A stretch of 64,000 nucleotides of DNA from Oculina patagonica. Taxonomy: Eukaryota. Position 1 is the first letter of the stretch. The number at the start of each line of letters is the position of its first letter. A program made the translations under genes and the position numbers. Location: contig NC_135761.1 in NCBI RefSeq assembly GCF_052425735.1, positions 22,878,001 through 22,942,000 of the forward strand. The letters run 5' to 3'. Shown here one piece after another: positions 1-64,000 of this stretch. Below the pieces are notes generated by a model, which was not told where the DNA came from, searched no databases, and was given only the letters and a program-made list of their open reading frames with translations.

Positions 1-207
1 TAAGATGTCGTAAAGAATATTTAGGTAGTTTTGATGTCTTTTTTAGTCTAAATCACTACGACTGGCAAAATGTTCTTTGAACTGTTTAGTCCTGTCATGT
101 GCCGTCAAAACTGTTGTGTAATTTTACTAGTGCTGCGTGAAAAAGTAAGTTCGTAAGTCTTGAATCGAAGAATCCGAAGTCCATGCCCGACGTCGGGAGA
201 CGAGTAA

Positions 208-242
208 GAAGTCTGAAGTCTGAAGTCTGAAGTCCGAAGTCT

Positions 243-290
<48 letters not shown>

Positions 291-419
291 TGAAGTCTGA
301 AGTCTGAAGTCTGAAGTCTGAAGTCTGAAGTCCGAAGTCCGAAGTCCGAAGTCTGAAGTCTGAAGTCTGAAGTCTGAAAATTGAAGTCTGAAATGTGATG
401 TCCCTCCTCGGCTTTCGTA
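208..419 (+). mobile_element. Right end of a sibling IS3EU-like element extending left of the window
   Basis: (GAAGTCY)n array followed by AAATGTGATGTCCCTCCTCGGCTTTCGTA, identical to the terminus at 34101-34129. Positions 1-207 do not match the inner TIR of the main element, so this is a related but different element. Confidence 0.75.
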
Positions 420-489
420 GAGGAGGGACATCAGATTTCAGACTTCAAACTTCAAACTTCAGACTTCAGACTTCAGACTTCAGACTTCA

Positions 490-523
<34 letters not shown>

Positions 524-559
524 AGACTTCAGACTTCAGACTTCAGACTTCAGACTTCA

Positions 560-593
<34 letters not shown>

Positions 594-660
594 AGTCTTT
601 AGACTTCAGACTTCAGACTTCAGACTTCAGACTTCCTTGATTTCCGCTGACCTCCGAGTT

Positions 661-1796
661 GTTGAGTTGTTAGATCAGGCAGATCCACTATTTAAGTAGT
701 TAATGTGAGTATTGTAGATGTTTGTTTTGTTTCAATTAAAAAAAAAAAGATCCGCTATCTAAAAAGCCGGCGTAACGGCAGAACGAGAATCGGCGTAACG
801 AGATTTTTTTTTTCAATAACTTAATTAATTTATTGCTATGAACAAAATTAATTTAATAAATTCCCACCTTGGAGACCTGCTGACAGCGGTACCTGGAACC
901 ATTTTTTTTTCTTTATTCACACAAAATAGGCCGCAACATCGTTTACGGCTTATACATGACCTCTGGACTTAATTACGTAAAACTGGACAAACAAACAAAC
1001 AAACAGTAAATATATTTCACAAAATAAAGGGCATGCATATCTTCTTAATCCTTCTAGATCGATCTAGAGCCAGGATTTCGATTTTATTTCGAGTGAGGAT
1101 TTCAGGGAGAAGGTCAGTAGCACGACTGCCCTTTGGACTTTCTCGCCCCGATCGAGACAATGAAACGTACAAAGCCGAAGCAAGTCAATGAAGCCGTTGG
1201 AAAAAATGGAAGGGCCTGAGAAGTTACTGATTTCGTAAGAAAAAGAAAGAAAGAAAATGAAACGCCCACAACAAGGGGTATTTTTAGTTGGTCACCTATC
1301 CAAGTACTAATCCCGCCCAACAGGTCTTAATTTCGGCGATCGGACAAGAACCGTTGCTTTCCTTGTGGTATCAGAAAGAGCGCGTAAATCAGCTAATAAA
1401 AGTTAAGTCCAGTTTTAGCAAGAAAGTGCCAAATTGTCCAAAAGATCCATTTAAACCAGGAATGTCTTTTTCTCTAGTTGCATAACTCTTATAACCCTTT
1501 GTCTCGTGTGACTGTACAGAGGTCATGTATAAGCCATAAACGATATTGCGGCCTATTGTGCGTGAAATAAAGAAAAAAAAAATGGTTACAGGTAAGTGAT
1601 AATTAATAAATTTAATTTTGATCATAGCAATAAGTTAATTAAGTTATTTTAAAAAAATCTTGTTACGCCGATTCTCGTTCTGCCGTTCCGCCGTTCCGCG
1701 TTCCGCCGTTACTCCGATTACTAACAACCGGATCTGACTTTTTAGATAGTGAATCTGACTTTAAATAGTGGATCTGCCTGATCTAACAACTCAACT
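661..1796. mobile_element. Non-autonomous inverted-repeat element (~200-bp imperfect TIRs) nested in the left TIR
   Basis: GTTGAGTTGTTAGATCAGGCAGATCCACTATTTAA (661) vs TTAAATAGTGGATCTGCCTGATCTAACAACTCAAC (to ~1795); further inverted matches at 775-860 vs 1600-1690. Absent from the right TIR. Confidence 0.8.
1259..1376 (-). pseudogene. Diverged 5S rRNA-derived sequence
   Basis: Minus strand reads ATACCACAAGGAAAGCAACGGTTCTTGTCCGATCGCCGAAATTAAGACCTGTTGGGCGGGATTAGTACTTGGATAGGTGACC...TTGTGGGCGTTT, colinear with metazoan 5S including A-box- and C-box-like segments, with many substitutions. Confidence 0.75.
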
Positions 1797-3829
1797 ATCG
1801 CTTAAGAAACCGTTCAAAATTAAATCGGGATATAACCGATATCGATAATTCAATTGTCGAGGTCGGAAATGAATTATCGTGGTCGGAAATAGTCCCGACC
1901 TCGATAATTCCTCTTTTTCTCGGGTCTGAATTAATTCCGATATCGATAATTTATTTGCGGGAGTTGAATTATACCAGGGTCGGCTATAAATTTCTGGGGT
2001 CAGGTTTTCATGCCAGGGAAGGGGAAAGCCTTTTTTTAATTCTGACCTCCGAAATTTTTTACCTATTTTCGATATCCGAATTTCTATTACCATGTATAAC
2101 TCAATAAATACCGGTGTCCATTTATGATTTTGCGATGGGGGTGGGGGTGGAGGTGGGGGTGGGGGTGGTGGTGGGGTTGTGCTGTAACCGAGAGTAAAAA
2201 TGGATATTCAACCCCTTTCCTCTCTTTGTTCTTACTATCTTTTTAGTGGGAGGGGAGGGGGTAAGGGGGTAGTATAATGACGAGAAGTATCTTTGCCAAA
2301 AACGATGTTACAAATTTCCCTAATGTATTTAAAAAATTACAAGAAAGCTAGTCTAAGAACGTTGCCATTAACCAAATATATGTTATTTTCTCTTTTAAGA
2401 AACGATTTCTACTTTTTCCAGATAAGTGTCCAAAAAAACTTTTACGGCCAAAATGTGCTGTGTTGATTCTTTCACAGAACAATAGCAGATACCGATTACT
2501 TCTTTTTTGTTTCTGGTGTGTTTTTTATGAAAAATAAGCTGAATGTTGAAACTTTTCCTTAAATTCCTCAAAAAATTTCGCCAAAGTTCGTTAATCTTCC
2601 TTTTTTGGAATTTAAGCATAAGGTTGGACTTTTTGATACCTATTGTAAATGCGAACAAATGCTATGATGCGTTGTGATATCTCGTGATACCTCGTTATGG
2701 CTAAGACAGTTGGAAAAGTGACCTCTTCAAATTTGTTATCCTTATTTATTCATTGGAAGAGAGCGCACTAGTCGTCCAATCTTATCTAAAGACGTAAAGG
2801 ACGCCGGGCGGACCGAGGATTTGAAATACTTCTCGACTCTCTTCTCAGCAATGTTGTGCTAAGGGGTCTGCTAACTCAAGTAGAATGCCAACTCTCAGGC
2901 CGCCTTTTTATGGGCCAAAAATTTATTTGTCCAAATTCGAGTTTCCGAGTTTGTGCATGAGGTTTTCATTTCTTTTTCAGTAACAAGACGCAACGGTTAA
3001 CAGTTTTAAAATATTTATTTACCAACTCTTTGCTACAACATCAATAAAAAGGTCAAACAAAACGTCTGCTAAATACCACACATGTGCATGAATAGGGTTT
3101 TTCGCACACACACACTTATTGCATGGTAGGCCTTACCAGATTGTGCGCGTAAAATCTCTTAAAGGGTTCTCACTGGGATGCCAAAATGTAGCTTACCCCC
3201 CCCCCCCTCCCAAAAAAAAAAATCCAAAATCCAAAAAGTTACCCCAAAGTTAATGCAATTTGCCCAAAAGTTGGCAATCTGGAAAGGCCTACTCATGACT
3301 TAACTCGGATTTGATTCGCCATACTATTCAACACACTGATTTGAATAATTAATAATCCTAGTTGTATTTGTTTCAATTTTTCTGGATTATTTCCGATGTT
3401 TTAACAATAAAAGATGTAATAGATACTGGAAGTAAAACATCGCTTCTTAGTGATCATCTTCGTGTTTATTATGTACCTCATTATGTTAACATTTTCGCAA
3501 TTCGCAACTGTAACTTTGATTTGATTCTTTCAACCTTTTCTCACTTTAAATAGTTTAATTACGTAAAAATGCATAAAAAGCATAGCATTGTTAAACTCTG
3601 AACTGTAACTTCCAGTGGTTTCCCAATTATCACTGCAAATTTTTACTTGCAACTCCTCTTGAGTAGTAAACTCTTAAGTATTGACATTTTTTCTTAAGTA
3701 TTTGCATAATAATCTGTCCCTTTAATTGAACTGTCCCTCTAGGGAAGACTTCATTGCATATCAAATAAATTCATTATTAAATTCAAACTGGTGGCAAGTC
3801 CATAAACGTTTCTTTTTAGATGTTTGCGT

Positions 3830-6800
3830 TTACATCGAAATGTCAATTTTTTCGATGAAAACTTTGATGATCAACCAAGCCCTTTCTTCTGCTCTTTCTT
3901 CCAGGGTCTTAAGTTTGATTTCGGTTCCAAACATCTGCCCTTCTTTAATTCTTTCGTCTTCCAAGGTGAAGACGTCATCCCCGTCCTGTCCGGCAATTAA
4001 GAATCTGCCAAATTAAATTATTAAGAGGGTATATTAAAGGGGCTATGTCACGGTATTTAAGTCATTTTTCTGATTGCTTTTAAAGCTAAAGAAACCTGAT
4101 CAAGATAATAGTTTTCCAAGATAGGAAAACATCAACGGAAAGACAAAACCCCGAAAATAATAAAGGATGGTTACAAACTTAAAGCAAGTGTCATTTTTTT
4201 CAAGTTGACTTGTCCGTGTCGTAGCCCGTTTAATAGTCAATTTTATCTAGGTGGTTTAAATCATACAGGCTAATAAATCCAAAAAATGCACAACTGATAT
4301 TTATAAAATCATAAACAGGCAAGGTTTTTTAAAATATCTTTATATATCTTTAGAAAGCCTTCTAGTGCAAATTTTGTTAGTACTGCTAATTCTAATTCTT
4401 AGCTCGTTCAGCAATAAATAGAATGCTTGTTCTATTAAGGTGCACGAAATTATTTCGAACTGTAGCTTACTCGTCAAAATGACATAACTTAAATTACAGT
4501 TAGTGAAAGTTGAAACTCACCTGATTGCAACTCTAATCGAATTGACTGCTGACCTCAACTGTAGGTAGAGACTGCAGTTTGGATTATTAATTTTAAGGAC
4601 CATCCTCCATCGCTTCCCATCCATTTCAAACACATCACTTGTCATTGGTTCTTTATTCATTTTTTCAGCTGCCCTCTCTTTAAAGCTGTCTATCGTCCAC
4701 GAAAAACAACCCAGGGACAATGCTGTTTTTTTTAAAAGGGCCTTCTTGTCCTGCAACATTCAAATTGCGAATGAGCTCTTAGTTCTCTAATTCTTTCGGC
4801 GTGTTTGCTTAAGCGAACAAATTCAGATTTCCCAAGGCTAGTGTCCTTTAGTTAGATTTTGTTTAGATTTTCTTATGCCCCTGCTTGCGCTGGCTGTGCC
4901 CAATAAATATATTTTGCATAACTTACTTTGCTTAAAAGGGCTTGCTGCAGAGCTGCCCTTTCCTCAAGAAGAAGAGCGACGTGCTTCTCAGCGTGATCTC
5001 GGTTGTGCTTCTCCGTGCTCTGGCTGTTACCCCAAAAGTTACAACCAACAATACTGCACTCTCGCTGCCTCATTTCACAGGCACTAAGATGTACTTGCAA
5101 TTCTTTCCTGTAGGTAAAAAATTGTTGATGTTGTTGATGGGAATGTTAATGAGACCGATTAACTTGATTACCGTTGTCTTGTTAACATCCTGGCTAAAGT
5201 GATTATAATGCTCTTCTTCAAAGAAGCAGTGATAACTCGAAAAAACAAGCTTTGAATAACAAATAGTGGCATAACTTTACTTTAATCGTGTCTTGTTTGT
5301 TATACTCTGTAACTTCATTGCAACATTTCTTCCACTTTGCCCAGTCTCTTAGCTCGATCAGCCTTCACTATTTCTAATTGACAGTGCTCGGTTTTCCACT
5401 GTTATTTTTTCCATTGCAAGTATTTATAATTTTGTGAAAATAAAGATTGTAGGAAATAAAGATTGTTGTTGTAGACTTGTTGTGGAGAACTATAATATTA
5501 GATAGGGCTTGCGCACGCGCTATGTTATCATATTTCTCATATAGGATCATACACCTATAAGGGTTGGCGAAAAAAAAAAAAATTGCACGCGACAGGACCG
5601 AATTTGTTGCGTGCACTTTTGTCCTTGTTATTGAGTTTTGCAAATTCTTGTAAAATTCACTATGGCTAAAGGTAGCTTCCACATGTCCAAAGAGAAAGAA
5701 AACCCCCTACCATTCGGTCTTGTCGCGTGCACTATTGTAGTTCTTTCCGTTAATCTTTCGATTCTCAAAATAGCTGTATACAACGCGCTCGTGGAATAAC
5801 TGTTGAGTGTACAAGGGAAAGTCTCGATCTTGTTAATAGTTGGCTCGCACGGAGTGTGGGATAGTGTGATAATGCCCTACAATTAAATGAGTGTGAGCTG
5901 TATGTAATCAATTAATTATTTTTCTGCTATCCTGACGAAGTAAACGACTTGCTAGACACAAACGCCACGAGCTGCTGCGATTTACTAGATAAGAAGTCTG
6001 TTTTCGTCGTTTTTGCTTAAGCTCCCGGCTAGAAAATGATGAAAAAAATGAACTGTTGGGCTCAAGTCGTACTTTTTTGGATATTGCTAAAGTCATTCTC
6101 GTTGAGGTCGCTCATTACAGTATTAAAAGCACGTTAACAATAAATCTTTTTTGCTTAATTACGGTTGTTTTGGTAGTGTTATATTTTGTCAGCACAACAG
6201 AAAATTAAGCGTTAATCTTAATCTTTGAATTATCCCAATAATATCTCAAATATTAAACTAATCTTCAAATAGTTGAGCAGATAGAAAAGCCAAAATATCA
6301 TGATCGAACCGAACTGATTATAGTAACAGGTGCGCACCGAGCTAAATGTTGTGCTATATTGTGCTGGTATCCGGTCGCTTCGTTCCAAGGTTACTTCGTT
6401 CCAAGTCACATCGTTCCCACTGTTGTTCAGATCGTTCCCCCCAAAAAAATTCACATCGTTCCAACTAAAAGTTACTTCGTTCCATCGAAAGATTCGATCG
6501 CTCCAAAAGAAAAAAGTTAGATATAAAAGACGATCCAAGTCATAAAAGGTTTTCAACTCAACTTATTTGCGTTTGATTTACCTAAGGCTCAAGGCTAAAC
6601 GCATGTAAAGGAGTTTATAGCAATTTTCTCACTTTTAAAGCCACACGCAAAGTGCGAACATATGCTAATTGGAGGTGTGATATTTCATTAATTGCTTGTT
6701 TTAAGAAACGCAACTTCCATAGTTGATTACTCGTTGCTGTTCTGTTTCACGTTTATCAAACGGCAAAGTAAGACGTAAAAAAAACTGCATTGCTCGTATT

Positions 6801-7827
6801 GAACAGTCGATCGCATGGATTACAAAATTTAACAACATCGAGTAGTAATGTTTTCAATAATGTTTCCTTATAAACATTCTCTTTAGGAAATTAATATAAC
6901 GCTCTGACTTTTCGATGGAACGAAGTAACTATTATTTGGAACGAAGTAACTTTTACTTGGAACGAAGTGACTTTTTTTTGGAAAGATCTGACCAAAAGTT
7001 AGAACGAAGTGACTTGGAACGAAGTAACCGTGCAACCTTTTCTGCCTTACCTTTTCGGTCGCAGGCTACACTTCAACGGACAGCTCATCGTGGTCTCTGG
7101 GCACATTTGCTCAATGTGCACGTCTTCGTTAGCAACAGTTGTGTCGCCGTAGCACTTTTCACAAGAGATTATCCTATATAGGCACTCCTCGGCGTGGGTT
7201 CGCTTATCCTTACGTTTCACCGTTTCTTTGCATCCCTCATTGTAGCATTCCCGCTCTTCTTCCGGACATTTATGTTGAATTAATGCTTCTACTACGTCCT
7301 CTCGCCCGCAAAGGTTGCACCTCGCGCGTATCTGCGCAACGAGCTTTTTCACGGTATAATTCGTCTGGGAAGTTCCTTTTATAATATTTCTGCAGTACGG
7401 ACATTTTTTAATGGCTTCTTGTCTGACTCTAGAAACACAAGAATTGCAGAATGTGTGCCCGCATTCGGGCAGGATGACCGCATCCAGCATGAGTTTATCG
7501 CTGCAACAAAAATCAATGTATGTCACAACTGATTTCAAAGTTACATTGTGCATACAGCATTTATTTATATCTTTTCGACCATCAGTTTCTTATTTTGACA
7601 AAACCATATCATTCGCTTGAACTTGTTGAAAGTGTCAGCAAAGTCGCCAGTTATCTATGCTTAAACGCTCTAATTGTTGAAGTCTTGCGCGTTCAAAAAA
7701 ATAAAAAAACACTGCATGTTTTACTTAACTCTTATCTCCTTGTTGTAAAACAAATCTAAGTTATTACTTACCAGACATAACACTGATAATCGCCAGAAAC
7801 GTCTTCGATTGGAGTTAAATTTTCCAT
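3830..7827 (-). CDS. TRAF-like E3 ubiquitin ligase (C3HC4 RING + TRAF-type Zn fingers + coiled coil + MATH), 363 aa, 5 exons
   Basis: Exons 7827-7772, 7500-7051, 5107-4927, 4750-4521, 4004-3830; all GT-AG and phase-consistent (1092 nt). RING CYVC...CGHTFCNSC...CPYC; Zn fingers HKCPEEERECYNEGC and HIEQMCPETTMSCPLKC; MATH-like FSWTIDSF...SDVFEMDGKRWRMVL...SLYLQL. Confidence 0.88.
6372..7030. mobile_element. MITE with subterminal (GGAACGAAGT)-type repeats in TRAF intron 2
   Basis: CGGTCGCTTCGTTCCAAG... arrays at the left and the inverted ...CTTGGAACGAAGTAACCG arrays at the right. Confidence 0.75.
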
Positions 7828-8628
7828 GAGAAGACTTGCTTTAGATTACTACAACTCTTAGCTGCAACTGTCTGTTGGGCAGTGATCGATTGTGATTTAT
7901 TCGCGAGTTTGATTTTCCCGTCAGGACCCCTGGGACTACTTAAATTTAGTAAATACTTGCTAATTACCAGCCTCTTATCACACACAGCATGATGCATCAG
8001 TTATATAACGATCTTCAAAAACGATTAGCTAGTATAAAGATATGTGACTTCAAATACATGTTTTTTCCTGCAATGACATCCTATTTTCGCTAATGTACGC
8101 TTTAAAAGCCAAGAATTTCAAGATGAAACACAAAGACGCTGGCAACGTATGACAATAAAAAGCAATTGAAATGTGAGATAGTCATCGCGACAATGCTTTT
8201 TTCACGAGGTAAACGGATCCAGCAGTCTAGAGGAGTGTGCTAGGGCACTTGAGATGCCGTCGTATTGAATAAATGTTGGAAAACCTTCCTTAGGCCTTAA
8301 GCCAAAATAGCGGCAAAACACGAAATTTTCGTGTGTGCGTTGAAAAGTGCATTTAAACGACAGTAGAGTTCGAACTAAGGCTCCTAGTTGAGAAAAACTT
8401 CAAAAGATTGTATCTTTCTGGATACTCTTTCACGAGAGTGCAAGTAGATAAACATACGCGTCGACCAAGCAAGAAAGAAAAGAACGAAAAACTTTTCCAA
8501 TGATTTTCAAAATCATTTTTTGTTGCTTTTGCATCGAAAGAATATGAACAAATGTATTTGCTAGTCGGAAGCCTCAAGCAGAGCCATGCCGCCCGAATAC
8601 TCACGGAGCTTCTACCGATTTCGGTCCT

Positions 8629-9624
8629 GGGGCCCGTTTCTCAAAAGTCCCGAGAATGTTTCGGTCTCGAAAACTTTTCGGGGCTGTTTTCGGGCGCGTT
8701 TCTCGGGTTCGGAAAAACGTTTCTCAAAAGGTCCGAAAGAGTCCCGTGTTTTTCGGGGAGGTTTTCGGGATTTGTAACGCAAGAAATAGCGCGTGCTTCA
8801 ATTTTCCAGCCTGTGATTGGTTCAAACATTGCAATTGACTTAGCACTGAGTTGGGTTTGTCACGTACGCATCAAATTCAAAACTTTTTCGAAGAATCGTC
8901 TGCAAAGTTGTACAGTTTCAGCAATGTTTATTTTTTAACACTGATTCACCTCTGGGCTACTTAATGTACGGCAGCCCTTGATGTATGTGTTTTTAAAAAG
9001 CGTTTCTGTTTGTTTAATTTTGTTTATTCGCGGCTTGTGAGTTACGAAGCTCGCGCTACAAACAGCCATTGTCTTGTTGTTGAGCCTTGAATTTGGTTGA
9101 ATAAAGTTACTTTTGGTTGAATTCTTCTCCATCATTGTCGCTCAGCACTTTGACGGACTTGCTGTACATACACTGAATGAATTTCGGAAGTTTTTGTAAA
9201 CAATTTCAGGCGGAAAAAGTCGGCGATCAGGTACGTTTTTAAACCGCGCTACGTTCTCTTCGCGAAGTAAAAGTTCTTCTTGGCGCGCCGGAGTTTGTTT
9301 TGAAATTTGTCAATTAAACAACCTAATTCTGCTAGACTTTTTTCTCTCTCACATCCTGTAATGTTGTCCTGTTCATACAAGCCTTTCACCGCTCTTTGTT
9401 TTCAAAAAAGTGCTTCGGAGATGCAATTTTATAGCGACAAAATAAGTCCCGAGAAGTGTTTTCGGAAGGTCAAGAGCTCCCGCAAAGTTTACGGGTAAAA
9501 TGAAGTGATTTTCTCGGGCACGAAATGCTCGGGCGTTTTGAGAAACACAAAAAAGAGTTTCTGGAGCTTTACGGGACCGTTTTCGGACCCGAACTGTTTT
9601 CGGGACTTTTGCGGAACGCGCGCC
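8629..9624. mobile_element. Non-autonomous PIF/Harbinger-like TIR element
   Basis: CTG-GGGCCCGTTTCTCAAAAGTCCCGAGAA ... TTTTCGGGACTTTTGCGGAACGCGCGC-CAG; repeated TTTTCGGG subterminal motifs; CWG flanks. Confidence 0.65.
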
Positions 9625-10997
9625 AGGGCACCTCTCCTAGATTCGCCACTACTACCCCAAATTTATTTTTTTTAAAAATTCCATGTTCAGTCTCAGTTAT
9701 GTTTGCCCAACTCTGCTTCCTACATGGCGGCTTTTATGACGAGAAAGACTATACATTTAAAGACCCTCGGAACTGACGAAGTTGATTTTATGGAGAATGT
9801 GTCCAAAGTATCGATACTTTTCAACATTGTCAAAATAATGATAATGATAATGAATTTATATAGCGCATTTTTCATGTGCATATGTTCAAATGCGCTGTAC
9901 ACCAGACCACAACACCGGGAGCTTCGTGTCCTACTCTTTTCGAATAGTGTGTGGGTTCTCAAAATACCGGTCTCTCTAATATTTGGTATCTAATATCGGG
10001 CCATCCTTCTGGAAAAAGAGGGTTTTTTTTTTTTTTTTTTGGGGGGGGGGGGGGGGGTTGGGCCAACCATGTTAAGTACGTTCGCGCCAAAATTTTCTTG
10101 TCGATAGATTGTTGCTGGGGTCAGATAATGAGTCACTTGTGTCAGAAATGCACAAAAAAAATGTGGTCGCCGACTTCAGTGCGCGCGCTCAAAGTGTGAC
10201 GTGTCATGGCATTGCGTGGATAACGTGAGCTGTATTGATGCGAATAGAAAGTGAACATAGATTTTTTTAACCAAACTTCGCCTATTAGTTTATTATATTA
10301 AGTGAACTTAAATTTTGACATGAAAAAGGGGGTCTCCACATCGGTTTAGGAGTAGGAGGAACTTGTATATTGCATATGATTTCTTTAATTCCTTTGAGAG
10401 TACTGGAAAGTACACGTTTTTAACGATAATTTTTTTTTTTCAAACATAGGAATTGATCTCTTCATTTTACAGAAACAATTCGATCATTAAACCCAAAATA
10501 TGAGAAAAAATTGATAGGTCACTATACTCGTCTAAGAGAAAGAGACAATTAACTCCTCTCGCGGAATATAAGCCGCATAGAAAAAAGCCGCCATTTTGTT
10601 TATGTGCGCGGGCTCGCGCGCGCTTATTACGCGTAAAATTCTGCGCAGTAAGGTTGCGCAATGCAATACAGGGGACGAGATTATACCGAAGATTGGACCT
10701 TTTTAATAGTCCTTTAGTTGAAAATTCGAAACACAGGAAGCTAGAGCCCTTCCTCGGTGTTATGAGAAAGCCATGAAACATACGTGATTACGGTAGGTGT
10801 CAATTTAAAAACTTTTTTATTCACGAGGTTTTAAGTCGTTAAGTCTTACAATTAGAGTATCAGTTTAAACTTGATGATGTGGCTTTTGTAGTAAATGATA
10901 CGCAAATCACCCAACCATATAAACCTTAAAAGGGACCATTCTTAAATGTTTTGTTGATGGCGAAATTTAAACAATTTGGTTCACCCACAGCAGGTTA

Positions 10998-11235
10998 CCG
11001 TATTTTCTCGATTAAACGCCGGGCCCCGAATAAACGCCGGGTCTCCAAGTTGTATTTGAAAATAAACCCCTTAAACAATTTTTAAAGGTTTAATATGATT
11101 TAAAAACAATGTCTAATTATAAAGCTGCCAAGAATAATGAATAAAAATCGTTTCTTAGAAACATAGGGCTTGAAAAAACTTCTATCGGGCCAAGTTTGAA
11201 ATAAACGCCGGGGGCGTTTAATCGAGAAAATACGA
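10998..11235. mobile_element. Tc1/mariner-type MITE (same family as 63568-63829)
   Basis: TA-CCGTATTTTCTCGATTAAACGCC ... GGCGTTTAATCGAGAAAATACG; near-identical to the copy at 63568. Confidence 0.8.
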
Positions 11236-11649
11236 GAACCCATTTGCACTTTGATTTTGAAAGACAATTAATAGTGCCCTCTTCCCAACAAAACAGTTGA
11301 TGTTTTTTATTAGATAGACGTCAAATCTTTGAGAATTAGCAATGTGATTGAGCCATTTAATGGCCCAATCAGACATTGCTAATTTTGAAAATATTGATAC
11401 CTGATCAAGATGTATCACAATTTTTCATACGATCAGTCCATTCCTCAAATGGAGAGGTTTAAAATGCTTGACACAAAATGATAAACAGAACATTAAGGTA
11501 CAAAGATGTGTAGAATATCTTGTTGTTTAAAAAAATTCTGATGTACAGTTGAACCCCGTTATTTCGAACCGTCAGGGGAAACAAAAAATAGTTCGAAATA
11601 GCGGGAGTTCGAAATAGCCAATAGTAAATGACTGAAGGGCAAATCCAAG

Positions 11650-14050
11650 GGAAACGGGTTGTCCCTACTCTTGCCTAACCCTAACAACAGTCTTTTGGCT
11701 ACAACTGTTGCACCATTTTATTTATTAAAAGTAGCACTTGTTAATGTCTTAGTCATCAATGTGGTTATAATAGTTATCATGGTAATTATCAGTAGCAAGA
11801 CATCAAGTGCATTATGGTTTGGATTGTTAAGCCTCTACCTGTAAGTACTTCACATGTACTCACTTTGTGTTTGTCTTTTTTGCTCTTTTGTTTTTGTTGA
11901 CTTTCATCGAGTCCTCTTTTTCCTTCTCCCCCATTCTTCTCCTTTGTTTCTTCTCCATTCTGTTTTTGCTGTGTTTCCTTCTCCTTTGTGTGATAATCCT
12001 CACCAACTGACATTAATCAAGCAGTAAGAGTGTAAGTAAGAGTGATTAAGACATATTCAGGTCAAAGCCGAAGCACTCCAATGCTAGGGGGGGGGGGGGC
12101 AATATATTTCACAGCCATATCTAGTGGAGAAGGGGGGTGGGGGAGAGGAGGGGTGCACAAGGACAAATAAATTTCTAACATAGAATGTGATTTTGCTGAG
12201 CTATTTCTCTAGTGTATGGTTACCACAGGTTAAGAAAGTTTGTGGGAATTTATAATAAATTTCTTGACCATATGCGAAAAGTCAAAATTGTATTCTGAGT
12301 TTGGAGAAATTGAGAGAAATTGACGATTGAAGTGAGGGAGAGCAAAACTGATACTGCATGTACATGTTCCTTGCAGCTTAAGGGATTTCAGAATGTCTTG
12401 CTATATTGCAATCATGCATCTGGAAAGTATTCTGTGAACAGCATCCATCTATTTAAACATGCTACTCACTTTAACTTTCAATAGTAAAGTGACGGACTCG
12501 ATCTATAGATCTCTAGTTAAGGATGTTGCTGAATCAAATGAAATGTTGCTACAAGACGCAGAGACAAACAGACTAATACCTAATTCAACTGTTGAGTTTT
12601 GCCCTTCAGTTTCAGGAACAGTTCTTCCAAATGAAACCTGAAAAGATAACAGCAAATTGTGGAAGTAAAATCAGATAAAAATAGTTGTTCAAACAAAAGA
12701 AATTTGTTAACATCTGTATACTGAAGATTGTTTCTGCACATTATGTCATTATAATAGTTATCATGGTAATAATTATCAGTAGCAAGACATCAAGTGCATT
12801 ATGGTTTGGATTGTTAAGCCTCTACCTGTAAGTACTTCACATGTACTCACTTTGTGTTTGTCTTTTTTGCTCTTTTGTTTTTGTTTACTTTCATCGAGTC
12901 CTCTTTTTCCTTTTCTGTGTGATGTTTCTACCCCATTCTTCTCCTTTGTTTCTCCTCCATTCTGTTTTTGCTGTGTTTCCTTTTCCTTTGTGTGATAATC
13001 CTCACCAACTGACATTAATCAAGCAGTAAGAGTGTAAGTAAGAGTGATTAAGACATATTCAGGTCAAAGCCGAAGCACTCCAATGCTAGGGGGGGAGCAA
13101 CTTTTTCCACGGCCATACCTCGTGGAGGAAGAAGCCGGGGGGGGGGGGATAGGTGGTGTACAAGGAAAAATAAATTTCTAACATAGAATGTGATTTTACT
13201 GGGCTATTTTTCTAGCGTATGGTAGCCACAGGTCAAGAAATTTTTTGGCAAGTTGTAATAACTTTCTTTTCCAGTCAGAATCAATTCATAATCCCTCTAG
13301 GTCATGACAATGATGTAGTCACCTTTGGTGTCTCCTTAAATTTAACCACCAAATTAAAGGGTGACTTGTTTAAGGTCTCCATTCACCTATTCAAACATGC
13401 TACTAACTCATTCAAAAGTAAAGTAATGGACTCGATTTACAGATCTCCATTTAAGGATGTTGCTACAAGACACAGAGACGAGCAGACAAATACCTGATTC
13501 AACTGTGAAGTTTTGCCCTTCAGTGTCAGGAACAGTTCCTCCAAATGAAACCTCCTGAATAGATAACAGCAAATTGTGGAAGTATACATCAGATAACATA
13601 GTTAGTTTATAAAAAAAGTAATTTATTAACATCTGTATTCTGAAGATTGTTACTGTTCATTAAACTACTTTCTATTCAGTGTGCTCTAGCTGGCTAACCA
13701 CTAACCTTTATTAAACTTAATCCTTATCCTAAAAGCCATCTTTTGGCTAGAGATATTGCACACCACTTATCAGTTGTTACATTTGGAAGGTTATGTGTGT
13801 TTTCAGACATTAAGTACATTATGGTTTGAAAGTACTTTACATGTACTTACTTTGTGTTTGTTTTGTTCATTTGTTTTTGTTTTCTTTTTTTCCCTTTCTG
13901 GCAGTCCTTCCCTTTTTCTTTTTTTACCAGACATTTCTCCTTTTTGCTTTTTTTCTTTTCTTTTTTTCTTCCATGGCATCATTCTCGCCATCTGACACTG
14001 TCAAAGTACATGTAAGCAAGTAAAATTGATTATTTTGAATCTTTTTAAAA
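11650..14050. repeat. Three ~1-kb tandem duplication units, each carrying a K/E-rich exon (two also carry a short exon)
   Basis: 11765-12240 is near-identical to 12750-13265; 12440-12740 matches 13380-13660; a diverged third copy is at 13790-14000. Confidence 0.85.
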
Positions 14051-17000
14051 AGATAATTATTATCCTAAACCTAAATCACGACTTGCTAAGGGTTTAGGAG
14101 TAAATAATGTTCCAGACCCCTTCTTATTAGTGCACCAACTGGCTCCTCCCATTTATTTTACTGACCCCATTGATTTAAAATAAACTGGGGAATGTAGGAA
14201 GGAAACAGAACTGGTCTGTAAGCAAGCTACCCAGCATCAGGAGCCTTTATGACTTCTGGATGCTTCCCCAAGGAGTGTGTGTAGTCCGCATAAATATATA
14301 AATATGCATGTCATTTGCACTCATTCTTTTCTAGGTCTTTGATGGCTTTTCTTGTTGAGCAAACAGATGAGAAAAACTTAAATATTTTTCTTACTTGCTA
14401 TTAAAATAGAAATTGTACAAGTTTGCAATGGAACAACTGAACCAAAGGATTGAAGAATTAGCAGACTGTCATCTTGGATTTTAGGTAGGCTTACTTGCTT
14501 TTGTTTAAAACAGGCCTTTAAGGGATTTTAAGAGAGGTTCGCTTAAAGAGCCTGTGTTTTGTCGACATCCTTAAGCTTGAAATACAGTGGAACCTCAATA
14601 AAACAAAGGGCCAAAGAACTGGCAAAATATGTTTGCTATAACAAGGTTTCCTTATATCAAGGTTCTTTATTATTATTTCTGGGGTTAAGGATACCATTAG
14701 TTAATTAATATATTGAGGACTTCACTATTTGGAGGTTCATTTAATCGAGATTCCACTGTAAGGGATTTCAGATGTCTTTGCCAAGTGATTAATGCCCTCA
14801 TTAGTCTTAGAATTATTTTGTGAAATGATCAGTCTTTATCATTAATCACTCTTAGTCAATTTATGTGATGCTCAAGTAAATTTAATTTAATGTGGGCATG
14901 CAATGCATGCAAGAAATATAAGGTCTCTAGAGAATAAGACCGGTTTTTTTGATAACCTACATTTCAAGTAATACAAATGTTTATTAAACAACAATAAACA
15001 GGATGCAAATAGTTATAATCATCTAAAAATGATTTTAACACTAATGTTGAAAAAAAACAATATATATATGTTAAGACAAAAAGGAAAAACAAAGAAAGAA
15101 AACAATTTACAACTGTCTGCACAGTCTAGTATTTGGGGTTCAATTGTTTTTTGTTTTTGTGTTTTGATGAGTGCAAATTTACAATTATTTTCTTCCCATT
15201 TTACAAATCATAATCAAATGAAATGGTGCTGCATTAGACACAACGACAAACAAATAAGTCATATATAAGCACCTGTTAAATCAACTGTTTGGTTTTGCCC
15301 CTTATTGACAGGGTCAGTTTCTTGATCTAAAACCTATATGTAAATAAAAACAACACATTTATTAGTTATCACATTGTTGAACGGGTTATCACAAAGTGTA
15401 AGGCGAGGCATGCAATCAGTTCCTGTTAGGATCAGCAATGTCGAAATCATCAAGTTTGTAGTAAATAATAAAGATGGCAAATTTTAACCAATTTTAGATT
15501 TTAGCCCAACCGGTATCTGGGTGGCCATGGGTTTGATTCCCGTCGGGGACTCAGACTTTTTCTTTGTCCCAGGAGCTATAGAGTTGAATTGTATCGTTAA
15601 AAAATCATCATGCTTACTTCTTCTGCTGCAATCATGATGGCTGCCATTTCTTTTTCAGTCTACAGGAAAGATAGGTTAAACAGATTAACAAATAAACAAT
15701 CGGTAGCCCAAATACATAAAGTGAGAATGTTATGGGGCAAAATACTTTTACTGAATGAAAGAATGGGTCCACCACAAATATGTTAAGGCCACCTTAAATA
15801 AGGACAGACAACTGCTCAAAGTTAATTCTTACCTTTTCTACAAGTATTACTGCCTCACCAGAAGGAGGTATGTTGTCCTTTTGTGAGACAACCTCCTTGG
15901 TGACTTTTCGCTCAAGGACAAAATGCGCTGGTTGATCTTCTTGGCTTTTTAGCCAGTCATACACTTCCTGTGATAAAAAACAAATACAAAGAAGTAACGA
16001 AAAATTAATACTTGCAGTAGCTACAATAACTGTGGGCCATTTTTTATTGTTTTCTTGATAAAATATCGTACTCTGAATAAACCATGGTATCTCATAGATG
16101 CCGGATCAAAATTGGCTGGGGTGTATTTTTAGTCTACCTTGTAAATTTGAGAAATGAGATGTGCAAAGGAAAAGGCTGATGTACATGTAACACAACTTGG
16201 ATGATGTTAGTGTTTAAATTAGTGTTGTTGTGACTGAGTTATTATTGTTAAAAATTAATAACAGTACTGTAATTTACCTGGTAAAGTCCACCTTTAGAAA
16301 AGTTTGACTTTAATTGACCACTAGGTGTAAAAACTTTCACCTCAGTGGTTTCAGATGTGTCTTGATGAACTGCTTTTTCCTGCGTGAGTAACAAAAAATT
16401 TGTTAAAAAAACGAATTTGACTATTCTTTCAGCAAAAAAAATCTTGTGTCTCAACAATACTGTGACTCACAATTGCTGTACAATTCATGTTTGCAAATAA
16501 ATTGGAAACACATTGACCAAAATATGACATAATGTGCCAAATGGCACTATCGGACATTAAAAGCCGGGTTAACACAAAAAATAATAACAAAAATTCTTTA
16601 AAACAGATTTTTTAAAAATGAATTATCTAGGCAGGTTAAAGTACACTGGAGTGGACAAATGCCATCCAATGTATCCAAATAAATGACATTTGTCATTACC
16701 CCTCCCAGTATGGAATTACTTCCTCAAACTTACTTTGGAGACATTTTGTCCACTTTTGATTTTTTGTCCTTCCTTGTTTTCTTTTTTCTGAGTGTGTAAA
16801 CAATAAAAACTATAGTTAATTTTTGGGTTACAAACTTATAATTTTCTTAAAACTAGTAACTTACAGAATCAAGTAATGAACTAAGGACCGTCCCTGGAAA
16901 TAGCCACTGAACCTTAATAAGCACCACAGTGAGGACCCTTGTATGGTAAAGAATTCAATTCACAACAAACCAACTCTAAAAATAGCAGGGTTTTTTTTTT

Positions 17001-20000
17001 CATCAAAAGCAATGTTCTGATTTATTTTTCTTTTCAAAATTCAGCTGCAATAATGTGCTCTGCTGGACTGGGTACTGTCCCTGAAAAATTGCCAGTGACC
17101 ATAAATACGCACCACAGCGAGGACCAAATGCAGTACGTGTCCAAACGATTCTATTTAACACAAAAATCACAACAACAACTCTAAAAACAGCAGTTTTTAA
17201 AAAATGAATCATCTAGATAGGTTACATGCAATCCAATGTATCCAAAAAAATGACATTTGTCATTACACCTCCCAGTATGGAATTACTTCCTAAAGCTTAC
17301 TTTGGAGACATTTTGTCCACTTTTGATTTTTTGTCCTTCCTTGTTTTCTTTTTTCTGAGTCTGTAAACAATAAAAAAGATAGTTTATTGTTGGGTTACAA
17401 ACTTATAATTTTCTTAAAACTAGTAACTGAACCTGAAAAATTCAATTCACAACAAACCAACTCTAAAAATAGCAGGGTTGTTTTCATCAAAAGCAATGTT
17501 CTGAATTTTTTTTGACAGCTCAAAGTGGTTATTTTTTCTCTTCAAAATTCAGCTGCAATAATGTGCTGTGCTGGACTGTGTACTGTCCCTGAAAAATTGC
17601 CAGTGACCATAAATTATACGCATCACAGTGTGGACCAAATGCAGTACGTGTCCAAACGATTCTATTTAACACAAAAATCACAACAACAACTCTAAAAACA
17701 GCAGTTTTTAAAAAATGAATTATCTACTAGATAGGTTACAGTACACTTCAGTGGACAAATGTCATCCAATGTATCCAAATAAATGACATTTGTCATTACC
17801 CCTCCCAGTATGGAATTACTTCATCAAGCTTACTTTGGAGAAATTTTGTCCACTTTTGATTTTTTGTCCTTCCTTGTTTTCTTTTTTCTGAGTGTATAAA
17901 CAATAAAAATATAGTTAATTGATGGGTTACAAACTTAATCGAGAATAAAGATGAAGTATTTAACATGACAGGAGCATGGGATAAAGAAAAATTCTTAGTT
18001 CCCGACGGGAATCGAACCCATGGCCTCCCAGATACCGGTTGGGCGCTCTAACCTACTGAGCTACGAGAGACTCATTGTGAGCTGGGCCATTTACTAGGTT
18101 GATATGTGACACACGTGTCCTGCATAATGCTAGGATCAGCAATGTCGAAATCATCAAGTTTGTAGTAAATAATAAAGATGGCAAATTTTGACCAATTTTA
18201 AATTTTAGCCCAACCGGGATCTGGGTGGCCCATGGGTTTGATTCCCGTCGGGGACTCAGATTTTTTCTTTGTCCCATGATCGTGTCATGTTGGATACTTC
18301 ATCTTCATTATTTATTACCGAGCTTAAAATTTACCATCTTTATTATTCACTACAAACTTATAATTTTCTTAAAACTAATATACTTATAAATGGAATCAAG
18401 TAATGAACTATGGACCGTCCCTGAAAATTTGTCACTGACCCTTAATAAGATCCACCACACCACATTGCAGTTCTTTTGTCAAAAGCAATGTTCTGATGTT
18501 CTACAGCTCAAAGTGATTATTAATCCAAAATTTTTGCAATATATAGCTCTGCTGCGAAGGCCAAAAATCTCAAATAAGCACTACACACAAGGGAATAAAA
18601 TTTACTTTGCATCTTTTCAGTCCTTAAATTCAACATATTAAAACAGTTCATTTCCCAGAAGATCTGTGAAAGGAAAATTACTTTAAATTACGTCCCCTGG
18701 TTATTGGGGTGTTGTTAATACCCTTTGTGGCCGTTTTCTCTAACATGGACACTAGACTACAAAGTGAGTTTTAGTGTACCTTTAAGGCATCAGCCTTTTC
18801 CGAAAGGACAAGATCATTTTCTTGCTTTCTCTTCAGATTTCTTTCCTCTTCTAATTGTTTCCTGATTTGTGGTAAATGAAGTAAATTGTTAGACATGTTT
18901 AAGTCATACATGTGATGTTAACTTAAGTCAGTAACTTATTTTTTTTTTTTTTAAGTGTTTTTGCATTAAATACAATGTACGTTGGTCTCAAATGCAATAA
19001 TGTTAAGTTAAACTGTCACTAACGTAGAAAACACCATAGGTACAACAGGTGGAAAGAAAAACCTCCTTACTGGTGTAGCTCGGCAACCTCGACAGTTTCT
19101 TTGCTTCTTTTCAAGGCTTCCAGAAAATACGCCTGGAGGTCAGATACATCTGTGATAGAAAAATGTCACAAAAGTCATGTATCATTAGGCCAGTGTGCAC
19201 ATGTAATTTGGCAAACATGAACTGTAATAATTTTGCATGTTGTATGCCACATTTCAGAGAACTGGTCACCGTAATGTTTACAAACAACTGATACAGCAAT
19301 GTTAACAATGTTTTGCCCTAGCCTCATTGAACATGTGTGTGATCCCTCTATATTCATATCTCCTGTTATTCTAATATTAATTATTATGTACTCACCTTCA
19401 AACGTTTCAATAATGGTGGGTTTTATTGACCCCCGCAGCGATGGGCTTACCAGTAAAACCTGGGGATTTTGAGTTGTCTGGCTCCCCAGAATATGTATTG
19501 CTGAAAGATAAGGAAAACATTGTATTCATTATTTTAAAAAAACAAAGTATTTTAACCCTACAAGTTTTTTTTGCTTTCCTTAGTGGCCATTTGGCCACCA
19601 ACTAGACAACAGTAACTCAAGTTTGGTCGCGAGTGGTAAATTATATTTGCTAAGTTAAGCTGATGCTTCCTATCCTTTCTTACAATTTTAGTCACAAGGC
19701 TGGCAACAGTGGTTCAAATTTAGTCACCAGGTCCAAAATTTTTATTGCCATGGCAAATTAAATGGTCTCAACTTAGAGAGTTATATTTTAAACAGTAGAT
19801 ATCAATTACAAATTGCTACTACTTGTACATTAAAGATAAAGGGATAATAAATGTTTTGCATTAGGACATAAATAGTCACTTGCTAGTTGTGATAGCATTG
19901 TCGTAAGCTCCAAACCACCATTCCAAAAAGTAAAACTGTTTTCTCAGCTGTTTAAATCCATACATACCGGTACTTAGCTTGTATAAAGCAACCTTAAATA

Positions 20001-23000
20001 CAAAATTAATTACTGTGCATGAACTGGCAATGTATTCACTTAACATGAGTCAGAAACTTTTTCTAAGAATTTATGTCATGTAAAAATTGCATGTATGCGT
20101 ACCTTCCATCCCTTCACTGGACTCACTGCTTGACAACCAAAATAAGGGCTCTTTAAATGTGGCTATAAGTTCACTCCACATGCCCACACAGGTCTCATTG
20201 AGAGCACTTCAAAAAAAAAAATGAAACAATTATGAGACAATCTCAATATTTTGTTAAGGAATATTGATAATCATAAACTAATAAATAAATAACGAGACTG
20301 TGTCATGCATGAGTTAAGTATCTTTTATCAACTTTTGCCAAATACTCACTTTGAAACTTAATGTTATCTACAAAAATATTACTTCTATGGATCTAAATGA
20401 CAAAAAACAAGCAAAAAAGATTAACTTTGAAAACTGTTCAGCCCAACAATATTTCGAACACGGATATCACAATCTGTTTCAACCTTCGTCGCTTTTGGGC
20501 ATCGTTACCTTTCTTTGTATTTGTTGTATTATTAATAAAAATGTTCCATTTTAATCTAGGTAACTGAGATTAAAAGATTGAATCGAATTTTAAAGCAGAA
20601 GCAGTGAACTTTGGCTAATGGTCTTTAAAGGGTTAACTTAAGTTGAATTTTTTACCCTAACATTTTTTTTTTCCTCATCAGAGAACTGCCCACTTTGTTT
20701 GGACAGAAAAAGGACTGCCGGCCTACATTCGCCACGGATATGATGACAAAGCTGGAACAACAAAGTGATAAAATGTGAGTTAGAAATAAAGTTTTAAATT
20801 GAATTCTGTCTTTCATTTGGGTCTGGATAATCTGCGAGCCAGCGAGCCATTTCAGTTAGCCTAAATAGCACATTGGTTAGCCTAAATAGCACTTCGGTTA
20901 GCCTAAATAGCACTCTGGTTAGCCTACAGTTAGCTAAGGTAGCATGCAGTTAGCCTTTTATTGGGATTAGGGATTTCTGGCTCGCATGCCTTGCGAGTCA
21001 TGCGAGCCATTCAGGTTAGCCTAAATAACACACTGGTTGGCATGGCTCACTGGCTCGCATATTATCCTAACTCCTTTCATTTAGTGATTCCTGTGATGTG
21101 AATTATGCATGGGGTTAATGTTACTGTAATATGTATTATACAATTTAAAGGTACATGTCATTCATTACCCATTTTTTACGTTATTATTGCTGTAATTGTA
21201 CCAGAGTCCTTAGAGGCATGTTAGATAGCATTAAGAAATTCAGGTGTGATAAAGACCAACTAAAATTACCATAGGTTACAAGTCTTCAATAACTGTAATA
21301 TATGCATATGTAAATTTCCAACCACTCCCATGTATATAGGTTAATCAAGTACAATTAAATCAGCTACCTTTTCCGTGTTAAAACCCCACCCGGCCTTATA
21401 TTACTTTCAGTGAAGGTTAATTATTGTTAAAAATTTTGGCTGCAATTTGAAAAATGTTTTGGTACACACATTATTTTTGGTGAATCCGCCACTAACTATA
21501 CAAACATGTATATATCTGGAAAGGTATCAAAATGTAAAATAGAAATATATAATCCAAATGTATTTAACACTTTAAACTTACACTTTGGAAGGTCAAACCA
21601 ACAAATGGTATGCCATCAGCAATCTTCGCTCTTTTGGCCAATATAAGGTCATCAGTAAGATTTGCATGCAGCAGACCTATAAAAATAGAAACTATTACAC
21701 TATTTCTAAATAAGTTAATACTTCCAACATTTCAATTTTGGACCCATAAAGCCAAAGCTTATCTTTGTTTCTGTGTCACATTAAAAGCTGCTATACAGTC
21801 CTTATCTCTAGATCTATTAAGCGGCTACCCTCCATTAAGCAGCCACTTTCCCAAATTATTTGTCACTGGACTGCAGCTAGCGCTGTATTTGTTACCTCTA
21901 TTCAATGGCTACCTCTATTAAGCTGTCACAAGTGTATTATTAAATATATGGGTTTTTACCTCAATAAACCGGCCAGCAAGTTTCTTTCCAAGTGCAATGG
22001 TGTCAGAGGATATATATCTCTGTATATCTTCAATGAAATATCTCTAGCTAAATTTTATACAAATTAACTGTTGATGCGAAAAGTTGGAGAGTTTGTTACG
22101 AGGTTCACGATTTGATTGTCTTACTCGCAACACAATTGGATACTTCGTAACGAATTCCCAATTTCCCAACGAACTTCGCAACACAGCACAGTAAAGTTAT
22201 TTGACATCAACTGGAATTGGCATGTGGGTGATTCATCCCTTACAGTACCTTGATGTTCAAGGCCGTGGTCAGACAGTTCTGGTAAAGTTAAGCCCACTGC
22301 AAAAAAAATGTTTAATGCGATTACATGAAGTTTGATACAATAAAAATAATTATTTCTTTCTTTATTCTAGTAAGTTTTCGGTACACAAATTTGCATGTCT
22401 CACAAATGTATGTATGTGAGAAGGCCCACTTACTCTTTAAAGATGTATTCTCTTCCTTTCTGTGCCTCAAGTATTTAACCTTTAGTTGATACATCACAGA
22501 TGTTTGTATTTGAACATTGCATGACTCAACCAGCAGAAAACTACATATAGTTATAATGAAAATTAATTATAACTTAAAGATAAACTACATGTGAATACCT
22601 GGTAAACAGTCTTCGTCTAATCTAGGCCCAAAGTTGCCTTAAAAAAGGAAACAAAATTTTGTTATACTATAAAAATACAGTTCAAGTACACGTATGCCAG
22701 TACCGGTAAAGTAAAATAAGCTGTGAGTTTAAATTGTAAAGTGTTATAATTTACCTTTGATACAAACTGCCTCTTGGCTTTGTTGCCCTGGAACAAGACA
22801 AAGATAATCTCATAAAAATGAATTTTATTATTAAGCTTAATGAACTAAAATATTAATTTTTGTGGATTTTATGATATGAATTTTCTGCATAATGAGTACT
22901 AACAAAGAGAATATACAGTGAATACAGTTTAGGATGAGTAGATCTTATGTCAGAAAAAATATTGACTGGATTTAAGTGCACGAGCATTCATGAAGTAATT

Positions 23001-26000
23001 GGGTAATGATAAGGTACCAGTAACAATAACATCAGGCAATAAATCAAGGAAGTGTAAGCAGAATAGCATGAGTCCATTCATTGACTTGGTGTTGGCTTTG
23101 ATCGAGTCATTTAAACTTTTCAGTGTTAAGTTGACTTAACTTAAAGTATCTTACATTATTGTTAATAGTGCCTTCTGCGGAGTGTCGCGATTATCACATG
23201 CTATGCTTAGCATTGGATCATTCACAAATGTGGCTACTTATCCTCATCGAGCCCATGATGACTCTTGAGACCGAAATGTGGCTAAGAGCATGCCAATTTG
23301 GCTATTTTACAGGCAGGTTAAATTTTACTAGAAATTAAAGACCATATATGACAGGTTGCCCATATGAGAATAAAGTTCGTCGCCACTCTTCATGTAGGAA
23401 TACAACCTTAATATATGCATGTACAAAGAAATTTAATTGTCATGTCTTGAAGATTCAAGTGGGAAAGTCTTGAATAATATGCATAGCAAAATCAAAGCAA
23501 TGAATACTCTTAATAAACATTTGGAGAGTTAAAGTTCACTGAGTGATGTAAATGTAAATGTTGTTTATAGTGGTCATGCACTTAGCTTCATATCTCTTCG
23601 AGATAGCTAGTTTACAGGCATGCCACTGAAACAGAGGCAACAAGTATTGGAATTCTTTGGCCATTTTTAATAAAACAATTATTCCACTTGCGCTCGTTGG
23701 ATAGGGGATCGTTATATAGAGCCCCTGACAGGGGGAGTTTCCGTGTCACTGTTTTATCGCTCTTCGTGTCGCTGTCAGTAATTCAATTGAAGGAAAGTTA
23801 CTTGTCCTTGTCGAAATTTATATTTTTTTTATAAGGGTTGTCGGTTGCTTCCATTTTATTTTACGTACTGTCGCTACTTTTTGGACCATGTCGCTTGTCA
23901 GAATTTATCCTGGCAGGGCCTCTATATAGCCATCTCATATCAAATGCACACTCATGGAATAATTGTTAAATAAACATGGAATCTATGTAATGTACACTGT
24001 GTACCTGTGTTTGTGGGAACAATGATTGCTTGTGTGTTGTTAATCTGTTCTTCTGGAACAAACGTTACTGGAACGTTAACACGAGGGAGGCGCTCTGCAA
24101 GGTATACCCTTGTAGATGTGGATTTAAAATTTTCCACAACTTCTCTTCCTGAGAGGTCGGAACCAACCTTGAAGAGGGCGTGGTTCCCTGCACTTTGTGA
24201 CTTGAAGAAGTTTAAGCTTCTAAAGGTAAAAAAAAAAAAAATGACAAGAAATCAATGTGAAGAATAACAGTCTACCATGCCACTTAGGGAACAAACATTT
24301 AAATCTAAACAAAGTTGGCTGAAGTGGTAGAGGAGGAATTTTGTCACATCTTTTAGATTGCTGTAATTAAGGGTGTAGTTAGACCTGGGAGGAGGCTACT
24401 GTATGAAAGGGGGCAGATACATGTATGCTTGTTTGAAATATTTAAAAATGCTTTATGCTACGCTATGTTAGCTGTGCGCAAGGGCCCCTTAATCCTACTT
24501 CAGACTGCTAAGAGCTGACCCTGTTTGCTGGGCTGGCACCATTTAGCCAGATCTTGGCACTCTTTTAAAAATGCCAAAAAAGTCAATTTTGCAACTACAG
24601 TACATGACAACGGGGCCAGGCAGGTTATACGAGATCACAGTATTGCAAAGCATGGATCCTGTCTAGCTTGGATGAGATCTCCATCTAGTTGCGTTAACTG
24701 GGCCACGATTTAATTTCTCTTCCTAGCACGCACACTGTCAACCTTAAAAATCGTTATATATTCTTCTTTTAAAAAAGGATGTTAAGAGGCATAACAACTC
24801 ATGTAGCGGTACAAGTGTAAAAAATAAAACAACAAATTGCTAAAGAAAGTCATCAAGATAATCAGACGTAACGCCAAAATCAATCGTGCTAAATTCAAAC
24901 TGCTGTTCATGCTAAATCTGGACCATCCCACGCTGGCTCAGGATGCGTTATAAAGACATCTTGGCAAACCGAGGCAGCCTGGCTCATGAATATAAACAGA
25001 CCCTAAGTAAGATCAAAACTTGAAATTTACGCCCTAAGTGTGAACAAGAAGCATTCTTTCCCTTCTCACTTAGGAGTCCCCTCCCTATAGGGATTTAGGC
25101 ATGACCTGCATGGAATCTACATGAAAGTTTTATTTGCTTGTACTGCTATATCATGATGAAATTCTCATCTTTTCTTCTGTCAAGCTAATTACCTTAGCAA
25201 CCCCTTCAAAAGTTTGATTTTGTCAATAAGAGCCACTATTCTAATAAACGCCCCCATTCTAATAACTGTATCCATTCTTACAAGTGCCGCTAATCCAGTA
25301 AGCGCCCCTATTGTGGATAACTGAAGTCATTGACGTCGAATATGTAAACTCATGAACATCTGTCGTACTGTACTAAACGGCCTGTCGTAAATAAGCGCCC
25401 TCCCTTAATTAGCAAAGGGGTGAAAATTAATCATAGTAGCACTTAGTTATTGTATTTTTTCTTTGCAGCAGTTCTACCAGTGGAAAACAGCCAGAAACGC
25501 ACACTAAAAGCTCCCATCATGATTCGTCTAAAGATTTCCTTTCAAGTACTGACCAGGTATGTTCAATAATTGCCCTACCATAGATGATTTTTTATGTACG
25601 CAGCTATTAGAATGAGCTCCGCACCTTCTCCAAAAATATTTTATAGAGGCCACTCTTGAATAAGTACAGCGGCTATAATTTGGGTATTTACAAAGAGACT
25701 GTAAAACTATGTTCATGTTACCTCTTGTTTTTGAACAGCACTGAATACTTTCACAAGGACACTGAGAAACTGTATTCGTGCTACCTCTTGTATAAATTTT
25801 CATTCAAGAATACACACTCTCCTCAGTGTTTTAACGGTAGTTGGAATAGGCCCCGCTCTTGAGAAAGCTTTGCACCTTTAATAGGGGAAATTAAGTAAGT
25901 GCTGCTACGCTTCAACCACCATTCACAGTAATCATTGCACTTCATAAATACCAAAGGTCAACTTAAGGGACCGGTCATAAAGTAGATTTTTAGAACCAAG

Positions 26001-26722
26001 GAAGTGCTGTTTTAAAAAAAATATTCTGGTACAATTTTTGCATTATTATAATGCCATTCAGTGAATAATTTTACCATGACACACCCCTAATGCAGTGAAT
26101 TTTTTTCCTGAACCCCCCTTTTTGACATGTTGAAAAATAGTGACCCACCCCAAATTATTCATAGCCCACCTCCCCCCCCCCCCCCTTGTACTTTATGACC
26201 AGTCCTTAAGACCAACTTTATTACTTCTAGTGTGTTGAAAAATACATGGGTCTCCTGGTTTCCCGAGATCAATAGATTATTCTAAAATTCTAAAACTTCG
26301 CGTCATGTTATGTTCGCGTCACTTTATTTTCGCGATTTTATTTAGTGTCGCGAAAATTTCATGTAATAAGCTAAAGGTACATCAAGTTACCTGCAATTCT
26401 GAGGAATTTCTCTTTTCTCCCTTTTCAGGAGCGCCAATAAGTTCTCGCCCTTGAGTTCTTTCGGGAATTTTACCTTGGAGGACGGCAAAGAAGAGAAATC
26501 TTCGGCGTTTTCATGGGGAAGCCAGACAAAAGTTCTGGTGGGCTTGTTGCCTGGTCTCCCCTTGCTGGGCTCAGTTCTTCGACCTTGCAATTGGTTGTCT
26601 GTCTCGTTGAACAATGGACCAAGTTCCCTAAGATCTTCATTAGATTGGTTCTCCATTGCAACAACAGCTTCGGCCATTCTCTGATTAACTTCACCGTAAG
26701 CAAGGTCAGGATCCTCAGACAT
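11864..26722 (-). CDS. FAF1/FAF2-like UAS (thioredoxin-like)-coiled coil-UBX protein with K/E-rich repeated tail exons; 3' end and two frame junctions uncertain
   Basis: Exons 26722-26391, 24219-24005, 22787-22755, 22637-22599, 22296-22249, 21676-21582, 20751-20656, 20206-20103, 19500-19396, 19149-19071, 18861-18780, 17887-17834, 17360-17301, 16787-16734, 16379-16278, 15967-15833, 15659-15618, 15333-15273, then repeated exon pairs to 11864. UAS-like PFVGLTFQSLCHHIRGECRPAVLFL...PLFWLSSSESSEGMEA...PTIIETFE; FAF-like coiled coil EEERNLKRKQENDLVLSEKADALK; UBX-like VKVFTPSGQLKSNFSKGGLYQEVYDWLKSQEDQPAHFVLE. Apparent +1 shifts at the T10 run 20663-20672 and in the 13851-13991 exon. Confidence 0.65.
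14585..14758. mobile_element. Tc1/mariner/pogo-type MITE
   Basis: TA-CAGTGGAACCTC ... GAGATTCCACTG-TA (TIR with TA TSD). Confidence 0.75.
16570..17937. repeat. Three ~550-bp tandem units, each with a phase-0 exon (KKENKEGQKIKSGQN[V/F]SK)
   Basis: Repeated CTTACTTTGGAGA..TTTTGTCCACTTTTGATTTTTTGTCCTTCCTTGTTTTCTTTTTTCTGAG at ~16730, ~17297 and ~17830. Confidence 0.9.
17938..18350. mobile_element. tRNA-derived insertion with internal inversions and 10-bp TSD
   Basis: TACAAACTTA duplicated at 17928-17937 and 18351-18360 (single copy in the paralogous tandem units). tRNA-like A/B boxes on the - strand at 18000-18063, with an inverted copy at ~18205-18260. A fragment of the same family is at 15425-15570. 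Confidence 0.8.
20825..21067. mobile_element. Small MITE with internal 21-bp tandem repeats
   Basis: GGATAATCTGCGAGCCAGCGAGCCAT vs ATGGCTCACTGGCTCGCATATTATCC; repeated GGTTAGCCTAAATAGCAC units. Confidence 0.7.
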
Positions 26723-27781
26723 GAGAGTATGATGGACGCAACGATGAAAAGCACGAGGCGAATACTCGAATTTCACTCGAGTCCATGTCAGATGTCAGTT
26801 GTCAATAGACCTTTTGTTTTTCATGGTGAGAAAACACAGACGTGCTTTGTCTGCACGTGGACTAACTGATCTGAGTCCATGTCGTAACTTATTTACACAC
26901 GGCATGCTGATCAACTGTTTGCTCAATAAGCTTCAATAATAACGAACTTACACAATAACCGGTAATATTAAATCAAATAATATTTTTGCAAGGAAAAGTA
27001 GGCAATTTGTTCAACAAGAATGTGACAGTTTGACCAGGGAGAAGCGTAATTAACTACTTTAATGCTTGCACAATGTTGCTACAAGCCAACATTTTTAGTT
27101 AATTATTGATCAACTTTGTAGAAATGGAAGGGAGATCTCCTTAAAAAGCGATAGCAAGCTTGTTGCTGCTAACTGATGTGTAACTGAAGTAAACAGGATT
27201 TCAGTGGCAAATAAAGTTGATTTGATTGATTGATTGATTGATTTATTTATTAGCTCTATTGTGTTATGCCTCGTTCTATAAAGAGTGCCGACACGGTTGA
27301 TTAAAGTGGCCATGCATTCTGTAGTTGCTACCGATTTATTCTTTCTACGATGTTAAAACAGTAATTACACAAATTTTAATTTGGTTAAAAAGCAAAGTAC
27401 GATTGATTTGTCTTTGTTTATTCGTTAAAAAAGTATACCTTTTCCAACAAAATTAGCATACGACGCAGGCACACGAGGTATCACTATTTATAAAAAAAGT
27501 AAGTGGCTGCAACCAGGCGCCAACGTATTCTCTTTGTGGGCCGGAAGCGACAAAACCGCAAACTACTGATCACTGTATGCAATGCGCATGCCACCACGCC
27601 GGCTGGTGAGTGTTGTAAATACAAAGCATGGCTCGTTGTTTCATCTTTGGGATTGCTGCTTGGACCATTTTGATTGCCGTGTTTCAAGCAAGTTCAGGTA
27701 CTACCTAACCTTAACCAGCTTGATCTACTCTATTCAATGTCGACTGGTCATTCTAGAAAAAGAAGGCGTCTTGATTTTTTA

Positions 27782-28159
27782 CAGAGACAAGAAAAGCAAG
27801 GCTGACACTACGTAGAAATGAAAAAACCTTAACGGGACAACGACATGATAGAGTCCAAACTGAAAGTCAAAAATGCAAACTCTGGACAGCTGTTTCGACC
27901 TGATTGGGTCTCTTCAGCAGAGTGTATGCCGCACAGAATAGAACAACCAGCGCAAAGACAGTTGTCTATAAAGTGCTCGTGGTCATGACAATCCGGATGG
28001 GCTCAAATTCAAACACTCGCCCATTGATCATTTCTACGTAGTGTCAGCCTTGCTTTTCTTGTCTCTGTATTTTTATTTTTGGCTGATTAGAGCTGTCGCC
28101 AGCTCCTACGTACACAGCAGCATTTTCGTCCGCGGTCCCTTGCTTTCTATTGTCACTTT
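27782..28159. mobile_element. Truncated Penelope-like/retrozyme-type insertion with inverted segment and 11-bp TSD
   Basis: TTGATTTTTTA at 27771-27781 and 28160-28170; perfect 42-bp inverted repeat 27780-27821 / 28028-28069; contains a hammerhead ribozyme. Confidence 0.75.
27879..27923 (-). ncRNA. Minimal type I hammerhead ribozyme
   Basis: Minus strand: ACUCUG-CUGAAGA-GACC-caauca-GGUC-GAA-AC-agcu-GU-C-CAGAGU. Stem I 6 bp, complete core, stem II 4 bp, palindromic stem III (ACAGCUGU), GUC cleavage triplet. Confidence 0.88.
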
Positions 28160-28762
28160 TTGATTTTTTAGCCTGTGTACAGCCATCCTTTATATTTTAC
28201 TAGACGGTTGTAAACAGGCTGTGATTTTATTAACATTTATTTCCAACAAACGTGTTGCATTTGCCCGTTGAAAATACACTTCGCGGGTCTTTTCTCAAGT
28301 CCGTCGCGAGTAAGCACATGTACTGAGCACGTGTCGGGTTCAGATTTTATAGCCTGCGTGGCCGGCGTTAATATTATAAAAGGGGAGGGGATGGCGAGCG
28401 CGATGCGCGAGGTGCGAGAAGAGAGCGCCTTCTCCGATCGCGCTTCGCGCTCTCTTCTCGCACCGCGCACATATCGCGCTCGAACTCCCCTCCTCCCTCC
28501 CCTTTAAACGCAGGCTAGACTAGGCTAGGCTCACATGTTAGGGACCATTCATTTAGATTTATGCCAGGGGGTGGGCTGTCAAGATTTATTATACCGCTAA
28601 TTTAAGAAAGGTTGTTCGGGGAAAAGCACAAAAGTGCACGTGACAAGGCCGAAATGAAGTCTGGGTATTCATTTGAACTTTGCATATTGGTCCAGAGGAA
28701 ATGAACAAGTTTGTATTTTTGCAGAGGAAGATTTTGTCTTTCCTCTCAGGCGGCCTTTTTCT

Positions 28763-29329
28763 GTAGCTCTACTTTTCCTAACGCGCGCCCTATATAGAGG
28801 TTGAACCCAGGCGCGCAAAGAGAGAGTCCAGGATAACTTGCATGCGCATGCGCAGGTTTTCCCCCAAAATTGGGGGAAAAACCACATTTGGCAGCACTTT
28901 TGAAAACGCGCGCGCACAGATGACGAGTTCAACTACGCCACCGTGTACTAAAGCAGGGTCAACAAAATAACTTTAAAAAAGCCAAGCTTTCCAGTTAATG
29001 TCTACTAAAAGCTATCGGCCAAAACACAACTCGCTATTCGTTTACTATTCCCAGTATTTTGTAGCTGTTTATTGTATTGGTTTTGGATGCAATTTAGCAA
29101 AGAATTTTTCTTGTATTTATTCGCGCGCTTGGTGGCGTAGTGGAATTCGTCATTTGAGCGAACATTGTTAACCTAGCGCGCGCGTCCTAAGCAAGTGATG
29201 CCACACTCCTCGCTTGTGATTGGTTCGTTCTGAGCATACGCATGCAAGTTATCCTGGACTCTCTTTTTGCGCGCCTGGGTTCAACACCTATATAGGGCGC
29301 GCGGAAGAGAGAGTTCAGGGACTGGACTA
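28763..29329. mobile_element. MITE-like element with ~90-bp inverted arms just upstream of the transposase ATG
   Basis: CGCGCGCCCTATATAG..GTTGAACCCAGGCGCGCAAA..GAGAGTCCAGGATAACTTGCATGCG vs its reverse complement at 29238-29302. Confidence 0.65.
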
Positions 29330-29371
29330 AATTTAACCAAGCGAAAATTTATACCGTAGTTACCGTTCATT

Positions 29372-32241
29372 ATGAAAGTGAATGCTGGCGAAGGTGATAA
29401 AATAGTGGGAACTGAATTGAGGCAGGATGGGAACGTGCATGGACTGTATGACACTAAATTGGGGATGTCTGGTTTTACTTAATGTAAAATTCTATGGTCT
29501 CATTTTTTTATTTTGGTTTATTCAAGTTGAAAGTATTGATCCTGGAACAATACGGGAGTTTGTGAATGACCTCCAAGACCTATATTTAAGAGCCAAACAC
29601 GCACTAGACAGTCCAGACGTATCAGCCGAACGACTAACCAGCATATGGAGAAATCTGGACGCTGCAGTGCTTTCTTCAAAGAGGATCCAGTGGCACCTAC
29701 TAACAACAAAACCGTGCTCGGAAGACATACTTGCCGCTATTTTAAATAACTTTTCCACCCTAGAAAGACTGATAGGAGCGTTAATTGATCGGTATAGCTG
29801 TCTGGTTCCTTTTCTGGTCGACGAACTACGATACCGCGCTCCTCTGACAGCGACAGGAGCCGTTGGGAGACCATCGTACATTATCAACCGAGAGCAACTG
29901 GAGATTATGCGGCGTTACGGTATATCTTGGACTGATATAGCAAAATCTCTAGGTAAGCCTGATTTGACAGACTAATGTTGTTTATTAAACGGAATCAATC
30001 ATTGAAAGCTTCTATTTTTCGTTATAGTTCACCACTGAATTTTCTCCACTTCTCATTGGTTTAAATTGATCACGTGTTCATCCGCGGAGGGCACCATATT
30101 AACATATTAATATTTTTATATTCATATTTATTTTAAGAACATCAAATTTACGCAGGGCAACTATCAGCCAATAGTTACTCGACAGAAACTTTCTATTGAT
30201 TTTGCCCAATAAGAGACTGTTGGCTTTTAGTTCGAAACTACTGTGAATAACCTAAAATGATCTAGCCCCGTTTTTTAATTCCATGTTTAAATCGCTACTT
30301 ACTTTTTACATAATTGGTAACGGTTTACTTCTTAGGTGTTTCGCTTTCGACAATCTGGAGAAGGAGAGTACATTTCAATATGGAAAGAAGACGACATGCC
30401 GGTCGCAGAACAGTTGGTATGCAAGAACTCTTGGAAATCATAGCCGAAATTAAGGAGAGGGCAGCAGGTGCAGGAATTGTAATGATCGAGGGGGAATTAG
30501 CAGCGCAATCTCTAAGAGCTTCTAGAACAGATATTGCAGAAGCCTTAATTGTCCTGGATCCAATCGGCGCCCGTTTACGATGGAGAAATATAACTCCGAG
30601 GGTGACGTACAATGTACCAGGTGGGAATTATAATATTTATGAAAAATGCTAACAACTCCAATAAAAATATAAAGACAATCTAAAAAACTTTAAACCATGC
30701 ATGAATAATGTTGAAAGTTCAACTACGAAGTTCGCAGAAAGGTGATCGTCTTTAAGCCCTATTGACTGTGTTAGGTTCAAAAGGTATAGTGGTAAAATGT
30801 ACAGCCACCATCTTTTTTTCCGTACAAAACATGCAAAACATTTCCACAATTAGCACAAAAGAGCTAAATACAATGAGAATGCAAATGAATTTTACCTCCA
30901 CGAGGCCAAGAAAACATCAGCTTGTTCTTAGAGAAATAGAGAAAACCTAGGAGACTTTTTCGTTTTATGAAAGTATTTTGAAAAAGTCTTTTAGAAAGTG
31001 TTTTAGATAAGAACGTCCGCCATTTTGGTTAGTTTGTATGAGTCTTGTCTGAGTCACATGACATTCTCGGCAAATAACGAACAACCTTTCGAGAAACACA
31101 ACTGGCATGTCTTATGTTTTATGTTTTTTATGTAATGATGTAGAACACATGCTCCTCACTCTAGCAGTCATGCGCACTAACATGATAGGTACGTAAAGCG
31201 TATGTAAAATAATGCGAAAGCAGCAAAAATTGCTGGTCTTACTAACAGTCTCCTTTCCGTATGTCTTATGTTGTTTAAGCATTTATGTTCGATTTCTGTA
31301 GGTCCAAACAGTCTGTGGCACATCGATGGAAACCATAAGATGATCAGGTAAAGATTAATTTCGGTGTAGGTAGTGTATTCACCAGTTTCTCATTATTTAT
31401 TTTCATTCTACTCTTAAATATTTCCCACCGTTTTGGAAGCGACCGTTCTAATATTATTTGTTTGTTCTTTAGGTGGCGACTTGTCGTTCATGGGGGAATT
31501 GATGGATATTCGCGACTTGTTGTGTTCCTCAATTGCTCAGACAACAATAGATCAGCAACGGTGGCCAATCTTTTTATGAGCGCCACAGATGAATACTGTT
31601 GGCCGTCGAGAGTAAGAACAGATAAAGGGGGGGAAAACGTAGAAGTGGCCAGACTGATGATTCAGCGACGGGGTGAAGGTCGAGGAAGCATTTTGCAAGG
31701 AAGCTCTGTTCATAATCAGAGAATTGAAAGGTTATGGAGAGACATGCGAAAGATGGTTACGGAGTATTTTAGACGGCTATTTTATTTTCTTGAAACACAG
31801 AACTTACTAGATCCAAACAGTGACCTAGATCTATTTGCACTCCACTTTGTTTTTATGCCAAGAATCAACCGGAACTTGACTAAATTCAAGGCAGCATGGA
31901 ACAACCACAAGTTGTCGACAGAGCACCAAAAAACACCCAACCAACTATACATTTTAGGCATGTTGAAACTGTTTGGTTCCTCGTATTGTTCTGTCACAGA
32001 CTTTTTCGAAAACAACACTGTAAATGAAGAAGAATATGGCGTATCTGAACCAGAGATCGCTGATGCAGTGGACGTGGATGATATCACGGAGGTAGTAGTG
32101 CCTGAAAACCGTTTGCGTCTGTCGGATGATTGCTTGAGGGAACTTTGCGCAACGGTTGATCCATTAACTCAGGATGGCAATCACGGCATTTCGCTCTATC
32201 TGGAAACGAAACGAATAATTAACAGTAGCACGATCGACTAA
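29372..32241 (+). CDS. IS3-like (IS3EU-type) DD34E transposase/integrase, 515 aa, 5 exons, intact
   Basis: Exons 29372-29393, 29527-29952, 30336-30620, 31302-31347, 31473-32241 (1548 nt, phase-consistent; exon 1 least certain). HTH-like GRPSYIINREQLE...SWTDIAKSLGVSLSTIWRR; catalytic core YNVPGPNSLWHIDGNHK...GGIDGYSR...RVRTDKGGEN...SVHNQRIERLWRD, with 34 residues between the second D and E. Confidence 0.92.
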
Positions 32242-32569
32242 AACTTTCATTTAAGTAGATTAAAGGTAAAATGAACAAAAACTTCGAACTTATTTGTTTT
32301 TCAAACAAACAAAAGTAAGTACATTGCTCTGATATGACGTTGACTTTTCAGTATATCATCTCCAACTTTTTAGGAAATTTAGTTTTGAAATTTTCACGAG
32401 ATCGAGCGTAGTAAGTCACGTGATCGAAATATGGAAAGTATTACATAAAAAATCGTTGTATTTGCAGTTTGGTTGCACGAAAATCCTTAAAAATCTTACT
32501 TTAAAAGGTAAATAGGCATAGCTATATATGACAAATTGTCAGATTTTGAAAGCAGTGTTATTGTATTTG

Positions 32570-34129
32570 GACCAACTTTCGAGTAACTCTCTTTTGGATT
32601 TTTGAGCACTTTCTAAGCCACATTTTTGCATTCCAGTGAGAAGCCTTTATGGCATTTTACGAACACAATGTGGTCAGGCCTACCTGTTTTTGCGAAAAAC
32701 TCTATTGACATGTGTGGTATTTCCGAACTTAAAGAATGATAACTTTAGCAGAAGTTTGTTTGAGAGTTAGTAAATAAATATTTTAAAACTCTTAACATTA
32801 CGTCTTGTTTTTGATTATTACCCAAGAAAAAGGAATGCCAACCTCATGCACAAACTCAGAAATTCGAATTTGGACAAAGAAATGTATGGCCCATAAAAGG
32901 GCGGCCTGAGAGTTGGCATTCTAATTGAGTTAGCGAGAAGTATTCCATGCAAATCCTCGGTCCGCCCGGCGTACTTTACGTCTTTAGAAAAGATTGCACG
33001 ACTAGTGCGCTCTCTTCCAATGAATGAATAAAGATAACAAATGATGTCAAGAGGTCACTCTTCCAACTGTCTTAGCCATAACGAGGTATTACGAGTTATC
33101 ACAACGCATCAACAACACATTATAGCATTTTGTTCGCATTAATTTTACATTAGGTATCAAAATAAAGATTCTGAACAACTTTTCATGCTTTGAAAAACTC
33201 GCGTTATTCCAAGGCTATACGAACGTTTACGACTATATTTTGAACATCAAGGAAGATTAACGAAAGTTTGATGAAAATATTCGAGTAGGTTAAGAAAAAG
33301 TTAAAATGTTTTTTGGACACTTCTGTAGCAGTGAAAAAATTATAAATGTATTCTTGAAAATTCTATATTTTCGTTATCAAAGGAAGGCAACATTGTAGCT
33401 TTCTTGTAATTTTTTTAAATACATTTCTAGTATCATTTAGGGATCATTTTTGGCAAAGATACTTCTCATCACCATACCACCACCTAACCCCCAAAACCAA
33501 AAGAAAAAAAACCTTACCCCCACCCCCATCGCAAAATTATAAATGGGAACCGGAATTAATTGATTTCTCCATGGGAAACGGAATACAGATATCGAAAATA
33601 GGTAAAGAATTTCGGAGGTCCGAATTAGAAAAAGGCTTTCATAAAAACCTGACCCCGGTTTTAATTACCGACCCTGGTATAAGTCAGACCCCGTTTATTA
33701 ATTATCGATATCGGAATTAATTCAGACCCGAGAAAAAGAGGAATTATCGAGGTCGGGACTATTTCCGACCACGATAATTCATTTCCGACATCGACAATTG
33801 AATTATCGATATCGGTTATATCCCGATTTAATTTTGAACGGTTTTTTACGCGATACTCAACAACTCGGAGGTCAGCGGAAATCAAGCAAAGGCGGAAGTC
33901 TCTGAATTCTAAAGGTGGAAGTCCGAAGTCTGAAGTCTGAAGTCCGAAGTCTGAAGTCTGAAGTCTGAAGTCTGAAGTCTGAAGTCTGAATTCTGAAGTC
34001 TGAAGTCTGAAGTCTGAAGTCTGAAGTCCGAAGTCTGAAGACTGAAGACTGAAGTCTGAAGTCTGAAGTCTGAAGTCTGAAGTCTTAAGTTTGAAGTCTG
34101 AAATGTGATGTCCCTCCTCGGCTTTCGTA
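32570..34129 (-). repeat. Right TIR (~1.55 kb) with subterminal (GAAGTCY)n array at ~33918-34100
   Basis: Reverse complement of the left TIR with substitutions and indels; intact terminus CCTCGGCTTTCGTA followed by flank CTATCC. Confidence 0.9.
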
Positions 34130-34583
34130 CTATCCAGCTTTAATTCTTTTTTTCCACACAAACCGGATACAAAACAACGCGAAAGAACAGCAAGCGAAAT
34201 AGTCCTCCACGCTGACTTTCTTTTGGCTCGTCACGCAATATTTCCTCGCAAACGTTCAGATTCTCGTTCCCAGAGCCTGCGTCGCCCTGGACCAGCGGTC
34301 GGGAGACGTGAAGGGAGCGGGAATGAATCTGCGTGCGTGATCTAATCGAGTGGGTGGGGGCGGCGGGCCAGCGAAGCGCACGAGTCGCAGTTTTTTAAAA
34401 AAAGCAAGTGAAATGTAAAGGTTACAGCCTTCATTGCATCAACCAGCATGGTGTGACAGTAGCCGATCTCATAGTCCGTTTGGGATGTTCTTTGTTCCGT
34501 AAGGGGTCGTTCTGTCTTCTTAGTATTTGGTCAAAACTTAACTGGAAAATACCTACAGTAATGGGAATGTAAAATGCAAAATA

Positions 34584-35134
34584 CCTTATTATAGGAAATG
34601 TACGATACATGTAATTAACGCGAATTTCAAAAATTCGCGTTAATTTAATGTACCTTAATTTAAGTCATGGTTAATTAAAAACACTCTATTTTACAGCATT
34701 GTTATTTTAAGACACCTTTTTTTCCTGGTAAGTTATATTAACACGTCATCTACTTCTCCGTCAAAGCTGCAGGGATAGCAGAGGCAGTGGAAAGCGAGCG
34801 CCAGGACGGGATGTATTCCATCCCTGGACCCATGCATTGAATATTAGTCACTTTTTGGTCTGTTTAAATATCTTTGTTGTGTATGGTTTATCGGAATTAA
34901 ACCTCAAGTTCTGATGTTGGACGTTCTTGTTTTGTCTTTGGAATAGCGCAGCTTGCTATAAAGATTACTACGCAACAAATTCGCGTTAATTAACTGCATG
35001 TAAGCACACACCACACGAGAATTCGCGTTAATTATATGCATGTAAACATAAATTTTCCACAATTCGCGTTAATTTTATTACGCGTACATTTTGTTCGCGT
35101 TGTTAAAATGCTTCGTTATATTCCTATAATAAGG
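34584..35134. mobile_element. TA-flanked MITE with AATTCGCGTTAATT subterminal repeats
   Basis: TA-CCTTATTATAGGAA ... TTCCTATAATAAGG-TA; empty paralogous site at ~41250 (CAAAATACCACTCATCCAG). Confidence 0.8.
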
Positions 35135-35715
35135 TATCACTTATCCAGAAACGTAAAACATACCCCTCAGGTCTCCCTTACTCCAAATTACCGAAGCCGC
35201 CAATTTTATATAACGCTTCCCCCGCTCCACTTCCTCACTTTTTACACTCGAGTAGTCCTCCCTTCCCCCCCCCCCCCGGGACTGCACCCATTGATAACCA
35301 CACAATTTAAAGCAAATACCTTGCAAAACAGTTTATTGTATATAGCAAAGTTTTCTGTCTTACATTCTCAATATACTGCAGGGCCGTAACCAGACCTTTG
35401 CCATAGACGAGGCAAGATCGTATTAGGAGGTTCTGTGGCCACGCCCTTCAGAAAATTTAGAAATCTGTAAACTCTGAAACACTTTTTGTTTAACTGGGGA
35501 TTTCTTAACTAAACATAATTATGTTGTTTTAAATTTTGGGTTAAAATGTCTTGTCTCTTGCTAAATACGGCACTGGTACTACACAATATACTACAAATAC
35601 TAAAAATCATGTCTAATACTATCCTTGAACGATAAATTTTAATACTCTTTAATAGAACTGGAAACTATTTTTCCGATAAACCATAAAAGAGTACAATTAG
35701 CTAATTCAGTTTGGA

Positions 35716-38700
35716 TCAAACAAGTGGATAGCTAGCCATAGAGGCGATTCCGCACTGGTTGTTCTTGTTCCTAGACATCATGATATAACCCTGCATGCCG
35801 TAATCAGCTCCCCAGCAGTTCTTGACCAGCCAGTAGTCTTGGCCTTGGTAGGTTCCGTAGCCAACGACGAGTACAGCAAAATCCAGCCGAGTGCTGCTGC
35901 AGGCCCTGTCCAAAAAGGTAGCAGTTATTAAACTTAATTGAAATTTGTGACGCACAACACTGGTATTAGTAAATGTCTCTTTTTCCGCCCGCGTCACGCA
36001 ACACTACTCGCATTGCACTGCACAGATTTGTCTGTTTGGGTCGTCACGCAACGCTTTGTAGGTGCGTTCCGTGACTGTGCCATGAGAGAAACAAGATGCA
36101 ACAAACGTAAATTTTGGCATTTTGCCCTTCTTGCAACGCACCGAAAGCTTTGCTGAAAACGGAACTGGTTTTTGCCTAGCCTGAAATACCTTTCTTCCCT
36201 TTCAAGGTCCGGAGCCGTTATTTCGTCACGCAATGATTCTCTTAAATGACGTGACGACCCAAATAATGGCTGCAAACGAGACTAAGGCTCTAATGAAACT
36301 GGATTCTTCTCCTAAAGCAAATTTAAAAGTAAACTAAAGAAGTCGATTGCGAGGGTGCGGACTAGCGTGACAAAGAACGCAAAACGTTCTTACGGTTCGT
36401 TGTACACTCCCTTATTATAAAACTGGAATGACGAATGGCTGGCATCAATGGCGACGGAGATTGGGCCTACTGTGGCGATAGCGGACTGAAGAGCAGATTC
36501 GCTTCCTCGAGAAATGTCCACGTAACCTGGAAAGAAAAAAAGTGACAATGAATCAATGCATAATCTCTCTACTTGCCCATATATTTCTTGTGGTATCAGT
36601 AGGGAGAATTCGTAATTATCATTCATTTCTTGCCAGTCACTGTTGTCATCAGAATGGAGAATTTCATAAAACATAGTAGAATTGTGCCGTTTGTCGTTTA
36701 AAAATTTTCCTCATTGTTCCTGGGACTAAGATCATCAAAACCAGGTGGAAACGTGGGCCTAGCATCCGGGCGTTACGCATCTCATCTGCACGATTGGTTA
36801 ACAGCTGAACTTTTCCTGCGCTTTTTCCAGCGAAACGGCTCCACGCACAAACCCTGAGCATGTGCCAGTTTTCTTACCAGTGACTGTAGCTCCAACGGTG
36901 TTTGGATTAAATGTGCAGTTGTTGTTTTCCGGAAAATACCGGTAACTATGCTCGGTGTCGATTCCTCCATTAGCCTTGATGTACCTGAAGGCATTATCCA
37001 CGAGTCCGCCCTGGCAGCCATGATTTCCATAACTTGTGGAGCAGTCGACCAGATTCGATTCGCTGAGTTGGACAAGATGTCCTGTTTTCTTGAAGTGCTG
37101 TCCTTCCAGTGATCCGGTTGTGCTGAACGCCCAGGAAGAAAAACACTCTCCTGCAGGGGAAAATATATTGCTCGATTTAGTGTTTGACGGACACGAGTAG
37201 GGATCTGCGTGAGCTAAAGCGAATTCCGGAAAATTTCTGGCATTAAAACGTCGTCTTCATAACTGATCAAGATTAACAACTATGAGGGCCCAATGTATGT
37301 GAATCGATNNNNNNNNNNNNNNNNNNNNNNNNNNNNNNNNNNNNNNNNNNNNNNNNNNNNNNNNNNNNNNNNNNNNNNNNNNNNNNNNNNNNNNNNNNNN
37401 NNNNNNNNNNNNNNNNNNNNNNNNNNNNNNNNNNNNNNNNNNNNNNNNNNNNNNNNNNNNNNNNNNNNNNNNTTACCCGTGTTCTTTACTTAAGTGACGT
37501 ATCCCTTAGTTCTCCAGTCAACAGTATCAGGTAGAGTTACTCCACTGGGAGGAAGGAAGGTCGATCCCTGTTGTTCTGTTTCATCGGAGTAATGAGCACG
37601 AATTCCCAGGAAGAAGAAGCGGTATTCATCGACTGTCAGATCACCGAACTTGTTCATAGCCAGGGTATACGAGTGTCCTTCGGAGTTGTGTTGTTGAACT
37701 TTCTGAAAATAAAACAGACGATCAACTAAAAAATGTTGTGTACGGTTTTAAAAAGGTTCAGCACTTCCAGATGATTAAGACTTCATTCATCATATACTCC
37801 TGCACTACATTTTCGTGATTTCGATTAATTTAATCTTTGTGCAACTGGAAAATTGTTTCAAAATGGCCACAAACTGATTTGTAAAGCAAAAATGGGAAAC
37901 AATGCAATTGAGGTCTCAATTTGTCACCTGGTAGCGTAACAAATTCATTTACGCCAAGGTGTCAACAAAACGTAACGTTTGTCACGCGCCCGCGCAATCG
38001 GCATAAAACTTTCCCCTAATTACGGATAAAATAACTCGAGAACTAAAGATTTTTTCGGATTCACTATAAAAAGCAGCCTGCAGCATATGAGGAAAATAGC
38101 GGTAGAAAGTGTAAAACCTGAACCAGCGAAAACGCTGCTGCAACGAATTTGGAATTCATTCTTTTCGTCGCCCACTTCACGCGCTTCTCGCTCGCAGCAC
38201 ACGTTACGCGGCTCGTACTTCGCGCTCCACGTCCTGCCCCGCTAAACCCTTAAACGTCTGTTCTGAAAGTTATCTACCGCGAACGCCAAAAATACCGGTT
38301 TTGCTTTCGCTAAGATGATCGTGACAAGTTTTAGGAATTCTTTCCAAGACGTGCGAGTTATCGAAGGTTTTCTTAGAAACTGTCTGTGCCTGGCACCGCA
38401 AGTATAGAAGCGAGAAACTTAAAAGGCGCGTTTACAAGCGCGTTTACACGACAGAGAAATTTGGGTACGTACCTGTCACAAAAAGGGTCCGCACCTAACC
38501 ACTTTTGTAGAGAAACAGTCAAATCAAAACGGGGTCATAGGCCATCTCGTGATGAGTTCGGTCTTGTCAATCGTCACGAAGGATTTACTTCGGAGGCAAC
38601 TGCCCGTCTTCGTGACGAAATGTCAGGGCCGTAACTAGCAAGTGGCAAGACGAGGCACTTGCCTTGTCTTGTTTTGTTTTAAAACATAAACTTATGAAAA

Positions 38701-39122
38701 ATGATTAAGAAAGAGTTAATTCAGGGCTTATAGTTCTCTAATTTTTCTGGAGGTCATGCCCCTTGAACCTCCTAGCAAGATCTTGCCTCGTCTATGCCAT
38801 CGATATGCCAAAGGTCTTGTTACGGCCCCGAATGTACACTTTGCGATCACGGAAATAAACGTCTTTCTGCACCGCTGTTTAAAAAACACTTTGTAGTGCA
38901 AAGTTAACTCTTTCATAAAGAACTGAAACTTGTGTATCAACATTTACATACCCTCAAGTTATCTCTCCAAATAGCATAACGAGCTGCTTCTTCGGTGTCT
39001 GTCTCGTATTTCTTGGCGTGGAAAGTCTTCCAAGCTTGCCACTGTTCCTGATATTCATCAAACTTCAGGACAGCGCCACTTGCAACAGATAAGCAAAGCA
39101 CAAATGCAATAACTCCTTTCAT
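35716..39122 (-). pseudogene. Cathepsin L-like copy A: catalytically dead (Q19T, C25S, H159F, papain numbering) with in-frame TAA in exon 2
   Basis: Exons 39122-38952, 37702-37477, 37150-36878, 36526-36394, 35905-35716. Reads [17 protein letters not shown] and [12 protein letters not shown]...VKNCWG. The stop at 37490-37492 is within 20 bp of an N gap. Confidence 0.8.
37309..37472. other. Assembly gap (intron 2 of cathepsin copy A)
   Basis: Run of N. Confidence 1.
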
Positions 39123-39556
39123 TTTGACGACGTGTGAGTTGTTTCCTACCCGTGAAATAAACCACGATATGTACTGACAGTGCCTGCGAGCTCGGAATGC
39201 TGGCAATTTATCACAATGGAAGTCACGAGAACCCTGCGAAAATCACGAGATCAAACAATCTTGACTCAGCTCTGCCTCAGGACATCACTCCGCGCGCTGG
39301 CGCCTGCAATAGATCTACTAGTCACGAAACACGAAAATAAAACTGATAAAAAATCACTCTTAGCTTTGGCCTTAAAATCTTTGCTGACAGGCCAGTGCAA
39401 GAGGGGAACCTGGGGTGAGGGGTACCTGGGGTGTTGATACGATGGAAAATTTTGTTATTAGTTTTCTCTATTGGTCTTTTGGCCAGCCCGGTGGTTTTAA
39501 AAAGACCTATAAATGTGAGTAGGCCTTTTCCACGAGATTTTCCCACAAATCCACCA

Positions 39557-40014
39557 CAACAGTGTATATAAACACTTACGCATTGAATGATGTGACAGGA
39601 TAAACCTGATTAACAACTGTTCTCGATTGTACCGGACCGGCCGGCTTGTTCTGACAAAAGGACAGCGCCCGGCCCTTAATGTTATCCATTTATATTACTT
39701 GAAGAAAATTTCGTACTTTTATTCTACTGTTCCACAGTTTCGCCGTTAAATACAACCTCGTTCCCAGAGTCTCTCTCTCCTCGTATTTAACGGCGAAACT
39801 GTGGAACAGTAGAATAAAAGTACGAAATTTTCTTCAAGTAATATAAATGGATAACATTAAGGGTCGGGCGCTTTCCTTTTGTCAGAGCAAGCCGGCCGGT
39901 CCGGTACAATCGAGAACAGTTGTTAATCAGGTTTATCCTGTCACATCATTCAATGCGTAAATGTTTATATACTGTTGTAGGGGGCAGGAGAAAGAGACCC
40001 TGGGAACGAGGTTG
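39557..40014. repeat. ~195-bp inverted duplication whose right arm is enclosed in a MITE (39753-40014)
   Basis: 39557-39753 is the near-perfect reverse complement of 39783-39977; CAACCTCGTTCCCAG ... CTGGGAACGAGGTTG termini bracket the right arm. Confidence 0.9.
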
Positions 40015-40020
40015 CGTTAA

Positions 40021-40230
40021 GGAGGCTCGATGTAGTTTTTTTTAATGGAGAATTTAACAAAATGTCAATTGTTGCTAACCTTTGTGACTAAGTGACGGGA
40101 AAAGAATTAAAATTTGGTCATATTTGATCATTATGGTGTATTTTGGCAAAAATCGAATATTGGCTTCCTAGATATTTTTAATGTTCAAAATAACTACCCT
40201 TCGGCTAAAAAAAAACTACATCGCGCCTCC
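40021..40230. mobile_element. TTAA-flanked (Kolobok-like) MITE
   Basis: TTAA-GGAGGCTCGATGTAGTTTTTTT ... AAAAAAACTACATCGCGCCTCC-TTAA. Confidence 0.75.
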
Positions 40231-41649
40231 TTAAATAAAGGCTAAAAAGTGGATTAGTATATAAAATGTAATGCATAATTTGCAGTTATGAAAACTCCGC
40301 TTCACCAGCCTGCGAAAAAAACGTTTATTTGGGATTTTAATTCAAATCTTAAATTTTAGAAAATTTATTTTACGCGTCTTTTTGGCGCGACTTTTGAAAT
40401 CGTCACGACATTAATGGGTTAATCCTATGATTAAGTCCTTTAGTATTCGGATCTTTTCTTCGAGACAATTTAGTTCACCTTGAATTCACTCAATCAACGG
40501 TTTAAATACAGCCTGCGAGTAGGTTCCCAACTTGTGATTGGTGAGCGAAGCGAGCCGAGAAGGGACTAGGGGAAGAAGCCTTCTTTTCGCCCCCTCTTCG
40601 ACCGGAGAGCCTGTTCAAGATCACAGGCTAGTTTAAATAAAGTTGTTTTAATATATGTATTTGTCAATATTTACTCTGCCAGACTAAGTGTTTATTCATT
40701 TATATGCGAATGACCTGCACTTTTTAGTGACTATACGTCTATCATGCGTAAGATGTCACTGTCCTGTCCTTGTCTAGTGTAAATAAAGAGACTCACATGA
40801 TTCACAAAATCATGTGAGTCATCAGTTAAATCTGGAGTTGCACAAGCCGCGGCATAGTGAGCCTGGGAACGTGATAGTGAAAATTGACTCTTTTCAGCTT
40901 TTCTATTTTTCAGTGCAAAAGAACGCGAAAGAAACAGCGAGCAAAATAGCCCTGAGCTCCACGCAGACTTTCTTTTTGGCTCGTCACGCAATCTTCCCTC
41001 GCCATCGTCAGGAAAGAGGTCACGAAAAGTGAAATTAAAAGGTTACAGCTTCCATAGCATCAGCCAGCATGGTATGATAGCAGCCGATCCCATAGTTCGG
41101 CTACCCGAGGGATTTTCATATCTAAAACTGTAGAGATGTTTTTTGTTCCGTTAAAGGGTCGTTCTTAGTATTTGATCGAAAATTAACTAGATTGAACGCT
41201 AAAACACCAAAAGTAACGAGAATGTGAAATGCTTCTAATCTTTTCCAAAATACCACTCATCCAGAAGCATAAAACACACCCTTCAGGTCTCCCTCACTCC
41301 AAAATTACCGAAGTCGCCAATTTTATAAAATGCTTTTCTTCGCTCCACTTCCTCATTTTTTACACTCGAGTAGTCCTCCCTCCCCCCCCCCCCCCCGAGA
41401 CTGCACCCATTGATAACAACAAATATTTTAAAGCAAATGCTTTAAAAAAACAGTTTATTCTATATAACCAAGTTTTCTGTCTTACAATCTCAATAAACTA
41501 CACAATATGCTACAGATACTGCTCAATTTTCTTTCAAAACATTCTTTCTAAGGTGATCCTTGAACGATAAATTTTAATACTCTTAAATAGAACTGGAAAC
41601 TCGTTTTCCGATATGCCATAAAAGAGTACAATGTAATTTTCATTTTGGA

Positions 41650-44600
41650 TCAAACAAGTGGATAGCTAGCCATAGTGGAGATTCCACACTGGTTGTTCTT
41701 GTTCCTAGACATCATGATGTAACCTTGCATGCCCCAGCCAGTACCCCAGGAGTTCTTGACCAGCCAGTAGTCTTGGCCTTGATAAGTTCCGTAGCCAACG
41801 ACGAGAACACCATGATCCAGGCGAGTGCTGCTGCAGGCCCTGTCCAAAAAGGTAGCAAAAGCTATTAAACTAAATTAAAAATTGTGACGCACAACACTGA
41901 TATCAGTAAAAAATGTCTCTTTCTCTTTCCGCGTCACGCAACACTACTCGCTACTACTTGCATTATTTGTTTGGGTCGTCACGCAACGCTTAGGAACGTT
42001 CCTTGACTGTGCCATGAAAAATACAAATTGCAACAAACGTCAAGTTTTGGCAATTTTGCTCTTCTTGCAACGCACCAAGAACTTTGCTGGAAATGGACCT
42101 GGTTTTTACCTATTCTAAAATACCCTTTTTCCCTTTCAAGGACCGAAACCGTTATTTCGTCACGCTACGATTCTCCTAAATGACGTGACAACCCAAATAG
42201 AAGGATAGCGTGACAAAGATCACAAAAAGTACTCACGGTTCGTTGTAGACTCCACTGTGATACAACTGGAACGACGAATGGCCGGCGTCAATGGCGACGG
42301 AAATTGGGCCTACTGTGGCGGCAGCGGACTGAAGATCAGATTCGCTTCCTCGAGAAATGTCCACGTATCCTGGAAAGAAAAAGAAGTGACAATGATTAAA
42401 TGTCAAAATCTCTTTACTAACCAATATATTACTTGTAGTATCAGTAGGAAGAATTCGTTATTATCATTCATTCCTTGCCAGTCATTGTTGTCATCAGAAT
42501 GGAGAATTTAACAAACCATCAGAAGAATTTTGTCGCTTGAAGGTTAGAACTTTTCCCAATTGTTCCTGGGAGTAAGAGCCTCGATGCTAGGTGAAAACTG
42601 GGGCCTAGTACCCAGGCGTTGTGCATCTCATCGACACGAATGGTTCACAGCTGAACTTTTCCCGCGCTTTTTCCGGCACGAGAGCCGCGCGCACAAACCC
42701 TCAGTTCTCTTACCGGTGTCTGTGGCTCCAACGTTGTTTGGATTATATCGACAGTTGCCGTTTCGCGCCTCATACGGGTAACTAGCCTCGGTGTCGATTC
42801 CACCATTGGCTTTGATGTATCTGAAGGCATTATCCATGAGTCCACCCTGGCAGCCATGATCTCCATAACTTGTGGAGCAGTCGACCAGATTCTGTTCGCT
42901 GAGTGAGACAAGTTGTCCTGTTTTCTTGAAGTGCTGTCCTTCCAGTGATCCGGTTGTACTGAACGCCCAGCAAGAACCACACTGCCCTGCAAGGGAGAAA
43001 AAATATTGCTCGATTTAGTGTGTGGCGGAACCNNNNNNNNNNNNNNNNNNNNNNNNNNNNNNNNNNNNNNNNNNNNNNNNNNNNNNNNNNNNNNNNNNNN
43101 NNNNNNNNNNNNNNNNNNNNNNNNNNNNNNNNNNNNNNNNNNNNNNNNNNNNNNNNNNNNNNNNNNNNNNNNNNNNNNNNNNNNNNNNNNNNNNNNNNNN
43201 NNNNNNNNNNNNNNNNNNNNNNNNNNGGATGAGGAGAACACAGAAGGAGGAGGAGGAGGGAGATAAACTTACCCTGGTTCTTCACAGGAGTGACGTATCC
43301 CTTGGGTCTCCAGTCAACAGTATCAGGTAGAGTTACTCCAATGGGAGGAAGGAAGGTCGATCCTTGTTGTTCTGTTTCATTAGAATAGTGAGCATAAACT
43401 CCCAGGAAGAAGAAGCGGTATTCATCAACTGTCAGATCACCGAACTGGTTCATAGCCAGGGTATATGAGTGTCCTTCGGAGTTGTGTTGTTGAACTTTCT
43501 GAAATAAAACAGATGAGCAACTTTAAAAAATGTTGTGCGCGGTCTTGTTAAAAGGTTAGCACTTCCAAATGATTAAGTCTTCTTTCTTCATGCACTCCTG
43601 CACCACATTTTCGTTATTTCGATTAATTAAATCTTTGTGCAACTGTAAAATTGTTTCAAAATCATTTATGGCCCCAAATAGATTTGTAAAGCAAAACGGA
43701 AAACAATTCAATTGAGGTCTCGAGCTTGTCGCATGGCAGCGTAACAAATTTATTTACGTCAAGGTGTCAACAAAACGAAAGTTTGCCTATGCGCCCGCGC
43801 AATCGGCATTCTCCTATAAATTACGAATAAAATAACTCGAGAACTTAAGTTTTTGTGTTCTGCTGCTATTATGCCAAATGGCATAATGCCAAGCAGAACA
43901 TATTGCTATCGAAGGAGGGAATGGAATGTATAAAACAATAGAAAGATGTAACAATTGAAGTCTGTAACAATAGATAGCAGATACTTTTCTATTTGTAGAC
44001 TTAGTATAAAGGTATATCTATCATTTAAATTTGCTATCTTAACAAGTCTACATCATAAAAATAAACAAAAATCAAAAAAAATCTCGGTTTCTGATATAAA
44101 AAAGTGCGTGTAAATACAAAATTTGTAACAAAAGAGCGTAACAATGGGGAGCCCAGGCTCCTGCTAAGAGCTCTCTGTCCCGCTATATTAGTACGTGTGT
44201 GTACGACGGGTTTCAGCTGCTTTCAGAGTTATGGCTCGTGACGTACGCAGTGGTCGCTAACGACGACGAATACGCGATCAGCCTTTTTTTCCGTGGAGTG
44301 AAAAAAAATAAACCCTCGCCGCCCGTTAGCTAACGTGAAATAAAAAATAACCAAAGATCCCATCCTGTATACGTCCGAGTGAAAGCATAACGAGCTATTG
44401 ACAGAAAAAAATATTGGATTGTTTTCAGTTTGCACGTTAGCTATTTATACGCGCTAAAACAGACCTTATTGTGGTTTGCGACGTACGCAGCGGTAGCTGG
44501 CATGTTGCTTTGCATGCACAAGGGTTACGACTTTTAAAGGTTTCAAATGTCATAATAACTTGCGTGACGAATTATCTTGGTGTAAGCCGAAAATCAAAAA

Positions 44601-45736
44601 CCGAAGACAGTTATCAATGTTGATACGCAGCAGAACACACGGACCCATTAGGGCCCTATTTTTTATAGATTATCTAGAATAAAAAGCTTGCAGCATGCAA
44701 GGGGAAATAGAAAACTTGATCCACCGAACATGATCTGCTGCATGCTGCTCGACGCTCCAAACGAATTTCGAATTCATTGTTTTTGTCGCGCGCTCCTCGC
44801 TCGCAGCACACGTCACGGGGCTCGTATTTCGCGCTCCACGTCCTGTCCCGCGTTACCGAGTTTTCTGCTGCGAACGCCAAAACTTTCGCTTTTGCTCCCG
44901 TCTCCAACATTTTCACTAATATGATAGTGACAAGTTTTAGGATTTTTTCCCAAGACGTGCAAGTTATCAAAGGTTTCGTTTGAAGCTGTCTGTGCCTGGC
45001 ACCGCAAGTATGGAAGCGATCATAAGAAATTATCATGCTTTGCATTTTCATTCCAACTTGAACTTTTTAACTCCATAGCTACGCATACACCCGATGACTT
45101 AACAATAGAGCAAACCTGAATGGAAAAATTTTGAGACTCGCTGATACAATGGTAACCCTAACTTGAATAACAGATCTATTCTAGGCTAGCTTTTGAGCGA
45201 AAATTCTCAAGTGTTTCGAGATTCGAGAGTAAAAAGAACAGGACACCTTCGAAACTAGAGCGCCAGTTTTGACAAGATTGAACGAGATTAAAATTCACAG
45301 AAGTTCACCGCTAAATACAGGTACACAGATTGTATCCAGCTTCAAAACAATTGTATGCAAACGTCCTTAGAAATCTACCTAGGGCTCTTATCTCGTGATG
45401 AGTTCGGTCTTTTCAACCGTGTCGAAGCCCGTCTTCGTGACGAAATGTACACTTTGCGATCAAGGAAATGAACAACGTTTGCTGCGTCGCTGTTTAAAAT
45501 CACTTTGTAGTACAAAGTTAACTCTTGCACGAAGAACTGAAATTTATGTATCAGCATTTACATACCCTCAAGTTATCTCTCCAAATAGCATAACGAGCTG
45601 CTTCTTCGGTGTCTGTCTCGTATTTCTTGGCGTGGAAAGTCTTCCATGCTTGCCACTGTTCCTGATATTCATCAAACTTCAGGACAGCGCAACTTGCAAC
45701 AGATAAGCAAAGCACGATCGCGATAACTCCTTTCAT
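41650..45736 (-). CDS. CTSL: Cathepsin L-like cysteine protease copy B, intact, 330 aa
   Basis: Exons 45736-45566, 43498-43273, 42986-42714, 42369-42237, 41839-41650; signal peptide, I29 propeptide (MNQFGDLT), [23 protein letters not shown]. Confidence 0.93.
43033..43226. other. Assembly gap (intron 2 of cathepsin copy B)
   Basis: Run of N. Confidence 1.
43855..44660 (+). mobile_element. Helentron-associated (HINE/DINE-like) non-autonomous element in copy B intron 1
   Basis: 5' subTIR GTGTTCTGCTGC plus hairpin ATTATGCC-AAAT-GGCATAAT; 3' subTIR GCAGCAGAACAC plus a short stem-loop. Inserted in a T-run and absent from the paralogous intron of copy A (~38050). Confidence 0.65.
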
Positions 45737-48092
45737 TTTGACGACGTGTGAGTTGTTTCCTACCCGTGCAATAAACCACGATATTTACCTGACAGTGCTT
45801 GCGAGCTCGGAGTGCTTGGTAATTTATCACAAAGGAAGTCACGAGGACCCAGCGTGATTTGAGGGCTGCGGTATCAGCTTTCGAAAATCACGAGATCAAA
45901 CTAATCATGACTCAGCTCTGGACCTGACTGTGCACAATAATGGATCGATCTATTGGAGAATGACAGAGAGAGGTGAACAATCACGAAATGCCAAAATAAA
46001 ACTGATGAAAAAACCCTCTAAGTCTTTCTTTTTTGTCTTTTCGTAGGCATCAGGCATCATCCGGCATCAGCCTGCGAAAAAAAAACATTTGTGCAATTTT
46101 AATCAAAATTTAAAATTTCAGAAAAAAAATTATGCGCTTTTTATATGGCGCGACTTATGAAATCGTCACTACTTAATTATTTGCTTACCTTCTATAAAAT
46201 GAAGTTCATTAATTAGAATTCAATCAACGTTTTACTTAAAGTTGTTTTAATATTTGCATTTGTCAATATTTATTCTGCGGGCCTAAGTGTTTATTCATTT
46301 GTATGCAAAATGACTTTTGCATCATCGTAGTGACTGTACGTCTATCATGCGTTAAATGTTATTGTCCTGTCCTTGCTTATTGTAAACAAAAAAGACTCAC
46401 ATGATATAGATACACATCGCTCGGTACATGATAGTGAAATCGGACTTTTTGCAACTTTTTTTTATTTTTCAATGCAAAAGAACGCGAATGAAACAGCGAG
46501 CGAAGAGACCTCCTTGGTGACCCCTTGGTCCTCCTCTGCAGCTTTCGGCTGGTCACGCAATTTTTTCTCACCGATGAGGAAAGATTGTGTGACGAGCGTC
46601 CGCGAAAGAGGCCAGGGATGCTGGCGTCCAGTTTTTTTCGCGATTCTTTACCCCGTTCAACGATGCGAGAAAATAAAGGGCTGTGAACAATCTATGGGAT
46701 ATCCAGTTTTGAAAATAAACAAGTGAATTGTTTAAGCGTGGTGTGCATGATAGCAGGTAATCTCATAGTCCGACTTCGCAAGGGGTAGAGATGTTCTTTG
46801 TTACGTTTAGGGTTGTTAATCAGACGGGTAATGGACTTCAGGACAGACCGCAAATATTTATAGAGGTCATTTTACTCCTCAAGGTATACTGGTATATTAT
46901 CTATCGTGTTGCACGCGACTGAAATAAAGAAGCCGGTTTTCTACATCGACTTCACTAGAAAAGACGTTGATTAGAAAGAAACGAACCTTTTTTCAGGCCA
47001 TACATTTCTGCTAAATAGAAATTTTTGTTATATTAAAGAATTGAACAGTGCATGCAACATCAGTCTATAGGAAATTAATAAGTCTGTTAGAGAAACAATA
47101 AGTAATTTCAGGAGCCCATAAAGTTGATGGGCTCCTGGTAATTTGGAAATCCGAAAAAAGCCCCGTTTCTACGGAAGGACAATTTTCAAATCCCAATTGT
47201 TTTGAGAAAGAAAACCGATTTCCATTCTCATTTAACAATTCAGCAGCCATAAATACAAGCTTGTTAAACAAAGTTCTTTTCTACTGCCATGTTTTCTTCG
47301 ATCTCATTAGGGAAAGTCAAGTTTCTTCAAGTTCTCTAATTTTTATTTGATTTGCTTTCGACCAATCAGAAGCGAGTATTTACGGAAGTAATGAAAAAGG
47401 TCAAATTATCGATTATCAAAAGTTTGTAACAAATAAAGTCAAGACGCAATCTTTTGGATGTCCAAAAACTGTTTCTTGGTTACTGCAAGGAGTTTAAGAG
47501 AAACTTTTGAAAAAATTAGAACGAGAAAAGTTTCTCTAAAACTCCTTGCAGTTATCCCAAATTAGTTTAATTAATCCTAAAAGTCGTTCTTTGCATTTGA
47601 TCCACGTTTCCATGCCTTTTATTAGCATGTAAAGTGGCTGGATTTTGAGCCAAAAATATCCATAGTGCTTGTCGCCTCTAGTAAAAGTTGATGGCAATTT
47701 GATTTTGCACAATAAAAATATAAATTTAGGATATAAACTTATCCAAAACAATAGCAAAATATAATCTTCAGTTCACCCCAAATTACCGAAGTCGGCAATT
47801 TTATAAATGCTTCCCCCACCACGTCGCTATTTACACTCGGGTGAACCCCCCTGGACAGCAACCACAACATATTTTATAGAAAATGCTTAACCAAAACATT
47901 TTATTTCATATAAAAAGTTTTCTGTTTTATACTCTCAATATACTACATATCAACATAGTAAAAGACAATTTTTTCTCAAATTATTTTTCAAAGCCCATCC
48001 TTGAACAATAAATTTTAATACTATTAAATAGAAATTCAAACTGTTCTTTCGTATGATAAAAAGAGTTCATTTTTAAAATGTCTTAGTCTGGA

Positions 48093-50826
48093 TCAAACAA
48101 GTGGATAGCTGGCGCTAGTGGCTATTCCACACTGGTTATTCTTGTTCCTAGACATCATGATGTAACCTTCCATGCCCCAGCCAGTACCCCAGGAGTTCTT
48201 GACCAGCCAGTAGTCTTGGCCTTGATAAGTTCCATAACCAACAACAAGCACACCATGATCCAGCTGAGTACTGCTGCAGCGCCTGTTAAAAAAGTAACAA
48301 ATGCTCTTAAACTAAGTTGAACATCGTGACGCACAACACTACACTTATTGCATCGAACGGATTTGTCTGTTTGGGTCGTCACGCAACGCTTTGGAGCGTT
48401 CTGTGACCTGCGCTATGGGAGCCTGGAAACTGTTAGTTTTGGTTGTTTTTGTCTTCTATTAAGGACTTTGGTGGAAACGGATTTTTTTTTGCTGGTATGA
48501 ACTTCCTATCTTCCTTTTGTAAAAAATATATACCATGGCTCTGCAGCCGTAATTCCGTCACGCATCGCTTCTCTTTAAAGACGTGACGATCCAAATACTA
48601 AGGCTCTAATAAAACTAGATTCTTCTCTCAAACTGAAGGAACCTTTTGCGAGGGAGGCGGGCTAAGGTAACAAAGATTGAAAAAGTACTTACGGTTCATT
48701 GTAGACTCCACTGTGATAGAACTGAAACGACATATGGCTGGCGTCAATGGCGACGGAGATTGGGCCTACTGTGGCGGTGGCGGACTGGAGACCAGATTCG
48801 CTTCCTTGAGGAACGTCCACGAATCCTGGAAAAAAGTGACAATGATTAATTGAAATCCAAAAACTCCTTTCTAGCCCATACATTTTTAATACTATCAGTA
48901 AGGAGAATTAAAATTATCATTAATTCCTTGCAGGTCACTGTTGTCATCAGAATGGAGAATTTAATTAACCATCAGTAGAATTTCGTCGCTTGAAGTTTAG
49001 AACTTTTCCTAATTGTTCCTGGGACTTAAATCTTCGATACTAGGTGGAAACTGGGGCCTTGTACCCAGGCGTTTCGCCCGTACTGCTTGTTCGTTTGCGG
49101 CTAAAATTTTCCCGCGCTTTTCCGGCAAAAGAGCCCTGCGTAAAAACTCTTAAGCATGTCTCAATTCTCTTACCGGTGTCTGTGGCTCCAACGCTGCTTG
49201 CACTAAAATGGCAGTTGTCATTTCGCGCCTCATACGGGTAACTAGCCTCGGTGTCGATTCCTCCATTAGCCTTGATGTACTTAAAGGCATAATCCATGAG
49301 TCCGCCCTGGCAGCCATGATTTCCATAACTTGTGGAGCAGTCAACCAGATTCTGTTCGCTAAGTGAGACGAGTTGTCCTGTTTTCTTGAAGTGCTGTCCT
49401 TCCAGTGATCCGGTTGTACTGAACGCCCAGCAAGAACCACACTGCCCTGCAGGAGAATAAAACAGATTAGACATAGGAAATGACTATCAAATTCGTTTAA
49501 ACTATGTATTAAAGGAATGTTTAAATAAACCACCAAATGCAAAAGAAAATACAGATGGCCAAAAGTGTCGAAGATTGAAAATATGTGTTTATGCAATATG
49601 GTACGGTGGAACTTTCAAAGCTTATCTTGTCTGCTTGTAACTTTAAATTATAACACCCGGGAGACACACAGGACTGCAATAAAGCTATGGTTTTGTCTTT
49701 AACCGAATCATAGAAAATCATTTTTTGCAAACATTATTTTTCATGTAACGAACATTTGACAAAATTAAAAAAAAAACATACAATTTACTGCAAACAAGGT
49801 ACTCTGAGGTACTAACAATACTTTTCCGATGCAGATATCTCCAACTGGGATAGTTGCAGACAGTTTGCGAAATCACAGGAGAATCAGTGTCAAACTGTGA
49901 CAGTTTAACCAAATGGCGCAATTACTAAATAAATTATTTTTCTTCTGTTATTGATTTGTAGGCAATTTACACTTTTGTCACAAAAGTAGAATTTTTAATG
50001 AGGGTGAGTGGAGAATTTTCAGTCTTCATACCTTGATTTTTGACTCCTGTGACGTAACCCTCCTTTCTCCAATCAACTTCAGTTGGCAAGCTCACGTGAC
50101 TAGGTTCCAGGAAGGTCGAGCCGCTTCTCTTGGTCTCGTTGGAAAAGTGGCTTCGCATTCCAAGGTAAAAGAAGCTGTATTCATCTTGAGTGAGGTCTCC
50201 AAAGTGGTTCATGGCCAACACATGTGATCGACCTTGAGAGTTGTGCTCGGCGATTTTCTGGTGAGAAAATAATAGAAAAAAGTCATGAAATCATAAAATG
50301 ACTTGGAAACCACCATGTTACGAAAAATTCTTTCTAGACAATAGCTCAGTGGGATTTTCTCCCGCCGCGCGTAGTTTCACTGAAACCGGGGCCTCAAAAC
50401 CGTCCCGCAAATTTCAGGAATGTCCGTACTTGTACAGTTAGATCTTAATTAATCGATTCCGGCGTAATTACGACATTTCTTTTACTAGAATCAACCCATT
50501 AATTCCGAAAATGCGCTCCTGACCATGCACTGAACTGTATTGTACAAATCTTTTTACAAATCATGCAGCGTTACATAATTAATTTGCAAGCGGCCAAGTT
50601 TGCGATTTTTAAGAGGAAATCGCTAAGCTTTTGATTTTTTACGATCGCAACTTACCATGAGGTTGTCTTTCCAAATAGCTTTCCTTGCATCCTCCTCGCT
50701 CTCGGTAGCGTAGCTTTTCCCATGAAAATTCTTCCACGCTTTCCATTGCAATTCATCTTCTTCTACCTTGAGGACGAAGCCATTTGCCACAGCCAAGCAC
50801 AACAAGAAAGCCAGAAATCCCTTCAT
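48093..50826 (-). CDS. CTSL: Cathepsin L-like cysteine protease copy C, intact, 330 aa
   Basis: Exons 50826-50656, 50257-50032, 49446-49174, 48825-48693, 48282-48093; [23 protein letters not shown]. Confidence 0.93.
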
Positions 50827-52377
50827 TTTGCTGCTTCGGGGTGAAGAAAGGTGTAGAAATCCTAGAGAAATTGTTCTTTTACTTCTCCGGTGCGCCAGTG
50901 AAGGAATATGAGTAACCACGCGGCTTGGAGAGTTATAAGTAGTGTCTCTAACAAAAGGTCACAAGACTTTCTAATGACGTGTGACGCATCACGAGTAAAA
51001 CAGACTACTACATTGCGACAGTCCCATGACATGAACAAGCGATGAAATACAAGATGCATACACACAATTGTCGGGGTTTCGTTTTACCTAAAACATAAAA
51101 CCCGATTTTTGGACACGTTTTTACTTTAATAGTGAAGTAAAGACAGTAAATGAGAATATGATATATTTCTAACTGAAAACCAAGGGTATTTTTTCTTAAC
51201 AAAGTTATTAAGAAAGAATCCTAGACAGCAATAACTTTTCGTAAGTTTATCACGAGGATATCGGCACGTGCCCTGTCACGAGTTCTACTCGAGACTTTCC
51301 GCCGTCACATTCACAGTGAGCTGAGCATGTCAAAAATTGCTGAGTAAGGGTGGTCATTGGTTTTTTATCCTGTTTTACGTGGAGAGTACTTTCTATAGTA
51401 AACTGTACGAAACTTTCAAGGTCTTTAATTACCTTTACTGAGTACATTGAGAAAAAAACAAGCTCGCTATTAACGCTTTTTTGAACGTAACAACGGGTCA
51501 CGGACCCCGGGGGTGCCGTTGGGGCGGGGCATTCTAGTCCGCAGAGCCCACGATCCTTCTGGTCAGCGCCAGGGACAAAGGATCGGGTAGGAACGTCATG
51601 TATGGGGAACTATTATGTCCCCAATATATAATTAGCACTATACTCTAGTGTGGGACGAAAATGGGGCGGAGAGGTTTCATCCGTGCATGCCTAACGCACT
51701 GCGGCATTAGAAATCTGGCAACACTTTCAACTTCATGCAAGAAGTTGGCGAGTCACTCAAAAACAGATAGCAGCTTTCTAGATCATAGAGCCTCAGCCAT
51801 TTCGTAGACTCGATTTCCGCCGCCTTCTCGAGTCCGGTCTTTGTTCCGCGAGCTCATTTTCCTGACAAATGGGGGGGGGGGGGTAGTGGGGCTCCATTTT
51901 TGGTTTCTGTATTATTTGCCTTAATTCCAAATCAGATGGTCCAAAAGGGAAGGAACAACAGATTAGTGAATTCGACTATAGCATCACTATTTCCTGGCCT
52001 GGTGTTCTGTACCCAAGGCTCTTCGAGTCCGGTTGAAGGCTTGCACGAGCCATTTTCCCGCCCTTTCTACATAATCGCTGGTTTCCCGCACACCGGTGAT
52101 TAGCCTGCGAAGAGCACACGCCTGCGCGGCTGCGCCTGGACGACTGAGCGTTCCAGCTGCAACATAAACAGCTCGAGAAATATTTTTTTCACTGCACGTT
52201 TTTATGTATTGTAATTCTTTGACTAATTAAGCTCTTGAATGCTCATCAAAGGCTTTGTGAACAATTCACGATAAACATTAACTTTAACATTACAGTTAAC
52301 TTTTGAAACACATCTCTTGATAAATTAACCCTCAAATTCACTCATTAATTCACAGTTAATTCAGCTTTGACTTGTGA

Positions 52378-57747
<5,370 letters not shown>

Positions 57748-58869
57748 TTTGCTGCTGCAGCGTCCAGTTATTTGTCTAAATAAACCTGCTTTAGAGTTCG
57801 TACAACAAGTGGTACACTGACGTAACGTAACTGCCTCGCCCCAGTGTTGAGGTCACTCAGGATCTGCCATGCATAAATTCGGTGACGTCACCGCTCACGA
57901 TAGAACCCAGCCTCCCTTGTGCCGAGCACACCGAGTTACTAGGCTGCATAAAAAAAAAATTATCTAGGGGAGAGGTGTCATTTTCTAAAGGTCTAAATCT
58001 TTGAATTTTGACAGCGATTTCACTTTTAAAACTTTGAAACAGGGCATGGGCGGATGATGGAAATATCCGCGTAAATGTTTTACAGGACACTTTGCTTAAT
58101 TTAATTTAATTTAATTTAATTTAATTTAATTTAAGAAAAACAAGAAATTATGAAATAGGTTTTATGATATTGCTATAAATAATTAGTATCATAAGTTCAG
58201 AAACGAATGTATCTTGTGGAAGCAAGTGAAAAAGTGCTGATAGCAGATTTTGCCCTTTATAAGTGTGTTCGCTATAGGTTTTTAAATACTTACATTCTCT
58301 TTGATAAGGCTTTGGGTACATTATCCTTTCAGATGACCGAGGGTCTGGCCGCACTGGTCCGATATTTTTGTGTCAGCACGGTCAGGATTGTCATGAAACT
58401 TGCAGATATAAAACTTTAGAGCTCTGAGGCTTATTTGGAATAAAGTTTGGAAAAATCTGTCGTCGGGTTTTAGATTTCTCTGTTGCTAAAAAACTAATAA
58501 ACTAATAAATGCGAACATTTTTCATTTAAGATGCAAAAAATCAAAGAAATTGGAGAAATCATTTCCTGCCAAAACGCTCGATTCTTAGAGTTTTTTCTGG
58601 AGCTGGGGGGGAAGTTGCGCGCGAAGAACGAAGTATTGTTTAGCGAATAAAATGGAAGCGCGTCCATCCGGCGTTCGATTGCATCCCCCCGCCCCCGTGA
58701 AAAATGCTGCATACGGCCGGCAAAGTTTTGTTGGGGTATTAAATGGTAACGCGTTCAAAGCGCTTTCAAACCTTATAATTTCACACAGTTTGGGGCGTAT
58801 TTTGGTTATTTATTTTTACTCCTTAAAAACCCCAGGTTCAAGCTTAAGGTGTTTGTGTATTATGGTTAA

Positions 58870-59254
58870 AGGCGCAGTATCATGAGAATTCTTATAAGTT
58901 TTTGTGTAAACTATAATAGAACTATGACGGTGCACGATCAGTGATCAATAAAATAACCTATAGACAACGAAGGAAGGCAGAAATTTATTCTCCAAGGTGT
59001 GAATAATGTAATCAATGGTTTATAAGTGATATTCTTCCAAGTAGCACTGTCAAACTTGAAAACGTCGGCCCGACTTTTTCAAAGTTTTCGGCCACTACTG
59101 TCCTATCTGTCCTTAGCCAAACCACCTTTTAACAATTTTCATGACAAGTACAGTACGTTTTATCAAGGCCAGACCACTATTAGTGGATTTCCAATTGATA
59201 CCAACACCTTCATTGCATTTTTAAGTGGCACTAAATTATGGTGACACTGCCCCT
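58870..59254. mobile_element. TTAA-flanked (Kolobok-like) non-autonomous element
   Basis: TTAA-AGGCGCAGTATCA ... TGACACTGCCCCT-TTAA. Confidence 0.7.
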
Positions 59255-59620
59255 TTAAAAAGGAAAGAAAGAAGTAACAGCAAAAACGTGAACAGTGTGG
59301 ACCCAGTGTGTCGCTGCATCACGAGCATGCGATGCAAGTTAAACGTTCGGCAGTTTCTTGGTCCGTCATGTAGTTTGTCATGATGTGTCTTACGATGGTT
59401 CTGACGCGCACACAGTTCGAAGAAAACCTCTAGTCGGAGTCGGAGCTTCGTCTGGTATGTTGTTATACATTTTATCCTAGCTCAAACTTACTGACAATAA
59501 AACTGTGGCAAGTCTATTGTACAGGTCTCTTATTTCCTTTAATTCAACATTCTTCCCGAAAATATGGTACAGAGTGTTCGGAAAACGAATCAACGCAACT
59601 TGAGAAGAGAGGGGTGCGGC

Positions 59621-60155
59621 TAGGCCTTTCTCGATTATGCTAGCATTTTTTTCGGCATTTTTTGGGAAAACGAGCATTTTTTTTCGTTTTTTCTTGAAAA
59701 AGAATTGCTAGCATTTTCTGTCTTTTTTCATGACTGTGATCCAGATTTCAGAACTCAGAAGGATAAATAATCCTAAAGTTTCACAATTTTGATTACTTAA
59801 CTTGATTGTTTTCTGTCTGTTTCGACTGTTTGTGCGTTGTGTTACTTGTTTACTTCTGTTGTGTTACTTGTGTGTGTTTTTTTAATTTTTTTAAAAATAT
59901 TTTTTTTTAATTTTTTTTTAATTTTTTTAATTTTTTTTATAAACAAACAATTATTAAGTATCACCTGTTGTTGACTGATATGAGCATATAATGTAAGAGT
60001 TTGTACGTTTTGTTTGAAATAAAACAAAGCATTCTTTGGAATTCAAGTGGCATTTTATAAAGAAATCAGGCATTATTTTAGCATTTTTTGGCTTTATGCG
60101 AGAATTTCTAGTAGCATTAAATGCCAGTTTTATTAGCATAATCGAGAAAGGCCTA
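59621..60155. mobile_element. hAT-type MITE with 8-bp TSD
   Basis: TIR TAGGCCTTTCTCGATTATGCTA / TAGCATAATCGAGAAAGGCCTA; GGTGCGGC duplicated at 59613-59620 and 60156-60163. Confidence 0.88.
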
Positions 60156-60814
60156 GGTGCGGCTAGTCCGCGCTCCCCCCGCTTTCACCAGTACATCTGG
60201 CATTTCCCTCCTAAATCAAACTAATTCAGTCACCTAAATGACTTGGGTCTCAATTGGTACATTCTTTATCTAATAAAGTTAAACTTCAATATACATACCC
60301 CCCGGGGGGGGGGGGGTATATACCTACACGACATCACATTTACCTAAAACGGGAAGTTTTCTTGTCATTTTTAAGTAGCGCTTAAAACATTAAGACGATA
60401 CAGCCAAAAGTTGAGTCTGCTCGAAATATTTAATGTAAAGGCCTTTTAAAATATCATTATGGCAGATTTCCCTACCCTTTCATATACCTAAATTTGTGAA
60501 ATCCCTACCCTTTTATATACCTGGAGCCTGAAAAAGGTACCCCTTTCAGGCGGAGCCTCCCCGTATAGGCCATTATAGGGAGTACCCCCCCCCCCCGGAT
60601 ACATACATATTGGCACAAAGTGTTCGGACGCCCCTCACCTGTGTGGTTTTGCTACACAATGCGAAATTGTGCTTAACAAGTAAGAATGCATTATTTTGTT
60701 AACGAGAATGTTTTGCAAAGTGGTTAAACTCCAAAGCTAAAGTGCTTCAAGAAATCGAGTTGCTGTTGAAGTTAATTAGTTGTTTTAGTTAAAGTTTTAT
60801 ACTACAGTCCCTGT

Positions 60815-61219
60815 TTAGTCTATCGAGGACCGTTTGTCCTTTGTTGCCCGCTTCTTCGTTTGCCGACGACGCCTCTTGTCACCCTCTTTCAATACATCCA
60901 CAGCGTTTGCTTCGTCCGGAATGCACTCGTACCAGATTTTTAAATACTTGTACACGTTACCGCAACTGTCGTCGTCAAAGAAAATGTTTGAAGCCACTAC
61001 TTCGCAGGCTTGTTTGTTTTTACACTGTCCATTAATCTTTGCCAAAGTGTTTTCTGCATTCGTCTCGCACAGGTCCGATGTGAGCTCAGCTGGAATCTTG
61101 GGACACGTCACGTGATCGTCACGACCCCAGAATGCCTTGATAATCTTGATGAGCTCGTATTGTTTGCATTGTACCCAGCCTTTCTCGCCTTCGCAGATCA
61201 CAGTGAAGTCCGGCAAGAG
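60815..61219 (-). CDS. Terminal exon encoding a SUEL/rhamnose-galactose-binding lectin domain with a basic tail
   Basis: Acceptor TTTCAG at 61225-61220 (phase 0); VICEGEKGWVQC...IKAFWGRDDHVTC...QCKNKQACEVVASNIFFDDDSCGNVYKYLKIWYEC shows the 8-Cys SUEL pattern; stop at 60815. Confidence 0.82.
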   Translation of the reverse strand, partial: LLPDFTVICEGEKGWVQCKQYELIKIIKAFWGRDDHVTCPKIPAELTSDLCETNAENTLAKINGQCKNKQACEVVASNIFFDDDSCGNVYKYLKIWYECIPDEANAVDVLKEGDKRRRRQTKKRATKDKRSSID

Positions 61220-61386
61220 CTGAAACGAGACGTGTTGGTGAGAGTGGTGCGTGAACGCTTCATTCGTTCAACTTATTATATTTTCTCTTCTCGATTAAAT
61301 TCTTAGAGGAAATTAAAGGAAATGAGTTGGTGTTTGTGTAAAACAGTTTTAGAGGTTTGTGGATAATTCACTACCTGGTTTGAATA

Positions 61387-61826
61387 CAGTAAAAACCGGC
61401 GTGTAAGAACCTAGGGATTTAAGAACCTTTTCGCAGAAATTTGCTTTTCTAATACCCCAAAATATAAGAACCTGTTTAGCCAAACAAATTCCAACAGGTT
61501 CTTATATGTGGGGTTTAACTATTTACTTTATATATTTTTTTTACCAAAATCCAAAAAGGTGATGTTATATACAGTACTGTATCATTGATCAATTTAAAAT
61601 GCTGTTGGACTTTTGGCAACATGAGTACATTAATAAATATTTATATTAAAGAACAGACCAGATTTTATACTATTTTCTGATAATCAACAACAATGTCTAC
61701 TCTGTAGAAATTAAGAACCTAATTAAGAATCTACTTAGCCTAAACTGTCAAAAAGTACCCCATAATACAAGAACCTGTTTTGCCAAACTCTGAAAAAAGT
61801 AGGTTCTTACACGTGGGTTTTTACTG
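61387..61826. mobile_element. Tc1/mariner-type MITE
   Basis: TA-CAGTAAAAACCGGCGTGTAAGAACCTA ... TAGGTTCTTACACGTGGGTTTTTACTG-TA; internal AAGAACCT repeats. Confidence 0.82.
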
Positions 61827-61914
61827 TACTAGGAGTTTTGTTTATGCTTTGTTTGCTTTCAAATCCATTAGTTATACGCATTGCTTCACACGTTTCCTCA
61901 TTAAAACGTAGTTG

Positions 61915-62100
61915 CCAATTTCGCTAACTGTAGATTCTAAAGAAGGCAGGTTTGCGGGGTCCGCAGTAGAAAATACAGACGCAAAATACGAATTTAAGCT
62001 GCTAGCAATACTGCTTTCGTCCGTCAATACTTCGTCGCCAGCGTTCAAGGACGTTCGCGCTAATTGTTTATGCGCATTCTTACTGCGCACGTAATTCATG
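61915..62100 (-). mobile_element. Fragment of a CR1/L2-like non-LTR retrotransposon ORF2
   Basis: NYVRSK...LTDESSIASSLNSYFASVFS resembles the linker between endonuclease and RT in CR1-clade LINEs. Confidence 0.55.
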
Positions 62101-63567
62101 TTGCAACGCCACGCCGCGTCATGTATAAGCGCGCTCGCTGAGAAAACTTTCCAAACAAATATAGGGTGGGTAGCTGTTGCCACTTCGCTTGCAGTTTCCG
62201 CTCTTAAACGGTCGGTGACCCCCATTTTTTTCGGGATAAAATAACCTTTTGGGATAGACCTCTACTGATAGACAAAAATAATCCAAATTTGAATGTTAAA
62301 AGTTTATTATTTTTCATTTTCTATTCCCGCGCGCGATCGAATCAGTCACATTTTGCTGCATTTTGCTGTTTTGAACGTTTGCAAATCCAATTGTTAAAGG
62401 AAAGGTTTACTCTTAGGGACTTTAATTTTAAAGTAAAATATATAGTTCAATAAACCCACTCAAATAAATTCGGACAAAGGAAGTAGGCCTGCATCATTTG
62501 TTGCCAGAAGCCGCAGAGGTCATAACGTGTGACGAAGTCAAATTTATCCAAATAAGCCCCTTCTTTGAGATATCGTTTCTCGAAAACAAATTCCGTGACC
62601 CCCAATTTGTTTTACATTTCTGACACTGAGTAACTTGTAAACTAGTAGTGGTGAAAGTTTAAGAAAAATTGCAGTGTTGGAAGATTTTCACGCGGATGTC
62701 CTTAAGGATACCAAAGTATTGGTACTACTAAATTTTCAAAAATTTAAGGTGGCTATGAAACTGCTCCAGAGAATTTCTTTAATTTTGCAAAAAGTTTTAT
62801 CTCAACATGCTGATCCTATTATTTAATAATAAAACATGGGGGTCATCGTACACGTTTTTGTGTTATAAGCACTTAAAGCTAAAATTATGGGTGTTTCAAC
62901 AACATATAGTGTTGCTATGACGTCAAGGAAATAAATCAATTATTACATTTTTTTGAAACAATTTTAAAACTTTCCGCTAATAGCTTACTATTTTAAGTAG
63001 AAAATGAACGGAGAAAAAAAAAAGATAGGCTGCCCTTGAAAATAAAAATGGCAACAAACAATGTGGTATGATCACACACAGTTCTGTTGTCGTGAGCGTG
63101 AAAAAACAAACAAACTAAACAAACAAAAAAACGCGGAGGGTCGAGGGAACGCGAATAAATGGCTGTGGATAACACAAGCAAAAAGAAAGCATGCTATTGC
63201 AGCCAAAAATCAACAAGTCGGAAAGACCGATTGTTATTGTTGTAAAATCAGCCTGAAAAATTAGCAACATGAGCAGAAAAAATGGCTCAATACTGTCGCC
63301 TGGAAACAAGCAAAAAAGTTTAATTAGTTCCAACTTCGGGTGTCAACTTTTTGGAAATGATCTCTAGCTATTGTTGCTAAGAGGTTTCTAAAAGCTGGAA
63401 ATTAGAATTAGAATATCAATGGTTGTGAGTGTCAAACATTTTTCTCCAAATGTTTTCTGTCGCAGCAACAGAGCTCATGTTTCTAAAGGTTTTGAATATG
63501 CGGGGCTTACAACAAATTCTATTCTTCAACTCAACCGAGAATTGAGGAAAAGTTATTTTCTCATATA

Positions 63568-63829
63568 CCGTATTTTCTCGATTAAACGCCGGGCCCCGAA
63601 TAAACGCCGGGTCTCCAAGCTGTATTTGAAAATTAAAACCCTTAAACAATTATTAAAGGTTTAATATGCCTTAAAAATAATGTCTACATATATAGCTGTC
63701 AAAAATAATGAATAAAAATCACTTCGTAGAAACATAGGGCTCGAACAAGCTCCTAAAATCAAATAAACGCCGGCTCTATCGGGCCAAGTTTGAAATAAAC
63801 GCTGGCTGCGTTTAATAGAGAAAATACGG
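63568..63829. mobile_element. Tc1/mariner-type MITE with TA TSD
   Basis: TA-CCGTATTTTCTCGATTAAACGC ... GCGTTTAATAGAGAAAATACGG-TA; absent from the paralogous intron at ~57455. Confidence 0.85.
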
Positions 63830-63921
63830 TATGCGAGGTTTATAAATCTGTCCTGAGATAAATAACGCGTTTATGAATAATCGATAGCTTTGAGATAATA
63901 ACGATTTGGTTTATGTCTTAC

Positions 63922-64000
63922 CATGTTGTTTTCGTTCCAGATTGCTCTCCTGGTCGCCTCCTCGCTCTCGCTAGCGTAGGTTTTGCCATGAAATTTCTTC
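63922..64000 (-). CDS. Partial exon 1 of a fifth cathepsin L-like copy (E); 5' part lies beyond the window
   Basis: KKFHGKTYASESEEATRRAIWNENNM|GTAAG, paralogous to copy D exon 1; intron sequence 63170-63920 matches copy D intron 1 (57060-57576). No cathepsin exons 2-5 follow. Confidence 0.8.

Follow-up and report, generated by a model that had tools for sequence, protein, structure and literature searches.

The window, by which we mean the whole 64,000-nucleotide stretch that was analysed, opens in the right end of one transposable element and passes at 419/420 into the left part of another. The terminal inverted repeat (TIR) of the first element is complete and reads ...CCTCGGCTTTCGTA at 398-419. 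From position 420 the sequence reads GAGGAGGGACATCAG..., and the letters that directly follow the complete TIR (GAGGAGGGACATC...) are those of a TIR without its bases 1-10. The segments 203-409 and 420-626 form an inverted repeat of 207 bp, 91% complementary, in which two heptamer arrays face each other. We thus see at 419/420 what the earlier note had described, a complete right end joined to a left end that lacks its first 10 bp, within a quasi-palindrome of heptamer arrays of ~430 bp. The junction region folds strongly (z = -32.7, 100 shuffles) because the two TIRs face each other.

Nested structure at the start of the window

The earlier note read the junction as a targeted insertion inside a TIR with a 6-bp target-site duplication (TSD) and predicted that CTATCC-TACGAAAGCC-GAGGAG would precede the left TAC end of the sibling element. 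Exactly this sequence stands at C4:22873648-22873669 (L031:5648-5669), directly before the left TAC of the inner element. The remnant lies 4.3 kb left of the window, and a complete TIR starts right after it, at C4:22873670. CTATCC recurs after the right tip of the host, at 34130-34135, and GAGGAG, which corresponds to TIR bases 11-16, is found on both sides of the inner element, in agreement with the proposed insertion. The 419/420 junction is therefore confirmed as a genuine nest, a TAC...GTA element inside the TIR of a sibling (Table 1). The order of events, host before inner element, rests on the logic of the TSDs.

Inner element 1 is non-coding. The host, once its two inserts are removed, is 1,654 bp long; ordinary short copies align to it at 86-90%. 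The element to the right of the junction had been taken for a single 33.7-kb giant, and nesting had been suggested to build giant elements. The first idea is mistaken and the second finds no support: the host of ~1,654 bp is interrupted at 1796-33855, and the 33.7-kb span is due to a 32-kb element of another family. Genome-wide searches for the remnant and the junction found no copied or moved composite. The left heptamer array of inner element 1 contains a near-perfect palindromic element of ~2.5 kb (L031:5725-8245), whose arms are 90% alike over 2,098 bp.

Table 1. Features of the nested elements; positions are those of the window unless a contig is named.
Feature	Position	Strand	Remarks
Host left TSD CTATCC	C4:22873648-22873653		before the remnant
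Host 16-bp TIR remnant TACGAAAGCCGAGGAG	C4:22873654-22873669		before inner element 1
Inner element 1, right part	1..419		whole element 4,750 bp, C4:22873670-22878419, starting 4,330 bp left of the window
Inner element 1, complete right TIR	208..419	-	heptamer array GACTTC[A/G]; tip ends GGCTTTCGTA at 419
Inner element 1 TSD, right copy GAGGAG	420..425	+	equals host TIR bases 11-16
Host element, left part from TIR base 11 on	420..1795		non-autonomous, ~1.65 kb; heptamer array ~428-635
32-kb element, left TSD CTCAAC	1790..1795	+	
TATCGC...GCGATA (32-kb) element	1796..33855		32,060 bp, nested in host; TIRs ~350 bp, 86% alike
Transposase gene (DDE type, spliced) in the 32-kb element	29421..32241	+	Pfam rva_4, E 5e-72; 5' exon limits inferred
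Transposase exon with WHIDG	31303-31348		
Transposase exon with RTDKG and NQRIE	31473-32241		last exon
32-kb element, right TSD CTCAAC	33856..33861	+	
Host right end	33862..34129		heptamer array 33923-34104; complete tip ends GGCTTTCGTA
Host right TSD CTATCC	34130..34135	+	equals the copy preceding the remnant

The 32-kb element has TA...TA termini, a 6-bp TSD, TIRs (alignment of 353 bp) and an integrase-like DDE transposase. It has 31,337 of its 32,060 bp in common with a 39.6-kb copy at C3:5458465-5498034, with main blocks 96.6-99.3% identical; the C3 copy has no exact TSD. The last transposase exon shows 100% protein identity at four genomic places and had no match in a comparison with plasmids. 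The two copies are giant, very young IS3EU-like elements. We considered the window transposase as the enzyme of the junction family and rejected it: the gene belongs to the separate, nested TAT element. The other four ends of the TAT family lie outside elements with heptamer arrays.

Several further features were noted. On the minus strand of the 32-kb element lies a RING/TRAF-like frame (7050-7589, zf-C3HC4, E 2e-5); at 4876-5145 there is a weak Sina-type zinc finger. Both fall in sequence that the C3 copy shares. Of the four transposase-bearing TAT copies, one has landed within a member of the TAC family, 268 bp away from its tip. In the host of the second nest described below (L035), ~10 bp from the equivalent spot, there is a TAGG...CCTA element, which has an 8-bp duplication and which we take to be hAT-like, and the two insertions at similar spots may reflect a subterminal hotspot. 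The window from ~35600 to 64000 is occupied by a tandem array of 4-5 gene copies of roughly 6 kb. One exon of this array matches papain-family cysteine protease (54294-54665, E 2e-20), and a SUEL lectin exon lies at 60815-61216.

The TAC family and its coding relatives

A search of the 529-Mb assembly, the scope of all our genome-wide searches, with the 22-nt tip (TACGAAAGCC...) gave 87 matches at ≤2 mismatches, against 0 for the control. Sequencing runs in which the flank occurs include some labelled coral metagenome, in keeping with a coral source. With further ends found locally, 91 ends were tested, representing ~45 copies. Left and right ends could be joined in 37 pairings, 29 of them with an exact TSD; of the other eight, two are the outer pairings, displaced by the remnant, and six are copies that lack a clean TSD and were left out of the length count. 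The clean TSDs of the 29 non-nested insertions are an unusually even mix of 6 bp (16) and 7 bp (13). Paired copies are 0.4-6.9 kb long, most of them 1.1-2.2 kb, with TIRs of ~200-230 bp that contain heptamer arrays. Miniature versions also occur (C11:18747830-18748340, C13:23385487-23385550): one element of ~60 bp consists of two TIR tips alone, and short, degenerate TIR pairs are found clustered.

The nested 32-kb element aside, none of the 77 rva_4 matches falls in a TAC-bounded copy, and the next nearest lies 67 kb away. Since no transposase was found in a TAC-bounded copy, we infer both the enzyme and its binding site. We scanned 60 ten-kb stretches around rva_4 matches. One relative, a 6,037-bp element at C8:29607941-29613977 (L274:642-6678), has the tip TACCGTGGCCGAGAAGGG, GACTTCC arrays, TIRs of ~305 bp and the 6-bp TSD CAACAC, and contains an open frame of 437 aa (rva_4, E 1e-36). 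Its tip is identical to that of the TAC family at 13 of 18 bases, and the arrays are of the same type. This element appears intact and has a second frame of 434 aa with no clear family. At three further transposase loci the tips read TACGGTGGCCGAC or TACGATGGCCCAG, and the TSDs are of 6 bp.

IS3EU/GingerRoot elements are marked, in the passages cited, by TA...TA termini and a 6-bp TSD (PMC10045372, PMC6839031); for membership we took a TSD of usually 6 bp and accepted 6-8. Because TA...TA ends and 6-bp TSDs are the stated marks of this group, the TAC family is best filed, by its tips, its TSDs and the ends of the coding relative, as a probable non-autonomous IS3EU/GingerRoot-like group.

Recurrence of the nest at one base

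A second nest was found at C4:8909254-8912854. It has the outer TSD ATCATGC, the same 16-bp remnant, the same junction and an inner element of 1,435 bp; it lies 14 Mb from locus 1 and differs from it in inner element and flanks. Genome-wide, exact matches were limited to two remnants and two junctions, with none at one mismatch; at two mismatches the counts were at control level (9 versus 11 in the control, and 14 versus 26). Exact 16/16 remnants thus stand at 2 of the 91 ends, and junctions at TIR base 11 likewise at 2 of 91. A scan of metagenome contigs yielded 66 ends with 50 distinct flanks, none in common with the 85 compared ends of this genome. At one of these ends, in contig L199, the 16-bp remnant is present without a mismatch; the flank is new, and the inner sequence is of a third type that matches neither inner element 1 nor inner element 2. 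L199 contains the remnant and the left side of the inner element, so that full nests with both inner ends number two, one being the case flagged at the outset. The earlier note had proposed counting such junctions genome-wide against chance; with a second nest in the genome and a third remnant in the metagenome, the count is far above it.

We compared the elements involved. Inner element 1 shows no internal alignment to its host or to inner element 2. Inner element 2 has its nearest relative in a C3 copy (95.8% over 1,370 bp), and its ends are 85.6-93.3% identical to those of its host; a subterminal insertion common to inner element 2 and host 2 shows that these two are related. With different flanks, different inner elements and, where seen, different outer TSDs, the three cases are independent.

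Looser searches added nothing. When the remnant pattern was generalised to related types of TIR, it returned the two known nests and two unrelated, chance-like matches only, and a scan of viral contigs gave six matches, none with a heptamer array. Looser junction-gap patterns were discarded: their five matches (four in the control) were the two nests, a C13 tip and two unrelated sites. A second junction-spacing pattern gave 72 matches against 57 in the control, and the seven inspected besides the two known junctions were not TIRs. Three loci are possible older relics that we did not count: C14:24332259 (17 bp, remnant-like, 14/17, no inner right end in 2.9 kb), C13:11113298 (13 extra bp, 10/13 matches) and C7:4425491 (a 4-bp insertion after TIR base 10-12). 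Together with C1:18005918 and C4:13277861, these are tips with 3-17 extra TIR- or junction-like bases, which either separate the tip from the TSD or fall within the TIR and are possible footprints of repair or excision.

How often should this base be hit by chance? Under a uniform null with 45 insertions and 91 ends, 7.7e-6 matches are expected; with the flagged case set aside, one further case remains in this genome against that expectation. Over a 250-bp end, coincidence on the same base has a probability of 1/250 for two insertions and 1.6e-5 for three. If the first 250 bp are assumed to be favoured 100-fold, two hits in that region have P = 0.016, but not on one base. We also built a target profile from the 16 six-bp sites of non-nested insertions. 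The GAGGAG site of the TIR scored -1.1 bits on this profile (relative weight 0.49) and ranked 12th of 60 TIR positions, and CATTTC at TIR base 25 scored far higher. The target preference of the family is weak, and it does not favour the nest site. Self-TIR nests account for about 2 of the ~45 insertions of this genome. Unrelated insertions are present in many family copies at scattered positions, and TAC-family ends may therefore be accessible in general.

Mechanism of insertion and comparison with known systems

At both complete loci the donor tips are intact and the 6-bp TSD is present in full left and right of the insert, which is what two-ended integration produces. We think it probable that a transposase bound to the end of a resident copy positions the incoming element at a fixed register of the TIR, the register being set, we infer, by the protein on the target. 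A trans-acting DDE transposase of IS3EU/GingerRoot type would mobilise the non-autonomous TAC copies and bind the resident TIR at a putative GCCGAG-R-AG motif (bases 8-16) and the heptamer array that starts at base 18. Both donor ends would then integrate with a 6-bp stagger, one strand being cut after base 10 and the other after base 16, and gap repair would yield the TSD of TIR bases 11-16. The GCCGAG-R-AG stretch is also present in the transposase-coding relative. The duplicated bases lie in this stretch, and a single base separates them from the first heptamer (18), so that a transposase bound to the resident end most likely captures the incoming complex or sets its position.

Two alternatives deny that the nests are separate, real events. 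The junction at 419/420 lies between two arrays of ~200 bp, where repeats could mislead an assembler, and the read contigs cover the left junction only. These run contigs (X1, X2, X3) pass from unique flank through CTATCC and the remnant into 13, 30 and 14 bases of the inner TIR, with 0, 1 and 2 substitutions relative to the assembly (X3 also has a 4-bp gap), all in the flank and none at the junction. Bridging by the 31-letter rule was found at the flank/remnant boundary in X2 only and at the remnant/inner boundary in none. X1 may be the assembly's own sample; X3, with its substitutions and gap, represents another haplotype. A further contig, X16, stops at the last base of CTATCC, which may hint at a branch to an empty allele. 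A misassembly is scarcely credible: no 16-bp remnant with matching TSDs 4.7 and 38 kb away would result from a false join, let alone at two loci, and given the TSD matches and the second nest we hold it to be very unlikely. A single old nest, duplicated afterwards, or a copy that jumped into one of its own ends could account for both genome cases lying on contig C4 and for the kinship of inner element 2 with host 2 through their common subterminal insertion. Against this, flanks and outer TSDs (CTATCC, ATCATGC) differ, the loci are 14 Mb apart, and there are three inner sequences, that of L199 being a new one in a contig from another genome. We hold a single event to be highly improbable.

Two others accept the insertions and explain their site differently. 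Accessible or bendable DNA in the TIR and its array could attract many transposons, with GAGGAG as the best local site and no bound transposase. Unrelated elements in many copies, including the 32-kb element and the palindromic element of inner element 1, agree with such a hotspot, as do the G/C at both ends of GAGGAG, seen in many TSDs, and the GC-rich TSDs favoured by GingerRoot in the passage cited (PMC6839031). However, the foreign insertions are scattered whereas the same-family ones fell on one base three times, and GAGGAG is far from the best site on the family profile, which makes this explanation unlikely. In IS3/IS30-like end targeting, one donor end of a circle or dimer would attack the resident end and host repair would finish the reaction. 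IS30 has such dual specificity, inserting beside its own inverted repeats (IRs) as well (PMC9333248), the transposase class is described as integrase-like and related to IS3/IS481 (PMC10045372), and the tips at C13:11113298, C1:18005918 and C4:13277861 carry a few extra bases. Yet the cut falls within the target TIR, each of the two complete loci has a full TSD left and right of the insert, and tip-to-tip junctions were seen at 0 of 91 ends (TIR offsets 1-16 tested). We consider this route clearly unlikely. The same observations, with the target TIR split after base 10, speak against the IS911-like IR-IR junction mechanism put forward in the earlier note; for its copy-out-paste-in chemistry, or for circles, the data give nothing.

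Returning to positioning by a bound transposase, a stronger version would make it a dedicated second target pathway, in which the enzyme recognises GCCGAG-R-AG of a resident copy and inserts base-precisely in a few percent of events, across coral genomes. We are evenly divided on this version. If true, this would be a DDE transposon of eukaryotes that combines IS30-like dual specificity with a landing site of its own, and insertion there would disable or take over resident copies. A base-precise preference for the own TIR would be a natural footprint of how the enzyme holds its target DNA. It offers a simple assay, a TIR-bearing against a scrambled target, with the 437-aa frame at C8:29.61 Mb as candidate enzyme, and may point to site-specific integration that is guided by protein and carried out by an enzyme resembling retroviral integrase. 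For annotators, such junctions and split TIRs are real nests and not misassemblies.

Taken together, the three same-base cases make it likely that the transposase is steered to its own ends, a habit that we did not find described for this group in the passages cited here. IS3EU is called widespread, its structure and function largely unexplored (PMC11934779). Like IS3EU/GingerRoot elements, the TAC family has TA...TA termini, TIRs, TSDs of 6 bp and some of 7 bp and a presence in corals, with an integrase-like DDE transposase in relatives. It differs from GingerRoot, as described in the passage cited, in the share of 7-bp TSDs (13/29 versus 5/77) and in its TIRs (~200-230 bp with heptamer arrays versus 100-150 bp). 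GingerRoot is credited there with no nucleotide-specific target preference beyond GC richness, unlike TAC copies, which insert at one base of their own TIR (PMC6839031). Among the literature matches listed there was no report of self-TIR targeting in IS3EU/GingerRoot, and the passages from PMC10045372, PMC12730594, PMC6839031 and PMC11934779 contain none. In those from PMC9604107 and PMC4744444, self-insertions are mentioned and a TIR hotspot is not; PMC3261919 and PMC2909936 contained nothing relevant.

The separate ingredients are already known from the passages cited below: self-end targeting (IS30, IS911), TIR targeting (IS4321/IS5075) and self-nesting (plant MITEs). The Drosophila P element is reported to have a preferred site in other P elements, at about bp 19-26; it resembles the TAC family as a eukaryotic cut-and-paste element with a preferred site in its own end and differs in belonging to an unrelated superfamily and in being mobilised in the laboratory. 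Targeted insertion of IS911 involves a 3-bp spacer. MITEs of rice and maize insert into themselves, form multimers and nest within the same family above chance, as the non-autonomous TAC elements do, and the passage states no fixed TIR base for them (PMC5172404). MITEs are short and high-copy, unlike the TAC family with its ~45 copies, mostly of 1.1-2.2 kb, and a different transposase class. IS4321/IS5075 target the TIRs of the Tn21 family, according to a reference title in PMC11187229, and so likewise insert into the TIR of a transposon; unlike the TAC family they target another element's TIR, and the enzymes of IS1111/IS110 belong to the RNA-guided DEDD recombinases and not to the DDE integrases. 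The donor of IS30 lands beside an intact IR, forming a new IR-IR junction (PMC9333248), and IS911 shows targeted insertion at its own ends (PMC7986276). Like both of these, as they are described in those passages, the TAC family uses dispersed sites as well as the element's own end as targets; unlike them, it inserts within the TIR and has the 6-bp TSD in full to the left and right of the insert.

What the first reader, a model, noticed from the sequence alone, without database searches (positions are those of the whole stretch)
420..34129. Giant cargo-carrying IS3EU-like transposon packaging a TRAF-like E3 ligase and a FAF-like UAS-UBX adaptor
Seen in sequence: ~1.5-kb TIRs enclose an intact spliced DD34E transposase and two intron-containing, host-like genes. 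Established knowledge: RING-ZnF-MATH proteins (TRAFs) ubiquitinate TNF/TLR-NF-kB signalling components, and UAS-UBX proteins (FAF1/FAF2) recruit p97/VCP to ubiquitinated substrates. Inference: this is a mobile unit several times larger than typical cut-and-paste elements, carrying a coherent ubiquitin-tag plus p97-extract module. It could serve the element (transpososome disassembly, evasion of silencing) or spread immune-signalling genes through the genome, analogous to fungal Starships but on an IS3-type transposase. I cannot confirm novelty without a literature and Repbase search.
Basis: partly seen in the sequence, partly recalled or inferred. Interest (0 to 1): 0.92.

Follow-up and report, generated by a model that had tools for sequence, protein, structure and literature searches.

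The report
32-kb coral transposon carrying ubiquitin-system genes

Summary
The finding is largely real, but its limits and part of its gene content need correcting.

- **Boundaries.** The span 420-34129 merges two nested elements. The outer 7-mer arrays (420-1795 and 33862-34119) belong to a 1.6-kb foldback-like element. The true transposon is 1796-33855 (32,060 bp). It has TA..TA termini, ~1.3-kb inverted arms and a perfect 6-bp duplication, CTCAAC. The empty site rebuilds 60/60 from the foldback element's other arm.
- **Second copy.** A copy on another chromosome is 99.5-99.85% identical and starts at exactly the same terminus.
- **Transposase.** It has four exons, an rva_4 integrase core and an intact D,D,E triad.
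- **TRAF-like gene.** RING, TRAF6-type zinc fingers and MATH; 362 aa in four exons, intact. It travels with this transposase and terminus in at least three other coral-type assemblies and is under purifying selection.
- **Third gene.** It shares exons and an intron position with a gene inside a ~14-kb Nematostella relative. It looks UBX-like by motif only; no profile search confirms UAS or UBX.
- **Fourth gene.** It encodes a ubiquitin-like beta-grasp domain.

These are long-resident accessory genes, not freshly captured host genes. I rate it a new variant of a known kind.

The parts
1796..33855 (.). Complete IS3EU/GingerRoot-type transposon, 32,060 bp, with termini TATCGC...GCGATA
   Evidence: Termini, duplication and empty-site reconstruction. 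The homology of copy 2 (L011) starts exactly at 33855.
1790..1795 (.). Left copy of the 6-bp target site duplication CTCAAC
33856..33861 (.). Right copy of the 6-bp target site duplication CTCAAC
1796..3195 (+). Left inverted arm. It holds the conserved terminal motif TA-N10-AACCGTTCAAAATT and repeated CCGAYMTCGATAATT-like subterminal motifs.
32614..33855 (-). Right inverted arm
29427..32241 (+). Transposase gene. Four exons: 29427-29952, 30336-30620, 31302-31347, 31473-32241. 541 aa. Catalytic D, D, E lie in WHIDGNHK, RTDKGGEN and QRIERLW.
   Evidence: The public annotation gives a 531-aa rva_4 protein here.
22124..26722 (-). Gene A (annotated LOC144649861, 264 aa). Exons: 26722-26390, 24221-23997, 22788-22750, about 22630-22595, 22303-22124. 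The conserved first ~185 aa contain a ubiquitin-like beta-grasp domain.
15797..21731 (-). Conserved exon blocks lie at 21677-21570, 20148-20083, 19489-19394, 18878-18777, 16343-16278 and 15967-15797. The C-terminus is UBX-like by motif only. I could not assemble a full spliced model.
   Evidence: Profile searches were negative.
3830..7553 (-). TRAF-like E3 gene. Four exons: 7553-7051, 5107-4927, 4750-4521, 4004-3830. 362 aa. Architecture: RING, TRAF6-type zinc fingers, MATH.
420..1795 (.). Left arm and centre of a separate foldback-like element that the transposon landed in. It is not part of the transposon.
33862..34119 (.). Remainder of the right arm of the same foldback-like element. Its 10-bp flanking repeat GGCTTTCGTA lies at 410-419 and 34120-34129.

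Best explanation
Window 1796-33855 is one 32-kb autonomous DNA transposon of the IS3EU/GingerRoot kind in Oculina patagonica.

Shown:
- It inserted as a single unit into the arm of a 1.6-kb foldback-like element and duplicated 6 bp of target (CTCAAC).
- A nearly identical copy sits on another chromosome, so the family moved recently.
- Besides the transposase it carries three minus-strand genes that are old residents of this lineage: a TRAF-like RING/zinc-finger/MATH protein, a protein with a ubiquitin-like beta-grasp domain (gene A), and a gene shared with a sea anemone relative whose C-terminus looks UBX-like (ORF-X).

Inferred:
- The DDE transposase binds the conserved terminal motif and the repeated subterminal motifs, and moves the whole inverted-repeat-to-inverted-repeat unit.
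- The accessory proteins act on the host ubiquitin system for the element's benefit. Possible roles are controlling transposase or transpososome turnover, or blunting a host response to transposition.
- No function was tested.
For: Structure:
- TA..TA termini match 58/60. The 6-bp duplication is perfect. Deleting 1796-33861 gives a sequence that matches the reverse complement of the foldback element's other arm 60/60.
- Definition from the literature: IS3EU has TA..TA termini and 6-bp duplications (PMC10045372); fungal IS3EU end TAYGG (PMC12730594); GingerRoot has 6-bp duplications and relatives in coral and sea anemone (PMC6839031).
- The same terminal motif ends relatives in Nematostella, Porites and four metagenome-derived loci, which end TATGG.

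Transposase and copies:
- The transposase is intact.
- Copy 2 (L011, another chromosome) is 99.85% identical over 5.4 kb and 99.5% over 6.1 kb. It starts at the same terminus with a different flank.

TRAF-like gene:
- All four exons are GT-AG and open.
- The best PDB match is the TRAF6 RING plus zinc fingers, E=3.6e-8. MATH_2 scores E=1.7e-6 on one exon.
- The same four-exon gene lies beside the rva_4 transposase and/or the terminus in L005, L006 and L009.
- pN is 0.24-0.33 against pS of 0.77-0.85, similar to the transposase.

ORF-X and gene A:
- ORF-X shows five colinear exon matches and one identical intron position with a gene inside the inverted-repeat-bounded ~14-kb Nematostella element.
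- Gene A homologues occur in L005 and in nine other proteins. Its beta-grasp fold has block-mean pLDDT of 80-97 and gives Foldseek hits to ubiquitin-like domains.
Against: - Copy 2 breaks off at the point matching window 22427, with no terminus there. It therefore does not show that ORF-X and the TRAF-like gene moved a second time in this genome.
- Gene order differs between lineages. The transposase and the TRAF-like gene are divergent here and in L006, but tandem in L005 and L009.
- The 19.3-kb terminus-to-terminus span in L009/L013 has no matching duplication.
- Gene A and ORF-X were not found in L006, L007, L009 or L013.
- ORF-X could not be joined into one canonical open frame by my exon blocks.
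- UAS and UBX have no profile support.
- I could not place the transposase in a tree with Repbase IS3EU sequences.
Confidence: 0.85

Rival explanations
1. The two inverted ends belong to independent elements, and the genes between them are ordinary host genes trapped by chance.
For:
- Copy 2 lacks the left 20 kb.
- L009/L013 termini lack a matching duplication.
Against: - The inner termini have a perfect 6-bp duplication, and the empty site rebuilds 60/60.
- The TRAF-like gene lies next to the same terminus, in the same orientation, in L005 and L009, and next to the transposase in L006.
- ORF-X lies inside the Nematostella element.
Confidence: 0.04
2. It is a real transposon, but the accessory genes are neutral passengers captured once, like gene fragments in Pack-MULEs or GingerRoot. 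They have no role for the element.
For: - GingerRoot elements are known to pick up gene fragments (PMC6839031).
- Gene content and order vary between lineages.
Against: - The TRAF-like gene keeps its full four-exon open frame and stop position across lineages whose synonymous sites are saturated, with pN/pS of about 0.3.
- The intron position of ORF-X is kept between a coral and a sea anemone.
Confidence: 0.1
3. The unit that normally moves is much smaller (12-14 kb: transposase plus one or two genes). This 32-kb copy is swollen by later insertions and duplications and may no longer move.
For: - The Nematostella relative is about 14 kb.
- Copy 2 shares only 11.4 kb with the window, within a 12-kb span.
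- There are internal duplications at 11759-13662 and 15424-18459.
Against: - Copy 2 differs by only 0.15-0.5%, which leaves little time for 18 kb of later growth.
- I found only 239 bp (10996-11234) of dispersed repeat inside the element, among the little other sequence from this genome that I held.
- The TRAF-like gene next to the terminus is an ancestral arrangement.
Confidence: 0.2

Closest known systems
[quoted passage not shown] 2019, PMC6839031)
   Same: - TA..TA termini, with TATGG in relatives.
- 6-bp target duplication.
- An rve-type DDE transposase without an HHCC finger.
- Presence in coral and sea anemone.
   Different: - The inverted arms are about 1.3 kb, against 100-150 bp reported for GingerRoot.
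- Total length is 32 kb.
- There are three intron-containing accessory genes.
Multi-gene fungal IS3EU elements: Styx in Zymoseptoria (PMC10853768) and TET/JBP plus alpha-kinase IS3EU in rusts (PMC12730594)
   Same: IS3EU transposase together with resident extra coding sequences, with conserved gene order within a lineage.
   Different: - The host kingdom differs.
- The accessory genes are unrelated: here RING/MATH, beta-grasp and UBX-like rather than TET/JBP dioxygenase and alpha-kinase.
Burro giant Gypsy-like retrotransposons of planarians (reviewed in PMC6431247)
   Same: A very large element that carries RING and MATH_TRAF_C-type domains. The reviewers read this as possible meddling with host ubiquitination and apoptosis.
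   Different: - Burro is an LTR retrotransposon with these motifs inside its polyprotein.
- Here they form a separate spliced gene in a cut-and-paste DNA transposon.
Starships of fungi (PMC9156397)
   Same: Large, cargo-carrying and mobile as a unit.
   Different: - Starships use a tyrosine recombinase 'captain', are tens to hundreds of kb long and carry variable cargo.
- This element uses a DDE transposase, has inverted repeats and a 6-bp duplication, and carries a small, conserved gene set.
Foldback (FB)-type elements (from my own knowledge; applies only to the outer element 420-1795 plus 33862-34119)
   Same: Long inverted arms built of short tandem repeats, with a flanking repeat of about 9-10 bp.
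   Different: No coding capacity was seen and the family was not identified. This is a resemblance only.

Membership tests
IS3EU/GingerRoot | TA..TA termini (TAYGG..CCRTA in fungal families) | tested here: met
   The window element ends TATCGC...GCGATA. Relatives end TATGG. Definition.
IS3EU/GingerRoot | 6-bp target site duplication | tested here: met
   CTCAAC on both sides, and the empty site rebuilds 60/60.
IS3EU/GingerRoot | DDE transposase of the IS3-like, rve-type fold with the catalytic triad | tested here: met
   Pfam rva_4 E=5e-72. D, D, E are present in the 541-aa model, with 34 residues between the second D and the E.
IS3EU/GingerRoot | Transposase groups with Repbase IS3EU or GingerRoot sequences in a phylogeny | not testable with these tools
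   No Repbase sequences are on hand. Indirect support only: the closest proteins are from corals and Nematostella, the taxa named in the GingerRoot paper.
TRAF family | N-terminal RING finger | tested here: met
   zf-C3HC4 scores 24.6 bits against a cut-off of 21. Many RING E3 structures are hit.
TRAF family | TRAF-type zinc fingers after the RING | tested here: inconclusive
   Pfam zf-TRAF scores 17.3 bits, below the cut-off of 27. However, TRAF6 RING plus zinc-finger structures are the best PDB hits, aligned over residues 23-154, E=3.6e-8.
TRAF family | C-terminal MATH/TRAF-C domain | tested here: inconclusive
   MATH_2 scores 28.7 bits on one exon, below the cut-off of 32. It is recorded as 'weak' on the annotated product. 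That exon has no PDB sequence hit.
FAF/UBXD (UAS-UBX) adaptors | UBX domain recognised by profile | tested here: not met
   No Pfam hit on exons from the window or from Nematostella. None is on record for the annotated products. The best PDB results are not significant: a UBX structure (2cr5) at E=1.6. Only motifs such as V-K-V-F-T-P-S-G resemble UBX. The spliced domain could not be submitted.
FAF/UBXD (UAS-UBX) adaptors | UAS (thioredoxin-like) domain | tested here: not met
   No Pfam or PDB hit for the upstream exons.
Starship | Tyrosine-recombinase captain gene at one end | tested here: not met
   The only mobility gene found is a DDE transposase.

The most novel reading that the evidence does not exclude
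This cnidarian IS3EU lineage carries its own small ubiquitin-system toolkit: a TRAF-like E3, a ubiquitin-like-domain protein and a UBX-like adaptor. The element would use it to control its own transposition or to disarm a host response. Copies of the E3 gene spread by the transposon would also contribute to the large TRAF-like gene counts reported for corals.
Probability: 0.25. Interest if true: 0.85.

Novelty: new variant of a known kind. Interest (0 to 1): 0.66.

Why it matters

- **A tractable case.** This element has exact limits and was recently active. Its transposase travels with conserved ubiquitin-pathway genes, so one can ask directly whether a DNA transposon uses its own E3 ligase.
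- **Annotation.** The public annotation of this locus lists these genes as ordinary coral genes and fuses two of them.
- **Gene counts.** Counts of immune-type TRAF genes in corals may include transposon-borne copies.

Tried and rejected
- **First reading of the ends.** I first read 668-1795 as a nested insert in the left arm, and the 10-bp GGCTTTCGTA as the transposon's duplication. Both were dropped when the terminal motif shared with Nematostella and Porites placed the true termini at 1796 and 33855.
- **Splicing of the patchwork copies.** I tested whether the patchwork copies elsewhere in the genome (L010, P0124) were minus-strand spliced products. The junctions fit GT-AG only on the plus strand.
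- **Searches of ORF-X exons.** Pfam and PDB sequence searches of single ORF-X exons, and of two-sequence exon profiles, gave nothing significant.
- **Joining ORF-X.** Joining the ORF-X exon blocks with canonical splice sites failed at three of five junctions. Either exons are missing from my set or the copy is damaged.
- **Failed look-ups.** The Montipora protein and one Oculina protein were not on record.
- **Empty site for the foldback element.** The paralogous cathepsin unit gave no empty site, because homology starts 50 bp beyond the element's end.
- **Complete second element.** The extension of L009 found the other terminus but no matching duplication.
- I did not submit spliced protein models, which exist only as long strings without a reference. 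The whole ORF-X and TRAF-like proteins were therefore never scanned or folded.
Full report
**What the ends really are**

The window shows three copies of one terminal sequence (GAGGAGGGACATCA), each followed by about 28 copies of a 7-mer: at 420, at 34119, and an orphan at 409.

Comparison with relatives from other genomes shows otherwise. The right ends of related elements in Nematostella (L001), Porites (L002) and several metagenome-derived loci all finish with the motif AATTTTGAACGG, about ten bases, then TA. In the window this motif occurs exactly twice, in inverted orientation, at 1808-1821 and 33830-33843. That puts the termini at 1796 (TATCGC...) and 33855 (...GCGATA).

- The first 60 bases of the two ends match 58/60.
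- Both ends are flanked by CTCAAC.
- When 1796-33861 is removed, the joined flanks match the reverse complement of the other arm of the surrounding element 60/60.

The surrounding element (420-1795 plus 33862-34119, 1,634 bp) is almost fully palindromic, is built around the 7-mer arrays and has its own 10-bp flanking repeat. It is a separate foldback-like element that served as the target.

**Family**

Published definitions give IS3EU TA..TA termini and 6-bp duplications (PMC10045372). Fungal families end TAYGG (PMC12730594). GingerRoot, the same lineage, has 6-bp duplications and relatives in coral and sea anemone (PMC6839031). The window element meets the terminus and duplication criteria, and its relatives end TATGG.

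The transposase gene has four GT-AG exons and encodes 541 aa without interruption. It aligns along the whole length of a 523-aa Montipora protein and hits Pfam rva_4 at E=5e-72. The catalytic D, D and E are present, with 34 residues between the second D and the E. I could not build a tree with Repbase sequences.

The inverted arms run about 1.3 kb, with identity falling from 97% at the tip to 75% inside. They hold repeated CCGAYMTCGATAATT-like motifs, which are candidate transposase binding sites.

**Species and a second copy**

A search with the first exon of a minus-strand gene returned proteins of Oculina patagonica. One of them (P0136, LOC144649861) maps exon by exon onto the window. The look-up of its locus returns the window's own region on chromosome record CM126638.1.

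A sister protein (P0137) lies on a different chromosome record. Its locus (L011) matches window 33855-28487 at 99.85% and 28494-22427 at 99.5%. The match begins exactly at the terminus TATCGCG, next to a different flank. This confirms the right boundary independently and shows recent movement.

Copy 2 ends abruptly at the point matching window 22427, with no terminus. The 14.7 kb that follow look like host tandem units. It therefore says nothing about the left 20 kb.

**The TRAF-like gene**

Four exons (7553-7051, 5107-4927, 4750-4521, 4004-3830) join with canonical sites into a 362-aa open frame.

- Exon 1 has a RING finger. Its best solved-structure matches are the TRAF6 RING plus zinc fingers, E=3.6e-8 over residues 23-154.
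- Exon 3 hits MATH_2 at E=1.7e-6.
- Both Pfam TRAF-specific scores are below the curated cut-offs, so 'TRAF-like architecture' is the safe wording.

The same four-exon gene, with the same exon limits and stop position, occurs in other assemblies:

- **L005:** 1.5 kb inside an IS3EU terminus and next to transposase remnants.
- **L009:** between a full transposase and the terminus.
- **L006:** upstream of the transposase, on the opposite strand, as in the window.
- **L003 and L004:** two unlinked repeats 96-99% identical, without a recognisable terminus.

Against these copies pN is 0.24-0.33 and pS 0.77-0.85, much like the transposase. The gene is therefore an old, selected resident of this transposon lineage. 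Its position relative to the transposase differs between lineages.

**The 'FAF-like' gene (ORF-X)**

Minus-strand exon blocks between 21731 and 15797 match, in order, exons of a gene in Nematostella locus L001 (best E-values 3e-6). That gene lies between the 98%-identical inverted arms of an element of about 14 kb that also holds the rva_4 transposase. The last intron sits at the same codon in both species.

The C-terminal region reads like a UBX domain, and a preceding stretch resembles the charged linker of FAF-type proteins. That comparison is from memory and is a lead only.

- No Pfam family hits any exon of either species.
- No UBX or UAS hit is on record for the annotated products.
- PDB sequence searches give nothing significant; a UBX structure appears at E=1.6.
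- Three of five junctions between my exon blocks cannot be closed with canonical sites, so the model is incomplete or the copy is damaged.
- The public annotation fuses this region with the TRAF-like gene into one 782-aa model.

**A fourth gene (gene A)**

The gene at 26722-22124 (minus strand), divergent from the transposase, has a conserved N-terminal 185 aa. Homologues occur beside transposase remnants in L005 and in nine proteins from other sources. In one of these the first two exons are contiguous.

A structure prediction gives a beta-beta-alpha-beta-beta-alpha-beta domain at residues 60-155, with block-mean pLDDT of 80-97. Foldseek matches ubiquitin-like folds: the RING1B C-terminal domain, TBCE and USP7 ubiquitin-like domains, and a UBX domain further down the list.

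**How it most likely works**

- **Shown:** the 32-kb unit inserted once, with a 6-bp staggered cut. The family was active recently. The accessory genes are inherited with the element.
- **Inferred from the family:** a DDE transposase acts on the conserved termini.
- **Speculative:** the E3, the ubiquitin-like-domain protein and the possible UBX adaptor act together on host or element proteins.

A precedent exists. Planarian Burro retrotransposons carry RING and MATH_TRAF_C motifs, and their reviewers proposed meddling with host ubiquitination and apoptosis (PMC6431247). Fungal IS3EU elements with extra genes are also known.

**Verdict**

The core of the finding stands with corrected limits. 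The UAS-UBX call is unconfirmed, and 'cargo' is better read as lineage-resident accessory genes. I found no paper describing such genes in animal IS3EU elements within the library searched. Repbase entries could not be checked.

Noticed in passing
window 208-1795 and 33862-34129: A 1.6-kb foldback-like element: termini GAGGAGGGACATCA, about 28 copies of GACTTCA in each arm, and nearly its whole length palindromic. It is flanked by the 10-bp repeat GGCTTTCGTA. A third, orphan end (208-409) abuts it head to head and is followed by the same 10 bp.
   Followed up: partly
window 14403-14484, 20682-20774, 25469-25556, 26429-26647 (+ strand); L010 9969-10446: Four plus-strand segments with strong GT-AG signals lie inside the element, antisense to gene A and ORF-X. 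They occur joined without introns at two other O. patagonica places (L010, and the contig of P0124) at 80-97% identity. This looks like processed copies of a spliced transcript from a related element.
   Followed up: partly
window 35600-55000: A tandem array of at least four cathepsin L gene units (about 35.6, 41.5, 48.0 and 52.4 kb) lies just right of the insertion. The N runs at 37309-37472 and 43033-43226 were left as they are.
   Followed up: no
window 39556-39978: A 423-bp near-perfect hairpin (92% complementary arms), probably another small foldback or MITE-type repeat.
   Followed up: no
L012 (the window's own locus in GCA_052425735.1): The public annotation merges the ORF-X exons and the TRAF-like gene into a single 782-aa model. 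It lists the transposon's genes as ordinary coral genes.
   Followed up: partly
window 11759-13662 and 15424-18459: Internal duplications within the element: two units of about 1 kb, and several units of about 0.5 kb inside ORF-X introns.
   Followed up: no
L009 18057 and L013 12576 (sample ERZ25067868): Two IS3EU termini that match 85/87 lie 19.3 kb apart and enclose a full transposase and a TRAF-like gene. Their flanks (CATATA and CTACTT, each read outward) do not form a duplication, which may reflect an exchange between copies.
   Followed up: partly
L003 6584-15681 and L004 6776-14538 (sample ERZ25071797): Two unlinked copies, 96-99% identical, of a repeat of about 9 kb holding the TRAF-like gene. 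Its limits are not IS3EU termini, and one limit coincides with a MITE-like sequence that also occurs at window ~8626-8673.
   Followed up: partly
L011 7629-8229: Copy 2 has about 600 bp that the window lacks, at the point matching window 28487-28494, next to a short palindromic stretch (window 28384-28493).
   Followed up: no
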